Shown: one piece after another, positions 1 to 47,429 of the stretch
Layout: the number at the start of each line of letters is the position of its first letter
How positions within the stretch are numbered: position 1 is the first letter of the stretch
Source of the DNA: Candidatus Zixiibacteriota bacterium
Lineage (GTDB): Bacteria; Zixibacteria; MSB-5A5; DASWLN01
Direction of reading: 5' to 3'
NCBI GenBank assembly: GCA_036396115.1
Contig: DASWLN010000038.1
Location: 1 to 47,429, forward strand
Length of the DNA stretch: 47,429 nt
The notes under the pieces: model-generated
The model's input: only the letters and a program-made list of their open reading frames with translations
What the model was told of the DNA's origin: nothing
Database searches by the model: none
Translations under genes and position numbers: made by a program

Positions 1-2
1 GA

Positions 3-455
3 AGCGCGAGAAATATAATCTGCGACAAGGTGATTTTAAAAGGGACGATGAGAAGCCTGGAGAAAAAGGTGGCTGGCGATTTGCCAATTTACGTAAAGCA
101 GATAGCTTCCGGGATTGCCCAAAGCCATGGAGCAGACTTTAAGGTCGCCTACAATAAAGGTTACCCGGTCTTAATTAATGATCCAAAATCAACAGATACT
201 GCCAGGGAAGTTACAAGAAACCTCTATACTAAGGAAGCCGTATATGAGATAGAAAAGCCGGTTATGGGTGGTGAAGATTTTGCCCGCTTCTTAGAAAAAA
301 TTGGTGGGACGATGATGAGGTTGGGCATAAGAAATGAAAAAATTGGAGCAATCTATCCTTGGCACCATCCCAAATTTAAAATAGATGAAAAGGCATTGAA
401 ATTCGGCTCAGCTGTCCTGGCGGGCATAGTTTTGAAGTCCTTACAGATTAAGTGA
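3..455 (+). CDS. M20 family amidohydrolase, C-terminal part (5' truncated by window edge)
   Basis: Frame is open from base 3 (SARNIICDKVILKGTMRSL). M20 motifs: MGGEDF, H-H-P-x-F-x-I-D-E. Confidence 0.85.
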   Translation, partial: SARNIICDKVILKGTMRSLEKKVAGDLPIYVKQIASGIAQSHGADFKVAYNKGYPVLINDPKSTDTAREVTRNLYTKEAVYEIEKPVMGGEDFARFLEKIGGTMMRLGIRNEKIGAIYPWHHPKFKIDEKALKFGSAVLAGIVLKSLQIK

Positions 456-584
456 AGCCTCCCTATGGAGACTTCCAAAACCCTTGTTTTGAACCCGCCT
501 TCGTCCCGACATAAGGTCGTGACTTCGGCGAGGCTCGCCTCGTCATTTCCGCCAATGGCGAGGCTTTCTGGCGGAGGCGAGTAA
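452..584. repeat. Composite palindromic repeat, family A (GTGAAGCCTCCC...GGCTTTCTGGCGGAGGCGAGTAA)
   Basis: Same termini and same internal CCCGCCTTCGTCCCGACATAA..GACTTCGGCGAGGCTC block as 7838-8086. Confidence 0.85.
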
Positions 585-2078
585 ATGAGAAAAATCCCCT
601 TACTACTTGCTTTTTTCCTCCTTTTTTTTCATCAAGTCAGCTTCTCTTATCTGTATAACGAAGGCGATTGGACAAGCTACACAATGACGCGCTATGTTAC
701 TTCCATCGCTATGGATGATAGGACAGTTTATTTTGGGACAAGTGGAGGGGTTATACGTTATAACAAAATCGAAAGGGTTTGGGAAGACCCTTTTACCACC
801 AGCGATGGTTTACCAGATAACAGAGTGAACAGAATAGCTTATGACAAAAATGAGGATGTGATTTGGGTTGATACCCCCCTTGGGTTCGCCTCCTACAATC
901 CCACTTTTAAAGAATGGAGAAGGGAAGCTAGTTTTCCTCTGGAATGGGTGAGAAGCGATAGGGATAGTCTGAAATTGCCTGATTTTTTTATGGAGTTTGG
1001 TTATGATTTTTTTCCCGATGGTTATATCCTCGACCAAAGACTTTCCAGATATGACATAACCGACTACCTTAGAGATGATTGGGGAGATAATCTGTGGCTT
1101 GCTACCTGGGGCTTGGGAGTGGCTTTCGGCTCTTTGCGAAGCTGGAACTTACAGCTTTATACTTTTGGTTTATATCAAAATGATGTCAAAGATATTTGCA
1201 TAGATGGGGGCGTAGCCTGGTTTGGCGGAAATGATATTTTTCAAAATAGAGTGGGAATAACCAAATATGATAGAGATAAAGATAAATGGGAATATTTCGT
1301 TGAAGGTTATGAGAATAATCTGGGAAGTGCCAGGGTTAATGCCATACGGGCAAGCCAGAATTTCGTCTGGTTCGGAACTACGCAGGGATTAGAGGTTTAC
1401 AGCAAAAAAAAAGAGGAATGGAGTTTTTATAAACGAGCCAAGGAATTAAGGAACAGCTACATAACCTGTCTGGAGTATTATCGCGGGTCGGATAAAAAAG
1501 ATGAGGGCATCCTTTATGTAGGAACATACATCGGCTTATGCTCTTACAAGGTGAAAAAAGATTCGATTGCCCAATTTAAGGACCAAAATATAAGTTCAGA
1601 GTATATCAATTGCCTGAAACTGTCACATAACTATCTCTGGGTGGGGACTCAAATGGGAACTTATCGTATTCCCCTTGCAGGAGGAAATGCAGGGGTATTT
1701 TCAACTCCAGACGGAATCACGAACAGCAATGTTAACGATATAGAAGAAGATAAGGACAAAGTCTGGTTTGCCACTGATAGGGGAATATTGGGTTACAATC
1801 CAATCACTGAGGAAAGGGAAGTTTATCAGATATCAGGCAACTATCCTGGGAGCCAACCTTTAAGATTGGCGATAGATGGAAAGAATCTCTGGGTGGGGAC
1901 GAAAAACGGGGTGTGGAGGATGGATAAGGAGAAAAAAATCTGGGATAACTTCACTATTTTTGATGGTTTGATAGATGACGAAATCCAGGCTATGGTTTTG
2001 GATGGAGACTACATCTGGTTTGGCACTCCTAAAGGTGCAACCCGGCTCTATTGGAATAATCCCCGTATCTTGAGATGA
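585..2078 (+). CDS. Secreted beta-propeller protein (two-component regulator propeller-like repeats)
   Basis: N-terminal signal peptide. Repeated SDGLPDNRVNRI / VWFGTxxG / LWVGTxxG / FDGLIDDEIQAM blades. Confidence 0.75.
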   Translation: MRKIPLLLAFFLLFFHQVSFSYLYNEGDWTSYTMTRYVTSIAMDDRTVYFGTSGGVIRYNKIERVWEDPFTTSDGLPDNRVNRIAYDKNEDVIWVDTPLGFASYNPTFKEWRREASFPLEWVRSDRDSLKLPDFFMEFGYDFFPDGYILDQRLSRYDITDYLRDDWGDNLWLATWGLGVAFGSLRSWNLQLYTFGLYQNDVKDICIDGGVAWFGGNDIFQNRVGITKYDRDKDKWEYFVEGYENNLGSARVNAIRASQNFVWFGTTQGLEVYSKKKEEWSFYKRAKELRNSYITCLEYYRGSDKKDEGILYVGTYIGLCSYKVKKDSIAQFKDQNISSEYINCLKLSHNYLWVGTQMGTYRIPLAGGNAGVFSTPDGITNSNVNDIEEDKDKVWFATDRGILGYNPITEEREVYQISGNYPGSQPLRLAIDGKNLWVGTKNGVWRMDKEKKIWDNFTIFDGLIDDEIQAMVLDGDYIWFGTPKGATRLYWNNPRILR

Positions 2079-3163
2079 ATATGAAACTAAAACAGGTAGG
2101 AGAGTTCGGCTTAATAGATTTAATAAGAAAAAGAGTCTTCTCCAAAGGGAAAGAAGTAGTCTTGGGCATAGGAGATGACGCAGCCATATTGAAATTGAAT
2201 AAAAGTAATTTACAGCTCTTGACTACTGATGCTTTGGTGGAAAAAATCCATTTCGATTTGGACTACTTCCCGCTGGAAGCGGTTGGCTGGAAAGGGATGG
2301 TGGCGAATTTAAGTGACATTGCGGCTATGGGAGGAGTGCCTAAAGCAGCAGTTGTCACCTTGGGAATAAATAACAGATTCAAAGTGGAGGAGATATTATC
2401 CCTTTGTTCCGGAATATCCAAAGCGGCAAAAAGATTCAACTGTCCCATAGTGGGTGGGGACATTGTTCTTTCCCCTCGAAATCTTTTCTTGTCTATCGCT
2501 ATATTAGGCGAAGTCAAAAAGGGATTGGCAGTCAGAAGAATCGGGGCAAGGGTTGGCGATTTAATTGCAGTTACAGGTGACTTGGGTAGCTCCTCGGCCG
2601 GGTTAGAATATTTAAAATTAAACAAGAAACCACGTTCGTCCTCGCCTAGTGGCTCGCCTCTCGGCGCTCGCCTCTCGGCGAAGCCGAGGGAAGCCGAGGG
2701 AAGCCGAGGGAAGCCGAGGGAAGCAGAGGGCGAAGCCACTGGTTTTGCCAGAAAGTTCCTTTATCCTCTTCCGCGTCTAAAAGAAGCCCAACTCATAACT
2801 CGATTTCTCAAACCAAAAGCGATGATTGACATAAGCGATGGCTTATCCTCAGAAGCTTATCATTTGACTGTGGAGAATGGATTGGGCGCAAATATTTATG
2901 AAAATAATCTTCCGATCAGCAAGATTGCTCTCAAGATAGCAGAAGGGGATAAAAAGAAAGCATTGCATTATGCTTTTAATTCAGGCGAGGAGTATGAGCT
3001 TTTATTTGCCTTCGATGGAACAAGAATCAGTCAATTTCGTAAACTGAGTAGAAAGATAAAGATTAGCATTATCGGCAAGGTAACCAGAGAAAGAAAAATC
3101 AGGTTGACAGAAAGTGATGGCAAATCAAGAAGTTTATCTTATAAGGGTTATACTCATTTCTAA
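2075..3163 (+). CDS. thiL: Thiamine-monophosphate kinase, with an in-frame repeat-derived insertion
   Basis: GEFGLI, GIGDDAA, NLSDIAAMGG, GGD, MIDISDGL and SGEEYELLF motifs. ATGA overlap with the upstream gene. Confidence 0.95.
   Translation: MNMKLKQVGEFGLIDLIRKRVFSKGKEVVLGIGDDAAILKLNKSNLQLLTTDALVEKIHFDLDYFPLEAVGWKGMVANLSDIAAMGGVPKAAVVTLGINNRFKVEEILSLCSGISKAAKRFNCPIVGGDIVLSPRNLFLSIAILGEVKKGLAVRRIGARVGDLIAVTGDLGSSSAGLEYLKLNKKPRSSSPSGSPLGARLSAKPREAEGSRGKPREAEGEATGFARKFLYPLPRLKEAQLITRFLKPKAMIDISDGLSSEAYHLTVENGLGANIYENNLPISKIALKIAEGDKKKALHYAFNSGEEYELLFAFDGTRISQFRKLSRKIKISIIGKVTRERKIRLTESDGKSRSLSYKGYTHF
2641..2742. repeat. Palindromic/tandem repeat inside thiL: (CTCGCCTCTCGGCG)x2 plus (AAGCCGAGGG)x5
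   Basis: 14-mer at 2653-2666 and 2667-2680. 10-mer at 2681-2730; the last copy has one mismatch. Confidence 0.9.
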
Positions 3164-3204
3164 AAGAGGTGGTTAGGGTATGTTAAGAGGCAAGTTGTTT
3201 TTTT

Positions 3205-3478
3205 GTTGGTTCGGGAATTGGAATTCCCGAACCCTTTCGTGTGGGAAATCCAATTCCCACACAAACCAATACAAACGCATTAGTTTACGTTCAATGAATC
3301 TCCCCTCGCCCTCGCCTCGATTCGGCCCGCCTCGGCGAGCCATCGGCGAGACGGGCGAAACGGGCCTCTTTTTCAAAGAGGGGGAAAAGGAGGTCTCCCC
3401 CTTTGAAAAAGGGGGACTTGATGGTTCGATATACTCACCATCCTGAGCAAAGTCGAAGGGAGGGGGATTTTAAAATAG
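3205..3478. repeat. Mosaic of palindromic repeats (TTCGGGAATTGGAATTCCCGAA; nested CCCTCGCCTCGATTCGGCCC... module; GGTTCGA..CTCACCATCCTGAGC..GTCGAAGG)
   Basis: 3309-3359 is identical to 9632-9682. The 3210-3232 motif recurs near 15408-15432. The 3423-3459 motif recurs near 31214-31249 and 45682-45719. Confidence 0.85.
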
Positions 3479-3580
3479 ATTGCATATTGCTCTAATATGT
3501 AACAACATTTAATCCGTTTGCTATAAATCGAGGAGTCTATCTTCCAGAGATTATACTCATTTCTAAAAGGAGGCCAAAGC

Positions 3581-5104
3581 ATGTTAAGAAGCAAATTGTC
3601 TTATCTGCTTTTCGCAATTCTATTTTTGTGTTTCGGCTTAAACCAGCTGTGGGCAGATGAAGGTTCTATTTTTACCAGGCAGAACCTGAGAGTAAATGGA
3701 AAAATTATTGGCAAGACGTACGAAGATTTAAATGGAGATGGTTTAGTTGACTTCTTGGTTTTTTACTTGGAGGGAGAAAATGAAAACCCCAACTCGCCTA
3801 GGGGCGAAGCCACTGGAAGGATGGTCGGCCTTTTCGAACAACAAAAAGGTTCAGGATTTGACAGCATTCCCAATCAAACCTTTGAACTGAATAAAAAGGC
3901 TTCAATTGTTGACCTGGTAGATATAAATAAAGATAATAAAAAAGAATTACTTTTTTTGGCAGATGATGGCATCTATTATTATTCCCTAAATGGTGATTCT
4001 TTCAACAAGGAGTCCTCTTTATTATTCTCAACTAATAGTTTCTTACCCTCTTCAGAAGAGAACATTGTGATATGGGATTTTTGTCCTGATTTCCAAAACA
4101 AAGGTCAACTGGTCATAATTCCCCAGAAGAGAGGGTTTGAAATCTGGACAAGAAACGATCAGGGGGAGTTCGTTCGCCAAGACAAGTTGGGATTCAAGCC
4201 GGATATCTCTCTTTCCAGTAGCCCCGGAGAGTTGAACCAGAAAAGAGGATTAATTCATTTTTCCTATGGAATACCAGGTTTAATCTTTACAGACTATAAT
4301 AAAGACGGTAAGGAAGATATTCTCATTTTAAAAGAAGATAAAATCCATGTTTTTCTCTCGAAGGAAGATGGCTTCTTTGGAGAACAAGCGGATAAAGTGC
4401 TTACCTTGAAACCAAAAGACAACAAAGAGGAGAATATAGATTTCAAAATCGAGGATATCAATGGAGATGGAATAATTGATCTGGCTGTGAACCAATCCGG
4501 TGGAGACCTGGAAAAGGGTTTCAAGAGCAAAATAAGTATATACTTAGGCAAAGAAGGGGAAGGGCTAAACTTAGATTCGCCGCATCAGGTTATCTCTTCT
4601 GAAAAAGAGCAATCCTCTCTTGAGCTTTACGATTTAAATAAAGATGGGAAGGAGGAGATGATCGTATCCGGGGCGGGCTTCAACATAGGTTCAATGATAA
4701 AGATTCTGCTGGCCAAGAGCGTAAAACTTGATTTTGATGTCCGCAGTTTAGGGAAGAACGATATCTATCCGGACCAACCCAATCGTAAAATAAAATTGAA
4801 CATCAAGGTATCATTTGGTAGCTCAGATGAAGACAATTTGGCAATGGACCCCTCCGGGGATTTCAATGGGGATGGCTTGAACGATTTGTTCTTTGCTGGC
4901 GGTGACAATATGCTGAAGTTTTTTCTGGGAAGAAAAGGGGATTTCTTTGCGGATAAGCCCCAACATGAGCTGGGCATAGAGATTCCAGCTGGAAATTGTA
5001 AGATAATAGATCTAAATAACGATAACAAAAGCGACATAATTTTCAGTTTTGGAGATAAAAAGGAATTGAGGGGCAAAATGGTTATCCTCTTTTCCAAGAT
5101 GTGA
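3581..5104 (+). CDS. Secreted FG-GAP/VCBS-repeat protein
   Basis: Signal peptide. Many DxNxDGxxD Ca-binding repeats (DLNGDGLVD, DINKDNKKE, DYNKDGKED, DINGDGIID, DFNGDGLND). GGAGG RBS. Confidence 0.8.
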   Translation: MLRSKLSYLLFAILFLCFGLNQLWADEGSIFTRQNLRVNGKIIGKTYEDLNGDGLVDFLVFYLEGENENPNSPRGEATGRMVGLFEQQKGSGFDSIPNQTFELNKKASIVDLVDINKDNKKELLFLADDGIYYYSLNGDSFNKESSLLFSTNSFLPSSEENIVIWDFCPDFQNKGQLVIIPQKRGFEIWTRNDQGEFVRQDKLGFKPDISLSSSPGELNQKRGLIHFSYGIPGLIFTDYNKDGKEDILILKEDKIHVFLSKEDGFFGEQADKVLTLKPKDNKEENIDFKIEDINGDGIIDLAVNQSGGDLEKGFKSKISIYLGKEGEGLNLDSPHQVISSEKEQSSLELYDLNKDGKEEMIVSGAGFNIGSMIKILLAKSVKLDFDVRSLGKNDIYPDQPNRKIKLNIKVSFGSSDEDNLAMDPSGDFNGDGLNDLFFAGGDNMLKFFLGRKGDFFADKPQHELGIEIPAGNCKIIDLNNDNKSDIIFSFGDKKELRGKMVILFSKM

Positions 5105-5115
5105 GAAGTTTTCTG

Positions 5116-5144
5116 TTGACTGTCTAGGTGATTTTAGTTAATTT
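5116..5144 (+). promoter_or_regulatory. Putative sigma70 promoter of the Zn-ribbon gene
   Basis: TTGACT-17 bp-TAATTT. Confidence 0.35.
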
Positions 5145-5207
5145 GAAAAAGATTTAAAAAAAAGTGGTGGGCGGAGCGCAAAATATTAGTTTGGGGAGGT
5201 GGGGAAT

Positions 5208-5399
5208 ATGGAACACAGCTTTCCTGAGTGCCAAAAGTGCGGCACCGGCGTTTTGATACCGTTGTCCGATTACGGTCGGGAAGGGGCAACCATTCGCTTT
5301 AAGGCTTGGGTTTGCACCAATCCGGAATGTGGCTTCTCCATTCGCATAGACAATGGAGAAGTCAGCTACGGCAAGACCATTGGCCATTCCACCAAGTGA
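5208..5399 (+). CDS. Small zinc-ribbon protein (CxxC...CxxxxC), function unknown
   Basis: ECQKCG and VCTNPECG motifs. Strong GGGGAGGT RBS 8 nt before ATG 5208; the ORF track starts at GTG 5199. Confidence 0.75.
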   Translation: MEHSFPECQKCGTGVLIPLSDYGREGATIRFKAWVCTNPECGFSIRIDNGEVSYGKTIGHSTK

Positions 5400-5465
5400 T
5401 TTGCATATTTTAATTTGAGTTATGGCGCTCCGCCCATCCTACTTTTAAGCGAGAAGTAACTTCCT

Positions 5466-6389
5466 ATGGAAAAGATATTCAGCAATCTCGGCTTGAAAAT
5501 AGCAGCTCTGTTTTTGGCTTTACTTTTGTGGTTTCATGCCACCACTGATAAAACCTTCATATATGATTTTGACTTGCCTCTGGTCATTTCTAATATGCCT
5601 TCTGATTTGATATTGGCTAGCCCAGTTCCTTCCAAGATAGAAGTCAAGATTAGGGGCAAAGGCAAACAACTGATAAAATATTTTCTCTCCGACAAGGAAG
5701 ACGTGGTGATTGATGTTAGCCAATTGAAATACAGGGAAATGGATTACGTAATCAGGCCAGAGGAGATTCCCCTGCCTAAGGATTTGAGCTTAGAGGTGGA
5801 GAAGGTGGATTCACCCAAGCAGATAAAAATATTATTGGATTACTTCTCCGAAAAGAAAGTTCCGATTAGAAACCAGATGGAAGTCATAACTCAAAGCGGA
5901 TATGTTCAAATTGACTCGTTAGGGCTTAAGCCGGACAAGGTTTTACTCTCTGGGCCGAGAACACTAACCAGGAAAATTGACCAGGTATATACTGAAAGAA
6001 AAATCCTGGGTAGTTTGAACTCATCTACCTCTGGCTTGGTTCCATTGATTGTGCCGGAGGGATTTAATCTGAAACTCTCTCCGGATGAAGTTGAGTACAA
6101 AGTCTTGGTGGAAAAGCTGACGCAAAAGGAATTCACTCAAATTAGTGTAGAGTTAGTAAATCTCCCAGTCAAGAAGAAAGTCAAAATCGAGCCAAAGAGC
6201 ATAGACCTGTTCGTTCAGGGGGTTTCACAGAAGGTGGAGCAAATTACACCTGACAAAATAAAAGTCAGTTTGGATTGCGATAGACTTGGCACCAGGAAAG
6301 AGGGGAAAATAGTGCCACAGGTGAAGCTCCCCAAAGAAGTGGAATTAGTTAGAATAGTGCCGGATAGCATAAAGTTCACTGTAGAATAA
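5466..6389 (+). CDS. CdaR/YbbR-like domain protein
   Basis: NLGLKIAALFLALLLW N-terminal anchor followed by three YbbR-like repeats (PSKIEVKIRG, PDKVLLSGP, PKSIDLFVQG). Confidence 0.8.
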   Translation: MEKIFSNLGLKIAALFLALLLWFHATTDKTFIYDFDLPLVISNMPSDLILASPVPSKIEVKIRGKGKQLIKYFLSDKEDVVIDVSQLKYREMDYVIRPEEIPLPKDLSLEVEKVDSPKQIKILLDYFSEKKVPIRNQMEVITQSGYVQIDSLGLKPDKVLLSGPRTLTRKIDQVYTERKILGSLNSSTSGLVPLIVPEGFNLKLSPDEVEYKVLVEKLTQKEFTQISVELVNLPVKKKVKIEPKSIDLFVQGVSQKVEQITPDKIKVSLDCDRLGTRKEGKIVPQVKLPKEVELVRIVPDSIKFTVE

Positions 6390-6452
6390 AATGCTATTAT
6401 TTTTTTCTTCAGCGAGGTGGCTTTTCCCTCGCTATTTTATTTTGAGAATATT

Positions 6453-7457
6453 ATGCTCATTTTAGGTATTGAAACCTCTTGCGATGAGACCTCAGCTGCT
6501 ATCACCAGAGATGGCAGGATTCTATCCAATGTTATTTACTCCCAATTGATTCATACCAGATATGGAGGGGTGGTTCCAGAAATAGCCTCGCGCCAGCATA
6601 TAAAAACCATTATGCCAGTGGTGCAGGAAGCCTTGAGCCGAGCTAAAACCCCTTTGAAAAAAATTGAGGGGATTGCTGTAACTTATGGTCCGGGTTTAGT
6701 GGGTTGTCTTTTAGTAGGCATCTCCTGGTCAAAAGCATTGGCTTATTCACTCAAGATTCCGTTGATTGGGATAAATCATATCGAAGCCCATATCTTTGCC
6801 AATTTCCTGGAACATCCCAAGCCTATGCCCCCTTTTGTCTGCTTGGTGGTGTCCGGTGGGCATACCCTTCTGGTGGATGTCAAAGAAAAGGGCAACTATC
6901 GGGTTATGGGACAGACCAGAGATGATGCAGCTGGAGAGGCATTCGACAAAGTGGCGAAACTTCTGGAGATTGGCTACCCGGGTGGACCATTGATAGATAG
7001 GATATCTAAAAAAGGTAAAAGAGATTTTGTAAGATTTCCCCGTGCCTACTTAGAAAAAGATAGTTTAGATTTCAGTTTCAGTGGACTAAAAACCGCAGTG
7101 GCTATCTACGCTTCCGGGTTGTCAAAGACCAAGATAAACAGAAATAAGAAAGACATCGCGGCCAGCTTCCAGGAGGCAGTGGCGGATGTTTTGATAGAGA
7201 AGAGCATAAGAGCTCTCAGGGTAGCGAAGAGCAAACGATTGGGCCTGGCTGGTGGCGTTGCCAGAAACAGTCGGTTAAGAGAGAAGTTGGAGGCGAAAGC
7301 TAAAGATTTGAAATTCGACTTATATTATCCTTCATACGAGTTATGCACGGATAATGCGGCTATGGTTGCGGCTTGCGGAGATTTTTACCTTTCCCAAGGG
7401 ATAAAGTCGGATTTAAGCTTAAATGCAATTCCTTACGCTAAAATAAGTTCAATTTAA
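6453..7457 (+). CDS. tsaD: tRNA N6-adenosine threonylcarbamoyltransferase subunit TsaD
   Basis: ILGIETSCDETS, GGVVPEIASRQH, HIEAH, VSGGHT, DDAAGEAFDK, FSFSGLKT, CTDNAAM. Start placed at ATG 6453. Confidence 0.97.
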   Translation: MLILGIETSCDETSAAITRDGRILSNVIYSQLIHTRYGGVVPEIASRQHIKTIMPVVQEALSRAKTPLKKIEGIAVTYGPGLVGCLLVGISWSKALAYSLKIPLIGINHIEAHIFANFLEHPKPMPPFVCLVVSGGHTLLVDVKEKGNYRVMGQTRDDAAGEAFDKVAKLLEIGYPGGPLIDRISKKGKRDFVRFPRAYLEKDSLDFSFSGLKTAVAIYASGLSKTKINRNKKDIAASFQEAVADVLIEKSIRALRVAKSKRLGLAGGVARNSRLREKLEAKAKDLKFDLYYPSYELCTDNAAMVAACGDFYLSQGIKSDLSLNAIPYAKISSI

Positions 7458-7495
7458 ACTTGTAATTCCCTGTGGCTCGCGACAGAGTTATTTTG

Positions 7496-7583
7496 TGTCA
7501 TTCCGCACTTGATGCGGAATCCAGGTTTGGTTGTTGTGGTTTTATCGTTCTCTTTCTGGATTCCCGCATTCGCGGGAATGACA
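7496..7583. repeat. CGTC/TGTC-type REP pair (GTCATTCCGC...GCGGAATCCA / TGGATTCCCGC...GCGGGAATGAC)
   Basis: Inverted pair of hairpins. Related pairs occur near 45514-45649 and 47329-47397. Confidence 0.8.
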
Positions 7584-7641
7584 GCGCAATACATTCCTAC
7601 ACGAATTTTGTGTCTTGAGAGTGGGAGATTTTATTGTATTT

Positions 7642-7690
7642 CCTCTCCCTTGGTACGAACCATGACGGTTCATACCTTGGGGGGAGAGGG
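7642..7690. repeat. DUF559-end-type hairpin carrying a 23-bp micro-insertion
   Basis: CCTCTCC-CTTG-[GTACGAACCATGACGGTTCATAC]-CTTG-GGGGGAGAGGG. Confidence 0.75.
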
Positions 7691-7837
7691 AACTGGCAAG
7701 AATAGTATTAGTTTTCTACGGGACATTCTGGTATGTCGCCTGCGTTTCTACCCCCCCCCACTCTCTGGGGTTTTTTATTAAAATCATTTGCCTTTTTGGG
7801 TATAAGGGTTATTATTTGTTATGTCAATGCCCTTAAA

Positions 7838-8086
7838 GTGAAGCCTCCCCCTACGGGGGTTTCCCAAATATAAAAGGCCCTCGGCTTCGCCGAGAGGCGA
7901 GCGAAACTTCGCCCGCCTTAAGCGAGGTTCGCCAAAGGCGACCGAAGCATTCTTTTAAGCCCGCCTTCGTCCCGACATAACGTCGGGACTTCGGCGAGGC
8001 TCACCTCGCCATTTCCGCCAAAGGCGAGACTTCGCCTCTTTGGGGCGAGCATCCGCCTACAGGGGCTTTCTGGCGGAGGCGAGTAA
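7838..8086. repeat. Composite palindromic repeat, family A (expanded copy)
   Basis: Same termini as 452-584, with additional nested hairpins. Confidence 0.85.
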
Positions 8087-8117
8087 CTCAAAAGAGAAAA
8101 AGGAATAAGTTGAAGAG

Positions 8118-9272
8118 ATGACTAAGATATTGCTTGATTTACTAATAATGTTTGCCGCAGCGAAGTTGTTGGGCGAGGTCTTTGAGCGGTTTAAATTGCC
8201 GGCGGTGATTGGTGAGATTCTGGCTGGGGTTTGTCTGGGACCCTATGTCTTACATATCATCACTCCGACTGAATTCTATCATGTTTTGGCTGAAATTGGG
8301 GTGATCATCCTTCTTTTCTATGTCGGTCTCCAAACTGGTATAGATGAAATGATCAAGGTAGGAAAGAACTCCATTTCAGTAGCTATACTGGGAGTCGTCC
8401 TGCCTTTTATTCTCGGATACGCTTATATTCTATTTAGTGGGCATAGTGCAGTTGAAGGAATGTTCATTGGTGCGGCTATGGTAGCAACCAGCGTGGGCAT
8501 AACTGCCAGGGTTATGGCCGATTTGAATGTTTTAGACAAAAAAGTGAGCAAGGTCATTCTCGCCGCGGCAGTGGCAGACGATATCATGGGGATGATCGTT
8601 TTGGCTATAGTTACTGGTATGGGAAAAGGAACCCTGTCTTATCTGAATATAATTCTGGTTATTCTGGAGGCAGTAGTATTTGTAATATTTTTGATGGTTA
8701 TTGGGCACAGAGTAATCAGGCGCGTAACCCCTGGAGTGGATTCGCTTAAGACAAGAAACGCCCCCTTTGCTTTTGCTATAATCTTGTGTTTAGCCCTTTC
8801 AGTTTTAGCTGGATATATCAAATTGGCAGCCATTGTGGGCGCTTTTATGGCCGGGATGGTTCTCTCAGAGTTTAATATCCGCTTCCGTTTAACCCTAAAG
8901 ATGGAATCCCTCTATGATTTTTTGGTTCCTTTCTTCTTCGTGGTAATGGGAGCAAATGTGGATTTGACAGTATTCGGCAAATGGAGCATCTTGGGTTTGG
9001 CTTTGATTTTGACTTTTCTGGCTATTATAGGAAAGTTGATTGGATGTAGTCTGGGAGCAATGAATCTGGGTTTCAGACAGGCGACCATTATTGGCGTCGG
9101 AATGGTGCCGCGGGGTGAAGTGGGAATGATAGTTGCCTCAATTGGCCTGAGTTTGGAGACTATTTCCAGAGACCTTTATTCAGTGGTCATATTTATGGTA
9201 GTGATGACAACCGTCTTGACTCCTCCGATACTGAGGATGCTCTTGAGCAGATGGAGAGGATTTTTATCTTAA
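8118..9272 (+). CDS. Cation:proton antiporter (CPA2, NapA/KefB-like membrane domain)
   Basis: About 12 hydrophobic segments. GEILAGVCLGP, AMVATSVGIT, AAVADDI and GMVPRGEVG motifs. Confidence 0.9.
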   Translation: MTKILLDLLIMFAAAKLLGEVFERFKLPAVIGEILAGVCLGPYVLHIITPTEFYHVLAEIGVIILLFYVGLQTGIDEMIKVGKNSISVAILGVVLPFILGYAYILFSGHSAVEGMFIGAAMVATSVGITARVMADLNVLDKKVSKVILAAAVADDIMGMIVLAIVTGMGKGTLSYLNIILVILEAVVFVIFLMVIGHRVIRRVTPGVDSLKTRNAPFAFAIILCLALSVLAGYIKLAAIVGAFMAGMVLSEFNIRFRLTLKMESLYDFLVPFFFVVMGANVDLTVFGKWSILGLALILTFLAIIGKLIGCSLGAMNLGFRQATIIGVGMVPRGEVGMIVASIGLSLETISRDLYSVVIFMVVMTTVLTPPILRMLLSRWRGFLS

Positions 9273-9275
9273 GTT

Positions 9276-10000
9276 GTAGAGGTTAGATTTATCCCGCCTG
9301 TGGCGGGATTTACCCGACCTAATGCCTCTCTTAAACCCCTCCTGACCTCCCCTTATCAGGGGAGGAAAACGTTTCGCATCCACCTGACAATTAGGTGAGG
9401 AACGGTTTTTGTCCCCCTGACAAGTGGGTTACAGGGGGTTAACAGTTTGTAGGTCTTGATGCTTCAGGAATAGGAATTTTCCGCTTTTAGCGGAATCTTG
9501 GTGACCCGAACCGTATCGTAATTTCGTGCAGGAATTCCAATTCCTGCACGAACTAAACGCATCGGTACTTCTCCTCCGCCAAAGGCGAGAGATCTTGAGA
9601 CCAATGCCGATACATCAAGAATCTCCCCTAACCCTCGCCTCGATTCGGCCCGCCTCGGCGAGCCATCGGCGAGACGGGCGAAGCGGGCCTCTTTTGCAAA
9701 GAGGGGAACAAAAATCCCCCTTTGACAAAGGGGGAAAACAGGGGGATTTTATGGTTTGCAGGTTTTTCCGGTTTGCGGATTATTCTGATGTTTCGGGAAT
9801 AGGAATTCCCGAAGGCACCTCCATCGGCATTTCTCCTCCGCCAAAGGCGAGAGATCTTGAGACTAATACCGACGCATCAAACGGGGTAAGCAATGGCTGC
9901 GCCGTTGCTTCTTTGGGAACGGTGCCGTAAACCATGCGGTTCATGGCGGTGCCATGAACCAATGCGGTTTATGGCGGTGCAACCGTTCCCTACCCGCTGC
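9276..10000. repeat. Large intergenic mosaic of nested palindromic repeats
   Basis: Contains the 17-bp TCCCGCCTGTGGCGGGA insert (9292-9308), DUF559-end-type hairpins (9336-9365, 9717-9748), 59-bp direct repeats (9560-9618, 9822-9880) and tandem 22/23-bp micro-inserts (9925-9974). Confidence 0.85.
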
Positions 10001-10087
10001 CCAAGGTGGCTTAAGTGTCAATCTTATTTGCTCAGAAGGCTCGCCGAAATAGAGCTAACACATTTTACAGAGAAGTTACATTTTTGC

Positions 10088-10115
10088 TTGACAAGAAAGA
10101 TTGGCTTATTATATT
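10088..10115 (+). promoter_or_regulatory. Putative sigma70 promoter of the surface-protein operon
   Basis: TTGACA-16 bp-TATATT, about 215 bp upstream of the first start codon. Confidence 0.55.
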
Positions 10116-10330
10116 AAATCTAATTTTGTGGCTTTAAACCAAAATAGGGCTTTTGAAAAGTGGATGTAATTTTGATGTGTCCCTCTTTGAGGAGAGGCTT
10201 TAGTTTTTCGAATCTTTTCTATCATTTCAAGAAAGAAAACACCAATCTGAGAAATCAAAAATAGTTAGTCAGTTTCAGTGAGGGGATTTTGTTCGTAAAT
10301 TCTTAATATAATCGTTACAGGAGGTGCCAA

Positions 10331-12172
10331 GTGAGATTTACAAGTAAGCTGCTTATAATTTCGATTTTGTTTATTCTGTTTGTTATTCCCTGCGGTGTTG
10401 CATATAGTCAGGACCCAACTATATGGTATGTGACTTTTGATCCGGGGATAGGAGATTACACTTTGCCTAAACCTAATTCTATTTCAGCTTTCATCTGGTT
10501 CCCTGAAATAGCAGATATGGACACTACGATTTATTATCCTTTAACTTTTACATTAGACGGTTTACTCATATATAATTGGGAGCCAAATTCAGAGTTTGTC
10601 CAAAGCGGATATAATGTTACTTCAAATAAATATTTCCATAGACCGGAATACGCTAGCTATGATGTTTTGGATTCGATTCGATTAGATATTGAGTTGACTG
10701 ATAGTCTGTCACTTGGGGCCCATGAGTGGAAAGTAGAGCTGTGGCTTGTGGATTGGCCCTTTGAGCCTTGGTTTGCAGGAGCAAAGACCTTTTATGCTGA
10801 TACTGTCTGGTATGCTCCATCTGAAGCAACATCTCTCGCTTTGATTCCTGAAAAGGATCACTACACCTGTAACTCACCTAAATTTGAAGCGGCATTCAGT
10901 TCTCTGCCCGGATACCAATTGATTGATACTACTGTAAAGTTTACTCTATATGCTCCCAACGAAACTTTAGATGTCTATGATGGCTCCAGAGATACAGCAG
11001 TTTTAGATGGGTATTATGCCAGATCGGATGTCGCTCAGTTAAAATTATTCATTGAAGTTGACGATGAGCAAACCCTTTTAGATAGCAGTCAGTATTCCTA
11101 TGAGATTTCAGCCATAGCCGTATCTCTTACGTTACCACGGATAATATACTCTAAGGAGGATACCTTTTCAGTCGGAAATCTTACGACGCCCAAGGAGATC
11201 ATCCCACAGTCTTTTTCCTATGTTGGTCCTAGGCCCGAATTCTATTATACGATTGGAAGGTCCGGCACTGCTCTGGATACCACTAACATCTACTTGGATT
11301 TATTCTACGTGACGTTCGATTATGACACAGTCGGAGATAGCACCATAGAGAAGAGAAACTATCTTAAGACTATCTATCCCAATCAGATGTCGAAATTCGC
11401 AACTGATACAGTAAAAGTAGCAACCAATCTGGAACTGATTGACATGGCTGCTATGGATGTGTTGGTTTGTGGACAAGCAGACCAATATGCGCGTCAAGGC
11501 TATGAGAATTTTGTCCCCTATACTTTAAGAATGGGGTATATGGATACCGTATCTAACAAAAGAGGACCGGCTTATAAAAGATTTATTGTAGACAGGGTTT
11601 CGCCACAGATAACTATGCTGGATTCAACTGATAAGGCGTGGAAATTCCACATACAGGATGGCGGTTCGGGAGTGAACAACAGCTCAGTCGTAGTTACGCA
11701 GAATGGTCAAAAAGTAACAAATGATGCTCTTGTTCAGTATAACCCAACTACGCACATTTTAACTTATTATCCCCTGACCCTGGATGCACTGTTTACACTT
11801 GAAGCCGAAGATAATGTTGGAAATGAGGGCAGTTATTCCACTTATGTGAAGAGTGGTAGATTGATTGCTTATGATATGCATAGTTATCCTAATCCCTTCA
11901 ATCCTACCAAAGGGGAAGAAGCCACAATTGTCCTAAGCTCAAATAGACCAGACAATCAAGCTCTGGAGATAACAGCCAGGGTCTGTGATTTAGCAGGGAA
12001 ACATGTAGCCACCCTGAAGCAGAATGCAGGTAAGCTATTATGGAATGGCAAGACAGATGGAGGAGAATTGGTGGCAAATGGAGTATATCTGTGTTACGTG
12101 AGCATAAGGGATTTGAATGATTTAACTGTCCAGAATTATCTTTTGAAAATAGCCGTGGTTAAGAAAGATTAG
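10331..12172 (+). CDS. Secreted surface protein A with C-terminal FlgD-Ig/T9SS-like sorting domain
   Basis: Signal peptide ending ..AYS-Q. C-terminus SYPNPFNP...CDLAGKHV...LWNGKTDGGELVANGVYLCYV...KIAVVKKD. CAGGAGG RBS. Confidence 0.8.
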   Translation: MRFTSKLLIISILFILFVIPCGVAYSQDPTIWYVTFDPGIGDYTLPKPNSISAFIWFPEIADMDTTIYYPLTFTLDGLLIYNWEPNSEFVQSGYNVTSNKYFHRPEYASYDVLDSIRLDIELTDSLSLGAHEWKVELWLVDWPFEPWFAGAKTFYADTVWYAPSEATSLALIPEKDHYTCNSPKFEAAFSSLPGYQLIDTTVKFTLYAPNETLDVYDGSRDTAVLDGYYARSDVAQLKLFIEVDDEQTLLDSSQYSYEISAIAVSLTLPRIIYSKEDTFSVGNLTTPKEIIPQSFSYVGPRPEFYYTIGRSGTALDTTNIYLDLFYVTFDYDTVGDSTIEKRNYLKTIYPNQMSKFATDTVKVATNLELIDMAAMDVLVCGQADQYARQGYENFVPYTLRMGYMDTVSNKRGPAYKRFIVDRVSPQITMLDSTDKAWKFHIQDGGSGVNNSSVVVTQNGQKVTNDALVQYNPTTHILTYYPLTLDALFTLEAEDNVGNEGSYSTYVKSGRLIAYDMHSYPNPFNPTKGEEATIVLSSNRPDNQALEITARVCDLAGKHVATLKQNAGKLLWNGKTDGGELVANGVYLCYVSIRDLNDLTVQNYLLKIAVVKKD

Positions 12173-12202
12173 TTAGATAGATTCTCACTCAGGAGGTGGT
12201 TA

Positions 12203-14206
12203 ATGAGAAAGTTGAGCAAGTCGGTTATGCTGATAGGTGTGATTTTTCTGATATTCGGCTGGAGTGGCGTCTCTTTTGCCGAATATGAGGTATTTTTTGT
12301 TCCATCCTTCCAAGATAGTTTTACCACGACAAGGCCTGAAATCAGAATCAAGTTTCCCAAGGGAGGGGTGGGCCCAACTAAGGTAGCAATTGATACACTA
12401 AAGCGTTGCGCAAACGAGCCCTACTATGGTTTCATTGATTCTACTGGTAGATTCCCAAGACTAGATTCGATATATTACACAAAAACAAGTCCAGCTGATA
12501 CAATAGTTCGTGCCGGGTTCGGTGACTCTATGTATCAGACAGATGGGTATAATGTCTTGTGCCTTTTCTGGGATACCGCCACGGCACTTCCAGCCAGAGA
12601 TTCAGCAAGTGGCAAACCGGCCTATGCACTAAAGGTTGATTCAGCCGGCACCGTCTTCCGTTATCCGCTAACCCCCTGCAAGTATAATGTTTCCCGTGCT
12701 GGCGAGCTTGTGGTTAAACCGGCTCATAAGTCCAACGACTATACTAACCGTACTCCTATATTCCAAGCGGAGTTCTCTATTTTTAAGGAGGTCAAAGGTG
12801 ATACTACCTGGTATGATGGAGTATTTCTTGACACCAACTTAACGGTTGTCTTAAAAGCTACTGGGATAACAGACACTTTGTACGATTACAAGAGATTTCC
12901 GCAGTTGCGACCAGGTCTGATTGGTAATCTAAGAAAAATTCATCCGGGTAAGATGGTGTTTACTATCAGCTGGCTTGACACCTCTTACTATCTACCTCTG
13001 GACATGACCAAAGCATATATTGACAGCGTAACGGGAGGGGTGTGGGATTATCAAGGTCTTAGTATTATTTGCGGCTCTCCTCCACTTGGTTACAGTCCTA
13101 GGGGAGTAGCTGACACTTTCTGGGTTGATGGAACTCCACCCGAGATGGAATTACAGGAGATGAACTACGTCAGCAAATCCCCATATTTCTTGCTCAAGGC
13201 ATCGGATGCCAAAGCCGGAGTAAATACTGACTCCCTCTTTGTTGACCTGTATAAAGTCGAACTTTATGGTGAAGCCCCTCCGGATGATAGCGTGGAAGAT
13301 AGAAGTTATCTGAAGAGCTTGCAGGTTGAAGGGCTCGATCCATCATTAGGGAGTGTTTTAGTGAATACCGGAGTTGAATTGGAAGATGTGGAGGGTGGTA
13401 TGGCTTTGGATGTCTGGGTGTTCAATGGTAGACCGTTTGATGTGAATGAGTATATGACAAACTTAGATGCCGTCTATCCGGACAGCTTAGGTCCGATGGA
13501 TGGGGCAGGAAATCTGATTACCCCTCTGTATAAACGTTTTTATGTGGACGGGATACCGGCGAACGTAAGATTATCTTCAAACTCCACTCACGAGATTAGG
13601 ATTTTTGAAATCTCCGATACCTCCTCGTGTTATCAAGTTGATACTTTAGGACACGTTGAAATCCTTTGCTCAGGAGTAAACACTGCCAGCGTCAAGTTGT
13701 ACGAGAATTTCCAACTAGTCACTCCTGATTCAACCAAGTACAACTCGTCAAGTGGAGCTTACTCTGTCTACTATAGTCCAACTTCGGAGAATGTATGGAT
13801 AAATCTGGATGTGGCAGACAAAGTGGGTAACATAGCTACTTATCAGAACTATTACGAAGATGACCAGCTGAACTTGGTGGAGCCGCATAATTATCCCAAT
13901 CCTTTTAGCCCGGTTAGTCCCATAGTTGACCACCGCAGGACAGTCATAGACCCGGGGTTAACCAGAACAACTGATATGGAATTGACAATCGATATCTATG
14001 ACTTAGCCGGACACCATGTTGTTTCGGTTACTCCGAATATGGCGGATGGAGGCAGAGGGTATTGGGATGGTAGGACAAAAGATGGCACTCTGGTGGCCAA
14101 TGGAGTCTATCTGTGCTATATTCAGGCAAGGGATACAGCCCAAAATAAGACTTTGACTGAAGTAATTAAAATAGCAGTGGCAAAAAATGATAAGAGAATA
14201 TTTTAA
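12203..14206 (+). CDS. Secreted surface protein B, paralog of A, with C-terminal FlgD-Ig/T9SS-like sorting domain
   Basis: Signal peptide ending ..SFA-E. C-terminus NYPNPFSP...YDLAGHHV...WDGRTKDGTLVANGVYLCYI...KIAVAKND. Colinear similarity to A (YKRFxVD, SGVNxxSV, AxDxVGN). Confidence 0.8.
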   Translation: MRKLSKSVMLIGVIFLIFGWSGVSFAEYEVFFVPSFQDSFTTTRPEIRIKFPKGGVGPTKVAIDTLKRCANEPYYGFIDSTGRFPRLDSIYYTKTSPADTIVRAGFGDSMYQTDGYNVLCLFWDTATALPARDSASGKPAYALKVDSAGTVFRYPLTPCKYNVSRAGELVVKPAHKSNDYTNRTPIFQAEFSIFKEVKGDTTWYDGVFLDTNLTVVLKATGITDTLYDYKRFPQLRPGLIGNLRKIHPGKMVFTISWLDTSYYLPLDMTKAYIDSVTGGVWDYQGLSIICGSPPLGYSPRGVADTFWVDGTPPEMELQEMNYVSKSPYFLLKASDAKAGVNTDSLFVDLYKVELYGEAPPDDSVEDRSYLKSLQVEGLDPSLGSVLVNTGVELEDVEGGMALDVWVFNGRPFDVNEYMTNLDAVYPDSLGPMDGAGNLITPLYKRFYVDGIPANVRLSSNSTHEIRIFEISDTSSCYQVDTLGHVEILCSGVNTASVKLYENFQLVTPDSTKYNSSSGAYSVYYSPTSENVWINLDVADKVGNIATYQNYYEDDQLNLVEPHNYPNPFSPVSPIVDHRRTVIDPGLTRTTDMELTIDIYDLAGHHVVSVTPNMADGGRGYWDGRTKDGTLVANGVYLCYIQARDTAQNKTLTEVIKIAVAKNDKRIF

Positions 14207-14232
14207 CCATTAAACCAAGGGAGAGTGAGAAG

Positions 14233-15150
14233 ATGTCAAACTTCATTAGAAACATTGTTCTCCTTGCTATTGTTTTTAGTATGCTTTGTGTTCCTCCCCT
14301 CTTAGCAGATGATAACCATGCCATGCCAGTGCTGAGAATGGGTGTAGGGGCCAGGGCTTTGGGTATGGGTGGAGCTTATATTGCGGAGGTGAAGGACGCT
14401 TCAGCCACCTATTGGAACCCAGCTGGCTTAACCGAGATGGAACATCTCAACATAACCGGGATGTTCTCATCCGAGATGTCTTATGAGAGGAATCATAATT
14501 TCCTGGCTTACGGTAGAAAATTCGGTTTCGGCGCTTTGGCTATGGGCTGGATATCCCATGAGGTTAGAGGAGTTCATGGATATAGCTATGAGAATCTGCC
14601 TACCAGCACATTCAGGGAGGTAGATAATGTATTTATGTTCTCCTACGCCAGAAAGATCGGAAAATTCTCCTCCGGAGCAAATTTTAAGATAGTTGACCAA
14701 AGGATGGGAGATTACTTAAGCGAAACCGGCATCGGATTCGACCTGGGGGTGCGTTATTCTTATAACGACGATCTTGTTTTCGGTGCAGTGGTAAAAGATA
14801 TTGCCACTAAGGTTGGCGGCTGGACCGGAAAATATGAAGTCTGGAAGGATAGAGTTCCAGCTAACTTCGGAGTAGGAGCAGTAGTCTATCCTTACGCTGG
14901 TTTCACTTTCCCGGTGGATGTCTACAAAGTTGAGGGCAGAGAGGATATGGCACTCCATTTCGGCGGAGAATATACCTATAAACTTGAAGAAAAATACTCC
15001 TTCAGCCTTCGCGCTGGCTCAAATGACGGCCAAATAGCTTTTGGATTTGGTCTGAAGTTTGTGAAATTCACCATAGATTACGCTTTTATGAACGAACAGC
15101 AGGATTTCTTAAAGGAGAATCACAAATTCTCCTTCTCGGCTGATTTTTAG
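14233..15150 (+). CDS. PorV/PorQ family outer-membrane beta-barrel
   Basis: GVGARALGMGGAY..YWNPAGL N-terminal signature, alternating beta-strands, C-terminal Phe (FSFSADF). Confidence 0.85.
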   Translation: MSNFIRNIVLLAIVFSMLCVPPLLADDNHAMPVLRMGVGARALGMGGAYIAEVKDASATYWNPAGLTEMEHLNITGMFSSEMSYERNHNFLAYGRKFGFGALAMGWISHEVRGVHGYSYENLPTSTFREVDNVFMFSYARKIGKFSSGANFKIVDQRMGDYLSETGIGFDLGVRYSYNDDLVFGAVVKDIATKVGGWTGKYEVWKDRVPANFGVGAVVYPYAGFTFPVDVYKVEGREDMALHFGGEYTYKLEEKYSFSLRAGSNDGQIAFGFGLKFVKFTIDYAFMNEQQDFLKENHKFSFSADF

Positions 15151-15171
15151 AAGTCGAAATGAGCCAAAACT

Positions 15172-15203
15172 AAAAACCCTCCCGCTTCAGCAGGAGGGTT
15201 TTT
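15172..15203. terminator. Intrinsic (bidirectional-type) terminator
   Basis: AAAAACCCTCC-loop-GGAGGGTTTTT, 22 bp after the PorV-like stop. Confidence 0.85.
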
Positions 15204-15208
15204 GTATT

Positions 15209-15530
15209 GTAGGGGTCGCATTCCCTGGCCATGGAGGTCGAGCGGGGTGTGAACCGTTCTGGTTCACACCGGGGAAGAACGGGTAGGCTGACTTGGTCCC
15301 GCATTTTGCGGGATCGGGTGAGGAAACCCGGCAGGTACAATGGTCCGCACAGGGATAAATTCCCTGTGCTACGAATATAACATGTCGTAGGTGTGGGAAT
15401 TTCGTTGGTTCGGGAATTGGATTTCCCGAACCACTTGTGAGCGGGAATTCCACAGGTAGACAAATGTATTAATCTTCTTTGTGTCGGGTAGCTCGCCAAA
15501 TGGCTCACAACCCGACCTACAGTGTCTAAA
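15209..15530. repeat. Cluster of GTAG-type palindromic repeats
   Basis: 15222-15296 matches the reverse complement of about 47262-47307, with a 23-bp insert at 15247-15269. Also TTCGGGAATTGGATTTCCCGAA and GGTCGGG..CCCGACCTAC-type hairpins. Confidence 0.75.
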
Positions 15531-15625
15531 GAAAATAGAGAGAAGATACTGGGCAAAGGTTTGAAGGGAGCTTACCGAATCATAAATCAAAGCGCTGTAA
15601 AAAACCCGTAATAAAGGAAGAATTT

Positions 15626-16108
15626 ATGAAAACAGAACAATATAAAATTCAGGTGCCAGAGGGGGCTAATCTCATCTTGGGGCAGACCCATTTTATTAAG
15701 ACAGCTGAGGACTTATATGAGATTCTAGTAAGTTCGGTTCCCAACATAAAATTCGGCTTAGCTTTTTGTGAAGCGTCTGGCCCCTGTCTGGTCAGGCACG
15801 AAGGGAACGATGAGAAATTAAGGAGTTTGGCTAAGAAAACGGCTTTTGAGATAGGTGCTGGACATATTTTTGTCATCTTCATCGAAGATGCTTATCCCAT
15901 AAATGTATTAAGGGGAATCAAGGAGTGCGCAGAAGTATGTAGCATATTCTGTGCCACAGCTAACCCAGTTGAACTTCTAATAGCCCAGACCGAACAGGGA
16001 AGGGGAGTAATTGGAGTGGTGGACGGTTTCTCTCCCAAAGGCATAGAGGAAGACAAAGATATTAAAGAGAGAAAACAGTTCTTAAGAAAAATAGGGTATA
16101 AGCTCTGA
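15626..16108 (+). CDS. Adenosine-specific kinase family protein (DUF355)
   Basis: NLILGQTHFIKTAEDLYE, GLAFCEASGPCLVR, CSIFCATANP, GRGVIGVVDG. Confidence 0.9.
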   Translation: MKTEQYKIQVPEGANLILGQTHFIKTAEDLYEILVSSVPNIKFGLAFCEASGPCLVRHEGNDEKLRSLAKKTAFEIGAGHIFVIFIEDAYPINVLRGIKECAEVCSIFCATANPVELLIAQTEQGRGVIGVVDGFSPKGIEEDKDIKERKQFLRKIGYKL

Positions 16109-16109
16109 A

Positions 16110-17888
16110 TTAACGCAGGAAAATTAACTTTTTGGTCTCGGAGAATTCCTTAGTTTTCAGGTTATAAAAATATATTCCGCTCGGCAAGTCCATACCTGAA
16201 TTGTCCTTTGCATTCCATTCTATCCGGTTTTGTCCTGAAAGCATATTTTGGTTCAAAGTGAAAACTTTTTGTCCCAATACGTTGTAGATGGTTATGTTAA
16301 CTTCTGCTTGCTTATCCAGATAGAAAGATATAGTGGTACTGGAATTGAATGGATTGGGATAATTCTGCTCTAATTTAGGTCCTTTAGGGGGGTTATTTGG
16401 ATCCTCACCAGTATGCTCCTTTAACTCGATGGAATAAGTATAATATTGTTTTCCATCCTGAACATAATAATACCCTTCTTTGATTTGGTCTTCCACTGCA
16501 ACGACAGTCAAGATTGCTTCTTGAATATTCTTGCCGAAGTCGGATATGCTAACGCTTATCCCAAAAGGGAAGTTACTAAGTCGTTCAACTGATATAACTC
16601 CTCCCTTTTCATCATAAGTTACGATTTTACCCAAGAGGATAGTATTTAGTTCGGGGTCGATTTGGTCCTTTTGTAGTCTGAAGTCGAGTTGATAGGTTTT
16701 GCCATTATCTAAGGAAGCATCAGCTGAAAGCTCGATATAGTCAGAAGAATAAAGATAAGAAAATAGACTATCTTTACCGTAAATTACTGAGTAGGTTTTT
16801 TCGTTGTTTATAAATGAAGTATCAACCAAATGTAGAGCCGGGGCATAGCCACAATTCTGCAGGGAATCTGGGTTTCCGTAATTTATCTTTAGATAACCTA
16901 TTTCGTTTTTCACCTCCACATTCTTATATCCGTATTTTCCGTCTTCAATTGTGGTATCATCTAAAAGATTTGCCATTGCCCAGTTTGTGAAAACCTCTCT
17001 TAAGAGGTCGTCTCCGGATAAACCATATCTTTTGAACTCGTCTTTTTCAAACATTCTTGCCAACGAATACATACCACTGAAAGTTCCTGACTCCCTTCTG
17101 ATATACTGGTACCATAGATCGTCGTGGATTGAATCTGTCAAGCCAGGAAACTGCTCATATAGATAAACACCCCACAAATACCAATGCCAATATTTGCTGG
17201 TAAGTGGAGGTCCAGATGAAAACCAAGGAAGGGGATTATCGAATGGTATATTGTAATTGAATACTCCTATATTCACTTTTTTGTATCCGGTGAGGAATCG
17301 AGATAGTTCGGACTTAGTTTCATTCACCCACTCGTTATCATAGTTTGTGTTTCCCTGATTACACAAATGCTGCAATTCATGGGCAAAGAGGCCCATAATC
17401 AAAGGGTCACCAGGATACAAAAGCCCTGTTCCATATCTTACCCGAATGGCAGAATAGAAGACATTCCTGCCAGCATACCAACCATAACCCTTGCAGAAGT
17501 AACTGGGGTTGCTTCCATTACAGTCTTGTGCGTCATTCGGGTCATAGAGATAGTATTTTATCTTGGTATAAGTACTATCCCAGATGGTAAATCTTATCCC
17601 GGCTTGGCTTGAGTCTAAATCATTGGGGTTAAAATAGTTCCAGACGACTGGAAATATGTCGGAATTGTTTGTAGTGTCATCATCCAAGATGAGATTTATG
17701 AAATCGGAAGTATATTTGTCCTCCCAGTTTTGCACAACTCCGTCCGTTACATATAGCTCAAAGCAATTGTCAAACACAGGGAAGTTGCTGGTATCATACT
17801 TGTGGAAGGTAGGATCGGTTGGACTCTGAGAGAATGCAGTGTCAAGAAACGCAAAATATATTAACAAAAGCAGGATGGTTTTCTTCAT
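16110..17888 (-). CDS. Secreted HExxH zinc metallopeptidase with T9SS type A-like C-terminal domain
   Basis: Signal peptide. FAHELQH followed by WVNE (third ligand). C-terminus QNYPNPFNSSTTI..YNVLGQKV..LPSGIYFY..TKKLIFLR. Confidence 0.75.
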   Translation of the reverse strand: MKKTILLLLIYFAFLDTAFSQSPTDPTFHKYDTSNFPVFDNCFELYVTDGVVQNWEDKYTSDFINLILDDDTTNNSDIFPVVWNYFNPNDLDSSQAGIRFTIWDSTYTKIKYYLYDPNDAQDCNGSNPSYFCKGYGWYAGRNVFYSAIRVRYGTGLLYPGDPLIMGLFAHELQHLCNQGNTNYDNEWVNETKSELSRFLTGYKKVNIGVFNYNIPFDNPLPWFSSGPPLTSKYWHWYLWGVYLYEQFPGLTDSIHDDLWYQYIRRESGTFSGMYSLARMFEKDEFKRYGLSGDDLLREVFTNWAMANLLDDTTIEDGKYGYKNVEVKNEIGYLKINYGNPDSLQNCGYAPALHLVDTSFINNEKTYSVIYGKDSLFSYLYSSDYIELSADASLDNGKTYQLDFRLQKDQIDPELNTILLGKIVTYDEKGGVISVERLSNFPFGISVSISDFGKNIQEAILTVVAVEDQIKEGYYYVQDGKQYYTYSIELKEHTGEDPNNPPKGPKLEQNYPNPFNSSTTISFYLDKQAEVNITIYNVLGQKVFTLNQNMLSGQNRIEWNAKDNSGMDLPSGIYFYNLKTKEFSETKKLIFLR

Positions 17889-17909
17889 TATGAAAGAATA
17901 TCAGAGTAT

Positions 17910-18108
17910 CCCCGTAGGGGGGATGAATGACATTTCTATAAGTTCCCTCTCCCTTGGGGGAGAGGGTTAGAGCCTGCCCTAAAGCGAAGCGAAGGGGTGA
18001 GGGGGATAACGAAGATGATTCTTACCCCTCTCTCCGCCTTTGGCGGGATTTTCAACTTAGTCCTCCCCCTCAAGGGGGAGGAGATGTTTTGGATGCCCCC
18101 GTAGGGGG
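17910..18108. repeat. Non-coding copy of both DUF559-element ends, each with a nested insert, bracketed by CCCCGTAGGGG palindromes
   Basis: CCCTCTCCCTTGGGGGAGAGGGTTAG[..]GGTGAGGGGG at 17945-18005 and CCCCTCTC[..]CTTAGTCCTCCCCCTCAAGGGGGAGGAG at 18025-18083. Confidence 0.75.
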
Positions 18109-18117
18109 AAAGCTCAC

Positions 18118-18525
18118 TTAGAACGGGATGTCGTCTCCTTCGGCCTCTTCGGTTTCTGGTTCCGGAGGGATCTCTTCCTCTGAAGGCCCTTCTTCCTTTC
18201 TGCCTAACATCTGCATGCGGTTAGCCACGATTTCAGTTATGTACTTTCGATTACCATCCTTGTCCTCGTATGAACGGCTTTGAATTCTTCCCTCAATATA
18301 GACGGGGCTTCCTTTTTTGAGATATTCCTTGCATACTTCGGCCTGTCTTCCCCAAGCCACAATATTATGCCAGTCAGTTCTCTGTTGCAACTGGCCGTCT
18401 TTATCCTTCCACCGCTCGCTGGTGGCAATAGGGAATTTCGCCACTGGTTGACCACTGGGGGTGTAACGTAAGTCAGGATCTCTGCCCAAATTTCCAATTA
18501 AGATCGCGCGATTAACGCTAGCCAT
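18118..18525 (-). CDS. ssb: Single-stranded DNA-binding protein
   Basis: VNRAILIGNLGRDP, TDWHNIVAWG, VYIEGRIQSRSY, acidic tail ending DDIPF. Confidence 0.97.
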   Translation of the reverse strand: MASVNRAILIGNLGRDPDLRYTPSGQPVAKFPIATSERWKDKDGQLQQRTDWHNIVAWGRQAEVCKEYLKKGSPVYIEGRIQSRSYEDKDGNRKYITEIVANRMQMLGRKEEGPSEEEIPPEPETEEAEGDDIPF

Positions 18526-18562
18526 AAATCCTCCTTAAATAGATAATCAGAACTTTTCTGTT

Positions 18563-18590
18563 AATATACAGACTTTTGGCCAATTGTCAA
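18563..18590 (-). promoter_or_regulatory. Putative sigma70 promoter of ssb
   Basis: Minus strand TTGACA-16 bp-TATATT. Confidence 0.55.
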
Positions 18591-18620
18591 TAAGTTAAAT
18601 ATCCCAACTCAATTTATGGC

Positions 18621-18648
18621 TTGACTTTTGGGCATGGTCTCTTATAAT
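18621..18648 (+). promoter_or_regulatory. Putative sigma70 promoter of the GT2 gene
   Basis: TTGACT-16 bp-TATAAT. Confidence 0.6.
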
Positions 18649-18681
18649 TTAAAGTAGTTATAATTTATCTATTTTATCAAA

Positions 18682-19650
18682 ATGAATAATCATCCTCAAC
18701 TTCCCTCGGCCTCGCCGAGAGGCGGGCGTCGAGAGACGAGTCCGCAGGTCTCCATAATTGTTCCAGCTTACAATGAGGCAGAAAACATACCTCTTCTCAT
18801 GGAGAAATTCTCAAGAATGTTTCAGTCCTCCGGCCTAAAAGGAGAGGTGATTTTGGTTAATGACGGTTCCACGGATAATACCTTGGCTCAAGCTAAAACC
18901 TGTCAAGAAAAATATGGTTTCTTAAGAGTTGCCTCGCACAAGGTTCGAAAGGGAATAACAGATGCATTGCTAACTGGATTTAGTGATTCGCAAGGAGAGG
19001 TTTTCGTATTCTGGCCAGCTGACCTGCAATATCTGCCGGAAGATATACCTCATATGATAGAGAAGATAGACCAGGGTTTTGATATAGTTACCGGCTGGAA
19101 ACAGGGGAATTATGGGTTAAAAGGGTTTGTGTCTTTCTGCTATAACCTCCTCTCCCGCATTCTGTTTGGTATAAGAGTTCACGACTTGAATTCGGTTAAA
19201 GCTTTTCGCCGAGATATTTTCGAGGATGTAACTCTGCGCAAGGATTGGCACAGATATATGGTTGTCTTAGCTGCGGAGAAAGGATACAAGATCGCAGAAG
19301 TCAGGGTGAAGTTATACCCCCGCAAGTATGGAAAATCGAAATTCGGTTTTTGGCGAATCCCCATAGGGATACTGGACTTATTCAGCGTTAAGTTCCAGCT
19401 CTCTTTTTTGAGAAAGCCGATGCTCTTTTTTGGATTTTTGGGTTTGGTATTATTTTTTTTGGGAGTGGTAGTTGCTGGTTTGGCGCTTTATCTAAGATTT
19501 ATAGAACATGAAGGTTTTAGGCCGCTTTTGTATTTGGTTATCTTGCTTGTGCTTTCAGGCATCTCATTTTTTGCCTTGGGATTTCTGGCTGAAGCCATAG
19601 TGAGCTTAAGGGAAGAGTTGAGAGATATCAAAAACAAACTGATCAAATAG
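18682..19650 (+). CDS. GT2 glycosyltransferase (ArnC/polyprenyl-phosphate glycosyltransferase-like)
   Basis: SIIVPAYNEAENI, VNDGSTD, ADLQ, DIVTGW, two C-terminal TM helices. GC-rich insert near the N-terminus. Confidence 0.9.
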   Translation: MNNHPQLPSASPRGGRRETSPQVSIIVPAYNEAENIPLLMEKFSRMFQSSGLKGEVILVNDGSTDNTLAQAKTCQEKYGFLRVASHKVRKGITDALLTGFSDSQGEVFVFWPADLQYLPEDIPHMIEKIDQGFDIVTGWKQGNYGLKGFVSFCYNLLSRILFGIRVHDLNSVKAFRRDIFEDVTLRKDWHRYMVVLAAEKGYKIAEVRVKLYPRKYGKSKFGFWRIPIGILDLFSVKFQLSFLRKPMLFFGFLGLVLFFLGVVVAGLALYLRFIEHEGFRPLLYLVILLVLSGISFFALGFLAEAIVSLREELRDIKNKLIK

Positions 19651-19908
19651 TGTCTTAACCTTGCCTTTCTTTTCTTACCCTCTTTTCCTTAAATCCAATT
19701 TGATTTCAGGGGTGTGGACTCAAGATCCAAAGAGTTGGCTCTCAGGACAACCTGAGTAGTAGTGTTTGTCCCAGCCACTTTAGCTCTCTTGACTATCTTT
19801 TCCTTGAGCTAATAACTGTCCTCAATTAGATGCGAATAAGAATGATTGGGCGTGCACAACGGTTCGTGAGGTTGGGTACCAACAGTTTGAGAATTGGGGT
19901 AATCTATA

Positions 19909-19936
19909 TTGACAGACGGATATTTTTATTTATATT
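19909..19936 (+). promoter_or_regulatory. Putative sigma70 promoter of the large downstream operon
   Basis: TTGACA-16 bp-TATATT. Confidence 0.5.
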
Positions 19937-19972
19937 GATACTTCAACCTTGAATCCCTAACACTCATTTTTC

Positions 19973-20686
19973 ATGAAAACCTTAGTTATCATACCCACTT
20001 ATAACGAAAGTACAAACATAGCCACACTCCTCCCTCAGATTTTAGCTCAGGACCCGACAATCGATGTTTTGGTGGTGGATGATAATTCACCGGATGGAAC
20101 TGGAAAACTTGTGGATAAGATGACAGGCGAAAACAGTCGCATTCAGGTAATTCACCGCCAAAAAAAAAGTGGCTTGGGAACTGCTTATAAGGCTGGCTTT
20201 AAACATGCCCTGGAAAGGGGTTACGATTACATATTTGAGATGGATGCCGATTTCTCGCATGACCCCGGATATATCCCTCATTTTCTGGAAGCGATAAAAG
20301 AGGCTGACTTGGTTTTGGGTTCGCGTTACATAAGAGGGGTGAATGTGATAAATTGGCCTATGTCGCGCCTGCTTTTATCTTACTTTGCCAATATCTATAC
20401 CCGCTGGGTGACCGGCTTGCCCATAAGGGATTCCACTGGTGGATTCAAGTGCTTTAAAAGAGAGGTTTTGGAAAGCATAAATTTAGATAGAGTCAAGTCG
20501 AATGGATACACCTTTCAGATAGAGATGAGCTTCAGGGCTTGGAAGAAGGGGTTTCGCCTGAAAGAGATTCCGATCATCTTCGAGGACAGAAGGGAAGGAC
20601 AATCCAAGATGTCCAAGAAGATAGTTCGCGAGGCAGTATGGATGGTATGGAAGTTGAGGCTTCTGAGTATTCTGGGCAAGATATGA
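19973..20686 (+). CDS. Polyprenol-monophosphomannose synthase (DPM1-like GT2)
   Basis: IIPTYNE, VVDDNSPDGTG, GLGTAY, EMDADFSHDP, DSTGGFKC, FEDRREGQSKMS. Confidence 0.92.
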   Translation: MKTLVIIPTYNESTNIATLLPQILAQDPTIDVLVVDDNSPDGTGKLVDKMTGENSRIQVIHRQKKSGLGTAYKAGFKHALERGYDYIFEMDADFSHDPGYIPHFLEAIKEADLVLGSRYIRGVNVINWPMSRLLLSYFANIYTRWVTGLPIRDSTGGFKCFKREVLESINLDRVKSNGYTFQIEMSFRAWKKGFRLKEIPIIFEDRREGQSKMSKKIVREAVWMVWKLRLLSILGKI

Positions 20687-21582
20687 CCCTATCTTTCGAC
20701 GTTTCAATTATAATTGTCAATTATAATGTGAACAAACTTCTGTTTAAATGTCTGAGCTCGGTTTTCAGAACCAATAGCAAAAAAAAGATGGAAGTGATAG
20801 TTGTGGATAATGCTTCCCGGGACAAAAGTACAGAAACAGTGAAGAAGGATTTCCCGCAGGTGAAATTAATCCAAAACAGAAAAAATCTGGGGTTCGCCCG
20901 AGGAGCTAATCAGGGAATTAAGGCAAGCCGAGGCAGGTATATATTTCTTCTGAATCCAGACACTTTAATTACCGCCGGTGAACTGGATAAGATAATAGAC
21001 TTTATGGAGAAAAACAAAAAAGTTGGCATCTGTGGGCCAAAGATGGTAAATTCACAAGAAAATATACAGTATTCCTGCAGAAAATTTCCGAATTATCTCA
21101 CCTCCATATCTTCCAGCCAGTCGCTATTGTTTAAGCTTTTTCCGAGAAACCCCCTCTCTCAAGAATATCTTCTCACTGAGAAAAGTCACCGAGAAGAGAT
21201 GGAGGTCGACTGGGTATCCGGTTCCGCCCTTTTAGCCAGAAAAGATATGCTGGACCAAATCGGAAACTTAGATGAGAACTTTTTCATATATGTGGAAGAT
21301 GTCGATTTATGCTATCGCGCCAAAAAGGGTGACTGGAAAGTTTTCTATTATCCGTATGCCGAGATACGGCATCTGATTGGAGCGAGCACCAATCAGGAAA
21401 GATCAAAAATGGTAATTCAACATCATAAAAGTATGTATCATTTCTATCAAAAACATTATTCAGCCAAAGCCATTTTATCTATCTTGGTGCTGTGGGGGAT
21501 CTTCCTTAGAATGGGGATAGTGCTATTGAGCCAGATGGTTGAGTTAATTCTCCAAACGAATTCAAAAAAGGAAAAAGTTTGA
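20683..21582 (+). CDS. GT2 glycosyltransferase (WbbL-like rhamnosyltransferase family)
   Basis: SIIIVNYN, VVDNAS, NLGFARGAN, LLNPD, DWVSGSALL, YVEDVDLC. Start set at the ATGA overlap with the upstream stop. Confidence 0.88.
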   Translation: MTLSFDVSIIIVNYNVNKLLFKCLSSVFRTNSKKKMEVIVVDNASRDKSTETVKKDFPQVKLIQNRKNLGFARGANQGIKASRGRYIFLLNPDTLITAGELDKIIDFMEKNKKVGICGPKMVNSQENIQYSCRKFPNYLTSISSSQSLLFKLFPRNPLSQEYLLTEKSHREEMEVDWVSGSALLARKDMLDQIGNLDENFFIYVEDVDLCYRAKKGDWKVFYYPYAEIRHLIGASTNQERSKMVIQHHKSMYHFYQKHYSAKAILSILVLWGIFLRMGIVLLSQMVELILQTNSKKEKV

Positions 21583-22628
21583 TAGTCCTTTTCACGTTCA
21601 TCATATCATTGCTCATAAGTTTTGCCATAACCTTTTGGATTAGAAATGTTTGTATCAGGCATAATCTATTGGATCATCCAGACCAAAGGAAGATGCATAC
21701 AACCCCGATTCCTCGCTTGGGGGGAGTGGGCATATTTCTGTCCATTTTGGTATCGCTCTTAATTGTTTTCCTTTTCAAGAGTTCGCTCTTCCGTGAAATA
21801 GAATCTCAAATCCTGTTTGTGCTATTAAGTGGGATGGTGATATTTGGCTTGGGATTATATGATGACCTTAAGCCGGTTAAACCAGAAATCAAACTAATTT
21901 TTCAGGCAATTGCCTCCCTTATTCTAATCTTAGCTGGCTTGAGGATAAACCTCATTCACATACCTTTTTATCGAACCATCAATTTGGGATGGTTCAGTTA
22001 TCCCCTCACCTTAATTTGGTTTTTAGTCATCGTCAATGCTATGAATCTATTGGATGGTCTGGATGGTTTGGCGGCTGGGGTTTCAGTCATAGCCGCAGGC
22101 TCACTTTTAGTAGTAGGTTATATGCTCAAAGTGGATATCGCCCTTTTGATATCCGCAAGCGTTGCCGGAAGCTGTTTGGGTTTTCTAAGATATAACTATT
22201 TTCCGGCCAGCATATTCATGGGGGATTCCGGTTCACTTTTTCTCGGTTACCTTTTTGCCTTGATGGCAATCATCTGTCCCATCAAAAGTTACACCAGTAT
22301 GGCTCTTTTCGTTCCGCTTTTGGCTCTGGGGGTGCCGCTAATTGAGATAACGATTTCTTCTTTTAGGCGAATCATAGGAAAGCAAACCTTATATCTGGCT
22401 GACAAAAGGCATATATTTCATTTCCTGATAGAAAAAGGTTTCAGCCATAGAGATACAGTCTGGCTATTTTATCTTTTGTCCTTGATCTTCGCTATTATGG
22501 TGATCAGCCTTCTGACTCAGAGCCATAAAATCGCTTTGCTCTTGGTCTTTTTATTAATATTGACCTTCGGGACAATTTTTGTATCTTGGTATAACAGGAC
22601 GCAAGCAAAGCTCAAAGCGGAGAAGTAA
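21579..22628 (+). CDS. wecA: Undecaprenyl-phosphate GlcNAc-1-phosphate transferase (WecA/TagO, MraY-like GT4)
   Basis: [46 protein letters not shown]. Multi-TM. Confidence 0.88.
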
Positions 22629-22633
22629 AAGCG

Positions 22634-23608
22634 ATGAATGGAATTCACTTGGAGTTTGAAAAGCCCATCTACGAGCTGGAAAAGAAAATTCAAGATATGA
22701 AGGATTTTGCTGACGGCGAGAATGTGGAGCTTACACAAGAGATAGAGCTTTTGGAGAAAAAATTAGATAAGCTAAAAAGAGAAACCTATTCCAACCTGTC
22801 CCGTTGGCAGAGAGTTCAATTAGCTCGGCATCCCAAAAGACCCCACAGTTTGGATTATATCAATCTAATGTTGACCGATTTTGTGGAATTACACGGAGAT
22901 AGAAATTTTGCAGATGACAAGGCGGTGGTGGGGGGGGTTGCCAAGCTGGAGGGTATTCCGCTCCTAGTGGTGGGTCAGCAAAAAGGGAAGGACACAAAAG
23001 AGAACCTCTTTCGCAATTTCGGCATGTGCAATCCTGAAGGTTACAGAAAGGGGTTGCGTTTGATGCAATTGGCAGCTCGCTTTGGCAGACCGATAGTGAT
23101 ATTAATAGATACTCCGGGTGCATTTCCGGGAATAGGGGCGGAGGAGAGAGGCCAGGCAGAAGCCATTGCCAGAAACTTAAGAGAAATGGCCAGACTACCC
23201 GTGCCGATAATTGTGAATATCATTGGGGAGGGGGCAAGCGGAGGGGCTCTGGGTTTTGGGATAGGAGATAAGATTCTAATGTTAGAGAATTCCTGGTATT
23301 CGGTCATCTCACCCGAAGGGTGCGCCGCCATTTTATGGAGAGATAGTTCTAAAGCTCCACAGGCGGCTGAGGCTTTGAAGCTAACTGCCTGGGATCTGGA
23401 GGAGTTGGGGGTTATAGACAAGATAATAGAGGAGCCCCTGGGCGGTGCTCACCGTAATTATGAGGAATCCGCACGTATATTAAAGAAAGAGATAAAAGCT
23501 GTTTTGGAAGAGTTGTCTAATCTTGGCCCGGAAGAGCTGATAGAAAGAAGAATCGCCAAGTTCAGGCAGATGGGTTCTTATGGGATTGAGAAAGAGGAGG
23601 AAACCTAA
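22634..23608 (+). CDS. accA: Acetyl-CoA carboxylase carboxyltransferase alpha subunit
   Basis: [62 protein letters not shown]. Confidence 0.97.
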
Positions 23609-23612
23609 CTTT

Positions 23613-23777
23613 ATGCTTGACTGGAATTCACTTTCGATTCTGGTTTGTCCTAAATGCAAAGGTCAGTTGAAACATAGGCACAAACCGGAAGGATTAGTCT
23701 GTCAGGCGTGCAGATTGGATTTTGAAATTAGAGAAGATATACCTATCCTGCTTTTGGAGGAAGCACGTAAATTCTAA
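23613..23777 (+). CDS. Trm112 family small protein
   Basis: ILVCPKCKG..L.C..C...F.IREDIPILL.EEA. Start set at ATG 23613. Confidence 0.85.
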   Translation: MLDWNSLSILVCPKCKGQLKHRHKPEGLVCQACRLDFEIREDIPILLLEEARKF

Positions 23778-23796
23778 ATATCGAAAATAAGGAGGT

Positions 23797-24255
23797 ATGG
23801 TAATGAAACTTTCCAAGTTCTGTGAAGAGAATTTGATATCATTTGAGCTTAAGGCTAAAGATAAGGAGGGAGCGATAAGGGAATTAGCGGACTTGGCATC
23901 CCGATCCAGTTTGGTTAAGGATAAGGAAGAGCTTCACAAGGCAGTGATTGAGAGAGAGAAGTTGGTCACCACCGGTGTAGGTTATGGGGTTGCCTTCCCT
24001 CATGCCAAGACCAAGGCCGTCAAGGGAATCGTCATCGCTTTCGGCAGGTCGAAGCAGGGGATCGATTTTGAAGCTATGGATAAGAAGCCGGTTTACCTCT
24101 TCTTTTTGATTGCCGCACCCGAAGATGTGATCGGAGCTCATTTGAACGTTATGGCGCGACTCTCCTATCTTATGAAAGGCGAAAAGAATCGGGATACTTT
24201 AATGAAGATAAAAAGCCCTCGAGAATTAATAGAGATTCTGGATTCAGTGGATTAA
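23797..24255 (+). CDS. PTS IIA domain protein (PtsN/fructose-type)
   Basis: EREKLVTTGVGYGVAFPHAK with the phosphorylated His; FGRSKQGIDF; HLNVMARLS. Confidence 0.9.
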   Translation: MVMKLSKFCEENLISFELKAKDKEGAIRELADLASRSSLVKDKEELHKAVIEREKLVTTGVGYGVAFPHAKTKAVKGIVIAFGRSKQGIDFEAMDKKPVYLFFLIAAPEDVIGAHLNVMARLSYLMKGEKNRDTLMKIKSPRELIEILDSVD

Positions 24256-24257
24256 TT

Positions 24258-25049
24258 ATGCCCAAGTTTGCGCCCATCACCCTCAAAGGTAATAAATACT
24301 TCTATCTCTCCATTCTAATACTTCTTTCGCTCATACTTCTAATTATGCCTCATTATACTAAGACGATAATCTCATATTATGTCTTCAAATTCAGTTATTC
24401 CCCTTTTTATGGACTAAGCGATAAGGTTGGAGAGCTGAGAGGGGTTTATAAAAAGAATCAAGAGCTGGAAAAGAGAGTAGCAGAATTAACTTTAGAGAAT
24501 TATCAGCTTAAAGAACAGAGCATAGAGAACGCTACGTTCAGAGCTTTATTGAAGTTCAAATCAGAGAGCAGCTACAAGGTGATACCCGCTAAAGTCATAG
24601 CCTTTGACCCGGGCAGGAACACAAGCACCGTTTTAGTTGATGTGGGTGGGGAGGAGGGGATAAGAAGGAATATGCCGGTAATAAATATGTATGGCTTGGT
24701 GGGCAAAACTTTGGAAGTCATGCCTCATACTTCTGCAATCCAGCTTCTCTCGGACCCTAATTGCCGAGTGGCGGCAATTGACCAGAGAAGCAGAATACTG
24801 GGCATAGTTAAATTGGGTCCTGGCCTAGCTCTAGTGATGGATAATGTACCATTTGGAGAGGATATAAAAGCTGGGGACCAGATTGTCACCTCCGGGTTAG
24901 GAGGGATATTTCCCTCAGGGATTCAGGTGGGCAAAGTAGCGGAGGTTGAAGAAGCCAAGCACGCTGTTTTCAAGACCATTCACCTAAAACCAGAAGTTAA
25001 TTTCAATAGTCTGGAGGAGCTTTTCGTTCTGGACGTCTCACAGGGGTAA
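24258..25049 (+). CDS. mreC: Rod shape-determining protein MreC
   Basis: N-terminal TM, coiled coil, GLVGK, GDQIVTSGLGGIFPSGIQVG. Confidence 0.93.
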   Translation: MPKFAPITLKGNKYFYLSILILLSLILLIMPHYTKTIISYYVFKFSYSPFYGLSDKVGELRGVYKKNQELEKRVAELTLENYQLKEQSIENATFRALLKFKSESSYKVIPAKVIAFDPGRNTSTVLVDVGGEEGIRRNMPVINMYGLVGKTLEVMPHTSAIQLLSDPNCRVAAIDQRSRILGIVKLGPGLALVMDNVPFGEDIKAGDQIVTSGLGGIFPSGIQVGKVAEVEEAKHAVFKTIHLKPEVNFNSLEELFVLDVSQG

Positions 25050-25052
25050 AAT

Positions 25053-25571
25053 ATGTTTTTCAAGAACTTGCGATATTCCAAGGCAGTTGATCTTGTGATT
25101 TTCCTTTTGATGATGCTAATCTATCAAAGCATAATCTCCAGGGGGGTGGAGGTGGCTGGAATCACCCTGGATTTTGCTTTGATAATTTTGGTCTACGTCG
25201 GCTTAACCAGAGGAGCAGTTTTCGGTGCGGTTTTTGGTTTTGCCTCTGGCTTGCTCTTAGATGTCTATACTCCAGGACTTTTGGGGTTGGGCGCCCTCCT
25301 GAGGGGGATTCTGGGATTCTTAATAGGCAACTTCAGAAACAAGCTCTTTATAGAGACTCTCTATTCCAAAGGAGGCATGATATTTATAGCTCTCTTGTGG
25401 CATGACCTCTTTTACTACCTCTTTGCTACCACATTCCAAATAGGAGCTACCACTTATATCCTGCTTTTCAATTCCCTACCGTCAGGTTTATACACCGCAG
25501 TAATAGGGATGGTCGTCTTCGGCTTAGTTCAAAAGAGACTCACCCAACCAGGACAGGTTACAGGTTTATGA
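25053..25571 (+). CDS. mreD: Rod shape-determining protein MreD
   Basis: Hydrophobic, with GFASGLLLDV motif; lies between mreC and mrdA. Confidence 0.88.
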   Translation: MFFKNLRYSKAVDLVIFLLMMLIYQSIISRGVEVAGITLDFALIILVYVGLTRGAVFGAVFGFASGLLLDVYTPGLLGLGALLRGILGFLIGNFRNKLFIETLYSKGGMIFIALLWHDLFYYLFATTFQIGATTYILLFNSLPSGLYTAVIGMVVFGLVQKRLTQPGQVTGL

Positions 25572-27403
25572 AAGATGCAACTTATCCTCGTGAGAAAAGA
25601 AGTGCAATTCTGATTTCTATTCTAGCCATTTTGCTTTCGTTGCTGATTATCCGTGTTTTTGGTCTTGAGGTGATAAGGGGTACATACTATCGCCAGATGT
25701 CCGAGGAGAACAGAATCAGGCCTGTTCCTTTGCCGGCTCCTCGCGGTCTTATCGTGGATAGAAATGGGAAAGTTATTGTCTCCAACCGTGCCTCCTATAC
25801 TGTTTCCATAATTCCCTATGAAGTGAGGAATCTAAAGGAGGTGGTGGGAAGGTTAAGCCCTCTTCTTCAGATAGATGCAGATGGTTTAATGCAAAGGATT
25901 AAGGACAATTGGTCCAGAAGGTTTGAGCCAATTACCATTAAAAGAGATGTTGATTTCACAACCATATCTATTCTGGAAGAGCAAAATCAGGACTTCCCCG
26001 GAGTTATCTACCAGGTAGTGCAAACTCGAAAATACCCTGAAATAAGAAGCATCTCGCACCTGATTGGGTATGTCAGCGAGATATCAAGTCAAGAGTTAGC
26101 TAGCTTGCCCGCTCAGAGATATAGAGTCGGCTCATATATTGGCAAGAAAGGCATAGAGAAGCAATATGATGACCTCTTGAGGGGAAAAGATGGGATGTTG
26201 TATCTGGAAGTAAGCGCCATCGGCAAGATATTGGGTGAGCTTAAGGACAAGGAGCCCGACCCTCCTGTGGCTGGCTCAGATATCAAGTTATCCATCAATT
26301 TTGACTTACAGAAGTTAGCTGATTCCCTGTTGGAAAAACATAGTGGCGCTACCCTGGTTGCCCTGGATCCAAATAGTGGAGAGATTCTGGCTCTGGTGAG
26401 CAAACCCGGATTTGACCCTAACATCTTTGCCGGGGTTTTAACCCCGGAAGAGTGGAATAGTTTAAGCCAGGACCCTAATCATCCCCTTCTGGATAGAGCT
26501 ATTCAAGGCACCTATCCCCCTGGCTCCACTTTGAAACTTCTGACTGCGGGTGCGGCTTTGGAGACGAAAGTGATACAGCAGGAAAACTCTTTTGCGAGTT
26601 GTGTAGGAGGTTATCGTTTTGGGAATAGGATTTTCAAGTGTTGGCAGGAAAGAGGGCATGGTAAGTTGAAATTGCACGAAGCGATGGTCCAATCCTGCGA
26701 CGTTTATTTCTATCAATTGGGTTTGAAGGTGGGATTGGAAAATTGGTGTCATTATGCTGGGCTCTGCGGTTTCGGTGAGAAGACAGGTATTGATTTACCG
26801 GAGGAGGCTAAGGGTTTCGCTCCCACACTTTCCTATTTTATCAAGAGACATGGCAAAGGGGAATGGGTGAAAGGATTGGTCATCAACTTAGCCATAGGGC
26901 AAGGTGAGATTTCAGCTACACCTTTACAAATGGCAACATTCTACGCTGGATTAGCCAATAAGGGGATTATCTTTAAACCCCATCTTTTAAAACAAGCTAT
27001 CACCCCATCAGGAAAAGTCTTTGTCACCAAGACGGAACAGCTCATCAAGTTGCCTTTCTCTCCTGAGACTCTGGATACTTTGAATCAGGTTTTGATTGGT
27101 GTGGTGAATGAGCCATTCGGCACTGGTGGTGCATCCAGGCTTGCGGACGTAACTGTGGCTGGCAAAACCGGTACTGCGCAGAATCCATTTGGTGGAGACC
27201 ATGCCTGGTTTATCTGTTATGCTCCGGCTGAAGCCCCCCAGATAGTCCTGGCTCTTTTGGTGGAGAATGCCGGTCACGGAGGAACGATAGCCGCTCCTAT
27301 TGCCAAAAGAATACTGCAAGCTTTTTTTGAAAAGAATAAAGAACTCCACCCACAGGGCGGGGTTCTAAACCCAAATCGAGATCCCGAATCAAGTTCGGGA
27401 TGA
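25568..27403 (+). CDS. mrdA: Penicillin-binding protein 2
   Basis: APRGLIVDRNG, YPPGSTLK (SxxK), QSCDVYFY (SxD), AGKTGTAQ. Confidence 0.95.
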   Translation: MKDATYPREKRSAILISILAILLSLLIIRVFGLEVIRGTYYRQMSEENRIRPVPLPAPRGLIVDRNGKVIVSNRASYTVSIIPYEVRNLKEVVGRLSPLLQIDADGLMQRIKDNWSRRFEPITIKRDVDFTTISILEEQNQDFPGVIYQVVQTRKYPEIRSISHLIGYVSEISSQELASLPAQRYRVGSYIGKKGIEKQYDDLLRGKDGMLYLEVSAIGKILGELKDKEPDPPVAGSDIKLSINFDLQKLADSLLEKHSGATLVALDPNSGEILALVSKPGFDPNIFAGVLTPEEWNSLSQDPNHPLLDRAIQGTYPPGSTLKLLTAGAALETKVIQQENSFASCVGGYRFGNRIFKCWQERGHGKLKLHEAMVQSCDVYFYQLGLKVGLENWCHYAGLCGFGEKTGIDLPEEAKGFAPTLSYFIKRHGKGEWVKGLVINLAIGQGEISATPLQMATFYAGLANKGIIFKPHLLKQAITPSGKVFVTKTEQLIKLPFSPETLDTLNQVLIGVVNEPFGTGGASRLADVTVAGKTGTAQNPFGGDHAWFICYAPAEAPQIVLALLVENAGHGGTIAAPIAKRILQAFFEKNKELHPQGGVLNPNRDPESSSG

Positions 27404-27432
27404 CAAGAACCGAATCAAGTTCGGGATGACAA
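27379..27432. repeat. Tandem CGTC-type palindrome CCGAATCAAGTTCGGGATGACAA x2, overlapping the mrdA stop
   Basis: Identical 23-mers at 27384-27406 and 27410-27432. Confidence 0.85.
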
Positions 27433-27578
27433 AAACCGTAAAACCAAACCCTGTTGTCATCTGGTCTGTTTTTCTCTGTTTCCAAGAGAAGCACCTTTCG
27501 TCGCCGTCCACGAACACGGGGTTTTCAGGTACGATCTTGATAAGATCTCTTAATTTACTTGGAATTCGGTAAGGAGAA

Positions 27579-28805
27579 ATGAAACTTAAATTCCCGCAAG
27601 AAAACTTTGATATCTGGCTTCTCGTAACCGCCTTGTCTTTATCTTTGATTGGTTTGCTTTTGGTCTATAGCGCCAGCCGAAACGTATCCCTTCCGGCTGG
27701 GTCACATCTTTTTTCTAAGCAGGTGGTCTGGCTTCTGCTGGGACTGGTATGTGGGGCGGTCTTCTTCGTTATTCCCCTTAAATTACATGATTTCTTTTCC
27801 GGGTTCTATTACTTGATAGGTATAGGTCTGCTTTTAATTTTAGATTTCGTGGGGAACGAAAAGGGAGGAGCAATACGTTGGTTTAATTTCGGAAGTTTTG
27901 CCTTTCAGCCCTCTGAGTTTGTCAAGTTGGCACTTGTTTTTATTTTGGCTAGATACCTAGCCTATTCTCAACGGTCCTTTCTGAATTTCAGATGGCTTTT
28001 CACTATCTTTGCCATAACTTTAGTTCCTATGGTTCTGGTCTTGAAGCAACCGGACTTAGCCACCTCCTTGATTTTCATCGCCACACTAGTGGTAATGCTC
28101 TTTTGGGCTGGAGTCTCGCCCCTTTACATCCTGCTCCTTTTGTCTCCTTTTATCAGTCTTGTGGCAGCTTTTCATTGGATAACTTGGGGTATATTCTTTT
28201 TCTTTGTACTTCTCCTTTTGTATCATTTAAGGCCCAATTTCCTTTTGAGTTCGTCTCTGATTCTCTTTAACCTTTTGTTTGGTATGGTGACTCCATTAAT
28301 TTGGAATCGCCTGCACGATTATCAAAAACTGAGAATATTGGCTTTTCTTGATCCCACCAGCGATCCCCAAGGGTCAGGATATCAAATCATTCAATCCAAG
28401 GTTGCCATCGGGTCAGGCGGGTTTTTTGGAAAAGGCTTTCTACATGGCTCTCAGACTAAGCTGGCTTTTCTTCCAGCCCAGCATACCGATTTCATCTTTT
28501 CGGTTTTGGGGGAGGAGTTTGGTTTTTGGGGTGTTTTGGCCTTGCTGGCTTTGTTTTTTGTTCTCCTTCTAAAAGGGTTTGTCATAGCTCGCAAAGCCAG
28601 AAACAGCTTTGCCAGTTTCGTGGCTCTGGGTATAAGCTCGGTTTTGGCTTTTCAGGTAGTGGTCAATATCGGGATGGCGACAGGCATAATGCCGGTGGCT
28701 GGTTTACCCTTGCCTTTTATCAGCTATGGTGGCAGTTCAATGCTTCTGGCTTGGATTTGCACCGGGATTCTTTTGAATATAAATTATCACTGGTACGAAT
28801 ATTAA
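27579..28805 (+). CDS. rodA: Rod shape-determining protein RodA
   Basis: FQPSEFVK, LKQPDLAT, YQIIQSKVAIGSGG, HTDFIFSV, LPFISYGGSS; follows mrdA. Confidence 0.95.
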   Translation: MKLKFPQENFDIWLLVTALSLSLIGLLLVYSASRNVSLPAGSHLFSKQVVWLLLGLVCGAVFFVIPLKLHDFFSGFYYLIGIGLLLILDFVGNEKGGAIRWFNFGSFAFQPSEFVKLALVFILARYLAYSQRSFLNFRWLFTIFAITLVPMVLVLKQPDLATSLIFIATLVVMLFWAGVSPLYILLLLSPFISLVAAFHWITWGIFFFFVLLLLYHLRPNFLLSSSLILFNLLFGMVTPLIWNRLHDYQKLRILAFLDPTSDPQGSGYQIIQSKVAIGSGGFFGKGFLHGSQTKLAFLPAQHTDFIFSVLGEEFGFWGVLALLALFFVLLLKGFVIARKARNSFASFVALGISSVLAFQVVVNIGMATGIMPVAGLPLPFISYGGSSMLLAWICTGILLNINYHWYEY

Positions 28806-28820
28806 TCTGTAGGAGAAACT

Positions 28821-29618
28821 ATGCATCCGGTTTTGTTCAGATTGGGTCCCTTGGCCATAACAAGTTATAGTCTTTTGTTGGTGCTGGCTTTTGTTTTGGG
28901 AGTCTGGCTCGCAATAAGAAGGGCCAGGAAATCCGGCGTAAAGGTAGAAACGATAGTTGATTTAGCGATTGTGATTTGGATTTCATCCATTGTCGGCTCA
29001 AGGTTTTTCTATGTCATATTTCATCTGGAAGAGTTTAAGGGAAGATTCTGGGATGTAGTTAATCCCATCCACCCAGGCGGAGACATAGGTATAGTTGGTT
29101 TATCTATGGTCGGAGGGGTGGTTTTGGCTATACTGACCGGACTGGTCTATCTTTACTTAAAGAGATTGGAAGTGTGGAAGATAGCGGATATTGTTTCGCC
29201 CTCTTTTATTTTGGGTTTGGCTATTGCCCGCCTGGGTTGTTTCTTGAGTGGTTGCTGTTTCGGAAAACCAACCGGCAGTTTTTTGGGGGTCGTTTTCCCC
29301 TTGGATTCTCCGGCTGGATATGTCTTTCCCGATGCCCACCTTCTGCCCACTCAGATTTTGTCAAGTATTGGAGCGGTGATAGTACTGGTGATTCTTTTAT
29401 TTCTCGAAAGATATAAGAACTTTGAAGGATTCACCTTCTGGCTTATGGTTATGCTCTACTCAATCAACCGCTTCGTTATCGATTTCTTTAGATATTACGA
29501 GCCCAGCACAACTTTTAAGGTTTTGCACACAGCTTTTTCATCCAATCAGATTACCCTCTTTTTTGCTTTTTTCGTTTCACTGTTTATGTTTGTTTGGTTT
29601 GAGAAAAGGGCAAGATAA
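28821..29618 (+). CDS. lgt: Prolipoprotein diacylglyceryl transferase
   Basis: MHPVLF, GSRFFYV, GGV, RLGCFLSGCCFG, PTQI, RFVIDFFR. Confidence 0.88.
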   Translation: MHPVLFRLGPLAITSYSLLLVLAFVLGVWLAIRRARKSGVKVETIVDLAIVIWISSIVGSRFFYVIFHLEEFKGRFWDVVNPIHPGGDIGIVGLSMVGGVVLAILTGLVYLYLKRLEVWKIADIVSPSFILGLAIARLGCFLSGCCFGKPTGSFLGVVFPLDSPAGYVFPDAHLLPTQILSSIGAVIVLVILLFLERYKNFEGFTFWLMVMLYSINRFVIDFFRYYEPSTTFKVLHTAFSSNQITLFFAFFVSLFMFVWFEKRAR

Positions 29619-29626
29619 AATCAGAT

Positions 29627-30361
29627 ATGGCTGTGAACGAAAAGTTCAAACCCCTTCTTGATTTGAAAGATGACATCTTAGATTTGATATTCCCCTAACA
29701 CTGCATCCTCTGTAAGAAATATCTTTCCCGCAAAGAGGAAAACGTTTGTCAGCTTTGCTGGGACAATCTGATTCAACTTCCTTTTCCTTTTTGTGTGGAA
29801 TGCAGGTCTTTACTGGAAAAAGACAAAGAGTGCAAGCAGTGCGGAGATAAAGATGGGTTGAGCTTGGTTTATTCTTTGGGAAGTTTCGATGATAGCTATC
29901 AACGTTTGATTTACGCTTTCAAGTATGGTCAGTTGCTCAATTTGGGAAAGAGATTGGGTTCGACTTTGGGAGAAAAAATAAAGGAGGACAAAAGATTCTT
30001 GGGGTGCGATTTTTTAATTCCTGTTCCCCTGCATCCTAGTCGAAAAAGAAAAAGGGGGTTTAACCAGAGCGAAATTTTGGCTTTGGCAATATCAGAAAAG
30101 ATTGGACTTCCCGTCTTAAAGGACGTTTTAAAGAGGAAGAAAAGAACAAAAGATCAAACTACTTTGAATGCCAAGCAAAGAGAAGAAAACGTGAGGGGAG
30201 CTTTTAGTGTAAAAAACGAAGATAGAATTGTTGACAAGCAAATCATATTGGTGGATGACGTGATGACCACCGGAGCGACTTTAAAGGAATGTGCAAGAAA
30301 CTTATTTGAAGCTGGGGCAAAAGAGGTTTTGGGATTGACCGTGGCAGTGGCAGGAGAGTAG
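29627..30361 (+). pseudogene. comF: ComF family protein (double Zn ribbon + PRTase) interrupted by in-frame TAA at 29696-29698
   Basis: ATG 29627 is in frame with the ORF-track fragment 29795-30361. It reads ..LDLIFP*HCILC..CQLC..CVEC..CKQC, then PVPLH..RGFNQS and LVDDVMTTGAT. Confidence 0.8.
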
Positions 30362-30363
30362 CT

Positions 30364-31176
30364 TTAGGGCTTCTGACAACGAGGGCAGAAGTAACTTGAC
30401 CTTTGATTTATAACTATTCTTTTAATCTTCACACCGCATCTCTTACAGGGTTTACCTTCCCTTCCATAAACTTTATGCGACAATTGGAACCTTCCCATCT
30501 TACGAGATAGGTCAGTATATGTCCTGATGCTCGAACCGCCAGTTCGCATTGCTTTCGCTAATATCTTTCCTATGCTCTTACGCAAACCCCTTAATTTGAC
30601 TGTATTGATTTGGTCTATTTTCTTCAAAGGATTTATCCCTGCTTCAAACAAAACTTCATCTGCATATATATTTCCAATTCCAGCCAGAACCTTCTGATTC
30701 AAAAGAACAGACTTAACCCTTCCTTTTCTTTTTCTCATTAAGTCCACAAATTCCTTTTCGGAAATCTCCATTGGCTCGGGTCCGAGTTTATCCAAGTCAG
30801 GACAAGTCTTGAGGTCAACAAATCTCATTTTGCCGAATTTTCGAGGGTCGTTATATCTAAGCTCTTTTACGTCACCCAAAAATCTAAAAATGATGTGGTC
30901 GTGCTTGTCCACTTTCCTATCTGGACAAAGATATAAGAGATGTCCACTCATCCCCAAATGGACCAGTATAGCGTTATCTTGAGACAGGCAGATTACAATG
31001 TTCTTGCCCCTTCTTTTTATATCTTTAACTTTTTGCCCCACGGTTTGGCATATAAAACTTACACTACTCTGTTTAACTATTCCCGGGCAAAGAAATTTCA
31101 CCTCTTTTATTCTCTTACCTAAGATGGTTTTTCTTAAGCCCCGAACAATAGTTTCGACTTCTGGCAATTCTGGCAT
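30364..31176 (-). CDS. mutM: Formamidopyrimidine-DNA glycosylase / AP lyase
   Basis: PELPEVET N-terminus, HLGMSG, DPRKFG, GIGNIYADE, C-terminal Zn finger CKRC..FCPRCQ. Confidence 0.97.
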   Translation of the reverse strand: MPELPEVETIVRGLRKTILGKRIKEVKFLCPGIVKQSSVSFICQTVGQKVKDIKRRGKNIVICLSQDNAILVHLGMSGHLLYLCPDRKVDKHDHIIFRFLGDVKELRYNDPRKFGKMRFVDLKTCPDLDKLGPEPMEISEKEFVDLMRKRKGRVKSVLLNQKVLAGIGNIYADEVLFEAGINPLKKIDQINTVKLRGLRKSIGKILAKAMRTGGSSIRTYTDLSRKMGRFQLSHKVYGREGKPCKRCGVKIKRIVINQRSSYFCPRCQKP

Positions 31177-31199
31177 ATTTTTTTAAATTATAAATTATT

Positions 31200-31475
31200 C
31201 GGGCGGCCACACAGTTCGACAAGCTCACTGTCCTGAGTTGAGTCGAAGGAAGGGTCGCCCCTCCAAAAAGACAGTTTAAAATTTAGAAGTATATGGGGCT
31301 AACCCAGAAGGCGTTTTAATTTACATAAACTTTCTTTGCCTGTCATTGCGAGGAGGGCGTAGCCCGACGTGGCAATCTCTTCCAGCACCATAAGTTATAA
31401 AACCGAGATCGCCACGCTCTCCCGATAGAATCGGGATCGCTCGCGATGACAAGGAGCTTTTGGGTGAGCCCTATA
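31200..31475. repeat. Palindromic repeat cluster (GTTCGACAAGCTCAC..GTCGAAGG; CGTC-type GTCATTGCGAG..GCAATCT / GAGATCGCCAC..CTCGCGATGAC pair)
   Basis: Related copies at 3423-3459, 45682-45719 and 47121-47221. Confidence 0.8.
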
Positions 31476-31490
31476 AGAATGTCTATAATT

Positions 31491-32402
31491 TTAACTTAAT
31501 TCTAACATCCGTTCAATTGATTTTCGGGCTTTTGCGGCAATATCCTGGGGCACCTTAATTTCATAGAGCATATCTTCCAAAGACCAAAGGATCTTCTCTA
31601 AGTTGGTCAATTTCATATTGGAGCAATCAGCCAGAAGGCTGGCTGGATAGAATTTTTTATTTGGCTCTTTTTTCTTTAAAGCATGTAAGATCCCGATTTC
31701 AGTTCCAATGATGAATTCCTCGGAGCTTGACTCGGAGACATATCTTATAATTCCGCTGGTAGAGAGAACCTTGTCTGCCATAGCAATCACGTCCGGCGTG
31801 CATTCCGGATGAACCAAGACTTCCGCCTTAGGATGGAGATTCTTATTTTTTAAGATATCTTCAGCCAGAATCCTTCGATGAGTGGGACAATATCCTTCCC
31901 ATAAAATCAAATCCCTTTTAAGTTGAGAGGCGACATAACTTCCCAGATATTTGTCCGGTATAAACAAAACCTCTCTATCTTTGGGAATATGCTCCACGAT
32001 CTTGACCGCATTAGCTGATGTGCAACAATAGTCGCTTTCCGCCTTAATCTGGGCAGTGGAGTTGATGTAACAAATCACAACTGCATGCGGATGCCTTCTC
32101 TTCGTTTCTCTTAATTGTCTTAGGGTTATCATATTTGCCATAGCGCATCCGGCATTTAAATCCGGCATCAAAACCAACTTATTCGGGCAGAGCAAGCTTG
32201 CGGTCTCTGCCATAAAGTGAACTCCGCAAAAGATTATAACTTCAGCTTCGGTTTTGCTCGCAGTCTGGCTTAAACCCAGAGAGTCGCCAACATAATCCGC
32301 AATATCCTGCACTTCGCCCAGCTGATAGTTGTGAGCCAGGATTATGGCTTTTCTTTTTTCCTTTAACTCCAATATTCTTTTTGTAATATTGTTATTTTCC
32401 AT
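31491..32402 (-). CDS. nadA: Quinolinate synthase
   Basis: ILAHNYQ, GDSLGL, FCGVHFMAE, AGCAMA, YINS, CCTSANA, VHPEC, GTEIG. Confidence 0.96.
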   Translation of the reverse strand: MENNNITKRILELKEKRKAIILAHNYQLGEVQDIADYVGDSLGLSQTASKTEAEVIIFCGVHFMAETASLLCPNKLVLMPDLNAGCAMANMITLRQLRETKRRHPHAVVICYINSTAQIKAESDYCCTSANAVKIVEHIPKDREVLFIPDKYLGSYVASQLKRDLILWEGYCPTHRRILAEDILKNKNLHPKAEVLVHPECTPDVIAMADKVLSTSGIIRYVSESSSEEFIIGTEIGILHALKKKEPNKKFYPASLLADCSNMKLTNLEKILWSLEDMLYEIKVPQDIAAKARKSIERMLELS

Positions 32403-32417
32403 ATTGGATTGTTTTTC

Positions 32418-32627
32418 TTATTTCTCTTCAGATACAGTTTTATTTAAGTCATCCATAAGCTTGTCCACATCCACTCCGTGGGCTAAAGCTCCCTGCTCAA
32501 TTGATTCCTCCGCCGCAATATGGCAGCCGAAGCAATGCATACCATATCTGAAAAAAGTCTCTGCGGTTTTGGGATATTTGCTCAAAACCTCACCGAAGGT
32601 CATCTCTTTGATTAGTTTCTGTTCCAT
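32418..32627 (-). CDS. DUF1858 domain protein
   Basis: MTFGEVL..YP....F..YGMHCFGC....ESIEQGA..HGVD. Confidence 0.85.
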   Translation of the reverse strand: MEQKLIKEMTFGEVLSKYPKTAETFFRYGMHCFGCHIAAEESIEQGALAHGVDVDKLMDDLNKTVSEEK

Positions 32628-32722
32628 CTCTCCTCCTTGGTTTTTCCACCCCTCTTATCTAATACGATATTTAATTTATATTTTTGATATGTCAAGAGTT
32701 AAATTTTGGTCTCTGAAGAAGT

Positions 32723-32792
32723 GTAGCCGACAGGTCGGGCAAGGTGCCCTGTACCAGCACGGTTCAGGGCTTGCCCGACCACTCTGCCGTAC
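32723..32792. repeat. GTAG-type REP containing a CCCTGTACC-N5-GGTTCAGGG core
   Basis: GGTCGGGCAAG...CTTGCCCGACC stem enclosing the 23-bp core at 32747-32769. Confidence 0.7.
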
Positions 32793-32805
32793 TTTTTCAG
32801 CGGTC

Positions 32806-34812
32806 TCAAATTAATTCCTCCACCAATTCAGCTATATCTTTTACGCAGAGCTTTTCCTCCAGGGTTTTTTCCTTAACCCCATCCTCTAACATAGTCAAGC
32901 AGTAAGGACAGGCAGTGGATATCACTTCGCTTCCAGTTGAATTCAACTGCTCAATCCTCATCTGGTTTATTCTTTTTCCTAAATTCTCCTCCATCCACAT
33001 CCTTCCGCCTCCCGCTCCACAACAAAAACTCTTTGATTTAGATAACTTAACCTCATTGAGTTTCTTTTGACTCAGTCTTGTTATAATCTCTCGGGGAGCA
33101 TCGTAAATACCATTATAACGCCCCAAATAACAGGAGTCGTGGTAAGTTATTGATTTTTCATTTTGTGATTTCAATTTGATTTTATTATCCTTGATCAAAT
33201 TCCATATAAGCTCCGTATGATGTATCACCTCGAAATCTCCACCGAATTCTCGATATTCGTTCTTGAAGGCGTTATAGCCGTGCGGGCAAGTTACCAGTAT
33301 TCTTCTTACCCCGTATTTCTTCAAAATTTCAATATTCCCCCGCATCAAGATTTGGGCTAAATATTCATTTCCTATTCTTCTGGCCGTTTCACCACAGCAC
33401 ATCTCCTCATTTCCCAAAATGGCGAAGTTCACTTTTGCCGTTTTCAAGATTTTGACCAGAGCGCGCGAGACTTTTTTATTTCTGTCATCGAACGAGCCAG
33501 AGCAACCTACCCAATAAAGGATATCAAAATTCTTATCTTCCCTGGCAAGTTTTATTCCTAAATCCTTTGCCCAATCAGCTCTGGCTTGATAACCGAATGC
33601 CCAAGGGTTATAATTGGTCTCCATATTCTTGAATAGATTTTTCAATTCGTTAGGAAATCTGCTCTGCATTAAGACCAGATGACGACGCATATCCACAATT
33701 TTGTCAATATGTTCAATTAAAACAGGACAAGCCTGGTGACAGGCATAACAGGTGGTGCAAGACCAAATTTCATCCTCTTTAACCGAACCTCCAATCAAAG
33801 CCACAGAGGGAGTACCTTTCTTATCTTTGCCCAAAAGTTCTCTGGTTCTTGCTTGAAGATTTGCCTTGATATCTTGATTTACCTTTTTGGGAGAAAGTGG
33901 TTTCTGGCTCAAATAAGCAGGACAATTATCCTGACATCTTCCACAACGAGTGCAGGCGTCAGTGTCCAGGAGTTGTTTCCAGTTAAACTGTTCAACCCTA
34001 TCTACTCCAAAAGTCTCCTGATTTTCAATATCCAAGATAGCCGGTATCCGACCTTTGGGTTCAAATGAGCGAAAAAAGATATTTAAAGAAGAACTCAGGA
34101 TATGCAATAATTTGGAGTAGGTGATATAGCTGATGAAAAACAAAGCCAGAGCCAGATGAATCCACCAAGAGATTAGATGGAGAATTCTTATGGAGTTAGG
34201 ATTTAAGTTCCAGAAAAGTTTAGACAAGTTCCATCCCACAAATGACCAAACCTCGAACTGCGGCTTGGTAGCAGAGATTCTCAGGGCTTCATTCAAAAAG
34301 CCACCAGTGGCAATTGCCAACAACAAAATCAAGACTACGGCATCGTCCAAGATGTTATCTAATCGCTTCGGTTTTAAAATGTATCTCCTGAAAAGAGCCA
34401 TGCCTATTCCGATTATCAGAAGAAGCCCGAAGAGATCTAAGATTAGAGAAAAATACAGATAAAAGTAAGAATGGAAAAAGAAGATGCCAAATAGGGGAGA
34501 GGCGATGTCATCCTGAAACATCACCACCGCGGTGCCTAAGAAAAGAACCACAAATCCCCAGAAGATGAAAAAATGCATTAAACCAGGATATAAATCCCTG
34601 AAGAACCTCTGGTGGAAAAAGCCAAAGGATACAAAAGATAAGATCCTTTTTCCTATTTTGTCGAATTTTTTTTCCGGCTTACCTATTCTCCAGAGCTTAA
34701 TCTTCTTGTAAATTCCCCAAATGAGGAATAAGAGGGGTATTATTGCCAGGATATAGATAATAATTCTTATTCCTGCTCCAACGTTCCAGAAAATCTCTCG
34801 GGTTATCTCCAT
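32806..34812 (-). CDS. Membrane-bound Fe-S oxidoreductase (NarI-like TM + 2x[4Fe-4S] + CCG domains; FadF / EtfAB:quinone oxidoreductase type)
   Basis: TM region with conserved His, CTRCGRCQDNCP, CTTCYACHQACP, GC..CCG..TCPH, YHDSC..CCGAGGG..TACPYC. Directly downstream of etfBA. Confidence 0.88.
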   Translation of the reverse strand: MEITREIFWNVGAGIRIIIYILAIIPLLFLIWGIYKKIKLWRIGKPEKKFDKIGKRILSFVSFGFFHQRFFRDLYPGLMHFFIFWGFVVLFLGTAVVMFQDDIASPLFGIFFFHSYFYLYFSLILDLFGLLLIIGIGMALFRRYILKPKRLDNILDDAVVLILLLAIATGGFLNEALRISATKPQFEVWSFVGWNLSKLFWNLNPNSIRILHLISWWIHLALALFFISYITYSKLLHILSSSLNIFFRSFEPKGRIPAILDIENQETFGVDRVEQFNWKQLLDTDACTRCGRCQDNCPAYLSQKPLSPKKVNQDIKANLQARTRELLGKDKKGTPSVALIGGSVKEDEIWSCTTCYACHQACPVLIEHIDKIVDMRRHLVLMQSRFPNELKNLFKNMETNYNPWAFGYQARADWAKDLGIKLAREDKNFDILYWVGCSGSFDDRNKKVSRALVKILKTAKVNFAILGNEEMCCGETARRIGNEYLAQILMRGNIEILKKYGVRRILVTCPHGYNAFKNEYREFGGDFEVIHHTELIWNLIKDNKIKLKSQNEKSITYHDSCYLGRYNGIYDAPREIITRLSQKKLNEVKLSKSKSFCCGAGGGRMWMEENLGKRINQMRIEQLNSTGSEVISTACPYCLTMLEDGVKEKTLEEKLCVKDIAELVEELI

Positions 34813-34820
34813 ACGTTTAA

Positions 34821-35819
34821 TTAATTTCCTGCCTTTGTCTTTTTAATCTCCTGAGCTAAAAGAGGAACTATCTGAAAGAGGTCTCCCACAATGCCGTAAT
34901 TCGCTTTCTGAAAAATGGGCGCCTCGGGGTCCTTATTTATGGCGATTATACATTTTGAAGTTTGCATTCCAGCTAAATGCTGAATGGCACCGGATATGCC
35001 ACAGGCAATATAAACTTCCGGATTGACCACTTTGCCGGTTTGGCCAACCTGCATATCGTGGGGTGCAAAGCCGGAATCAACTGCAGCTCTCGAAGCTCCA
35101 ACAGTTGCACCTTCACCAAAGGAGCAAGCCAACTCCTCCAATATCTTGAAGTTTTCACTGCCTTTCATTGCCCTTCCGCCAGAAACGATAACCTTTGCCT
35201 CAGTCAAATCGACCTTCTCTCCAGCCGATTTTACTATCTCTTTTACTTTCGCCCTTATCCCTTCAGTTGAGATTCTAACTTCGGATTTTATTATCTCCGT
35301 TCGTCTTGATTCATCCGGAGAGGCCATTACAAGGACATTTGGTCTAATGGATGCCATCTGAGGTGAGCTATCAATAAAAACATCAACTATCACCTTTCCA
35401 GCATAGATTGGCCTTTTGAGTAGAAGATTTCCATTTGAGTCTATATCCAAAGTGATGCAGTCCGAAGCTAAGCCAGTCCCGAGTTTAGCCGCAACTCGAG
35501 GAAGAAGGTCTTTACCCATAGCAGTGCTAGGTCCTAATAAGATTTTTGGTTTATGCTCTTTCACAAAATCCGCAATGACCTGACTATACCCTTCATTCGA
35601 ATAATTCTTCAAAATCTCGCTATCACATAAAAAGACTTTGTCCGTCCCATAATAACCTAGCACATTAGCCAGGCATTCAACCTTATCACCCAAAAGAATC
35701 GCACCCAGTTGAACCTTAAGTTTATCCGCTATTTTGCGGGCACAGCTTAAAATCTCAAAACTCACCTTTTTTAGTTTTCCATCTCTTTGCTCAGCTATCA
35801 CCCAGACTTCATTTGCCAT
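34821..35819 (-). CDS. etfA: Electron transfer flavoprotein alpha subunit
   Basis: IVSGGRA, VGASRAAVD, QVGQTGKVV, CGISGAIQH, AINKD. Start set at ATG 35819 (MANEVWVIAEQ). Confidence 0.95.
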   Translation of the reverse strand: MANEVWVIAEQRDGKLKKVSFEILSCARKIADKLKVQLGAILLGDKVECLANVLGYYGTDKVFLCDSEILKNYSNEGYSQVIADFVKEHKPKILLGPSTAMGKDLLPRVAAKLGTGLASDCITLDIDSNGNLLLKRPIYAGKVIVDVFIDSSPQMASIRPNVLVMASPDESRRTEIIKSEVRISTEGIRAKVKEIVKSAGEKVDLTEAKVIVSGGRAMKGSENFKILEELACSFGEGATVGASRAAVDSGFAPHDMQVGQTGKVVNPEVYIACGISGAIQHLAGMQTSKCIIAINKDPEAPIFQKANYGIVGDLFQIVPLLAQEIKKTKAGN

Positions 35820-35832
35820 CTTTTTCTCCACT

Positions 35833-35946
35833 TAAACCCAGATTTTGCAGCAGCAAAATCTGCCCAAAGGGCCGCTACGTTCCGCTGTGGCGGAACTAAC
35901 GGGGTTAACCCCGCCTTTAGGCGGCCTTCGGGAAATTTGCGGTTAA
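35833..35946. repeat. Nested palindromes between etfB and etfA
   Basis: CAGATTTTGC..GCAAAATCTG, GTTCCGCTGTGGCGGAAC, GGGGTTAACCCC and CCGCCTTTAGGCGG. Confidence 0.7.
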
Positions 35947-36728
35947 ATTATCTTTTCCTCTTGGTGCAGGATTTTTGCCAGCTCGACTGCTACCTCAATT
36001 GCTTCACCTTGAATTATCTTTCCTGCTTCCCTTGGAGGAGGAAAGCCGAAATTGATTAGTTTGATTTTGTTTCTTAGCTCGTCAACTGGTATGCCCAAAT
36101 CAGATAAAGTCAGGTTTTTAATTTCCTTTTTCTTGGCTTTCATAATTCCCGGCAAAGAGGCGTAGCGCGGCTCATTTAATCCCTTTTGGGCAGCAATTAT
36201 CACAGGTAAGCTCGTCTCCACTATCTCTATTCCTCCAGCCTCAATCTCCCTTTTGGCAATCGCTTTGGTTTTATCATCTGATATTTCCAATCCTACTACT
36301 ACTGAAACCTGCGGTATGTTCAGTATCTCAGCCAATACAGAGAAAACCTGCGAGTTGTCGTAATCAACTCCCTGCTTTCCAGTCAGGATGATATCAAAGG
36401 GAATGTTCTTCAAAGCCATGCTGAGAGCTTTGGCCGTGGAATAACTATCCAGTTTTTCAAAGGCAGGGTCGCATAGATGAACTGCCTTGTCCGCTCCCAT
36501 AGCAAGGGCAGTGCGAATCGATTCAGTTACCCTTTCCGGTCCCAAACAAAGTATGGTAACTTCTCCCCCGAATTTTTCCTTAATCCTTAAGCTCTCCTCA
36601 ATCGCATATTCATCATAAGGGTTGATTACAAATTTCACCCCCTCCTCTGAAATGCCGTCTTTTCCCTGATTTATCTGAATCTTAGTTTCAGTATCCGGCA
36701 CCTGTTTAAGACAGACTACAATGTTCAT
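35943..36728 (-). CDS. etfB: Electron transfer flavoprotein beta subunit
   Basis: VCLKQVPDT, INPYDEYAIEE, ALAMGAD, GKQGVD, NEPRYASL. Confidence 0.95.
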   Translation of the reverse strand: MNIVVCLKQVPDTETKIQINQGKDGISEEGVKFVINPYDEYAIEESLRIKEKFGGEVTILCLGPERVTESIRTALAMGADKAVHLCDPAFEKLDSYSTAKALSMALKNIPFDIILTGKQGVDYDNSQVFSVLAEILNIPQVSVVVGLEISDDKTKAIAKREIEAGGIEIVETSLPVIIAAQKGLNEPRYASLPGIMKAKKKEIKNLTLSDLGIPVDELRNKIKLINFGFPPPREAGKIIQGEAIEVAVELAKILHQEEKII

Positions 36729-36913
36729 TTAGTCCTCCTTTACATACTCAATCGGGTAAGTAATGGCTGCGCCATTACTTCTGCTGTCTTTTATCTTTTC
36801 GGGAACGCTGCAACTGTTCCCTACCCGCTTCTTTATACTAAGCTCGAGGTTATACTAAAAACAAAATAGTAAATCGCAAAACTGTTGTCAAACGAAAAAC
36901 TTCTCAAATCTAT

Positions 36914-36942
36914 TTGGCAATTTTGATTTTAGATGTTATAAT
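36914..36942 (+). promoter_or_regulatory. Putative extended -10 sigma70 promoter of pcrA
   Basis: TTGGCA-17 bp-TATAAT with TG at the extended -10 position; ends 9 bp before the ATG. Confidence 0.6.
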
Positions 36943-36950
36943 TTAAAAAT

Positions 36951-39113
36951 ATGGCAAAAATATTAGAGGAACTCAATCCTCCTCAAAAGGAAGCGGTTTT
37001 GCATACCGAAGGACCCTTGTTGGTCTTAGCTGGTGCAGGCAGTGGCAAGACCAGAGTCTTGACCTATCGAATCGCCTATTTGGTGGGAGAGAAAAAAGTA
37101 AATCCCTACAACATCCTAGCTATCACCTTTACCAATAAAGCCGCTCGTGAGATGAAAAGCAGGGTGGATATGCTTTTAGGAAGAGGAAGCGATTTTCTCT
37201 GGGTGAGCACCTTTCATTCCCTTTGCTCGCGCATATTAAGAAAAGAATGTCAGGTGTTGGAATATAAGAAACATTTTTCAATTTACGATGAAGCTGACCA
37301 GATCTCTTTAATCAAGAAATGTGAGGAGGAATTAGGCATTCCCATAAAGGAGTTTTCGCCGGCAGCTGTTTTGAATAGAATATCACAAGCCAAAAATAAT
37401 CTTATTGGCTGGCAGGATTTCGCTTCAATCGCTCAAAACCATTTTGAACAAAAGGTTTCTAAGATTTATCCTCTTTACCAGAAGAAATTAAAGGAGAATG
37501 ACGCTTTCGACTTCGATGACCTGATTATGAAGACTGTGGAGATATTTGAAAATCATCCTCAAGTCTTAGAAAATTATCAGGACAGATTTAAGTATATCTT
37601 AGTGGATGAATATCAGGACACGAATCACGCTCAATATGCCTTAATTAAGCACCTTTCCTCCAAATACAAGAATTTATGCGTGGTGGGAGATGATGACCAG
37701 TCCATCTATGCCTGGAGAGGAGCTGATTTGAACAACATCTTGGATTTTGAGAAGGATTTTCCCGATACCAAAGTGGTGCGTCTGGAGCAAAACTATCGCT
37801 CCACCCAGATCATCCTGGATGCAGCCATATCCGTAGTGAAAAATAACGTCAGCAGAAAAGGGAAGGTTCTGTGGACCGAGAAAAAAGGAGGGGAGAAGTT
37901 GGTAGTATCCTATCTGGAAGATGATAGGATGGAAGCAAAAGGTGTGGTGCAGAGGATGGATCATCTGGTAGCTAACTTTGGCTACGGCCGCTCAGATTTT
38001 GTGGTGTTATATCGCACCAATGCCCAATCCCGAATAATCGAGCAGGAGCTAAGGGATAAGGGCATTCCCTACACCATCGTGGGTGGAGTCAAGTTCTATG
38101 AGAGAAAAGAGGTGAAGGATGTGTTGGCTTATTTGAGAGTGTTGGTTAATGCAGATGATCAGCTCAGCTTAAAGAGGATAATCAATGTTCCTCACAGGGG
38201 AATAGGTCAGAAGACCATGGCCAGAATCGAAGAGGAGGCTTTTAAAAAGAGAAAGAATTTACTTGAGACTTTAAAACATATACGAGATGTGCAAGGTATA
38301 TCGGATAGAATGAAAAAGGAAATAAACTCCTTTGCTAATCTCTTAAATGAATTGAATCAACTGAAGAAGAGTCTGAAAGTTGACCAGCTGACCGAAGAGG
38401 TGATTCAAAGGAGTGGTTATTTAGATAGATTAAAAGAGGAGAGGACAATTGAGGCCCAGACCCGCGCGGAGAACGTGGAGGAGTTAGTTGCAGCAACTAA
38501 GGAGTTTGTGGAGAGGGTAGAAAATCCGAGTGTGGAGAGTTTTATGGAGGAAGTCTCACTTTTGACTGATATTGACCAGTGGGATGATACTCAGGATGTA
38601 ATTACCCTGATGACCTTGCATGCGGCCAAGGGATTGGAATTCCCGGCGGTTTTCATAACAGGTTTGGAGGAAGGCCTTTTCCCTCTTTCCCGTTCACTGG
38701 AAAAGCAGGAAGACTTAGAGGAAGAAAGAAGATTATTTCACGTTGGATTGACTCGAGCCAAAGAGAGAATATTCTTATCTTATGTTAATTTCAGAAGGCG
38801 TTTTGAAGGGATGCTTAACCTGCCTTCGAGGTTTATAGATGAGATTCCAGAGGAGCTTTACGATTTCGAAGATCTCTGTCATCGAGGACAACACAAATTT
38901 TATCCCAATATCAAAAGAGAATATGAGGACTGGGAAATAGCAGATGATATTCTAAAAGTGGGAACCTGGGTATTGCATTCCAATTGGGGCAAGGGAAGAA
39001 TAATAGAAAAGCAGGGGTACGGTGAAGACTCGAAACTTACTGTGCTTTTTTCCTACGGAGTTAAGAAGAAGCTTTTAGCCAAATATGCCAATCTTGAGAT
39101 TTTACAGAAGTAG
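36951..39113 (+). CDS. pcrA: UvrD/PcrA family ATP-dependent DNA helicase
   Basis: AGAGSGKT, TFTNKAA, VDEYQD, VVGDDDQSIY, LEQNYRS, TLHAAKGLEF, EERRLFHVGLTRA, C-terminal Tudor-like domain. Confidence 0.95.
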   Translation: MAKILEELNPPQKEAVLHTEGPLLVLAGAGSGKTRVLTYRIAYLVGEKKVNPYNILAITFTNKAAREMKSRVDMLLGRGSDFLWVSTFHSLCSRILRKECQVLEYKKHFSIYDEADQISLIKKCEEELGIPIKEFSPAAVLNRISQAKNNLIGWQDFASIAQNHFEQKVSKIYPLYQKKLKENDAFDFDDLIMKTVEIFENHPQVLENYQDRFKYILVDEYQDTNHAQYALIKHLSSKYKNLCVVGDDDQSIYAWRGADLNNILDFEKDFPDTKVVRLEQNYRSTQIILDAAISVVKNNVSRKGKVLWTEKKGGEKLVVSYLEDDRMEAKGVVQRMDHLVANFGYGRSDFVVLYRTNAQSRIIEQELRDKGIPYTIVGGVKFYERKEVKDVLAYLRVLVNADDQLSLKRIINVPHRGIGQKTMARIEEEAFKKRKNLLETLKHIRDVQGISDRMKKEINSFANLLNELNQLKKSLKVDQLTEEVIQRSGYLDRLKEERTIEAQTRAENVEELVAATKEFVERVENPSVESFMEEVSLLTDIDQWDDTQDVITLMTLHAAKGLEFPAVFITGLEEGLFPLSRSLEKQEDLEEERRLFHVGLTRAKERIFLSYVNFRRRFEGMLNLPSRFIDEIPEELYDFEDLCHRGQHKFYPNIKREYEDWEIADDILKVGTWVLHSNWGKGRIIEKQGYGEDSKLTVLFSYGVKKKLLAKYANLEILQK

Positions 39114-39122
39114 GTTTTTAAT

Positions 39123-39382
39123 GTAGCGGAGGTCTTTAGACCTCCATCTACCCCAAATAGATGCTATAGAAAGCTGAAGCTTTCCGCTACATAAAATATC
39201 AGGGACAGAACATTGTTCTGTCCCTACAAATTCTCAAAAACCCAAAACTGATTTATGGTAGGTATAGATACTTAGGCCTACCTCTGCGTTCTGTTTAAAG
39301 TAGGCGACATTCGCGAATGTCGCCTACAAAGCTTTCTGCTAATGCTTGTCAATAAAAATGGAAACCTAAAGGTTTCCGCTAC
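39123..39382. repeat. BIME-like cluster of six different GTAG/CTAC-tagged hairpins
   Basis: Hairpins at 39123-39151, 39167-39190, 39201-39227, 39258-39281, 39300-39327 (perfect 28-bp palindrome) and 39360-39382. Confidence 0.8.
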
Positions 39383-39393
39383 ATAATGCGTGA

Positions 39394-40002
39394 TTATTTT
39401 CTAAGTTTCTTAGCTATTTCCGCAACTCTCTTGCCCAATGCCTTAGCTAACTCCAGATCATCTTCAGTTGGCGATTTATCAGCTTTTGGCCCAGAGACGG
39501 ATGACGCTCCATAAGGTGAGCCCCCGCCAGTTGTACTGAAAAGCCTTTGTTCTGAATAAGGTATTCCAACGATTATCATCCCGTGGTGCAATAAGGTCAG
39601 CATCATGGTGATCAAAGTTGTCTCTTGTCCTCCGTGAGGCGTAGAAGTGCTGCAGAATAATCCAGCCGGCTTTCCGATAAGCTGCCCTTTTGCCCACAAG
39701 GGTCCGGTAGTATCAAGATATTGCCTTAACTGGGCACACATATTTCCATAACGGGTGGGACTACCAAAAAGGACTGCATCCGCTTCAATCAAATCCTGAA
39801 GCGTAGCAATGGGGATATCCTTTTGCATCTCCTTGGCTTTTATCACCTGAGGAATCTTGGAGTAAATCTCCTTGGGTATAAGCTCACCAACCTGCCTTAG
39901 ATTTACCTCTGCCCCCTCAACTGATTTGGCGCCTTCTGCCACTGCTTGGGCTAATTTGAAAGTGTTTCCATACATACTATAATAGACCACCAGGATTTTC
40001 AT
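39394..40002 (-). CDS. wrbA: NAD(P)H:quinone oxidoreductase, type IV
   Basis: YYSMYGNT, FGSPTRYGNM, STSTPHGGQETT, GGSPYGAS. Confidence 0.95.
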   Translation of the reverse strand: MKILVVYYSMYGNTFKLAQAVAEGAKSVEGAEVNLRQVGELIPKEIYSKIPQVIKAKEMQKDIPIATLQDLIEADAVLFGSPTRYGNMCAQLRQYLDTTGPLWAKGQLIGKPAGLFCSTSTPHGGQETTLITMMLTLLHHGMIIVGIPYSEQRLFSTTGGGSPYGASSVSGPKADKSPTEDDLELAKALGKRVAEIAKKLRK

Positions 40003-40017
40003 ACTTGTTCACCTCGC

Positions 40018-40323
40018 TTAGAGTATCCTGTTGTATTTTTTGACTATGGGCGGGTTTTCTCGGGCGTGGGCGATTCCACAAAATTTCTCCCAGAGCGTGT
40101 TTATCTGTGGGTCCGCATCCACCTGCTGTCTGACCTTTTGGTAATGCTCTTCGCTTTCGAAGTAAATCACCTCCATGCAAAATCCGGAAGAGCCCTTCTC
40201 CTCGTAGACCTCATAACCAGAACATCCATACCTGGCGTATAAGGATTTTGCCTGTTTCTGCACTTCCAGAAATTCGTCTTTCCTTCCAAAAGGAACCCTG
40301 TAAGTATAGGTTATGATGAACAT
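40018..40323 (-). CDS. Small dimeric alpha/beta-barrel protein (DUF1428/NIPSNAP-like)
   Basis: Y.VP....EF.........Y...G...YEVY pattern with ferredoxin-like topology. Family assignment is tentative. Confidence 0.6.
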   Translation of the reverse strand: MFIITYTYRVPFGRKDEFLEVQKQAKSLYARYGCSGYEVYEEKGSSGFCMEVIYFESEEHYQKVRQQVDADPQINTLWEKFCGIAHARENPPIVKKYNRIL

Positions 40324-40332
40324 AAAACCCCC

Positions 40333-40713
40333 TTAAAATGAAAATCTTATTCCTACTTGATTTATCGGTTTGTTCACGAAAGTTCCGTAAATTCTTTGAT
40401 AGTTTAGTTTGAAATTCTTAAACACGGGTTTCACCAAGCCCATTTCCATATAATAATCATCCCCGGAATCATACCAATTATAATCTAAACAAATCTCCAA
40501 GTCAAACCAAAAGTATAGCTTGAAGCTGTTGACTGTAACTATCTGCAAAGTCTGACCAGCATCATCCAGTTCATCCAGAAAGTTCTTATACAAAGAGAGA
40601 TCATCGGTGATTTTGTTGAAACCCAAAGGCTGAGCTAATATAAAAACAGGAAAAAAGGAAAATAGAAAAAGGAAAATGAAAAACTTGGATTTCAAAGAAC
40701 CCTCCTTTGTCAT
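40333..40713 (-). CDS. Hypothetical secreted protein with a C-terminal beta-signal
   Basis: GGAGG RBS, signal peptide (..VFILA-Q), aromatic alternating strands, ends QVGIRFSF. Confidence 0.65.
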   Translation of the reverse strand: MTKEGSLKSKFFIFLFLFSFFPVFILAQPLGFNKITDDLSLYKNFLDELDDAGQTLQIVTVNSFKLYFWFDLEICLDYNWYDSGDDYYMEMGLVKPVFKNFKLNYQRIYGTFVNKPINQVGIRFSF

Positions 40714-40723
40714 AAATCATATT

Positions 40724-40911
40724 TGACCCACGTTGCCTGCCCGGCCAGGGAGGGCAACGTGGGTATACTATTTTTGCGTAGGGGTGGAGTTTATCTCCAC
40801 CCTGCGCCTTCGGGCGAAGACGAGCTTCGCCCCTACGCGTCGAAGATTTTTTGGAGTGCATTGACCATGTCAATGCTGCATCGTCACGGACGATGCACTC
40901 CATAGATAATA
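40724..40911. repeat. Palindromic repeat cluster
   Basis: ACCCACGTTGCC..GGCAACGTGGGT; GTAGGGGTGGAG..CTCCACCC / GGGCGAAG..CTTCGCCCCTAC; GGAGTGCA..TGCACTCC with nested hairpins. Confidence 0.75.
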
Positions 40912-40915
40912 CCTT

Positions 40916-42451
40916 TCACATCCCCAAAGTTCTATCCAAACTTCTATACTGAATCGCTTCGCTGATATGCTGGGGTAAGATTTCTTTTTGGTTTTCCAAA
41001 TCGGCAATGGTTCGGGCAACTTTTATGATTCTATCATAAGCTCGTGCAGATAAGCCCAAACGGGTGATAGCCATTCTCAAAAGTTCTTTGGAGCTTTCGT
41101 CAATCGGGCAATATTTTCTTATATCCTTAGAATCCATATGCGCATTGCAGAAGATATGCTTTTCTTTCTTAAATCTCTCTAATTGAGTTTTCCTTGCCTT
41201 ATTAACTCTCTCTCGAATAAGGGTTGAATTCTCGCCAGTCGGCTCACCGGAAAGCTCCTTAAATTTGACTGCGGGAACTTCGATATGAATATCGATCCTG
41301 TCCAGAAGTGGCCCGGAGATTCGGCTGACATATCTTTGAATTTGCAAAGGAGAGCAGGAGCAATCGTGGATCAAATCTCCATGATAGCCGCAAGGGCAGG
41401 GATTCATTGCGCCAACTAACATAAACTTGGCTGGGTAAGTTAAGGACATCAAAGCTCTAGAAATAGTGACTCTCCCATCTTCCATCGGCTGTCTTAATAC
41501 CTCTAAAACATCCTTGTGAAATTCCGGCATCTCATCTAAAAACAAGACTCCGTGATGAGCTAAACTCACCTCACCTGGTCGGGGAATCTTGCCTCCACCA
41601 ACCAGTCCGGCATCGCTTATCGTATGATGTGGAGAGCGGAAGGGACGTGTAGCTATCAAGGCGGCATTTGAGGGTAAAAATCCAGCCACTGAATGAATCT
41701 TGGTTGTCTCTAAAGCTTCGTCCAGAGTCAGATTGGGCAAGATGGTGGGTAATCTTCTCGCAAGCATAGTCTTTCCAGAGCCAGGGGGGCCAAGTAAGAT
41801 TATATTGTGTCCTCCTGCAGCTGCAACCTCCAATGCCCTTTTGGTGTGCTCCTGACCTTTGACGTCTGAAAAATCTAACTTGTAATCTAGCGCCTCCTCA
41901 AAAACTTGATTTACATCAATGGTGAATGGTTTGGTAGAAAGTTCATTTTCTAGAAAAGAGACGGCCTCCTTCAGATTGCTTACCGGATAAATCTCCACGT
42001 CCTTTGCCATGGCCGCTTCCTTAGCATTCTCCTTGGGCAAAATCATTCCCTTGATGTTGTTCTTACGGGCTGAAAGTGCCATAGGCAAAGCACCGTGAAT
42101 GGGCCTTACTGCACCGTCTAACGAGAGTTCGCCTAAGATTAGATAGTCCTCAAAGTTTTCTTTTGAGACTTGCCCGGTGGCTGAGAGTATGCCAACAGCT
42201 ATTGGGAGGTCGAAAGAGGAACCCTCTTTTTTTATATCCGCCGGCGCTAAGTTTACGGTGATTTTCTTATTGGGAAAAGTAAATCCGGAGTTCTTAATGG
42301 CAGATTGAACTCTTTCCCGACTCTCCTTTACTGCATTATCAGGTAATCCAACCGTAGTGAAAGAGGGAAGCTGAGGTGAGATGTCCGCCTCAACTTGGAC
42401 AACATAGGCATCTATGCCTAAGACTGCACTGGAAAGTATTTTGGAGAGCAT
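40916..42451 (-). CDS. comM: YifB/ComM family Mg-chelatase-like AAA+ ATPase
   Basis: [67 protein letters not shown]. Confidence 0.93.
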
Positions 42452-42633
42452 ATTTTATGAATTAACCGAATCCTTTGCAGGCGACATTCGCCAATGTCGC
42501 GTAGATTTTTTAGAAGTGTCAGGAGTAGCTCCTGACACAATGCGAAACGAAGTTCAAGGTCCCTGCTACTAAAATCTGGTTTTCAGAATTGATGTGCCGT
42601 GCTTTCTTTCCTTCTTGGTTAGGCCGTTTTTTT

Positions 42634-43079
42634 CCTCTCCCCATGGGGGAGAGGATTAAGGTGAGGGGGTAAGTTTCCCTTTTTCTATATTCTCTTGAAT
42701 TACTCGGCAAACTCCCTCAATATTCTTCAGTATCTCGCTATCACTGAATCTCAATATCCGTACCCCCAATTGCGACAACTCCTTTGTTCTTAATTCGTCT
42801 TCACTTCTGTGGTCATCTTCGTAATGCTGTCCGCCATCCGACTCAATGCCGAGCTTACATTTGGGAGAGTAGAAATCCAATATATATCTGCCGATGGAAA
42901 ATTGCCTCCTGAACTTTGCGCTAGCCAGCTGACGATTTCGCAATATTGACCAAAGTTTCCTTTCGGTATCTGTTTGGTTTTTTCGCAGGTTTCGTGATCT
43001 TTCAACATTCTTTCGTTTCATCTCACTCTCTGAGATTTGTCTTCCCCCTCACCCTATCCCTCTCCCCAAAGGGGAGAGG
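42634..43079. mobile_element. Putative DUF559 endonuclease mini-element bounded by 35-bp hairpin-bearing terminal inverted repeats
   Basis: Left end CCTCTCCCC-ATG-GGGGAGAGG-ATTAAG-GTGAGGGG (42634-42668). Right end CCCCTCAC-CCTATC-CCTCTCCCC-AAA-GGGGAGAGG (43045-43079), its imperfect reverse complement. Confidence 0.65.
42656..43021 (-). CDS. DUF559 / Vsr-like PD-(D/E)XK endonuclease
   Basis: LRKNQTDTERKLW..LR......FRRQ..IG.YILDFY....LGIESDGGQH.....D..R...L...G.RILRF. The stop codon lies inside the left terminal repeat. Confidence 0.9.
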   Translation of the reverse strand: MKRKNVERSRNLRKNQTDTERKLWSILRNRQLASAKFRRQFSIGRYILDFYSPKCKLGIESDGGQHYEDDHRSEDELRTKELSQLGVRILRFSDSEILKNIEGVCRVIQENIEKGKLTPSP

Positions 43080-43120
43080 GAACTTTGTTTCTCGAGGTCA
43101 TGGGACCCCCAGATTACCTA

Positions 43121-43609
43121 TTATCTGTTCTTCTCTTTCCACTTCACCACATGCACACAATATTTTCCGCCGCTGGGGATGGATTCGGAGATAACATATT
43201 CCAAATCTTTGTTAAGCTCTTCCACCAAAGTCCTTTCCATAGTGGTGTGAGCTTGGCAGATTTTGGGGTCATCAAAAGGATAGGGGCACTGGTAAAGCTT
43301 AATTACCACTTTATCATCTGAGAACTCCGAGACCTCTCCTTCGCAGTCTATCATTGAGAAAATTCTCAGAAGATAAAGCCCTACCTCCTGGGGAGTTGGA
43401 TTTCCCATTTTCTTTTTGGCGAATTCAGCCACTTGCTTGCCATAAGTGTGGCTGACTTCCTGAATTAAATCCAGTCCAGCTTCGCCGAATTTTTTGTAAA
43501 GACCTTTGTAGATGGTATTTATTCTGCTAAGAAGCGCTTTGGTGGAAGTGCGGTATTTTTTATCAAGTGGTATTTCGGGTAATTCTAGTCCCTTTGGAGT
43601 TTTGAGCAT
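43121..43609 (-). CDS. L-2-aminothiazoline-4-carboxylate hydrolase-like / V4R-fold protein
   Basis: Helical N-terminus, then ..KLYQCPY...IC..........SESIPSGGKYC.H, with three conserved-looking Cys. Confidence 0.6.
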   Translation of the reverse strand: MLKTPKGLELPEIPLDKKYRTSTKALLSRINTIYKGLYKKFGEAGLDLIQEVSHTYGKQVAEFAKKKMGNPTPQEVGLYLLRIFSMIDCEGEVSEFSDDKVVIKLYQCPYPFDDPKICQAHTTMERTLVEELNKDLEYVISESIPSGGKYCVHVVKWKEKNR

Positions 43610-43637
43610 AAACCCTTTCCGTGGCTGGAAAAGTCCC

Positions 43638-43892
43638 CTAAACTACCTTGTAGACAGTATCATTATGACGGACTGCACCATTGATCTTGATTCCGATGGA
43701 AATTCCAGCTTTGGCTTCTTGCACCTGCTCATGTTCAATTTGCATAGATTCCACCTTCTGGGTCAGGTCGGTGGTGTGCCCGTGGATGTGGATAGTGTCA
43801 CCCACTTTTAGAATGCCGTGAGTGATATCAATTGCGGCAACATCTATCTTTTTGAAATACCCCGCAATCTTACCTACGATTTCCTCTGGCAT
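43638..43892 (-). CDS. Translation elongation factor-like small beta-barrel protein
   Basis: VGKIAGYF.KI.VAAI......LKVGDTIHI.GHTTD..Q.VESMQIEH..V..A..G..IGIK. Confidence 0.8.
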   Translation of the reverse strand: MPEEIVGKIAGYFKKIDVAAIDITHGILKVGDTIHIHGHTTDLTQKVESMQIEHEQVQEAKAGISIGIKINGAVRHNDTVYKVV

Positions 43893-43950
43893 AATCCCTC
43901 CTGGTTTATGCTTTAGGTTTGCGGCTATCTTTGATTGTTAAAATAAAATT

Positions 43951-44898
43951 TTATTTTAAATCTCCGGAAATGGAGATACGATGCACTCCGCCGAGGTCAG
44001 CATAAGATGAATAAGCGTAATCGAATCTATAGACTTTCCAGTTCACGCCCAAGCCAAAGGAGAATCCAGCCAAATTGTCTTTGTCCGAACCGGTCTTGTA
44101 GTTTTTACCAAAAGAGCTCCATCCCATTCTCAAGAAGGCCGGCTTAAAAGAGGAAAGCTCTGCGCCAAGACTGAAATAGATATCATTGTCAAATGGTTTA
44201 GCCCCATCCACTGCTACTAAGAGTGGCAATCCATGAACATAGTGCGACACTCCGACTTTAATTTCAGCTGGCAGGGATTCTTTATGCTCTTTAGAAAGGC
44301 CATTAAGTTGATACCCCAGATTCTGAACCATTACTCCCACTTGAATCTTCTTTTTTTCTGACTTATGAAAAGCTCCAATATCCAGAGCTAAAGCATCAGA
44401 AGTGTAATTATCTATCTTCTCCAAGATGAATTTGGCATTTACACCCAAACTGATTAGAGGATGAACCTTGCGGGCATAGGTGGCTATGAGGGCGAAGTCA
44501 GCCGCTCCGAAGGTGCCTAAGTTTTCGCCATATTGGTCTGTTTTATCGAAGGAGCCATAATTGAAATAGTTGATTGAAATTCCCAGTCGAGTTTTTTCAT
44601 CGTAGGGATGGATGTAACCAATAAAGCCGGATTGAATGTCAGTTAAATAGTTATTGTAGCTGGTGGTGAAACTTCGGTTAGGGAGTTGGGTTAAGCCGGC
44701 TGGGTTAAAATAGATGGCTGATTGGTCATCTGCCAATCCCACAAAAGCACCACCCATTGCTACTGCCCTTGCCCCCACTCCGATTTTCAAGAAAGAATAG
44801 GCAGTTGTGCCAGCATTGGAATTGATTCCGGCGTAGGCATAAGATATCAGAAAGACACCTGTTAACAGAGTCAAAATTGCTATTTTGGTTTTTCTCAT
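43951..44898 (-). CDS. PorV/PorQ family outer-membrane beta-barrel (second paralog)
   Basis: FLKIGVGARAVAMGGAF....DDQSAIYFNPAGL, FDYAY, GGVHRISI. Confidence 0.85.
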   Translation of the reverse strand: MRKTKIAILTLLTGVFLISYAYAGINSNAGTTAYSFLKIGVGARAVAMGGAFVGLADDQSAIYFNPAGLTQLPNRSFTTSYNNYLTDIQSGFIGYIHPYDEKTRLGISINYFNYGSFDKTDQYGENLGTFGAADFALIATYARKVHPLISLGVNAKFILEKIDNYTSDALALDIGAFHKSEKKKIQVGVMVQNLGYQLNGLSKEHKESLPAEIKVGVSHYVHGLPLLVAVDGAKPFDNDIYFSLGAELSSFKPAFLRMGWSSFGKNYKTGSDKDNLAGFSFGLGVNWKVYRFDYAYSSYADLGGVHRISISGDLK

Positions 44899-44959
44899 AT
44901 TTTCTCCTTATTTCATATTGACAAAGCTAATAAAATATGCTCAAAAGTCAACCGTTTTA

Positions 44960-45442
44960 TTACCAGGATTTGACTGTGCGGTTTATGATATCCTCAACCA
45001 GTTTCTCAACCGCCCTTTCTTTTCCCTGGCTTTCCTCCTCTGTCACCGAATAGACCCCCCAACCCTTCATATTCTCTTCCCATAAGTTCTTCTTTTTGTT
45101 CTTATCTTCCAGCCAGACCTTGACGTAGATCTCCGAGATATACTCCTTTATGTTTTCCTGCTCATCATAAGTATAGGCCCTACGTTGATATTTGGTGATA
45201 GTTCCGTACAGAATGGCATCTGCCTCTTTCTCGTTTAGAACTTTTAAGACGTGATTCTGCACAAAACCATCCACCACTTTTTCAGTTATACTTTCGCTCA
45301 AGCCATATTCCGCGGTCTGATTCTCAAAAGGTGGTATGGCAATGGAGTTCACTCCGGGAAGGGAGGTGCCGTGAAAGGAGTAAGGCCCACAGCTGATAGC
45401 TAGTAGTAAAACCGGAAATAAGACATATTTAATTGTTTTCAT
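44960..45442 (-). CDS. LptE family lipoprotein (Bacteroidota-type)
   Basis: Lipobox LAISC-G, then YSF.G......SIAIPPFENQT and DAILYGTITKY. Start may be 45442 or 45454. Confidence 0.75.
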   Translation of the reverse strand: MKTIKYVLFPVLLLAISCGPYSFHGTSLPGVNSIAIPPFENQTAEYGLSESITEKVVDGFVQNHVLKVLNEKEADAILYGTITKYQRRAYTYDEQENIKEYISEIYVKVWLEDKNKKKNLWEENMKGWGVYSVTEEESQGKERAVEKLVEDIINRTVKSW

Positions 45443-45513
45443 TTTCCTCTCCACATTTCAAAATTTACTTCTCCTGTATGCTCTATTACGAGGTTCCTCC
45501 TTTTGTACGCTAT

Positions 45514-45848
45514 TGTCATTCCCGCCCCGCATTTCTGCGGGGTAAACTCCAGCGGGAATCCAGAAACAGATGAAACCGAAACTCCAGCAATAACAAAAAC
45601 TGGATTCCGCCCTAACTACTGGGTTTTCAACATCAAGTGCGGAATGACGTACTGTGTGTTTCCGTAGGGATGGGAATTTATGGTTCGACTTTGCTCACCA
45701 TCCTGAGCCTGTCGAAGGATCCCATCCCGCGTAGGCGACATTCGCGAATGTCGCCTACAATAGATTTTATGTAGGGGTTGGATTTATCTTGCCTGTGGCG
45801 GGATTTATCCGACCTAACCCCCAGCGGGCTTGATGAATCAAGCCCCTA
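45514..45848. repeat. Cluster of CGTC- and GTAG-type palindromic repeats
   Basis: GTCATTCCCGCC..GCGGGAATCCAG; GTTCGACTTTGCTCACCATCCTGAGCCTGTCGAAGG; perfect palindrome at 45731-45758 identical to 39300-39327; 17-bp insert at 45787-45803. Confidence 0.85.
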
Positions 45849-47105
45849 CAAATTCAAAACTTTACCATTCTTTATGATTTTTTCGACCAGATTTATCCCA
45901 TAATGATATGGAATCTCTTTATAGTTCTTTACCTCCCATATAACCAAATCCGCTTTTTTGCCAGGCTCTATGCTTCCAATTTGATTTTCCATATTCAAAG
46001 CATAAGCCGGATTTATGGTTGAGGCAACAATTGCCTCAGCTGGGGTCAGTTTCATCATAAGGCAGGATAAGCTCATCATCATAGGCATTGATTCACTCAT
46101 TGAGCTTCCGGGGTTGAAGTCAGTTGAGATAGCAATGGGCAAGTTATTTTCTATCATCTTTCTGGCAGGGGCGTATTTTTTCAAGCCCAAGCCAAAGGTT
46201 GCTCCGGGAAGAAGGACTCCAATCACACCTCTTTTTTTCAAAAGCTTTATATCGGTTAGAGTAACATTTTCCAGATGGTCAGCACAGATAGCACCAATTT
46301 GTGATGCCAATTTCGCTCCTCCAAAATGGGAGAGTTGCTCTGCGTGAAGCTTTGGCACAAGACCATATTTTTTTGCAGCCAGAAGTATCTTTTTTGAATC
46401 TTTAGTATCGAATACCCCTTTTTCGCAGAAGATATCGCAGAATTTTGCCAATCTTCTTTTTGCTACCAGATGTATCATTTCCTCTATGAGAAGCCTAATA
46501 TAACCTTCTTTGTTATCCTTATATTCCTCTGGAATCTCGTGCGCCCCCAGAAAAGTCGGGACTAAATCGATTGGATGAATTCTATTCAGTTGCCTTATTA
46601 CTTCCAATATCTTTATTTCATCTTTCAAAGAAAGCCCGTATCCGCTTTTTGCTTCGATAGTAGTTGTTCCGTAAGATAAGAATCTATCCAATCTCGGAAT
46701 GGCAAGTTTTATCAATTCTTCTTTGCTTAATTTTCTCACTTTTCTTACAGACGATTTTATCCCTCCACCAGCTCGGGCGATTTCCTCGTAAGTTTTTCCT
46801 TTTATCCTAAGCTCGAATTCCTCCTCTCTGGTATTAGCAAAGATTGGATGGGTGTGGCAATCGACCAAACCCGGAGTTACAACTCTATTTTTAGCATCTA
46901 CGATTTTTGTATTTTTCCCGACTTTAATTTTGGATAACACTTTATCTGTTTTCCCGAGTGAGATGATTCTATTTCCCTTGATGGTAACTGTTCCGTTTTC
47001 AATAATGCCCAATTCCTGCATATTTTTTCCGGCGCGGGGACCTCTTTTGGAAGAACGGAGAGTTAGAAGCTGTCCGACGTTTTTTATGATTAAATCAGCT
47101 ATCAT
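45846..47105 (-). CDS. hutI: Imidazolonepropionase
   Basis: PGLVDCHTHPIFA, GGGIKSSV, YGTTTIEAKSGYGL, FLGAH, LHAEQL, ADHLE, STDFNPGSS. Confidence 0.96.
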   Translation of the reverse strand: MIADLIIKNVGQLLTLRSSKRGPRAGKNMQELGIIENGTVTIKGNRIISLGKTDKVLSKIKVGKNTKIVDAKNRVVTPGLVDCHTHPIFANTREEEFELRIKGKTYEEIARAGGGIKSSVRKVRKLSKEELIKLAIPRLDRFLSYGTTTIEAKSGYGLSLKDEIKILEVIRQLNRIHPIDLVPTFLGAHEIPEEYKDNKEGYIRLLIEEMIHLVAKRRLAKFCDIFCEKGVFDTKDSKKILLAAKKYGLVPKLHAEQLSHFGGAKLASQIGAICADHLENVTLTDIKLLKKRGVIGVLLPGATFGLGLKKYAPARKMIENNLPIAISTDFNPGSSMSESMPMMMSLSCLMMKLTPAEAIVASTINPAYALNMENQIGSIEPGKKADLVIWEVKNYKEIPYHYGINLVEKIIKNGKVLNL

Positions 47106-47120
47106 ATTTCAGATGTTTTC

Positions 47121-47398
47121 AGATTGCTTCGTCGTCCTGTCCCGCCTGTGGCGGGAGACTCCTCGCAATGACAGCACAAAATGAATGTCATTGCGAGTCC
47201 CCGCAGGGGGCGAAGCAATCTATTAAATTATTGGGTTTTTCAATCCAATAGTAATTCTCTGTCAGGTCAGCCTGCCCGTTTCTCCCCGCTCAACCCAATG
47301 GCCAGGGGGGACCTGACGAGCACAGAACGTCATTCCCGCCCCCGTAGGGGATAGACTCCAGCGGTATGAGCCAGAACGGTTCATACCAGCGGGAATCT
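47121..47398. repeat. Cluster of CGTC-type palindromic repeats with nested micro-inserts
   Basis: AGATTGCTTCG..CTCGCAATGAC / GTCATTGCGAG..CGAAGCAATCT pair; 17-bp insert at 47140-47156; 23-bp insert at 47364-47386. Confidence 0.85.
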
Positions 47399-47429
47399 CT
47401 ATGCCTTTGTAAAACAAATGGATTCCTGC

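Follow-up and report, generated by a model that had tools for sequence, protein, structure and literature searches.

An in-frame nested stack of 24-nt repeats in the thiL gene of a Candidatus Zixiibacteriota bacterium

Several described systems of short repeats resemble the one that we report here. MITEs are 70-300 bp long, with terminal inverted repeats and a target-site duplication. The SDR4, SDR5 and SDR6 repeats of the Nostocaceae, which Elhai and colleagues reportedly described in 2008, are said to be hairpins of 21-27 nts, nearly identical within a family and nested in other repeats; we know of no transposase for them. A passage in PMC10969869 presents RPE-1 to RPE-10 (Ogata et al. 2000, 2002) as palindromic inserts that lie in frame in Rickettsia housekeeping genes. 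Intragenic REPs have been found in uvrA, uvrB, dnaE and other genes, which gain 20-82 extra residues (Di Nocera et al. 2013, PMC3733652). Here we present a real and well-documented case of nested repeats inserted in frame into an essential gene, thiL, of a Candidatus Zixiibacteriota bacterium. It lies in a stretch of 47,429 nts (contig DASWLN010000038.1 of assembly GCA_036396115.1), which we refer to as the window. With high probability, the thiL insert consists of nested copies of a hairpin repeat that is GC-rich, only 24 nt long and spread by copy-and-paste.

The gene and the parts of its insert are as follows, with positions numbered from the first letter of the window.

2075-3163, + strand: thiL (thiamine-monophosphate kinase, a vitamin-B1 gene), intact and insert-bearing, by Pfam AIRS (8e-26) and AIRS_C and by orthologue alignments
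2641-2742, + strand: the whole in-frame thiL insert, 102 nt or 34 codons, with peptide SPSGSPLGARLSAKPREAEGSRGKPREAEGEATG, absent in orthologues
2641-2652, + strand: CTCGCCTAGTGG, left half of the outer 24-nt unit; the unit in thiL of a related genome (locus L021) has an identical left half
2653-2680, + strand: two 14-mers (CTCGCCTCTCGGCG twice), the left arms of the nested inner units, from Tandem Repeats Finder
2681-2730, + strand: five 10-mers (AAGCCGAGGG four times, then AAGCAGAGGG), the inner right arms and surplus copies
2731-2742, + strand: CGAAGCCACTGG, right half of the outer 24-nt unit; the thiL unit of L021 has an identical right half

In ThiL, the insert peptide SPSGSPLGARLSAKPREAEGSRGKPREAEGEATG is flanked by AGLEYLKLNKKPRSS and FARKFLYPLPR; ..AGLEYLKLNKKPRSSSPSGSPLGARLSAKPREAEGSRGKPREAEGEATGFARKFLYPLPR.. 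is a stretch of the thiL translation. The insert has 70.6% GC versus 40.0% for the remainder of thiL, a composition foreign to the host gene. Tandem Repeats Finder reports 2.1 copies of the 14-mer at 100% identity (2652-2680) and 5.1 copies of the 10-mer at 97% identity (2680-2730), and the fifth 10-mer is a variant, GAAGCAGAGG. This 10-mer array is the longest of its type in the genome, and its count of five is read from one assembly, the sole carrier of this allele. The initial annotation had described a palindromic repeat translated inside thiL, with CTCGCCTAG at 2641-2649 and GGGCGAAGCCACTGG at 2728-2742 separated by 78 nt; all of these sequence statements hold, as does the direct joining of the same halves at 3793-3816 in the FG-GAP gene downstream. 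Tandem Repeats Finder also agrees with its account of the 78 nt as mostly a doubled 14-mer and a 10-mer repeat that together keep the frame. Its bounds for the element, 2633-2742, have to be corrected to 2641-2742. In the window the shared 15-mer has two copies, where 0.04 are expected, and none of 100 shuffles reached two matches. The FARKFL that lies 3’ of the insert is host sequence, which in orthologues appears as LVRKHL or LARKFL. We considered the downstream GCCAGAAAGT as part of the element and rejected it, as it is host sequence conserved in a relative without the insert (L023). No Rfam family matches the thiL insert, and the neighbouring intergenic cluster gave chance-level matches only. 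The 102-nt insert has no match in a plasmid collection, a result to which the low-complexity filter may have contributed, and the right junction between thiL and the unit was not found in JGI metagenome contigs.

In all 15 ThiL orthologues from genomes of the same order, it is exactly these 34 residues that are missing. Amongst 115 Zixibacteria ThiL proteins, 110 have a short loop at this place; the remaining five comprise three with Lys-rich indels of 2-5 residues, P0002 with 8 more residues, and the window protein with 34 more. P0002 is the ThiL of the NCBI Zixibacteria MAG GCA_022866245.1, locus L021, and the protein search turned up no relative nearer than this. That thiL gene is 91% identical to the one in the window in protein and 90% in DNA, and the two loci are syntenic (M20 peptidase, PorZ-like propeller, thiL, FG-GAP). 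At the same codon, the L021 gene has a single 24-nt unit, CTCGCCTAGTGGCGAAGCCACTGG, which encodes SPSGEATG (+8 aa). Two more distant loci, L022 and L023 (82-83% identical), have an empty site in thiL, and no target duplication is found at the thiL site when it is compared with empty sites. The outer 12+12 nt of the window insert are identical to the L021 thiL unit; therefore the extra 78 nt entered the centre of a resident unit. Since the three states (empty, 24 nt and 102 nt) form a series of orthologues, they can be used to order the events. From the alignments, the thiL unit is older than the split from L021 (dS ~0.36), and the 78-nt growth, the unit in the FG-GAP gene and the intergenic repeat clusters at 456-584 and 3164-3565 are younger and specific to the window lineage. 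Two proposals of the initial annotation are borne out by this series: that the thiL segment is an insertion, as it is missing in the same-order orthologues and in the 110 short-loop proteins, and that it expands the motif carried by the neighbouring FG-GAP gene, as L021 has only the 24-nt unit that the window has split by 78 nt.

Units of this kind are not confined to thiL. Others within the window are the following.

3581-5104, + strand: gene of an FG-GAP repeat protein (Pfam FG-GAP_3, 3e-30), with 92% identity to the L021 orthologue and 88% to that of L022
3793-3816, + strand: a single 24-nt unit, CTCGCCTAGGGGCGAAGCCACTGG, in frame in the FG-GAP gene (+8 aa), read as NSPRGEATG
18693-18740, - strand: two units nested into a 48-nt stack, which is translated as part of the N-terminal tail of a GT2 glycosyltransferase (18682-19650)
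7878-7901, - strand: a 24-nt unit between genes, part of a larger mosaic repeat

At the FG-GAP site, L021 and L022 are empty, with TCCAA followed directly by AAGGATGG, versus CCCAA[24 nt]AAGGATGG in the window. By this comparison, the FG-GAP unit is a precise 24-nt insertion without target duplication. With the stack translated, the N-terminus of the GT2 glycosyltransferase reads MNNHPQ[LPSASPRGGRRETS]PQVSIIVPAYNE, versus only about 9 residues ahead of VSIVVPAxNE in its orthologues. A further gene, on contig C168, has units in frame at two sites of a TPR-PBP linker, in reverse orientation. Four genes of the window genome (thiL, FG-GAP, GT2 glycosyltransferase and TPR-PBP) thus have in-frame units, and the stacks in coding sequence are 24, 48, 48 and 78 nt long. 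Elsewhere, a composite containing the unit lies in frame inside queA (locus L138, Pfam 9e-132). The two primary sites have no conserved target motif. We rejected a preferred reading phase for the inserted units; the outer units use phases +1, +1, -0, -1 and -1.

The 14-mer and the 10-mer of the array together make one 24-nt unit, CTCGCCTCTCGGCG followed by AAGCCGAGGG, which is a sister of the outer unit. Inner and outer units both fit the pattern CTCGCCTNNNGGCGAAGCCNNNGG, and the variable triplets are complementary in each. This pattern has 30 matches in the genome, a MAG of 194 contigs that is 65% complete, versus 0 for a reversed control. Described by their numbers of 14-mers and 10-mers, the 29 stacks are of seven types: (1,1) with ten cases, (2,2) with ten, (2,3) with four, (2,1) with two, and (1,2), (2,4) and (2,5) with one each, the last being thiL. 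Types (1,1) and (2,2) make up 20 of the 29 when the diverged stack C168:32626 is taken as (2,2), and 19 under automated scoring, which assigns it to (2,1) with 38 nt instead of 48. The same stack, which is in frame, explains why the automated count of stacks with a length not divisible by three is nine; we count eight, all intergenic. Twenty-five of the 29 stacks are away from long ORFs or touch an ORF only at its edge. Read in all six frames, the inner subfamily (CTCGCCTCTCGGCGAAGCCGAGGG) is free of stop codons, and the outer subfamily with its TAG is closed in two of them. These repeats are a dispersed palindromic family that resides in frame in several genes, as the initial annotation had proposed by likeness to RPEs.

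Stacks with equal numbers of left and right arms are what results when one unit nests in the apex of another. In other phyla, heterologous stacks (L032, L043, L076, L077 and L083) have inner and outer units that differ from each other, each of them self-complementary. In L077, a U unit of the inner subfamily (CTCGCCTCTCGGCGAAGCCGAGGG) is nested in an M unit of the outer, TAG-bearing subfamily. These heterologous stacks prove nesting. Stacks are also found outside Zixibacteria in L057. The nesting site in the heterologous cases is between positions 14 and 15 of the recipient in six and between 12 and 13 in one; thiL, C22 and the copies of the C115 type nest between 12 and 13, which is equivalent to between 13 and 14 through a shared base.

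A different route to the same arrangement would be that the inner 78 nt were copied from a ready-made composite by short-tract gene conversion or template switching. A composite of this kind is present at C22:665-718, where outer 12 nt, an inner (2,1) stack and outer 12 nt follow one another with the junctions laid out as in thiL, and composite (2,2) stacks are found at about 10 loci. However, the outer halves in the window match the thiL unit of L021 (TAGTGG) and not C22 (TAGGTG), the 65%-complete genome has no (2,5) donor, and the homology arms would be only 12 nt. We regard copying from a composite as unlikely, and we favor the landing of units directly in the resident thiL hairpin.

All units have GCGAAGC at positions 12-18, which form the apex of the stem-loop. 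For 32 distinct unit variants with three free stem pairs, the stem covariation is 0.19 versus 0.065 in shuffles, and none of 500 shuffles is as high. In the same 32 variants, 87.5% of the cells are paired, versus 23-54% in slid controls. The stem-loop of the unit is thus conserved. The folding energy of the whole thiL insert speaks against the hairpin stack in that it does not stand out from shuffles of like composition (z of about -1.3 to -1.5), and we relied on the covariation. The oligonucleotide d(GCGAAGC) forms an extraordinarily stable DNA mini-hairpin, as described by Hirao and colleagues (review PMC13037366). That mini-hairpin is a biophysical structure and not a repeat family, and the unit shares its motif at the apex. 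The GCGAAGC apex suggests that the unit acts as folded single-stranded DNA.

The distribution of the unit is patchy. The pattern is absent from the 200 other genomes sampled from the phylum, such that 1 of 201 carries the unit. In a scan with one genome per species, more than 119 loci elsewhere are amongst the matches listed; for 18 fixed bases we estimate about 17 chance matches in that scan, assuming equal base frequencies. Also amongst the matches listed, Omnitrophota, Desulfobacteraceae, Nitrospira, Planctomycetia and Oscillochloris have many copies per genome. A cultured carrier of the unit is Oscillochloris trichoides DG6 (locus L066). On these matches, the family spans Zixibacteria and at least five other phyla. 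The unit sequence was not found printed in the literature that we searched.

Concerning the host protein, ThiL has kept its domains and motifs. It has an AIRS N-domain and an AIRS_C C-domain, the Asp-rich motifs and the ThiL fold; the invariant columns GDDAA, NLSD and DISDGL are retained, and a ThiL sequence in the PDB matches at 3e-43. An AlphaFold2 model built with the 115-sequence alignment has a pTM of 0.81 and a pLDDT above 90 over most of the chain, and the best Foldseek match to this model is the Aquifex aeolicus ThiL 3c9u (TM 0.87 by target). The pLDDT drops below 50 only at residues 21-23 and 186-219. The second of these stretches is the insert, which the model puts between helices 170-180 and 215-222 and which by sequence maps between residues 172 and 181 of 1vqv. 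In agreement with a suggestion of the initial annotation, the insert is predicted to be a disordered inter-domain loop in an otherwise confident ThiL fold. By the architecture of the PurM superfamily, we infer that this loop is probably solvent-exposed and remote from the active site. Other ThiL proteins, too, have small natural indels in this inter-domain loop.

A comparison of the window with L021 gives a dN/dS of 0.13 for thiL; the FG-GAP gene has 0.11 and the upstream gene 0.12. The value for thiL indicates purifying selection since the first insertion, and as far as sequence can show, the gene is still functional. In the genome, which is 65% complete, we see a single thiL. Ser, Pro, Gly, Glu and Arg abound in the insert peptide. 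As the unit is largely stop-free and has a length divisible by three, and as its peptide is disordered, ThiL tolerates the insert as a passenger. Nothing indicates that the insert serves ThiL.

A functional role has been considered in two forms, either with the 10-mer array as a contingency (phase-variable) locus, or with the insert recruited as a functional loop of the protein or as a hairpin that regulates the mRNA. The unit of 10 nt is not a multiple of three and lies inside coding sequence, and paralogous copies have anywhere from one to five 10-mers. Loss of frame in thiL by slippage of the 10-mers, as raised in the initial annotation, is plausible judging from those copy numbers, and the arithmetic given there for one 10-nt unit is correct. 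As a contingency locus, though, thiL would be costly to switch off, since it is a single-copy housekeeping gene here. A co-opted loop is at odds with a sister lineage that functions with 8 extra residues only, with most relatives having none, and with a peptide predicted to be disordered. A regulatory hairpin could be read from the folding of the insert RNA at -59 kcal/mol, but a terminator scan finds no terminator-like site at the insert. Altogether we consider a role of either form very unlikely.

With still less credence, the array or its copy number could come from mis-assembly of a repeat with many loci, as the 14-mer/10-mer arrays are found at more than 20 loci of a fragmented MAG with 194 contigs. 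This is extremely improbable because the independent assembly GCA_022866245.1 has the outer unit at exactly that codon, both flanks are collinear thiL, the frame is preserved (which an arbitrary error in copy number would manage one time in three), and the 50-nt array is probably shorter than typical reads and assembly k-mers. Finally, a low-complexity expansion of native thiL by slippage alone, without a mobile repeat, could be imagined for a region made of tandem repeats, and we give it next to no credence, as identical 24-nt units and 14+10 stacks are found at about 30 unlinked loci and in other phyla, and the empty sites in relatives contain no seed sequence.

For the nested stack of mobile hairpin units, we propose a history in three steps. 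In the first, which the orthologue series shows, CTCGCCTAGTGGCGAAGCCACTGG entered thiL in the common ancestor of the window and L021 lineages; the entry was precise, with no target duplication, and the loop between the N- and C-domains gained 8 residues. In the second, in the window lineage alone, units made of CTCGCCTCTCGGCG and AAGCCGAGGG would have landed at the apex of the resident hairpin. The outcome of this step can be read in the window, and its mechanism would be that units of the sister subfamily nested in one another, such that the 14-mer became doubled. In the third, replication slippage would have added the surplus 10-mers. Among paralogous copies the 10-mers number from 1 to 5, while there are never more than two 14-mers, so that slippage is probably the best explanation for the surplus. 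In an essential gene only lengths divisible by three would survive; 78 nt qualifies, and the unit itself has such a length.

The unit inserts precisely as 24 nt and at hairpin apexes, its stem is conserved, and its activity has been spread over time in the lineage. Its movement would most likely be as a folded single-stranded DNA hairpin, acted on in trans by an enzyme that may be of the HUH/Y1 type. The 65%-complete genome has five Y1_Tnp (PF01797) ORFs; no unit lies within 2.5 kb of them, and each is flanked by unrelated hairpins of its own. An all-against-all clustering of the ORFs within 2 kb of the units, at 119 foreign loci and in the window genome, found no protein family enriched near units, only generic families.

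The thiL locus provides a natural stepwise record of a mobile repeat that lengthens an essential enzyme without breaking it, under purifying selection throughout. For annotation, it means that a low-complexity loop in a protein of an uncultured bacterium may stem from a repeat insertion of this type and should then not be taken for a lineage-specific functional motif. The 10-mer array is a mutational liability, a potentially unstable tract in a single-copy vitamin-cofactor gene. An identical unit is found in distant phyla with no tag, duplication or linked transposase, and what moves such tiny hairpins is a tractable question. A wider reading, which we offer tentatively and hold to be possible though somewhat improbable, is that the 24-nt unit with the GCGAAGC apex represents an undescribed class of ultra-small, codon-compatible mobile DNA common to several phyla (Zixibacteria, Omnitrophota, Desulfobacterota, Nitrospirota, Planctomycetota and Chloroflexota). 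Members of this class would make no target duplication, prefer hairpin apexes including those of their own copies, and grow by self-nesting; being largely stop-free and of a length divisible by three, they would act as a generator of disordered loops in essential proteins. If so, thiL, with its passage from an empty site to 24 nt and on to 102 nt, would provide the first dated record of the process, and the patchiness of one genome in 201 would make the enzyme findable by phylogenetic profiling. The main value of the locus lies in the three-stage orthologue series and in the pointer to an unexplained cross-phylum 24-nt hairpin element.

Compared with the known systems, the family shares some features with each. 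With bacterial intragenic tandem repeats and contingency loci it has in common a 10-nt tandem unit, not divisible by three, inside coding sequence; in contrast to them, the array here is a by-product of a nested palindromic element in a housekeeping enzyme. MITEs are different, as the unit is 24 nt long and makes no duplication at the FG-GAP or thiL site. The likeness to REPs is in a palindrome of 20-40 nt with a high copy number, mostly intergenic and often in mosaic clusters. However, neither the REP/REPIN tag GTAG/CGTC (PMC3733652) nor its complement is found in CTCGCCTCTCGGCGAAGCCGAGGG or CTCGCCTAG(G/T)GGCGAAGCCACTGG. REPINs are inverted dimers, whereas the units here form nested stacks, and a REPtron, in which a RAYT is flanked by the repeat, differs from what we find in this 65%-complete genome, where the Y1 ORFs are not flanked by units. 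RPEs, as far as the cited passage describes them, are alike in being dispersed palindromic repeats, in frame in unrelated genes, that leave the host proteins intact with a fold-compatible loop. By that description they are also set apart, being about 100-150 bp long with a conserved peptide and confined to Rickettsia, whereas the unit here has 24 nt, nests in itself and is found in Zixibacteria and other phyla.

The unit seems to resemble most the cyanobacterial SDRs, with which it shares a 24-nt hairpin unit, nested heterologous stacks and a covarying stem. Relative to SDR4, SDR5 and SDR6, the sequence is probably different and the host phyla are different, and the orthologue series here documents that units reside in frame in essential genes and that they grow at the hairpin apex by nesting in themselves. 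In-frame REPs and RPEs being already known, the thiL insert, though a clear case, has precedents.

Compared with L021, the syntenic locus of a sister MAG, the window carries two further repeat clusters between genes close to thiL, and a third gene with a stack of the 24-nt hairpin unit lies farther along.

456-584: GC-rich repeat cluster of 129 bp, in the gap separating the stop of the M20 peptidase gene from the start of the PorZ-like gene
3164-3565 (with 3122-3201 and 3525-3602): mosaic palindromic repeat cluster of ~400 bp, in the spacer between thiL and the FG-GAP gene
18682-19650: GT2 glycosyltransferase gene, its N-terminal tail holding a reverse-oriented nested stack of 48 nt that has diverged (LPSASPRGGRRETS)

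The 129-bp cluster occupies a junction at which, in L021, the M20 peptidase stop directly joins the PorZ-like gene start (TAAATG). The thiL / FG-GAP spacer is 15 nt both in L021 and in the relative L022, without the ~400-bp palindromic cluster. The window's lineage has thus gained at least four repeat insertions within 5 kb, all after its split from L021. The ~400-bp cluster is bracketed by a diverged duplication (~80 bp, 74-82% identity) of the junction formed by the thiL 3' end, the RBS and the FG-GAP start, which has left behind a decoy start as well as an ORF of 88 aa (3180-3446, MLRGKLFF...). In the GT2 gene, there is no other start codon downstream of the 48-nt stack; in its orthologues, VSIVVPAxNE is preceded by ~9 residues.

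The native thiL flank immediately 3' of the insert (2743-2760) is CTCTTGCCAGAAAGTTTC in the insert-free relative L023. It matches at 17/18 positions, with one indel, the left end (CTCTGCCAGAAAGTTTCG) of a larger intergenic element that hosts unit stacks:

C23:16283, C115:11293, C46:1997: copies compared with the thiL flank

GCCAGAAAGT has only 8 occurrences genome-wide. The likeness may reflect a target cue, or chance.

The unit is also found in other organisms. In L138 (3640-3730), a unit-containing composite (CCCGCCAGCAGTAGCTGGCGAGGTCTCG + unit + CCTTTGGCGGAAA) lies in frame within queA, a full-length Queuosine_synth match, and its flanking modules occur in the window's genome too. In one Omnitrophota MAG, many contigs start or stop 25-100 nt from a unit within gtcattctgcgg...ccgcagaat; the unit-bearing repeat is evidently very abundant there and fragments the assembly.

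L027, L044, L045, L051, L078, L085, L090, L099, L136: loci of that single Omnitrophota MAG

Two more short tandem arrays in the window, a 28-mer x2.2 (9920-9980) and a 26-mer x2.1 (27384-27438, reading CCGAATCAAGTTCGGGATGACAAAAA), are members of other repeat families in this genome, which also has five Y1_Tnp (IS200/RAYT-like) open frames:

C183:777-1145
C139:4438-4782
C40:6532-6762
C152:5238-5423
C186:5640-5807

Several of these are flanked by perfect hairpins of their own, bearing no relation to the 24-nt unit, as with aaaggcgatgataattatcatcgcctttatga on either side of the C152 copy.

Follow-up and report, generated by a model that had tools for sequence, protein, structure and literature searches.

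The closest described systems are SDR4, SDR5 and SDR6 of the Nostocaceae (Elhai et al. 2008, Genome Res 18:1484), which PMC4390886, PMC5861425 and PMC13756078 describe as dispersed, apparently mobile sequences of ~21-27 nt, with SDR5 inserting between nucleotides 3 and 4 of HIP1. PMC5861425 reports SDRs only in Nostocaceae. The 23-bp hairpin analyzed here resembles SDRs, as portrayed there, in its size class, its dispersal, its precise insertion into other short repeats and the lack of a known enzyme or function; it too is a dispersed repeat within 21-27 nt that inserts precisely into other sequences. On the best reading, SDRs are its closest known counterpart.

The smallest accepted transposable units, MITEs and REPINs, have tens to hundreds of bases. 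Like the hairpin, MITEs such as Correia/NEMIS and ERIC are non-coding and numerous, end in inverted repeats, duplicate their target sites and have both filled and empty sites, but the shortest MITE known to us is about 79 bp and most are at least 100 bp. REPs and REPINs are likewise intergenic hairpin palindromes of 20-35 bp, present in many copies and covarying in their stems. REPs, however, carry a conserved unpaired tag (GTAG), have no target duplication and flank their own RAYT gene. Rickettsia palindromic elements (RPEs) are also palindromic and lie in frame in tolerant surface or linker regions of proteins, but they are about 100-150 bp long and confined to Rickettsia, compared with 27 bp in all (23 bp plus a 4-bp duplication) for the hairpin in a coding sequence.

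We found the hairpin at four sites in the window, the 47,429-nt stretch of Zixibacteria DNA that was analyzed, together with one related copy and an unoccupied homologue of each site:

7649..7652, unstranded: left duplication CTTG of site 1, read from the sequence
7653..7675, plus strand: site 1 element GTACGAACCATGACGGTTCATAC, GTA-CGAACC-ATGAC-GGTTCA-TAC, one arm mutated from T to C
7676..7679, unstranded: right duplication CTTG of site 1, read from the sequence
9920..9979, plus strand: double insertion with CGGTG three times (9920-9924, 9947-9951 and 9975-9979), read from the sequence
9925-9946, plus strand: first copy of the double insertion, 22 bp, CCG-TAAACC-ATGC-GGTTCA-TGG
9952-9974, plus strand: second copy of the double insertion, 23 bp, CCA-TGAACC-AATGC-GGTTTA-TGG
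15243..15273, minus strand: CGGG (15243-15246), element GTGTGAACCGTTCTGGTTCACAC (15247-15269), CGGG (15270-15273)
17945..17966, unstranded: empty homologue of site 1, CCCTCTCCC-TTG-GGGGAGAGGG, from sequence comparison
32747..32769, plus strand: related copy CCC-TGTACC-AGCAC-GGTTCA-GGG, without duplication
36798..36822, plus strand: empty homologue of the 9920-9979 site, TTCGGGAACGCTGCAACTGTTCCCT, with target CGCTG at 36806-36810
45544..45561, plus strand: empty homologue of the 47364 site, AAACTCCAGCGGGAATCC, from sequence comparison
47272..47301, minus strand: empty homologue of the 15247 site and of its paralogues at C140:11121 and C74:2082, CCATTGGGTTGAGCGGGGAGAAACGGGCAG, with 1-2 mismatches to the predicted empty site
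47359..47391, plus strand: CAGCG (47359-47363), element GTATGAGCCAGAACGGTTCATAC (47364-47386), CAGCG (47387-47391)

The four sites with their duplications, the duplication-free related core at 32747-32769 and the existence of all four unoccupied homologues agree with a preliminary description of this DNA in coordinates and letters. One placement shifts: the homologue of the 9925 site is real, but its target, CGCTG, which is one base apart from CGGTG, lies a few bases to the left of the 36811-36833 assigned to it. The site 1 copy occupies the loop of a host hairpin (CCTCTCCC/GGGGAGAGG). The 15247-15269 copy reads GTG-TGAACC-GTTCT-GGTTCA-CAC (minus-strand loop AGAAC), and the 47364-47386 copy, GTA-TGAGCC-AGAAC-GGTTCA-TAC, lies inside a hairpin repeat, TGTCATTCCCGC...GCGGGAATC. 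The 32747..32769 copy lies at the tip of a longer palindrome, GGTCGGGCAAG...CTTGCCCGACC, with a near-identical paralogue at C22:984. Paralogues of the host repeats elsewhere in the genome are filled as well: that of the 15247 site at C140:11121 and C74:2082, that of the 47364 site, in both loop orientations, at C52:2861, C162:10437 and C151:997, and that of the 9920-9979 repeat at C90:7143, with a single 22-bp copy only. Within the window each copy does sit in a different host repeat family, as had been stated; genome-wide, however, the same family was hit repeatedly at one point.

Copies were far more frequent than expected. TGAACC-N5-GGTTCA, with at most one mismatch, had 5 matches in the window compared with 0.12 expected, and 0 of 100 shuffles of the window reached 5 or more. 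The 1.48-Mb Zixibacteria MAG has about 50-60 copies of the 23-bp hairpin. The unit, 22-24 bp long, is NNN-TG[A/C/T]ACC-(A-K-W-A-Y loop)-GGT[T/G/A]CA-N'N'N': two 9-nt arms (NNN-TG[A/C/T]ACC and its complement) flank a loop that is asymmetric, usually 5 nt long (in rare copies 4 or 6) and has the consensus A-(G/T)-(A/T)-A-(C/T). It has no coding content, and TGA is present in one frame. The stem covaries. Among 37 distinct copies, 96.4% of stem cells were paired, and four of the nine pairs changed on both sides (68 cells), which 0 of 500 shuffles matched. The outer 3 bp of the arms vary freely between active subfamilies with complementarity kept. As single-stranded DNA the hairpin folds with an energy of -7.2 to -10.6 kcal/mol.

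The 9-nt arms are terminal inverted repeats like those of a MITE. In size, however, a unit of 22-24 bp with only a 4-6 nt loop is unlike a MITE (roughly 50-500 bp with internal sequence), and the preliminary description had rightly called it far smaller. It also differs from MITEs in being smaller than the shortest known to us (~79 bp), in its variable complementary tips and in that no cognate insertion sequence was found.

The palindromic copies were flanked by short direct repeats. In the pooled genomes, 71 of 149 distinct palindromic copies were bordered, at the edge of the 23-mer, by exact direct repeats no shorter than 4 bp, compared with 8 of 136 non-palindromic look-alikes (Fisher p = 3e-16). 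The lengths were sharply bimodal, 0 or 4-5 bp: 53 duplications were of 4 bp, 16 of 5 bp and only one of 3 bp, a near-fixed length as in MITEs. No duplication was present in 64 of the 149; these may have decayed, or may be unrelated hairpins resembling terminators. A genome-wide count of duplications, which the preliminary description had suggested, found 38 motif matches in the Zixibacteria MAG with an exact repeat of 4-5 bp directly at the edge of the 23-mer; in a control that combined left and right flanks from different copies, only 0.75% of cases had one. Among the short hairpins of this genome, only those with TGAACC (11/14) and TGCACC (6/12) cores had flanking repeats; other abundant hairpins had them in 6/39, 4/43 and 1/49 cases.

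The duplicated targets follow a simple rule. All 69 duplications of 4-5 bp fit Y-N2-3-R (first base C or T, last base G or A). They comprise more than 30 different sequences, and the flanks have no conserved bases beyond the Y...R. The empty sites alone do not fix the element boundaries, as a 25-bp element with a 2-3 bp duplication predicts an identical empty site; that delimitation is less parsimonious.

Empty sites and repeated hits were found across the genome. About 11 of 36 copies have their predicted empty sequence elsewhere in the assembly, in several cases with 0 mismatches over 30-31 nt. One host family, ctccagcg|ggaatc, was entered at the same insertion point by copies with the loops AGAAC, AGAAC, rc-ATTGC and rc-AAAAC. 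In double hits the order is target-element-target-element-target, so that the target is present three times: three CCCCG are shared by one TGCACC and one TGAACC copy at C7:219-272. In G042, at C8:7256/7283, two subfamilies lie in opposite orientation 27 bp apart. Most copies (48/52) lie outside ORFs of at least 120 aa, though such ORFs cover 80% of the genome. Copies within genes are in frame in protein linkers: LNQNGS in lipoprotein linkers, VNQNGSH, and the dnaG linker. The dnaG linker of the Planctomycete G042 contains two copies, and the orthologous dnaG genes of G043, G044 and G045, with flanks 90-95% identical, contain neither.

These data bear on whether the hairpin moves at all. It might be merely a variant part of host repeats, spread with them or by gene conversion, with empty sites arising through slippage deletion between the direct repeats. 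Several filled sites are indeed paralogues of one host repeat, and deletions are known to be frequent at palindromes that lie between direct repeats. However, the 59 copies occupy 53 distinct contexts in unrelated host sequences, including single-copy genes (dnaG, lipoprotein linkers), and both orientations occur at one site. Moreover, an insertion step is needed because the duplicated sequence differs at each site. We consider this account the least credible of those weighed here. Integration of the staggered-cut type with short duplications, as first proposed, is borne out by the bimodal lengths, the zero-mismatch empty sites, the independent hits of one target in both loop orientations and by different subfamilies, and the dnaG orthologues without copies. 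Something far smaller than a MITE inserts with a short target duplication.

The preliminary description had also offered that the copies are footprints of a larger element. In Tn10, nearly precise excision leaves a palindromic remnant between intact target duplications, and remnants left in this way at former sites of a larger element would look much like the copies seen here. Against this, the loop is conserved in sequence and length across phyla and independent deletions would not share end points; the stem covaries; two different subfamilies stand in tandem at one target; dozens of copies would require dozens of excisions; and no longer element with the same arms, for which a search had been suggested, was found in the assembly. 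Such an origin seems highly improbable, if slightly less so than passive spread with host repeats.

We probably see instead an ultra-small, non-autonomous mobile DNA element that is a hairpin and nothing else. We looked for an enzyme that might drive it. In the assembly (G000) we found neither a longer element with the same ends nor multicopy transposase ORFs. Among the genomes compared, all of which are MAGs, none of the following genes tracked the element: rve was absent from G031 and G042-45, DDE_Tnp_1 from G032 and G042-45, DUF559 from G032, and TnpB from all genomes examined, while Y1_Tnp was present almost everywhere. No gene family recurring beside copies was found.

The results for Y1_Tnp bear on a second possibility, that the hairpin is REP-like and spread by a Y1 HUH enzyme (a RAYT or an IS200-type TnpA) via single-stranded DNA at the replication fork. 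A covarying stem and a conserved loop are features that the hairpin shares with REPs and IS200/IS605 ends. All high-copy genomes apart from G043, a weak case, have Y1_Tnp genes, and one Y1 gene of G042 has a copy 240 bp downstream. However, Y1 genes are equally present in element-free relatives, and the closest similarity of that G042 gene is to Y1 genes from Zixibacteria without the element. The Zixibacteria MAG also contains true REPs and RAYT-like genes, but a REP of a different, GTAG type flanks the RAYT at C139, and IS200-type loci have no hairpins of the 23-bp family. The family has no unpaired tetranucleotide tag beside the hairpin and no linkage to a RAYT, either as flanking repeats or by co-occurrence. 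HUH single-strand transposition (IS608, ISDra2) leaves the target unduplicated and inserts 3' of a single fixed tetra- or pentanucleotide, whereas duplications are present here and comprise the more than 30 sequences noted above. We therefore regard a Y1 enzyme as a very unlikely driver.

Third, a conventional DDE insertion sequence might have given rise to the hairpin as an extreme MITE: internal deletion would have left two 9-bp TIRs, and a transposase encoded at another place would move the duplex by cut-and-paste or copy-paste. Inverted-repeat ends, a fixed 4-5 bp duplication and the two-fold symmetric Y-N2-3-R are classic signs of dimeric DDE enzymes, and the core begins with TG and ends with CA, like IS3, Mu and retroviral-type ends. 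The missing parent is weak evidence because MAGs routinely lose insertion sequences. On the other side, rve and DDE_Tnp_1 are missing from several high-copy genomes, and the outer 3 bp, at which enzymes of this kind cleave, vary yet stay complementary, which is unexpected if the ends are recognized as duplex. From what is known of DNA stiffness, a 23-bp duplex would also be too stiff to place both 3' ends 4-5 bp apart. On balance we think this origin unlikely.

Our results are most consistent with a hairpin-only mobile element that is recognized when folded, as a single-stranded hairpin or a cruciform. A trans-acting enzyme, probably carried on unbinned mobile DNA, would cut the target 5' of a pyrimidine, once per strand, with a 4-5 nt 5' stagger, and repair synthesis across the stagger would make the duplication. 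The enzyme may read the invariant TG-ACC/GGT-CA core and the loop; at the outer three bp and stem position 3, pairing rather than sequence would be needed. The proposed intermediate is a folded 23-mer whose 5' end and 3' end are neighbors at the base of the stem. Such adjacent ends could be joined into cuts 4-5 bp apart, to which a straight 23-bp duplex would be unable to bring both ends. The symmetry of the Y...R target agrees with a dimer that works on a DNA duplex and is awkward for a purely single-stranded intermediate. An unusual insertion chemistry, as the preliminary description suggested, may be at work.

The family is widespread. Its members fall under at least eight phylum-level labels, among them Zixibacteria, Nitrospirota, Elusimicrobiota, Planctomycetota, Margulisbacteria and Aminicenantia, compared with Nostocaceae only for SDRs in PMC5861425. 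MAGs of Nitrospirae, Elusimicrobia and others contained clusters of exact GTATGAACC-N5-GGTTCATAC matches that had the same loops and likewise 4-5 bp duplications. For the 17-mer core, 19 of 39 palindromic copies had duplications, compared with 1 of 44 non-palindromic matches. Among Planctomycetes, copy numbers were as high as 44 per 2.0 Mb; others had 27 in 1.4 Mb and 20 in 1.5 Mb. In contrast, matches were few in a Nostocaceae MAG (3 in 6.9 Mb) and an Elainellaceae MAG (2 in 5.9 Mb); these counts are at chance level and suggest that the hairpin is a different sequence family from SDRs. Its 4-5 bp duplication with the Y...R rule is unambiguous and may set it apart from SDRs as described.

To our knowledge, the only prior report of mobile DNA of ~20-27 nt is that of the cyanobacterial SDRs (2008), unexplained and in one family. 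The 23-bp hairpin is a second, sharply defined case, with duplications, a target rule, repeat hits, orthologous presence/absence and a cross-phylum range. Because the duplications are clean and the hits independent, and because of these other features, the question of which enzyme moves 23 bases is directly testable, by phylogenetic profiling and a mobility assay. Tentatively, and short of an even chance in our judgment, the hairpin may represent a new class of mobile DNA: hairpin-only elements with no room for conventional transposase binding sites, read as a folded single strand by a so far unrecognized enzyme, which would splice them into staggered cuts of 4-5 nt at Y-N2-3-R. They would pass between distant phyla of bacteria living in groundwater and sediment, and could reshape both hairpins between genes and linkers within proteins. 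SDRs would then have been the first glimpse of this class. Such elements break up MAG assemblies, extend proteins, DnaG and lipoproteins among them, by inserts of 9 codons, and create or lengthen hairpins beside genes.

We found that the element, a 22-24-bp hairpin with two 9-nt arms and a loop of about 5 nt, is flanked by short target duplications across its source genome. This genome is a 65% complete Candidatus Zixiibacteriota MAG (1.48 Mb in 194 contigs, 42.8% G+C; the window is contig C38) that has a family to itself; the relatives compared share its order only. Sorting domains of type IX secretion occur in its proteins. In the window, TGAACC-N5-GGTTCA gave five matches with at most one mismatch (0.12 expected). 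At each site listed in the preliminary description the sequence agrees, with two copies each of CTTG, CGGG and CAGCG and three of CGGTG. The staggered-cut integration proposed there called for flanking duplications above chance genome-wide, and these were found: in 38 motif matches the 23-mer was bordered by an exact direct repeat of 4-5 bp. As a control, left and right flanks of different copies were paired, and 0.75% of the pairs showed a 4-5 bp repeat. A separate window sequence, at 4485-4507 in an FG-GAP gene (CTG-TGAACC-AATCC-GGTGGA-GAC, CTGG on both sides, stem broken), is most likely due to chance and not a family member. No Rfam family matched within the window.

Flanking repeats were specific to this family and sharply defined in length. 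When every perfect hairpin (stem of at least 7, loop of 3-7) was scanned blindly, they were confined to the TGAACC (11/14) and TGCACC (6/12) cores; the values for other abundant hairpins were 6/39, 4/43 and 1/49. We pooled 149 distinct fully palindromic copies from every sequence fetched. Repeat lengths were 0 (64 copies), 1-3 (14), 4 (53), 5 (16) or longer (2), and this sharp 0-or-4/5 distribution is the mark of target-site duplication. Look-alikes with non-complementary outer bases had a repeat of at least 4 bp in 8 of 136 cases (Fisher p = 3e-16 versus palindromic copies). In all 69 of the 4-5 bp duplications the first base is a pyrimidine and the last a purine (58 C...G, 4 T...A, 4 C...A, 3 T...G), and positions beside the target are not conserved. 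Hairpin tips were rejected as a specific target, as flank complementarity was no higher than at random positions; several insertions, the one at window position 7653 among them, nonetheless lie in hairpin loops.

Empty homologues of the host sequences were also found. The four named in the preliminary description were all present in the window, although one (36798-36822) lies a few bases to the left of where it had been placed and reads CGCTG, versus CGGTG when filled. We searched the source genome for the predicted empty sequence of 36 copies (a single target copy with 13 nt on either side), and approximately 11 of the 36 had a paralogous empty site. Several of these had 0 mismatches over 30-31 nt:

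Filled C8:5807; empty C52:6709
Filled C22:745; empty C194:1628
Filled C24:2006; empty C21:6280, C38:17972 and C124:10841
Filled C111:4290; empty C97:16596

Empty sites do not fix the boundaries of the element, because the empty sequence would be identical for an element of 25 bp that duplicated 2-3 bp. That alternative is less parsimonious than the 23-bp one, requiring a fixed G:C tip plus a Y/R target context. Sites whose target happens to have C...G flanks are the only ones that would also suit a 21-bp element duplicating 6-7 bp.

Sites also differ between genomes. Planctomycete G042 has two copies in the dnaG linker, before the C-terminal domain (contig region C2:68000-87999, local positions 7728-7750 and 7803-7825), and the dnaG orthologues of its relatives G043, G044 and G045 have neither, with flanks 90-95% identical. 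Other sites are occupied at the same position in two or three of these four Planctomycetes, which indicates old, inherited insertions. Among paralogous host repeats we found no excision footprint (target-target without the element), and therefore no sign of cut-and-paste excision. The absence of footprints is still compatible with either copy-type spread or precise loss.

Several sites record more than one insertion. In the source genome, the same point of a host repeat (...ctccagcg|ggaatc...) was filled four times, with loops AGAAC (twice) and, in the opposite orientation, ATTGC and AAAAC. Three CCCCG are shared at C7:219-272 by one copy with a TGCACC core and one with a TGAACC core. Window positions 9920-9979 hold two differing copies among three CGGTG; the paralogue at C90:7143 has one copy and that at 36798-36822 none. 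In G042, two subfamilies lie 27 bp apart in opposite orientation. These double hits, the use of both orientations, and the distinct contexts of 53 of 59 copies exclude simple co-amplification with a host repeat. Because insertions recur at the same target, a target once used stays a target. The elements can form tandem arrays: at a G042 contig end (C2, local positions 18730-18840), CCATGAACCCCTGTGGTGCATGG plus TAAG is repeated at least four times, one unit every 27 bp, and such arrays probably break assemblies.

The source genome is rich in other short repeats, including xxxxxAATGACA-tagged hairpins (80 copies of CTCGCAATGAC), a GCGAAGCGAAGGGGTGAGG unit and GAGTTTT-type heptamer runs, and all of these families are used as landing sites. 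The host hairpin around window position 7653 (7640-7690; also 17945-17966) is CCTCTCCC...GGGGAGAGG, a repeat that also forms both ends of a 446-bp DUF559 nuclease unit (42632-42654 and 43059-43081). Since the host hairpin is the unit-end repeat, the copy at 7653 sits in a solo end of this repeat family.

Most copies (48 of 52) are outside ORFs of at least 120 aa, though such ORFs cover 80% of the source genome. Copies within genes keep the reading frame (23 + 4 = 27 bp) and lie in tolerant stretches:

LNQNGS insert, after the lipobox of Planctomycete lipoproteins
In-frame insert in the dnaG linker of G042
VNQNGSH and MHQNGAY inserts, in two paralogous ORFs of Elusimicrobia UBA5214; a third paralogue is without the element

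A radical-SAM gene at locus L142 (genome G032, C7:22000-26500) adjoins two neighbouring paralogous ORFs, of 468 and 483 aa, each with an in-frame copy at the equivalent position (local 2228-2250 and 3713-3735). Their stems, GTG-TGAACC and GTA-TGCACC, are two compensated changes apart, and a third paralogue has no copy.

We found that pairing is maintained where the sequence of the arms varies. The TGAACC-N5-GGTTCA motif of the preliminary description marks a real family, but one that is broader genome-wide: the consensus is NNN-TG[A/C/T]ACC-loop-GGT[T/G/A]CA-N'N'N', there are approximately 50-60 copies, and the TGCACC subfamily is large. Outer triplets include GTA/TAC, GTG/CAC, CCC/GGG, CCA/TGG, ACA/TGT, AGG/CCT and others. 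Once oriented, all 43 copies have a loop of the form A-(G/T)-(A/T)-A-(C/T), AGAAC being the commonest. Pairing holds at 96.4% of stem positions across 37 distinct copies. Four of the nine stem pairs (the three outer pairs and stem position 3) have changes on both sides (68 cells), a result equalled in none of 500 shuffles; single-arm changes are scattered decay of individual copies. As single-stranded DNA the 23-mer has a folding energy of -7.2 to -10.6 kcal/mol. A protein reading the duplex would allow positions that it does not recognise to drift separately in each arm. That positions free in sequence must stay complementary argues for an element that is read, or copied, in folded form. At C11:7647-7672 of the source genome, a degenerate copy (GGTATAAACCATATGTTTCATATT) is followed 25 bp downstream by an intact one at 7697, which suggests that copies of different age are neighbours here.

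The element is not restricted to one phylum. The exact 23-mer frame GTATGAACC-N5-GGTTCATAC (18 fixed bases) was found in 37 stretches (~9 expected in 596 Gb). Clusters of these stretches occur in JACQXB01 (a groundwater Nitrospirae MAG), in Elusimicrobia UBA5214 and in one MAG of the window's order; Margulisbacteria, Aminicenantia, Zixibacteria and others have single copies. About half of the exact-frame copies have 4-5 bp duplications and the same loops. The 17-mer core with an AGAAC loop occurs in at least 115 stretches; among the matches listed, duplications flank 19 of 39 palindromic copies (mostly CCC...GGG) versus 1 of 44 non-palindromic ones. In the four related Planctomycetes, the exact core is present 44 times (2.0 Mb), 27 times (1.4 Mb), 20 times (1.5 Mb) and 12 times (2.2 Mb). 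Three cores in a Nostocaceae MAG of 6.9 Mb and two in an Elainellaceae MAG of 5.9 Mb are no more than chance would give. Of 30 order-level relatives of the source genome, only 1 is clearly positive. Since the assemblies stem from differing projects and sequencing methods, adapters or assembly errors are not a credible source. Viral and phage contigs yielded only terminator-like chance hairpins without duplications. In a Magasanikbacteria genome (G048; loci L176, L214 and L251), CCC-TGAACC-AGAAC-GGTTCA-GGG copies lie between inverted A/T runs, not direct repeats; they resemble terminator stems and may be domesticated or convergent. Genome CAZOJT01 (G011, the same as G033), labelled 'Ignavibacteria' in its record, is assigned to the window genome's order and has the element; five copies there, with loop AAGAT, lie within one larger repeat and have no duplications.

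We searched for the enzyme that moves the element. The preliminary description had suggested footprints of a larger element, but none sharing the 9-bp ends and the duplication was found at spacings of 30-5000 bp. Multicopy ORFs in the source genome were translated repeats only, with no multicopy transposase ORF; sequence shared at contig ends consisted of composite repeats, with no insertion-sequence ends. No gene recurred beside copies across genomes, and none of PF01797, PF04480, PF00665, PF01609 and PF07282 co-occurs consistently with the element. The main rival explanation is a conventional DDE transposase moving an extreme MITE. DDE_Tnp_1 is not present in G032 or the four Planctomycetes (G042-G045), nor rve in these four or a further genome, G031; the element is below MITE size, and no parent was found for it among what are MAGs only. 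TnpB is missing from 8 of 8 genomes tested and DUF559 is not present in G032.

A Y1 HUH route is a lesser rival. Y1_Tnp is in nearly every genome, including element-free ones, and for the sole Y1 gene adjoining a copy, at a distance of 240 bp, the most similar genes are those of element-free Zixibacteria. The element has no REP tag and no linked RAYT, and it does have a duplication, which sets it apart from REPs. At C139:4300-4950, a RAYT-like Y1 gene (~4438-4850, minus strand) lies between GTAG-type REPs (GGGCGGAC...GTCCGCCCCTAYGCG), and one REP has a CCC-TGCACC-ATATA-GTGCA-GGG copy inserted in its tail. This RAYT has its own GTAG-type REPs; the element merely landed in one.

Small dispersed repeats of Nostocaceae, alike in size class and precise insertion, are the closest precedent. 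Later papers describe them as 21-27 nt long and precisely inserted, with SDR5 entering HIP1 between its nucleotides 3 and 4; their function is given as unknown, with none found beyond Nostocaceae (PMC4390886, PMC5861425, PMC13756078). The family here probably differs from them in sequence, has a far wider range of hosts and makes a clean duplication. Our literature search on the element sequence and on 'smallest mobile element' found no relevant publication.

The element enters precisely, with a 4-5 bp duplication obeying a Y-N2-3-R rule, reuses targets in both orientations, has a covarying stem and is spread across phyla. We suggest that a trans-acting enzyme would cut with a 4-5-nt 5' stagger, 5' of a pyrimidine on each strand, and that fill-in synthesis would duplicate the target. 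DNA has a persistence length of ~150 bp. Because a straight 23-bp duplex cannot reach cuts 4-5 bp apart, the element would be processed as a folded 23-mer whose two ends meet at the base of the hairpin stem. The enzyme would recognise the TG-ACC/GGT-CA core and the loop, and would measure outward to the cut sites.

Follow-up and report, generated by a model that had tools for sequence, protein, structure and literature searches.

A candidate operon of two surface glycoproteins and a PorV-family barrel in a Candidatus Zixiibacteriota genome

[quoted passage not shown] The locus described here raises the question of how two exported proteins, encoded directly ahead of a PorV/PorQ-family barrel, reach the cell surface and stay there. 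It lies in a 47,429-nt stretch of DNA (contig DASWLN010000038.1), termed "the window", from a Candidatus Zixiibacteriota bacterium. As judged from the sequence and from structure models, the locus is probably a three-gene operon for two surface glycoproteins, denoted A and B, and a private outer-membrane carrier and anchor, denoted V.

Layout of the A/B/V locus

The features of the locus are as follows.

10088 to 10115, forward strand: sigma-70-type promoter, TTGACA, 16 nt, TATATT, with 11 of 12 consensus positions
10116 to 10330, forward strand: 5' leader of ~210 nt, A/U-rich and poorly structured, ending in AGGAGG at 10319–10324
10331 to 12172, forward strand: gene A, ORF of 613 aa with a GTG start, AGGAGG at 10319–10324
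12203 to 14206, forward strand: gene B, ORF of 667 aa, AGGAGG at 12191–12196
14233 to 15150, forward strand: gene V, ORF of 305 aa, the barrel
15172 to 15203, no single strand: intrinsic terminator working in both directions at the end of the operon, a hairpin with a 14-bp stem (7 GC pairs) between an A run and a T run

The promoter, leader, two ORFs, AGGAGG sites, barrel and terminator all lie where the original prediction had placed them. One promoter and one terminator are common to the genes, the gap between B and V is 26 nt, and a single barrel gene accompanies two cargo genes. Both promoter hexamers are invariant in the relatives L009 and L007. The leader is 95% and 78% identical to its counterparts there, which equals or exceeds the identity of the barrel gene (95% and 75%) and lies far above that of gene A (81% and 65%). 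Its fold is less stable than that of shuffled sequences (z = +2.2). It matches no RNA family in Rfam, and Rfam and tRNA scans of the whole window returned nothing.

Proteins A and B and their C-terminal domain

Protein A begins with a signal peptide that ends in AYS before QDP, and protein B with one that ends in SFA before EYE. The two are paralogous, as had been proposed, with 28% identity over ~500 aa (E = 2e-40) and alike C-terminal domains (CTDs) that carry the predicted motifs. They stand in tandem, and the A type and the B type are each kept in relatives. Just three homologues of A were found among 5.8 billion proteins. Both are acidic in composition. The original prediction had recognised no catalytic motif, and searches of Pfam, NCBIfam and PDB sequences likewise gave no enzyme domain in A or B; neither a C25 peptidase nor a beta-propeller was found.

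The AF2 model of B, built on a 9-sequence alignment, is all-beta over residues 310–550 and the CTD, with pLDDT 60–80 (60–74 in the CTD itself). Residues 1–306 fall below pLDDT 50, and the fold search is informative for the C-terminal half alone. The unmodelled N-terminal ~300 aa of A and B may harbor a cryptic enzymatic or lattice-forming fold. Single-sequence searches of solved structures with B or with V gave no match; profiles alone did.

Both proteins are rich in the sequon D-(S/T)-(A/I/L/M/T/V), the Bacteroidota O-glycosylation type. Protein A has 12 sites against 3.0 expected (z = 5.6) and protein B has 17 against 3.1 (z = 8.1), the highest density among 921 genes. This excess of four to five times chance places both in the top 1% of the genome, with five control motifs at expectation, and the enrichment is kept in orthologues despite turnover of individual sites. 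That a sequon thought typical of Bacteroidota packs this cargo raises the question of how widely that glycosylation system occurs. A glycosyltransferase cluster lies 3.5 kb downstream.

The C-terminal half of each protein is divided into two conserved parts.

11138 to 11866, forward strand: Ig-like pre-CTD module of A, aa ~270–512, homologous to a giant protein (L013) and a 410-aa protein (L016)
11873 to 12172, forward strand: FlgD_ig-like C-terminal sorting domain of A, aa 515–613, matching CTDs of distant upstream giants
13100 to 13873, forward strand: Ig-like pre-CTD module of B, aa ~300–557, from alignment motifs and profile search
13874 to 14206, forward strand: C-terminal sorting domain of B, aa 558–667, matching CTDs of distant giants

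The region homologous to the module of A sits just before the CTD in both the L013 giant and the L016 protein. In B the module is marked by the alignment motifs VDxxxPxV, DxxSGV and DxxGN. A profile search with the module found 98 cluster representatives at E < 1e-10; it ends 100–120 aa from the C-terminus in nearly all of them, and the proteins that bear it in this position range from 360 to 4,578 aa.

The CTD is a member of the superfamily that comprises FlgD_ig, Por_Secre_tail and CHU_C. The predicted sorting domain common to A and B stands as far as its motifs go, and it stays below the cutoffs of the curated sorting models. Against type A models (TIGR04183/PF18962), A has no match and B scores 13 bits where 23 are needed; against TIGR04131, the type B model, neither protein matches. 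On the FlgD_ig model, whose cutoff is 27 bits, the two proteins reach 14.9 and 17.7. As a positive control within the window, the neighboring gene at 16110–17888 passes the type A model with 49.6 bits. Between the CTD of A and those of distant upstream giants, E is 1e-15 to 1e-21; for the canonical type A CTD that lies 2 kb off it is ~1e-5. For the CTD of B, the comparison with distant giants gives E values of 1e-18 to 1e-24.

Among curated models, both CTDs best match those of PorU and PorZ, at their C-terminal tails. A CTD profile also finds the PorU and PorZ CTDs weakly among PDB sequences (E = 0.03 and 0.16), and the top fold match is PorU (6za2), with a low TM-score. Retained CTDs of PorU and PorZ measure 96–108 aa and cleaved CTDs 67–88 aa (PMC11285876). 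The CTDs here are ~100–108 aa long, and that of B, at ~108 aa, falls in the retained range and not the cleaved one. Retention of these domains is predicted from their length and from PorU and PorZ, whose CTDs stay uncleaved and rank first in both the HMM and the fold searches.

The barrel V and its pairing with cargo

V had been predicted to be a PorV/PorQ-family barrel, and it passes the family model NF033709 over residues 29–305 with 104.6 bits against a cutoff of 90. Its AF2 model (pLDDT 87.5) is a 14-strand, FadL-like barrel closest to PorV. The PorV of the Flavobacterium johnsoniae SprA translocon gives the best Foldseek matches (8gl6_F and 6h3i_F, TM 0.69–0.70) and is the sole match of the V family profile among PDB sequences (E = 2e-10). 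V is ~60–90 residues shorter than this PorV and ~14% identical to it. It stays below the equivalog cutoffs for PorV (NF033710, 26.7 versus 250), PorQ (NF033711, 67.9 versus 220) and PorV2 (NF052325, 100.5 versus 325). It also falls outside PorP_SprF (TIGR03519/PF11751), scoring 17.9 bits against the PF11751 cutoff of 22.3, with no single stretch that passes.

In a tree of the family, V falls in a cargo-linked clade, termed "V-type" (support 98), apart from the presumed general PorV and from a PorQ-like barrel at 43951. The gene upstream of the latter was considered as cargo and rejected, being a small lipoprotein without a CTD. All 23 assessable members of the V-type clade lie directly behind a CTD gene on the same strand, compared with 0 of 23 in the presumed general-PorV clade. 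Of 12 loci scoring at least 269 bits, 11 show a CTD gene upstream, and the remaining one sits where its contig ends; among lower-scoring barrels the count is about 15 of 65. Within the window's order, barrel scores are bimodal (436–472 bits versus at most 181). A V-type barrel occurs, in single copy, in 11 of 21 genomes, always behind CTD cargo (11/11). Absence from the other ten makes the cassette accessory.

These counts uphold the claim of a cargo-plus-dedicated-barrel module: the barrel clade is distinct, its adjacency to cargo is conserved, and every assessable member follows a gene with this CTD subtype. Neither a loss of adjacency nor an enzyme fold, two findings named beforehand as refuting the prediction, turned up. 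By sequence comparison the subtype follows the barrel clade, and several little-studied bacterial phyla retain the pairing. The module had also been described as non-Bacteroidota, which is partly right: it occurs in MAGs labelled Ignavibacteria as well.

The passenger differs among relatives. In each of eight whose upstream region was examined, one giant gene precedes the barrel; six of these genes are complete (2,578–3,568 aa), and the other two run off their contigs. Passengers of cassettes elsewhere carry Ig-like repeats and are adhesin-like, without enzymes. The idea that A and B are fragments of a giant passenger was rejected, as their N-termini have no similarity to the giants and the C-terminal ~350 aa alone is shared with them.

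Secretion, anchoring and alternative readings

The window's own genome encodes SprA (TIGR04189, 715 bits), which is matched in all 21 genomes of the order and above cutoff in 20. The genome also holds ~19 CTD proteins, at least five PorV/Q-family barrels, and a propeller-CTD gene followed by two barrels, an arrangement kept across the order. The gene at C185:31361-33589 encodes a Peptidase_C25 domain (207.8 bits) with a propeptide, and a CTD begins where the contig breaks off; on the PorU equivalog NF033707 the protein scores 52.6 against a cutoff of 420. GldK, GldL and GldM gave no match above cutoff in the 21 genomes of the order or in the seven other cassette-bearing genomes, where very divergent homologues could escape; two Flavobacteriales genomes, used as positive controls, scored far above cutoff.

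From sequence, models and analogy, it is likely that A and B exit through SprA and remain bound by an uncleaved CTD to their private barrel, as PorZ does to PorQ or SprB to SprF. Sec would export both proteins, whose signal peptides are readable in the sequence, and O-glycosylation at the sequons would probably follow in the periplasm. The SprA translocon would then recognise the special FlgD-Ig-type CTD. SprA is encoded in the genome; that A and B use it is an inference, since their CTD passes neither of the curated sorting models, type A or type B. V would dock at the translocon, take the CTD on its extracellular loops and leave with the cargo, as PorV structures suggest. With the CTD uncleaved and still on V, the barrel would become a permanent membrane anchor, for which there is precedent: PorZ sits on PorQ and PorU on PorV, and type B cargo stays on SprF/PorP. 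V, first labelled a shuttle, is probably better read as carrier and anchor. The Ig-like module would serve as a stalk or second contact, and the N-terminal 270–300 aa would be the variable, fast-evolving exposed part.

The closest known systems share parts of this arrangement. The T9SS attachment complex of Porphyromonas gingivalis contains the pairs PorZ–PorQ and PorU–PorV, whose barrels belong to the same NF033709 family; there the partner is bound by an uncleaved, longer CTD, as predicted for A and B, whose CTDs resemble those of PorU and PorZ best. A further likeness is the propeller-CTD gene with its two barrels in the window's own genome. The differences are the passenger (a variable surface domain, or a giant Ig-repeat protein in relatives, in place of a C25 peptidase or beta-propeller), the separate clade of V below the three equivalog cutoffs, and the accessory distribution of the cassette. 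The type B CTD with PorP/SprF (SprB–SprF; PG1035–PorP–PorE; Fjoh_3952-3951-3950), to which the original prediction had likened the locus, is also an apt analogy, as is PorZ with PorQ; in the type B systems the gene order of cargo and then private barrel is the same. In those systems the barrel is required for exit and sets the final location, a role V may resemble, and the cargos are often giant adhesins. They differ in barrel family and CTD model, and they have been studied solely in Bacteroidota with the GldKLMN motor.

Cognate carriers have already been described (PMC10994853, PMC12618676, PMC10202324). The PorV-family form of the pairing was not found in the literature searched and appears new. 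F. johnsoniae PorV carries type A cargos in general, many of them; the genetic link of V is to one or two. The cassette suggests that, in several phyla of which little is known, members of the PorV family have become carriers and anchors dedicated to particular cargo, with the CTD subtype and the stalk module to match. On that basis, a simple rule would predict from the genome which surface proteins remain on the cell, and which barrel serves each of them. If this core reading alone is true, the locus represents a well-supported new subfamily inside a known principle and no new kind of system.

Compatible with such anchoring is the possible but doubtful reading that A and B form the S-layer, a two-component glycoprotein lattice tethered through V. 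The model would be TfsA/TfsB of Tannerella forsythia, likewise two tandem paralogous CTD-bearing proteins with dense sequons of the same type and the surface location expected for A and B. The kept A and B types, the acidic composition, the lack of an enzyme domain, the maintained sequon density and the nearby glycosyltransferase cluster fit this, as do a strong consensus promoter, strong ribosome-binding sites, the terminator and the long conserved leader. However, the type A CTDs of TfsA/TfsB are removed, those two proteins have no private barrel, and no sequence relationship to A and B or homology to known S-layer families was detected. In orthologous cassettes the cargo is one giant Ig-repeat protein, fibrillar-adhesin-like rather than a lattice subunit, and half of the order (10/21) lacks the cassette. 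Codon adaptation is average or low (44th percentile for A, 11th for B), a low-power test here because reference genes span the 9th to the 96th percentile and make the proxy uninformative in this genome.

A broader proposal is that these lineages (Zixibacteria-like, Ignavibacteria, Eisenbacteria) run SprA-based secretion without the PorKLMN/GldKLMN motor and ring. Private PorV-family barrels would instead each extract and permanently anchor their own O-glycosylated surface protein, with A/B/V as one unit that supplies the main glycoprotein coat of the cell. Taken as a whole this is speculative and rather unlikely. With GldK, GldL and GldM undetected, nothing known in these genomes would drive the release that the published model holds to need energy, which also speaks against the carrier-and-anchor reading, and the presence of SprA in the same lineages raises the question of what powers carrier release.

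It is very improbable that A and B are standard type A cargo, handled by the general PorV and cleaved by a PorU-like sortase, with V an unrelated or redundant neighbor. The superfamily of the CTD and the C25 PorU-like peptidase of the genome would suit it, and PorV is said to handle all type A CTDs (PMC12618676). Against it are the strict adjacency of V-type barrels to cargo (23/23 and 11/11 versus 0/23), the covariation of CTD subtype with barrel clade, and the 26-nt gap between B and V under a common promoter and terminator.

Even less credible is a role for A and B as secretion-machinery accessories, analogues of PorU and PorZ on a PorV/PorQ-like barrel. PorU and PorZ, which the last 120 aa resemble most in HMM and fold searches, are known barrel-bound, CTD-retaining T9SS components, but the likeness is confined to the CTD and adjacent Ig domain and includes no C25 peptidase or beta-propeller. 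The genome already has both a C25 PorU-like protein and the conserved propeller-CTD and two-barrel arrangement, half of the order's genomes do without the cassette, and passenger size spans 360–4,578 aa. The notion that V is a FadL/TodX-type channel for hydrophobic compounds, unrelated to protein sorting, draws on next-best fold matches (TM ~0.6) and a weak Toluene_X Pfam match and deserves almost no credence, given that PorV outranks FadL in fold and is the sole PDB-sequence profile match, that the curated PorV/PorQ model is passed, and that linkage to CTD-bearing genes is strict.

Other genomes offer two further observations. The V-type barrels of Eisenbacteria carry an OmpA-like peptidoglycan-binding domain as a fusion, which favors retention of the CTD and parallels the static PorP–PorE anchors, where a separate OmpA-like protein ties the barrel to peptidoglycan (PMC9143113, PMC12618676). 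In the one relative with a comparable flank (L130), the same Na+/H+ exchanger neighbor is kept.

Operon layout and promoter region

The three open reading frames of the original prediction are present at its exact coordinates. They encode two secreted proteins, A and B, and a barrel, V. The spacer from A to B is 30 nt long and that from B to V 26 nt.

10088-10115, +: promoter TTGACA-16-TATATT, 11 of 12 positions fitting the sigma-70 consensus
10319-10324 and 12191-12196, +: ribosome-binding sites, sequence AGGAGG
10331-12172, +: open reading frame of A, 613 aa, GTG start
12203-14206, +: open reading frame of B, 667 aa
14233-15150, +: open reading frame of V, 305 aa
15172-15203: terminator at the end of the unit, a 14-bp GC-rich hairpin between A and T runs

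A and B are paralogues, sharing 28% identity across ~500 aa (E = 2e-40), and Sec-type signal peptides can be read at the start of both. No catalytic motif had been recognized in either, and searches of Pfam, NCBIfam, and PDB sequences likewise find no catalytic domain. The stretches 9300-10080 and 15205-15560 are non-coding, GC-rich, and repeat-laden, with small palindromes. Open reading frames 9526-9930 and 15170-15556, which overlap GC-rich repeat stretches and have an odd amino-acid composition, are probably not genes.

The promoter is conserved in relatives, as is the leader at 10116-10330, which is 95% identical to the related locus L009 and 78% identical to L007. Against these two loci, the leader is conserved at least as well as the barrel gene and far better than gene A. 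It is rich in A and U, folds less than shuffled versions of itself, and has no counterpart in Rfam; a role as translational enhancer or protein-binding platform is possible.

The barrel and its sorting-domain partner

V is a genuine PorV/PorQ-family barrel, as originally claimed, though neither PorV nor PorQ proper, because it passes the family model NF033709 (104.6 bits against a cutoff of 90), falls below the equivalog cutoffs (PorV, 26.7 against 250; PorQ, 67.9 against 220; PorV2, 100.5 against 325), and matches PorV in both fold and profile. The AlphaFold2 model, built from a 110-sequence alignment, is a 14-stranded barrel (pLDDT 87.5, pTM 0.83) whose top structural matches are the PorV chains of 8GL6 and 6H3I from the F. 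johnsoniae translocon (TM 0.69-0.70), with FadL and TodX ranking behind. When the V-family profile is compared with all PDB sequences, PorV is the sole match (E = 2e-10).

Homologues of V number 4,591, the named ones being “PorV/PorQ family protein” of Zixibacteria and Eisenbacteria, and homologues of A and B number only three or four among 5.8 billion proteins. In four related loci (L007, L009, L010, and L011), the order Na+/H+ exchanger, A, B, barrel, adenosine kinase is kept. Farther away, all five distant barrels compared (33-49% identity) lie 76-130 nt 3′ of a same-strand cargo gene, whose product of 410 to 3,554 aa ends in a FlgD_ig-like domain. A barrel-profile scan of named genomes adds 80 further loci. 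Barrels scoring at least 269 bits on the V-subfamily HMM have an upstream same-strand gene for a protein with a C-terminal sorting domain (CTD) in 11 of 12 cases, the twelfth lying at a contig edge, versus ~15 of 65 for lower-scoring PorV/Q barrels.

In the phylogenetic tree, barrels of the V type form a clade of 24 (SH-aLRT support 98), and a CTD gene lies upstream in all 23 assessable members; a separate clade from Ignavibacteria, Melioribacter, Chitinophagales, and Chlorobi has one in 0 of 23 and is probably the general PorV. Within the order of the window, the V-type barrel is single-copy and scores 436-472 bits, against at most 181 for other barrels. Among 21 genomes, 11 carry it, each time with a CTD gene upstream (11/11). 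The cargo-plus-dedicated-barrel module of the original prediction is thus well supported by conserved adjacency, and this barrel clade is linked strictly and anciently to a CTD subtype.

The second barrel of the window, 43951-44898 (-), scores 201.9 bits on PorQ, just short of the cutoff of 220. It is another kind of barrel than V, since it is preceded by a small lipoprotein gene at 44960-45454 (-) and not by CTD cargo.

The CTD of A and B had been described as distinctive. In both proteins, the last 100-108 aa score too low for the models of type A (TIGR04183, PF18962), type B (TIGR04131), and FlgD_ig. The CTD models themselves work in this genome, as the neighboring gene 16110-17888 (-) reaches 49.6 bits on type A, above the cutoff. 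Among curated models, the CTDs of A and B fit the tail ends of PorU and PorZ best, and in the PDB sequence set the A/B-family profile finds nothing beyond the FlgD Ig domain and the CTDs of PorU and PorZ. For the model of B, the top fold match is PorU 6ZA2, at a low TM-score. Cleaved CTDs are 67-88 residues long, and the CTDs that PorZ and PorU retain have 96 and 108 residues (PMC11285876); those of A and B fall within this retained size class. They resemble the CTDs of distant partners at E = 1e-15 to 1e-24, versus only ~1e-5 for the canonical type A CTD 2 kb away.

Passenger regions and probable glycosylation

Ahead of the CTD lies a conserved module of ~230-250 aa (A, ~270-512; B, ~300-557) with the motifs VDxxxPxV, DxxSGV, and DxxGN, which are typical of Ig-like domains in bacteria. 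Searched as a profile against 1.84 billion representatives, this module occurs in 241 proteins (98 at E < 1e-10) of 360-4,578 aa, and it nearly always ends 100-120 aa before the C-terminus. Full-length partners elsewhere are strings of Big_3_3, Big_7, Big_13, fn3, and Y_Y_Y domains and contain no enzymes. Upstream regions were compared for eight relatives within the order, and in each the barrel is preceded by one giant gene; the long Ig-repeat protein is complete in six (2,578-3,568 aa) and truncated at a contig end in two. A and B therefore occupy the position that a single giant Ig-repeat protein has in relatives, and at one of these loci (L130) the same Na+/H+ exchanger gene lies on the giant’s side as in the window.

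Only ~350 aa at the C-terminal end are shared between A/B and the giant of the relatives, and the N-terminal 270-300 aa of A and B have no match beyond the closest relatives. The cargo genes diverge more quickly than the barrel (81-86% versus 95% nucleotide identity to L009), as is expected for exposed surface proteins. A and B thus combine a conserved anchoring end with a variable passenger.

Both proteins are rich in the Bacteroidota O-glycosylation sequon D-(S/T)-(A/I/L/M/T/V), with 12 copies in A against 3.0 expected (z = 5.6) and 17 in B against 3.1 (z = 8.1), a four- to five-fold enrichment. Five control motifs occur at expectation, and B ranks first and A sixth in sequon density among 921 genes. 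Density is kept or raised in the orthologues of L007, L009, and L010 (z = 5.8-10.3), with only 5-7 sites in common alignment columns in diverged orthologues, so that individual sites turn over. Enrichment extends to the giants of L013-L015 and to those of the order (L130-L137), but not to the Eisenbacteria-type giant L017. Because density is conserved in orthologues and giants while sites turn over, these sequence patterns suggest that a Bacteroidota-type O-glycosylation system works outside the classical Bacteroidota. A candidate source of the presumed glycan is the following cluster:

18682-22628: three GT2 glycosyltransferase genes and Glycos_transf_4 (WecA/MraY-type initiating transferase)

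This cluster lies 3.5 kb downstream of the operon and is syntenic in L011.

Codon bias of the genome is too weak for judging abundance. Sequons, promoter, and leader are together consistent with a surface protein that is important, glycosylated, and probably abundant; the more specific proposal that A and B make up the S-layer of the cell is possible but less probable.

Proposed export and anchoring

The genome of the window (1.48 Mb, 194 contigs, 65% complete) encodes SprA on contig C133 (4367-10189, 715 bits). Across the order, SprA has a match in 21 of 21 genomes, above cutoff in 20. The genome of the window also has a candidate PorU, a C25 peptidase that carries a propeptide and the beginning of a CTD. 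On contig C33 (3-3213), two consecutive PorV/Q-family barrels come after a propeller-CTD protein, an arrangement found in nearly every genome of the order (L112-L129) and probably a housekeeping PorZ/PorQ/PorV-type set in one operon. In total, the genome holds at least five confident PorV/Q-family barrels and ~19 CTD proteins, with more cargo-then-barrel pairs on contigs C131 and C89.

The best-supported route for A and B starts with Sec, which would carry them across the inner membrane. They would then be O-glycosylated, their special CTD would be recognized at SprA, and V would extract them and hold on as a permanent anchor. The gene architecture, the family and fold of the barrel, and the presence of SprA are shown here. 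By analogy with known carriers, the CTD would be bound by the loops of V and stay on A and B. PorV binds CTDs through loops inside SprA, and type B cargo is served by an alternative carrier (PMC10994853). PorP/SprF-like barrels keep type B cargo, and PorE ties some to peptidoglycan (PMC9143113, PMC12618676). Cognate PorV-like barrels have been suggested in a review to shield CTDs from cleavage, as PorZ with PorQ (PMC10202324).

In a subclade from Eisenbacteria and other MAGs (L024-L027, L030), V-type barrels reach 486-606 aa. The extra C-terminal part of homologues P0114 and P0115 is an OmpA-like peptidoglycan-binding domain with TSP_3 repeats, so that these barrels resemble PorP and PorE in one polypeptide, which fits a static anchor. 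The cognate-carrier principle is already known. The literature searched yielded no cargo-dedicated clade inside the PorV/PorQ family, no V-type barrel with its own CTD subtype and stalk module, and no conservation of the cassette (CTD-cargo gene or genes, then a V-type barrel) across Zixibacteria-like, Ignavibacteria-labelled, and Eisenbacteria genomes.

GldK, GldL, and GldM are above cutoff in none of the 21 genomes of the order (18 high-quality, one single-contig), a count from which very divergent homologues may escape. The same holds for seven cassette-bearing genomes outside the order, namely a Melioribacter MAG, two Eisenbacteria, Zixibacteria SM1_73, and three MAGs labelled Ignavibacteria. 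In two Flavobacteriales that served as positive controls, gldK, gldL, and gldM stand side by side and score far above cutoff. No paper describing SprA without GldK, GldL, and GldM in such lineages was found in the literature searched.

Elsewhere in the genome, a 497-aa protein on contig C78 (6451-7944) may be a barrel-cargo fusion: it starts with a PorV/Q-like barrel that reaches 58 bits on NF033709, under the cutoff, and continues with a charged linker and a C-terminal domain that by sequence looks like a FlgD-Ig/CTD. A predicted lipoprotein of the M28 family, whose fold the P. gingivalis glutaminyl cyclase has, is encoded at C133, 3472-4362, and directly adjoins SprA. Gln directly follows the predicted signal-peptide cleavage site in protein A and several other CTD proteins (AYS|Q, AFS|Q, AYA|Q).

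Follow-up and report, generated by a model that had tools for sequence, protein, structure and literature searches.

Positions 42633-43081 of the window, by which is meant the whole 47,429-nt stretch of DNA analysed from Candidatus Zixiibacteriota bacterium, hold one intact gene for a 121-aa DUF559 protein between two inverted ends of 37-39 nt. These ends, treated as an unnamed repeat in the initial annotation, are copies of the published intrastrand triplex motif TM/TMECO (BoxC) and not a new repeat. The pairing of gene and repeat is specific and recurrent, the unit is a discrete cassette, and this cassette is horizontally spread. Since it recurs across many phyla, DUF559 becomes the best candidate for the protein partner that the TM repeat has been missing. 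The explanation towards which we lean, tentatively, is that of a homing-type selfish cassette living in TM hairpin sites, for which the gene-less TMs would be mainly habitat and footprints, not offspring.

The cassette and its TM ends

Two 39-nt arms, 42631-42669 and 43044-43082, form an inverted repeat with 85% complementarity, and each cassette end is built of an outer hairpin and an inner G-rich box. Both hairpins are perfect, with a loop of 3 nt each (42633-42642/42646-42655 and 43057-43067/43071-43081). By DNA folding, the hairpins at 42633-42655 and 43057-43081 reached -10.7 and -12.5 kcal/mol, respectively (z ~ -3), and the cassette-end hairpin pattern was confined, within the window, to these two positions and absent from all of 100 shuffles. 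The inner boxes of the arms are AGGTGAGGGGG at 42659-42669 and CCCCCTCACCC at 43044-43054. In gene sense, the 3' end (42633..42669, + strand) is a TM-type module, recognised by inverted repeat, hairpin and fold. It comprises the hairpin TCCTCTCCCC-ATG-GGGGAGAGGA (42633-42655, +), the spacer TTA, which is the complement of the DUF559 stop codon (42656-42658, +), and the third-strand box (42659-42669, +), which mirrors the purine arm by the rule G*G, A*A and T*A. The 5' end (43044..43081, - strand) is a TM module with the hairpin TCCCTCTCCCC-TTT-GGGGAGAGGGA, the spacer T(A) and the box AGGGTGAGGGGG, and is followed by a 22-nt leader (43022..43043, -) between box and ATG, purine-rich directly before the start codon.

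This anatomy agrees with the initial annotation, which had described a unit with only an intact-looking 121-aa DUF559 gene, inverted ends with an outer stem, a 3-nt loop and an inner box, and terminal codons (TPSP*) lying in the end repeat. The sole substantial ORF between the arms is indeed 42656-43021 (-), both arms have the structure described, and the final four codons (T P S P) are located inside the box, with the stop codon in the 3-nt box-hairpin spacer. The cassette is free-standing and intergenic, with no self-splicing intron (Rfam) or intein. The Rfam scan of the window gave nothing at the gathering score and only sub-threshold matches to whalefall-1, and the promoter scan returned no promoter-like site in 42300-43700 and none inside the cassette. 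As in IS elements and MITEs (TIR transposons), there are terminal inverted repeats; unlike them, the cassette has no target-site duplication outside its ends, as seen in C38, C122, L039 and L042, and no recognised transposase, DUF559 and MTES_1575 being the sole Pfam families within it. It is neither a DDE nor a HUH transposon.

Knowledge of TM/BoxC repeats goes back to the 1990s, and more than 260 genomes carry them; E. coli K-12 has 23 TMECO sites. The names TM/TMECO, BoxC and PIT elements refer to the same repeat (Hoyne et al., 2000, as cited in Holder et al., 2015, NAR, PMC4666352). Whereas the triplex is known from the E. coli TMECO sequence, which forms it in vitro according to CD and NMR (PMC4666352), the cassette copies are known from sequence alone. 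They share with TM/TMECO the pyrimidine arm, the purine arm and the G-rich third strand under G*G, A*A and T*A, as well as the multi-copy, intergenic distribution in inverted pairs of two subtypes at hypervariable loci; the difference is that here the TM pair encloses a nuclease gene, as a rule for DUF559 genes. The 5' end, at 43046-43080 (-), fits the TMECO consensus CCCTCNCCC-N3-6-GGGNGAGGG-N3-GGGNGAGGG exactly, and the genome holds nine exact matches. The 3' end is an inverted TM module of a subtype slightly unlike that of the 5' end, deviating from the consensus at one base and having a 5-nt spacer. At both ends the third segment mirrors the purine arm perfectly (triplets G*G-C, A*A-T and T*A-T). 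Many arms are mirror-symmetric, which makes a mirror-versus-direct test on all arms weak, so the test was restricted to asymmetric arms, of which 76 pass the mirror rule genome-wide and 34 the direct rule. Matches between a module's own arm and box amounted to 104, against 39.6 (maximum 53) once flanks were dealt among modules.

DUF559 is a very large family for which we know of no assigned function. The window gene (42656..43021, - strand) encodes a predicted nuclease of the Vsr fold (EDxHD type), which matches Pfam PF04480 (DUF559; E = 2e-33; 114.8 bits, the curated cut-off being 20.6; profile positions 3-108 of 109) and PDB 3hrl (E = 1.7e-15). For its AF2 model (pLDDT 80.8), the best folds according to Foldseek were 3hrl (TM score 0.88), the catalytic domain of I-Bth0305I (TM score 0.79, probability 1.00) and Vsr 1vsr (TMq 0.60). 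The protein has every invariant or nearly invariant residue of 65 phylum homologues (R13, E20, W24, F37, R39, Q40, D49, F50, E60, D62, G63, H66, D75, R78 and R91). The core D...E-x-D-G-x-x-H is present (D49, E60, D62, G63 and H66), being 97-100% conserved in those homologues and invariant in 27 cross-phylum sequences. DUF559 cassette genes are under purifying selection, with dN/dS values of 0.11-0.20, including between two copies within one genome. Taken together, catalytic residues, dN/dS and fold predict that the DUF559 proteins of the cassettes are functional enzymes.

E. coli YcjD (NCBIfam PRK09767) and N. gonorrhoeae NGO0050 (PDB 3hrl) have the same single-domain architecture of ~117-121 aa. 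The window protein scored 76.7 bits over its full length against PRK09767, below the equivalog cut-off of 218 bits, and is therefore not a YcjD orthologue. TMECO no. 9 is located ~170 nt 3' of E. coli ycjD; the flanks of that gene are degenerate, whereas both ends of the window cassette are intact.

Recurrence in the phylum and beyond

All five DUF559 genes of the Zixibacteria MAG are framed by TM modules, and so are most of the 71 DUF559 loci across the phylum: automatic detection found a module upstream at 46 of 65 loci, downstream at 46 of 65 and on both sides at 37 of 65, with more recognised by eye. Among relatives outside the phylum, gathered by a single-protein query, ~24 of 26 were likewise framed, in eight other phyla (Omnitrophota, Elusimicrobia, Ratteibacteria, Chloroflexota, Alphaproteobacteria, Binatota, Melainabacteria and Bacteroidota). 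Sequence identity across phyla is 84-94% for the ends, compared with 62-71% for the gene, and polarity is fixed in at least nine phyla, the 5' end being of subtype a and the 3' end of subtype b. The initial annotation had proposed a test for conserved repeats flanking DUF559 genes and for their covariation with protein clades; the former are found at most loci of the phylum and in the eight other phyla, and the latter in the repeat class, which changes nine times on the protein tree against 25.8 times in shuffles (0/200).

The five DUF559 copies of the MAG fall in four protein clades, each with its own repeat subtype. Modules of the F4 type reach at least eight copies in six genomes only, five of which have an F4-clade gene. 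The distribution of DUF559 is patchy (52 of 121 genomes, 31 of 80 genera), and in one genome, G078, two cassette copies share 91.5% identity along 493 nt while their flanks are unrelated, a case of intragenomic duplication. No description of a DUF559 cassette framed by TM repeats was found in print. In the account of Holder et al. (PMC4666352), a mobility function near TMs was never found and no protein partner is named.

Host locus, empty sites and gene-less copies

Upstream of the cassette lies ORF162 (43121..43609, -), whose 162-aa product is conserved and matches no Pfam family, and downstream a ComM/YifB-type Mg-chelatase-like ATPase gene (40916..42451, -). The synteny of ORF162 with an 84-aa EF-Tu-domain-2-like gene (43638-43892) is kept in 11 same-order relatives, none of which has DUF559 or comM downstream. 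Because comM adjoins the ORF162 orthologue in no relative examined, the cassette is placed at a synteny break. Empty orthologous sites at the comM junction, for which the initial annotation had proposed a search, did not come to light in the 11 relatives, where genes are ordered differently and the neighbouring protein is only ~58% identical. The metagenome scan likewise gave no empty allele, its one close contig being identical to the window locus, cassette included. The repeats in orthologous intergenic regions differ from species to species.

Occupied and empty alleles are available for related cassettes. In G003 the site reads GTTA, then hairpin-box-gene-box'-hairpin', then TATCGAAAC, and in G018 a single identical hairpin, TTCCCCCTTAGCAAAGGGGGAA, stands at the orthologous place. 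In G101, whose cassette is the closest relative of that in the window, box and gene stand between direct repeats of ~66 nt (box'-hairpin-9 nt-hairpin), and in G096 there is one ~66-nt unit of the G101 type and no gene. The occupied and empty sites of sister genomes differ by box, gene, box' and one hairpin. These alleles are hairpin-bounded, and they fit deletion between hairpins equally, the direction of the event not being given by them.

Gene-less copies had been reported at several sites of the window; just one was found, at 17945..18005 (+), with the hairpin CCCTCTCCC-TTG-GGGGAGAGGG, a 27-nt insert and the box GGGGTGAGGGGG. This sole gene-less copy of the module family in the window belongs to an intergenic cluster, 230 nt long (17889-18117), in which five different hairpin repeats come together, and the same composite is present on contigs C21, C24, C52, C75, C86, C105, C124 and C168. 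A further candidate, CCCCTCACC at 22002, was rejected, as it lies within a coding region and has no hairpin. Genome-wide (1.48 Mb) gene-less copies are plentiful, with 68-75 hairpins of the cassette-end family and 38 hairpin-plus-box modules, and a strict detector counted 104 modules. TM modules are intergenic, often at gene 3' ends, and gene-less copies mostly occur singly, as solo modules, or in pairs with the hairpins facing inward. Box-inward pairs spaced by no more than 700 bp comprise exactly the five DUF559 genes and three gene-less pairs, with inner lengths of 344-404 and 17-21 nt, respectively. One gene-less pair, C146:211-304, has ends near-identical to those of the window cassette and a 19-21-nt centre. 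The pair was considered as a deletion derivative, but the stretch that its centre shares with the cassette leader, GAGA(G)TTTG..CT, is too short to decide.

Explanations for the pairing

The dependency between gene and repeat is asymmetric, the cassette depending on the repeat more than the repeat on the cassette: of 27 genomes with F1-type DUF559, 25 are F1-rich, whereas only ~26 of 43 F1-rich genomes have such a gene. At least 14 F1-rich genomes are without a cognate DUF559, and seven are without any DUF559 at E <= 5. Repeat-rich genomes that are DUF559-less at this threshold include G083 (64 copies), G116 (39), G093 (28), G047 (21 copies, 100% complete) and G037 (a single contig, 12 copies). 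For any DUF559, the raw co-occurrence (OR 17, p = 8e-11) was not relied on, because stratification by host family lowers it to a non-significant MH OR of 2.6 (p = 0.17). Given this asymmetry, a cassette exploiting the repeats fits better than a cassette driving them.

In the homing explanation, we infer that the nuclease would nick or cut at or beside a vacant TM-type hairpin, perhaps extruded or single-stranded, and that the break would be mended from an occupied cassette copy. The palindromic hairpin arms, present at both cassette ends and in the lone hairpin, would serve as homology. A hairpin H would in this way be converted to H-box-gene-box'-H', and recombination or slippage, acting on the two hairpins or on two flanking pairs of them, could remove the cassette again. 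The cassette shares with EDxHD homing endonucleases, of which I-Bth0305I is the prototype (PMC3239194), the catalytic fold and the E-x-D...H core, the sharp occupied/empty boundaries (in related cassettes) and a gene that is selfish and horizontally spread. It differs from them in having no intron or intein and in its proposed target, a dispersed palindromic repeat instead of a unique site in a conserved gene; compared with I-Bth0305I, cleavage by the window DUF559 is predicted from fold and residues only. Against homing it counts that the window locus gave no empty allele and that the allele pairs of related cassettes fit deletion just as well. With 7-11 nt, the hairpin arms offer very little homology to recombinational repair, and the 121-aa protein is without the extra DNA-binding domains that I-Bth0305I has. 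Moreover, the window cassette is without its own promoter, and the model itself does not explain solo modules and hairpin-inward gene-less pairs.

Next to this stands an explanation that we consider possible yet doubtful, in which TMs are spread by host processes (slippage, template switching) or by another enzyme, and DUF559 would be a cellular nuclease riding between them by general recombination, with no need for its own activity. A variant shares this standing, in which DUF559 would handle hairpin or triplex structures or have an unrelated repair or restriction role. In Caulobacter, a cellular role of a Vsr-like DUF559 has reportedly been discussed, which was counted for such a passenger. 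The abundance of TMs without DUF559 points the same way, as do the PADLOC matches for DUF559, which are only weak (methyl-directed restriction enzymes and DpdF), and the TM loci, which are rearrangement hot spots in E. coli (PMC4666352) and here. However, convergent modules within 700 bp frame DUF559 genes alone among the genes of the MAG, and the fixed-polarity architecture is the same in at least nine phyla, with ends better conserved than the gene. Moreover, co-resident lineages each keep their own subtype, which is hard to explain without functional coupling.

The initial annotation had read the gene as an autonomous driver of the repeat family, comparable to RAYT: DUF559 would create, copy and maintain the TM family in trans, and gene-less modules would be its non-autonomous offspring. 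The cassette and its specific pairing stand, and the comparison of anatomy is apt. As in REP/REPIN-RAYT systems (PMC3116915, PMC3337134), inverted cognate hairpin repeats flank an enzyme gene, dozens of gene-less copies occur per genome, and co-resident enzyme lineages have their own repeat type each. A driver would also account for the repeat subtype tracking the protein clade, for the type-matched co-occurrence (pooled OR 51; host-family-stratified MH OR 16, p = 6e-4, mostly from one family) and for the near-identical ends of the gene-less pair C146:211-304. We nevertheless hold the driving role to be unlikely. Repeat-rich genomes without DUF559, which the initial annotation had regarded as speaking against its own reading, do exist in part (G083 and G037 among them), F1-rich genomes without a cognate gene number at least 14, the family-stratified association with any DUF559 is not significant, and a nuclease alone is unable to rejoin DNA. 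Differences from RAYT point in the same direction: DUF559 is multi-copy, patchy and common to several phyla, whereas RAYTs are single-copy and vertically inherited (bioRxiv 10.1101/2022.05.22.493013), and TM repeats persist in many enzyme-less genomes, where an enzyme-dependent decay would have been expected. Besides, the cassette enzyme has the PD-(D/E)XK Vsr fold and RAYT is a HUH Y1 (TnpA_REP) transposase, and the TM repeat has a third-strand box.

Another small stand-alone nuclease with a dispersed hairpin family is found in the Ssn GIY-YIG nucleases and their NTS/SRM repeats, although nuclease fold and repeat are both unrelated to DUF559 and TM; site-specific ssDNA cleavage of its repeat by Ssn was shown experimentally (PMC11893778), while the DUF559-TM pairing is known from sequence. 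It is conceivable, but improbable, that DUF559 is a structure-specific enzyme which reads the folded intrastrand triplex and seeds, moves and homogenises TM/BoxC in hundreds of genomes. If true, DUF559 and TM would join RAYT-REP and Ssn-NTS as a third, independent symbiosis of nuclease and repeat, the first to use triplex DNA for recognition, and the repeat-rich gene-less genomes would be recent losers of DUF559.

A role in expression is very unlikely. According to it, the modules would be terminators, insulators or RNA-stabilising stem-loops restraining a potentially toxic nuclease, and the scattered copies would do the same for other genes, in line with the stability of the hairpins, one of which was flagged as terminator-like on the + strand, and with modules that are intergenic and often 3' of genes. 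However, the hairpins are not followed by a T-run in gene sense, the constraint on the box is to mirror the stem and not to complement it, and the presence/absence alleles are hairpin-bounded. As the ends are inverted, the purine-motif fold is on the sense strand at the 5' end only and antisense at the 3' end only, which is a DNA-level symmetry and not an mRNA feature. That the gene is phase-variable, being inverted by way of its terminal repeats, is scarcely credible: predicted targets of programmed inversion are enriched for DUF559 (odds ratio 14; PMC9881135), but there is no promoter-like site in or beside the cassette and no recombinase gene nearby, and the gene polarity relative to the end subtypes a and b is identical in every copy seen, which frequent inversion would scramble.

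With 121 aa of protein and 37 nt of DNA, the DUF559 cassette offers about the simplest pair that can be tested at the bench. If DUF559 recognises TM, an orphan repeat would be explained, DUF559 would be given a function, and a natural nuclease specific for non-B DNA would be at hand. If DUF559 ignores TM, the cassette would still show how a gene uses dispersed palindromes as landing pads.

Cassette anatomy and identity of its ends

The DUF559 cassette is bounded by 39-nt inverted repeats (42631-42669 and 43044-43082) with 85% complementarity. Toward its outer edge each arm has a perfect hairpin (10-11 bp, 3-nt loop), which a short spacer separates from the inner box, AGGTGAGGGGG or the complement of this. 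In 47 kb this hairpin pattern occurs at two places, both of them cassette ends, and at none in 100 shuffles; folded as ssDNA, the ends gave -10.7 and -12.5 kcal/mol (z about -3). The single real ORF between the arms (42656-43021, minus strand; 121 aa; Pfam DUF559, E = 2e-33) overlaps the 3' module, the last 4 codons lying within the box and the stop codon within the box-hairpin spacer. The inverted, hairpin-bearing ends described in the initial annotation were borne out, but its several gene-less copies within the window were reduced to just one, at 17945-18005, where a 27-nt insert separates hairpin and box. A further candidate, CCCCTCACC at 22002, was rejected as a chance, intragenic match. 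Overall, the anatomical observation was essentially right and the interpretation partly right.

The 5' end (43046-43080, minus strand), CCCTCTCCCCTTTGGGGAGAGGGATAGGGTGAGGG, is an exact fit to the intrastrand triplex motif of E. coli (TM or TMECO, also named BoxC), CCCTCNCCC-N3-6-GGGNGAGGG-N3-GGGNGAGGG (Holder et al., 2015; PMC4666352), and the MAG containing the window as its contig C38 (1.48 Mb, 65% complete) holds 9 exact matches. Following the purine-motif triplet rule, the box mirrors the purine arm and places A or T against each A. Of the asymmetric arms genome-wide, 76 obeyed the mirror rule and 34 the direct-copy rule, and arm and box co-varied between families, with 104 own matches versus 39.6 (maximum 53) when flanks were dealt among modules. 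In some relatives (e.g., the fetched loci L029, L049, L106 and L113) a hairpin is nested within the purine arm-box loop, as would be expected of an element that folds. The insert is variable and often a small GC hairpin of its own, such as TGTCGCGAAGCGACA, in Zixibacteria (L029, L049, L012, L006) and Alphaproteobacteria (L106, L113, L111, L122), and hairpin and box stay in register.

Holder et al. report that they never encountered a mobility function near TMs; they note inverted pairs of two subtypes, and DUF559 is not mentioned in that study (PMC4666352). The repeat at the cassette ends is already known, and for its pairing with DUF559 no published description was found in literature mentioning DUF559; the nearest is a table row in which DUF559 is enriched among predicted inversion targets (PMC9881135).

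In the intergenic 230 nt at 17889-18117, five distinct GC-rich hairpin repeats follow one another (CCCCGTAGGGGGG, the TM module, CCGCCTTTGGCGGG, CCTCCCCCTCAAGGGGGAGG and CCCCCGTAGGGGG). Since much the same array is present on at least 8 further contigs, TM modules are also carried along inside a larger repeat. Sub-threshold matches to Rfam whalefall-1 (RF01762; 13-18 bits, where the gathering score is 37) fall at 43039-43082 (minus), 17943-18004 (plus) and 18060-18113 (minus). Its consensus, CUCUCC..GGAGAG plus about 23 nt plus AGGGUGAGGA, resembles a TM module with an insert, and this metagenomic "RNA motif" may be the TM DNA repeat. A 28-30-nt palindrome family, GTAGGCGACATTCGCGAATGTCGCCTAC, occurs at 7716-7745, 39300-39329, 42477-42506 and 45731-45760, one copy lying about 130 nt downstream of the cassette, just 5' of the comM start.

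Pairing of nuclease and repeat

A strict detector found 104 modules of several subtypes in the MAG, and all 5 of its DUF559 genes are flanked by hairpin-box modules, boxes inward. Box-inward pairs below 700 bp comprised these 5 genes (inner length 344-404 nt) and 3 gene-less pairs (17-21 nt), with none of intermediate length by the strict detector at up to 700 bp. Within the phylum DUF559 is patchy, being present in 52 of 121 genomes and 31 of 80 genera. Sixty-six further loci were fetched; over 65, the automatic detector placed a module upstream in 46 and downstream in 46, and more were framed by eye because nested inserts and short stems were missed. A cross-phylum scan with one genome per species yielded 26 relatives in 8 other phyla, about 24 framed likewise, in a constant polarity that puts subtype a 5' and subtype b 3' of the gene. 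The predicted preferential flanking of DUF559 genes was supported. Compared with the window cassette, ends are 84-94% and genes 62-71% identical in nucleotides between phyla, so conservation across phyla is stronger in the ends than in the gene.

The protein matched the solved DUF559 structure 3hrl (E = 1.7e-15) and, over its full length, the E. coli YcjD NCBIfam model, with a score below the equivalog cut-off. An AlphaFold model built from 27 sequences (pLDDT 80.8) came closest in fold to 3hrl (TM 0.88), to I-Bth0305I, a homing endonuclease (catalytic domain, TM 0.79), and to Vsr. Every residue that is invariant or near-invariant among 65 phylum homologues is retained, D49, E60, D62, G63 and H66 among them. 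The dN/dS values, 0.20 for a within-genome pair of copies and 0.11 for a pair of species, indicate a protein under selection. One DUF559 gene (G006:C6:90035-90342) has two overlapping frames and is a probable frameshifted pseudogene, in a genome retaining 20 F1 modules. In E. coli K-12 (L096, NC_000913.3 1351040-1352000), ycjD is followed 3' by a degenerate second copy of its last ~45 nt and then by TMECO no. 9, and its start codon lies within a different sort of hairpin, a perfect one of 18 bp.

Covariation of repeat type with protein clade, as anticipated, was found: repeat class changes 9 times on the protein tree versus 25.8 in shuffles (0 of 200). The 5 MAG copies fall into 4 clades, one subtype per clade, which are also present in other families of the order. 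Such a match would follow from gene and ends moving together as a single unit, and recognition is not proven by it alone.

Occupied and empty sites

Upstream of the cassette, ORF162 (43121-43609, minus; no Pfam or NCBIfam match) and an 84-aa EF-Tu-domain-2-like gene (43638-43892) form a pair (43121-43892) kept in 11 genomes of the order. In these 11 relatives, other repeats and another gene lie downstream, so that vertical conservation of the window locus, which would have refuted the initial annotation, was not observed; different palindromic repeats accumulate after ORF162 in every species. A second metagenome contig is identical here, cassette included. In G078, two cassette copies are 91.5% identical over 493 nt and homology stops at the modules. 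No target duplication was seen at cassettes.

The occupied site in G003 reads GTTA/TTCCCCCTTAGCAAAGGGGG-TTA-GGGGGTT...gene...AACCCCC-TAA-CCCCCTTTGCTAAGGGGGAA/TATCGAAAC, and the orthologous place in G018 GTTA/TTCCCCCTTAGCAAAGGGGGAA/ alone, the difference being box, gene, box' and a second, inverted hairpin; G075 has a degenerate hairpin there. G101 carries the cassette most similar to that of the window (73% aa); there, direct repeats of about 66 nt (box'-hairpin-9 nt-hairpin) flank box and gene on both sides. Among its genus-mates, G096 has one such unit without the gene; in G117 a single hairpin stands alone, and in G103 and G127 a different TM family is present.

In the MAG, 33 of 75 F1 hairpins lack a box and at least 13 hairpin-inward pairs have 10-14-nt spacers, those of F2/F3 being a circular permutation of the ends of the cassette on contig C2. 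A gene-less element of 80-110 nt with conserved flanks, box'-hairpin(CCCCTCTTT/AAAGAGGGG)-~11 nt-hairpin(TCCCCCTTT/AAAGGGGGA)-box, occurs in the MAG (G000) at C2:3765-3843, C22:4754-4833, C42:9228-9304, C102:10884-10962 and 15158-15235, C168:98639-98717 and 124307-124382, and C182:2238-2314; it presents the two ends of the C2 DUF559 cassette in circular permutation, resembling the junction of a circularised or tandem cassette.

Dependency and candidate mechanisms

The F1 pattern (GGAGAGG-N2-8-GGTGAGG) exceeds its backwards control (0-2 per genome) by a wide margin in 70 of the 121 genomes. In pooled data, DUF559-bearing genomes are much richer in it (OR 17); for any DUF559, stratification by host family lowers this to OR 2.6 (p = 0.17). 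When DUF559 with F1 ends was set against an F1 count of at least 5, the pooled OR was 51 and the family-stratified OR 16 (p = 6e-4), with one family contributing most of the signal. Genomes that carry an F1-type gene are nearly always F1-rich (25/27) and the converse fails, about 17 of 43 F1-rich genomes lacking such a gene, which makes the cassette the more dependent partner. The dependency is asymmetric: the cassette needs repeats more than repeats need the cassette.

The best-supported, still tentative reading is a homing-like life within TM hairpin sites. It draws on three observations: the Vsr/EDxHD fold, for which the only relative of this kind so far characterised is a homing endonuclease (PMC3239194); a dependency that is asymmetric; and alleles with sharp boundaries. 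The palindromic lone hairpin is homologous to both cassette ends, so that a break in it, repaired from an occupied copy, could give the exact occupied structure; slippage or recombination involving both hairpins would undo the change. That the nuclease acts on TM DNA, which way the events run and how the break is repaired are all inferred.

That DUF559 is a passenger or host-function gene is rather unlikely. A RAYT-like DUF559 driver of all TMs is more doubtful still. The proposed tie of the repeat population to DUF559 held in the type-matched comparison and was tighter for F4, which reaches 8 or more copies in six genomes only, 5 of them with an F4-clade gene, but broke down in 7 F1-rich genomes without any DUF559 at E <= 5, including G083 (64 copies), G047 (100% complete, 21) and G037 (single contig, 12). 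Terminal modules serving as expression elements are improbable, and an invertible switch can practically be dismissed.

What is new here are the counts across the phylum, the family-stratified and type-matched tests together with the exceptions to them, the two empty-site series, and the cross-phylum finding that identity is higher in the ends than in the gene.
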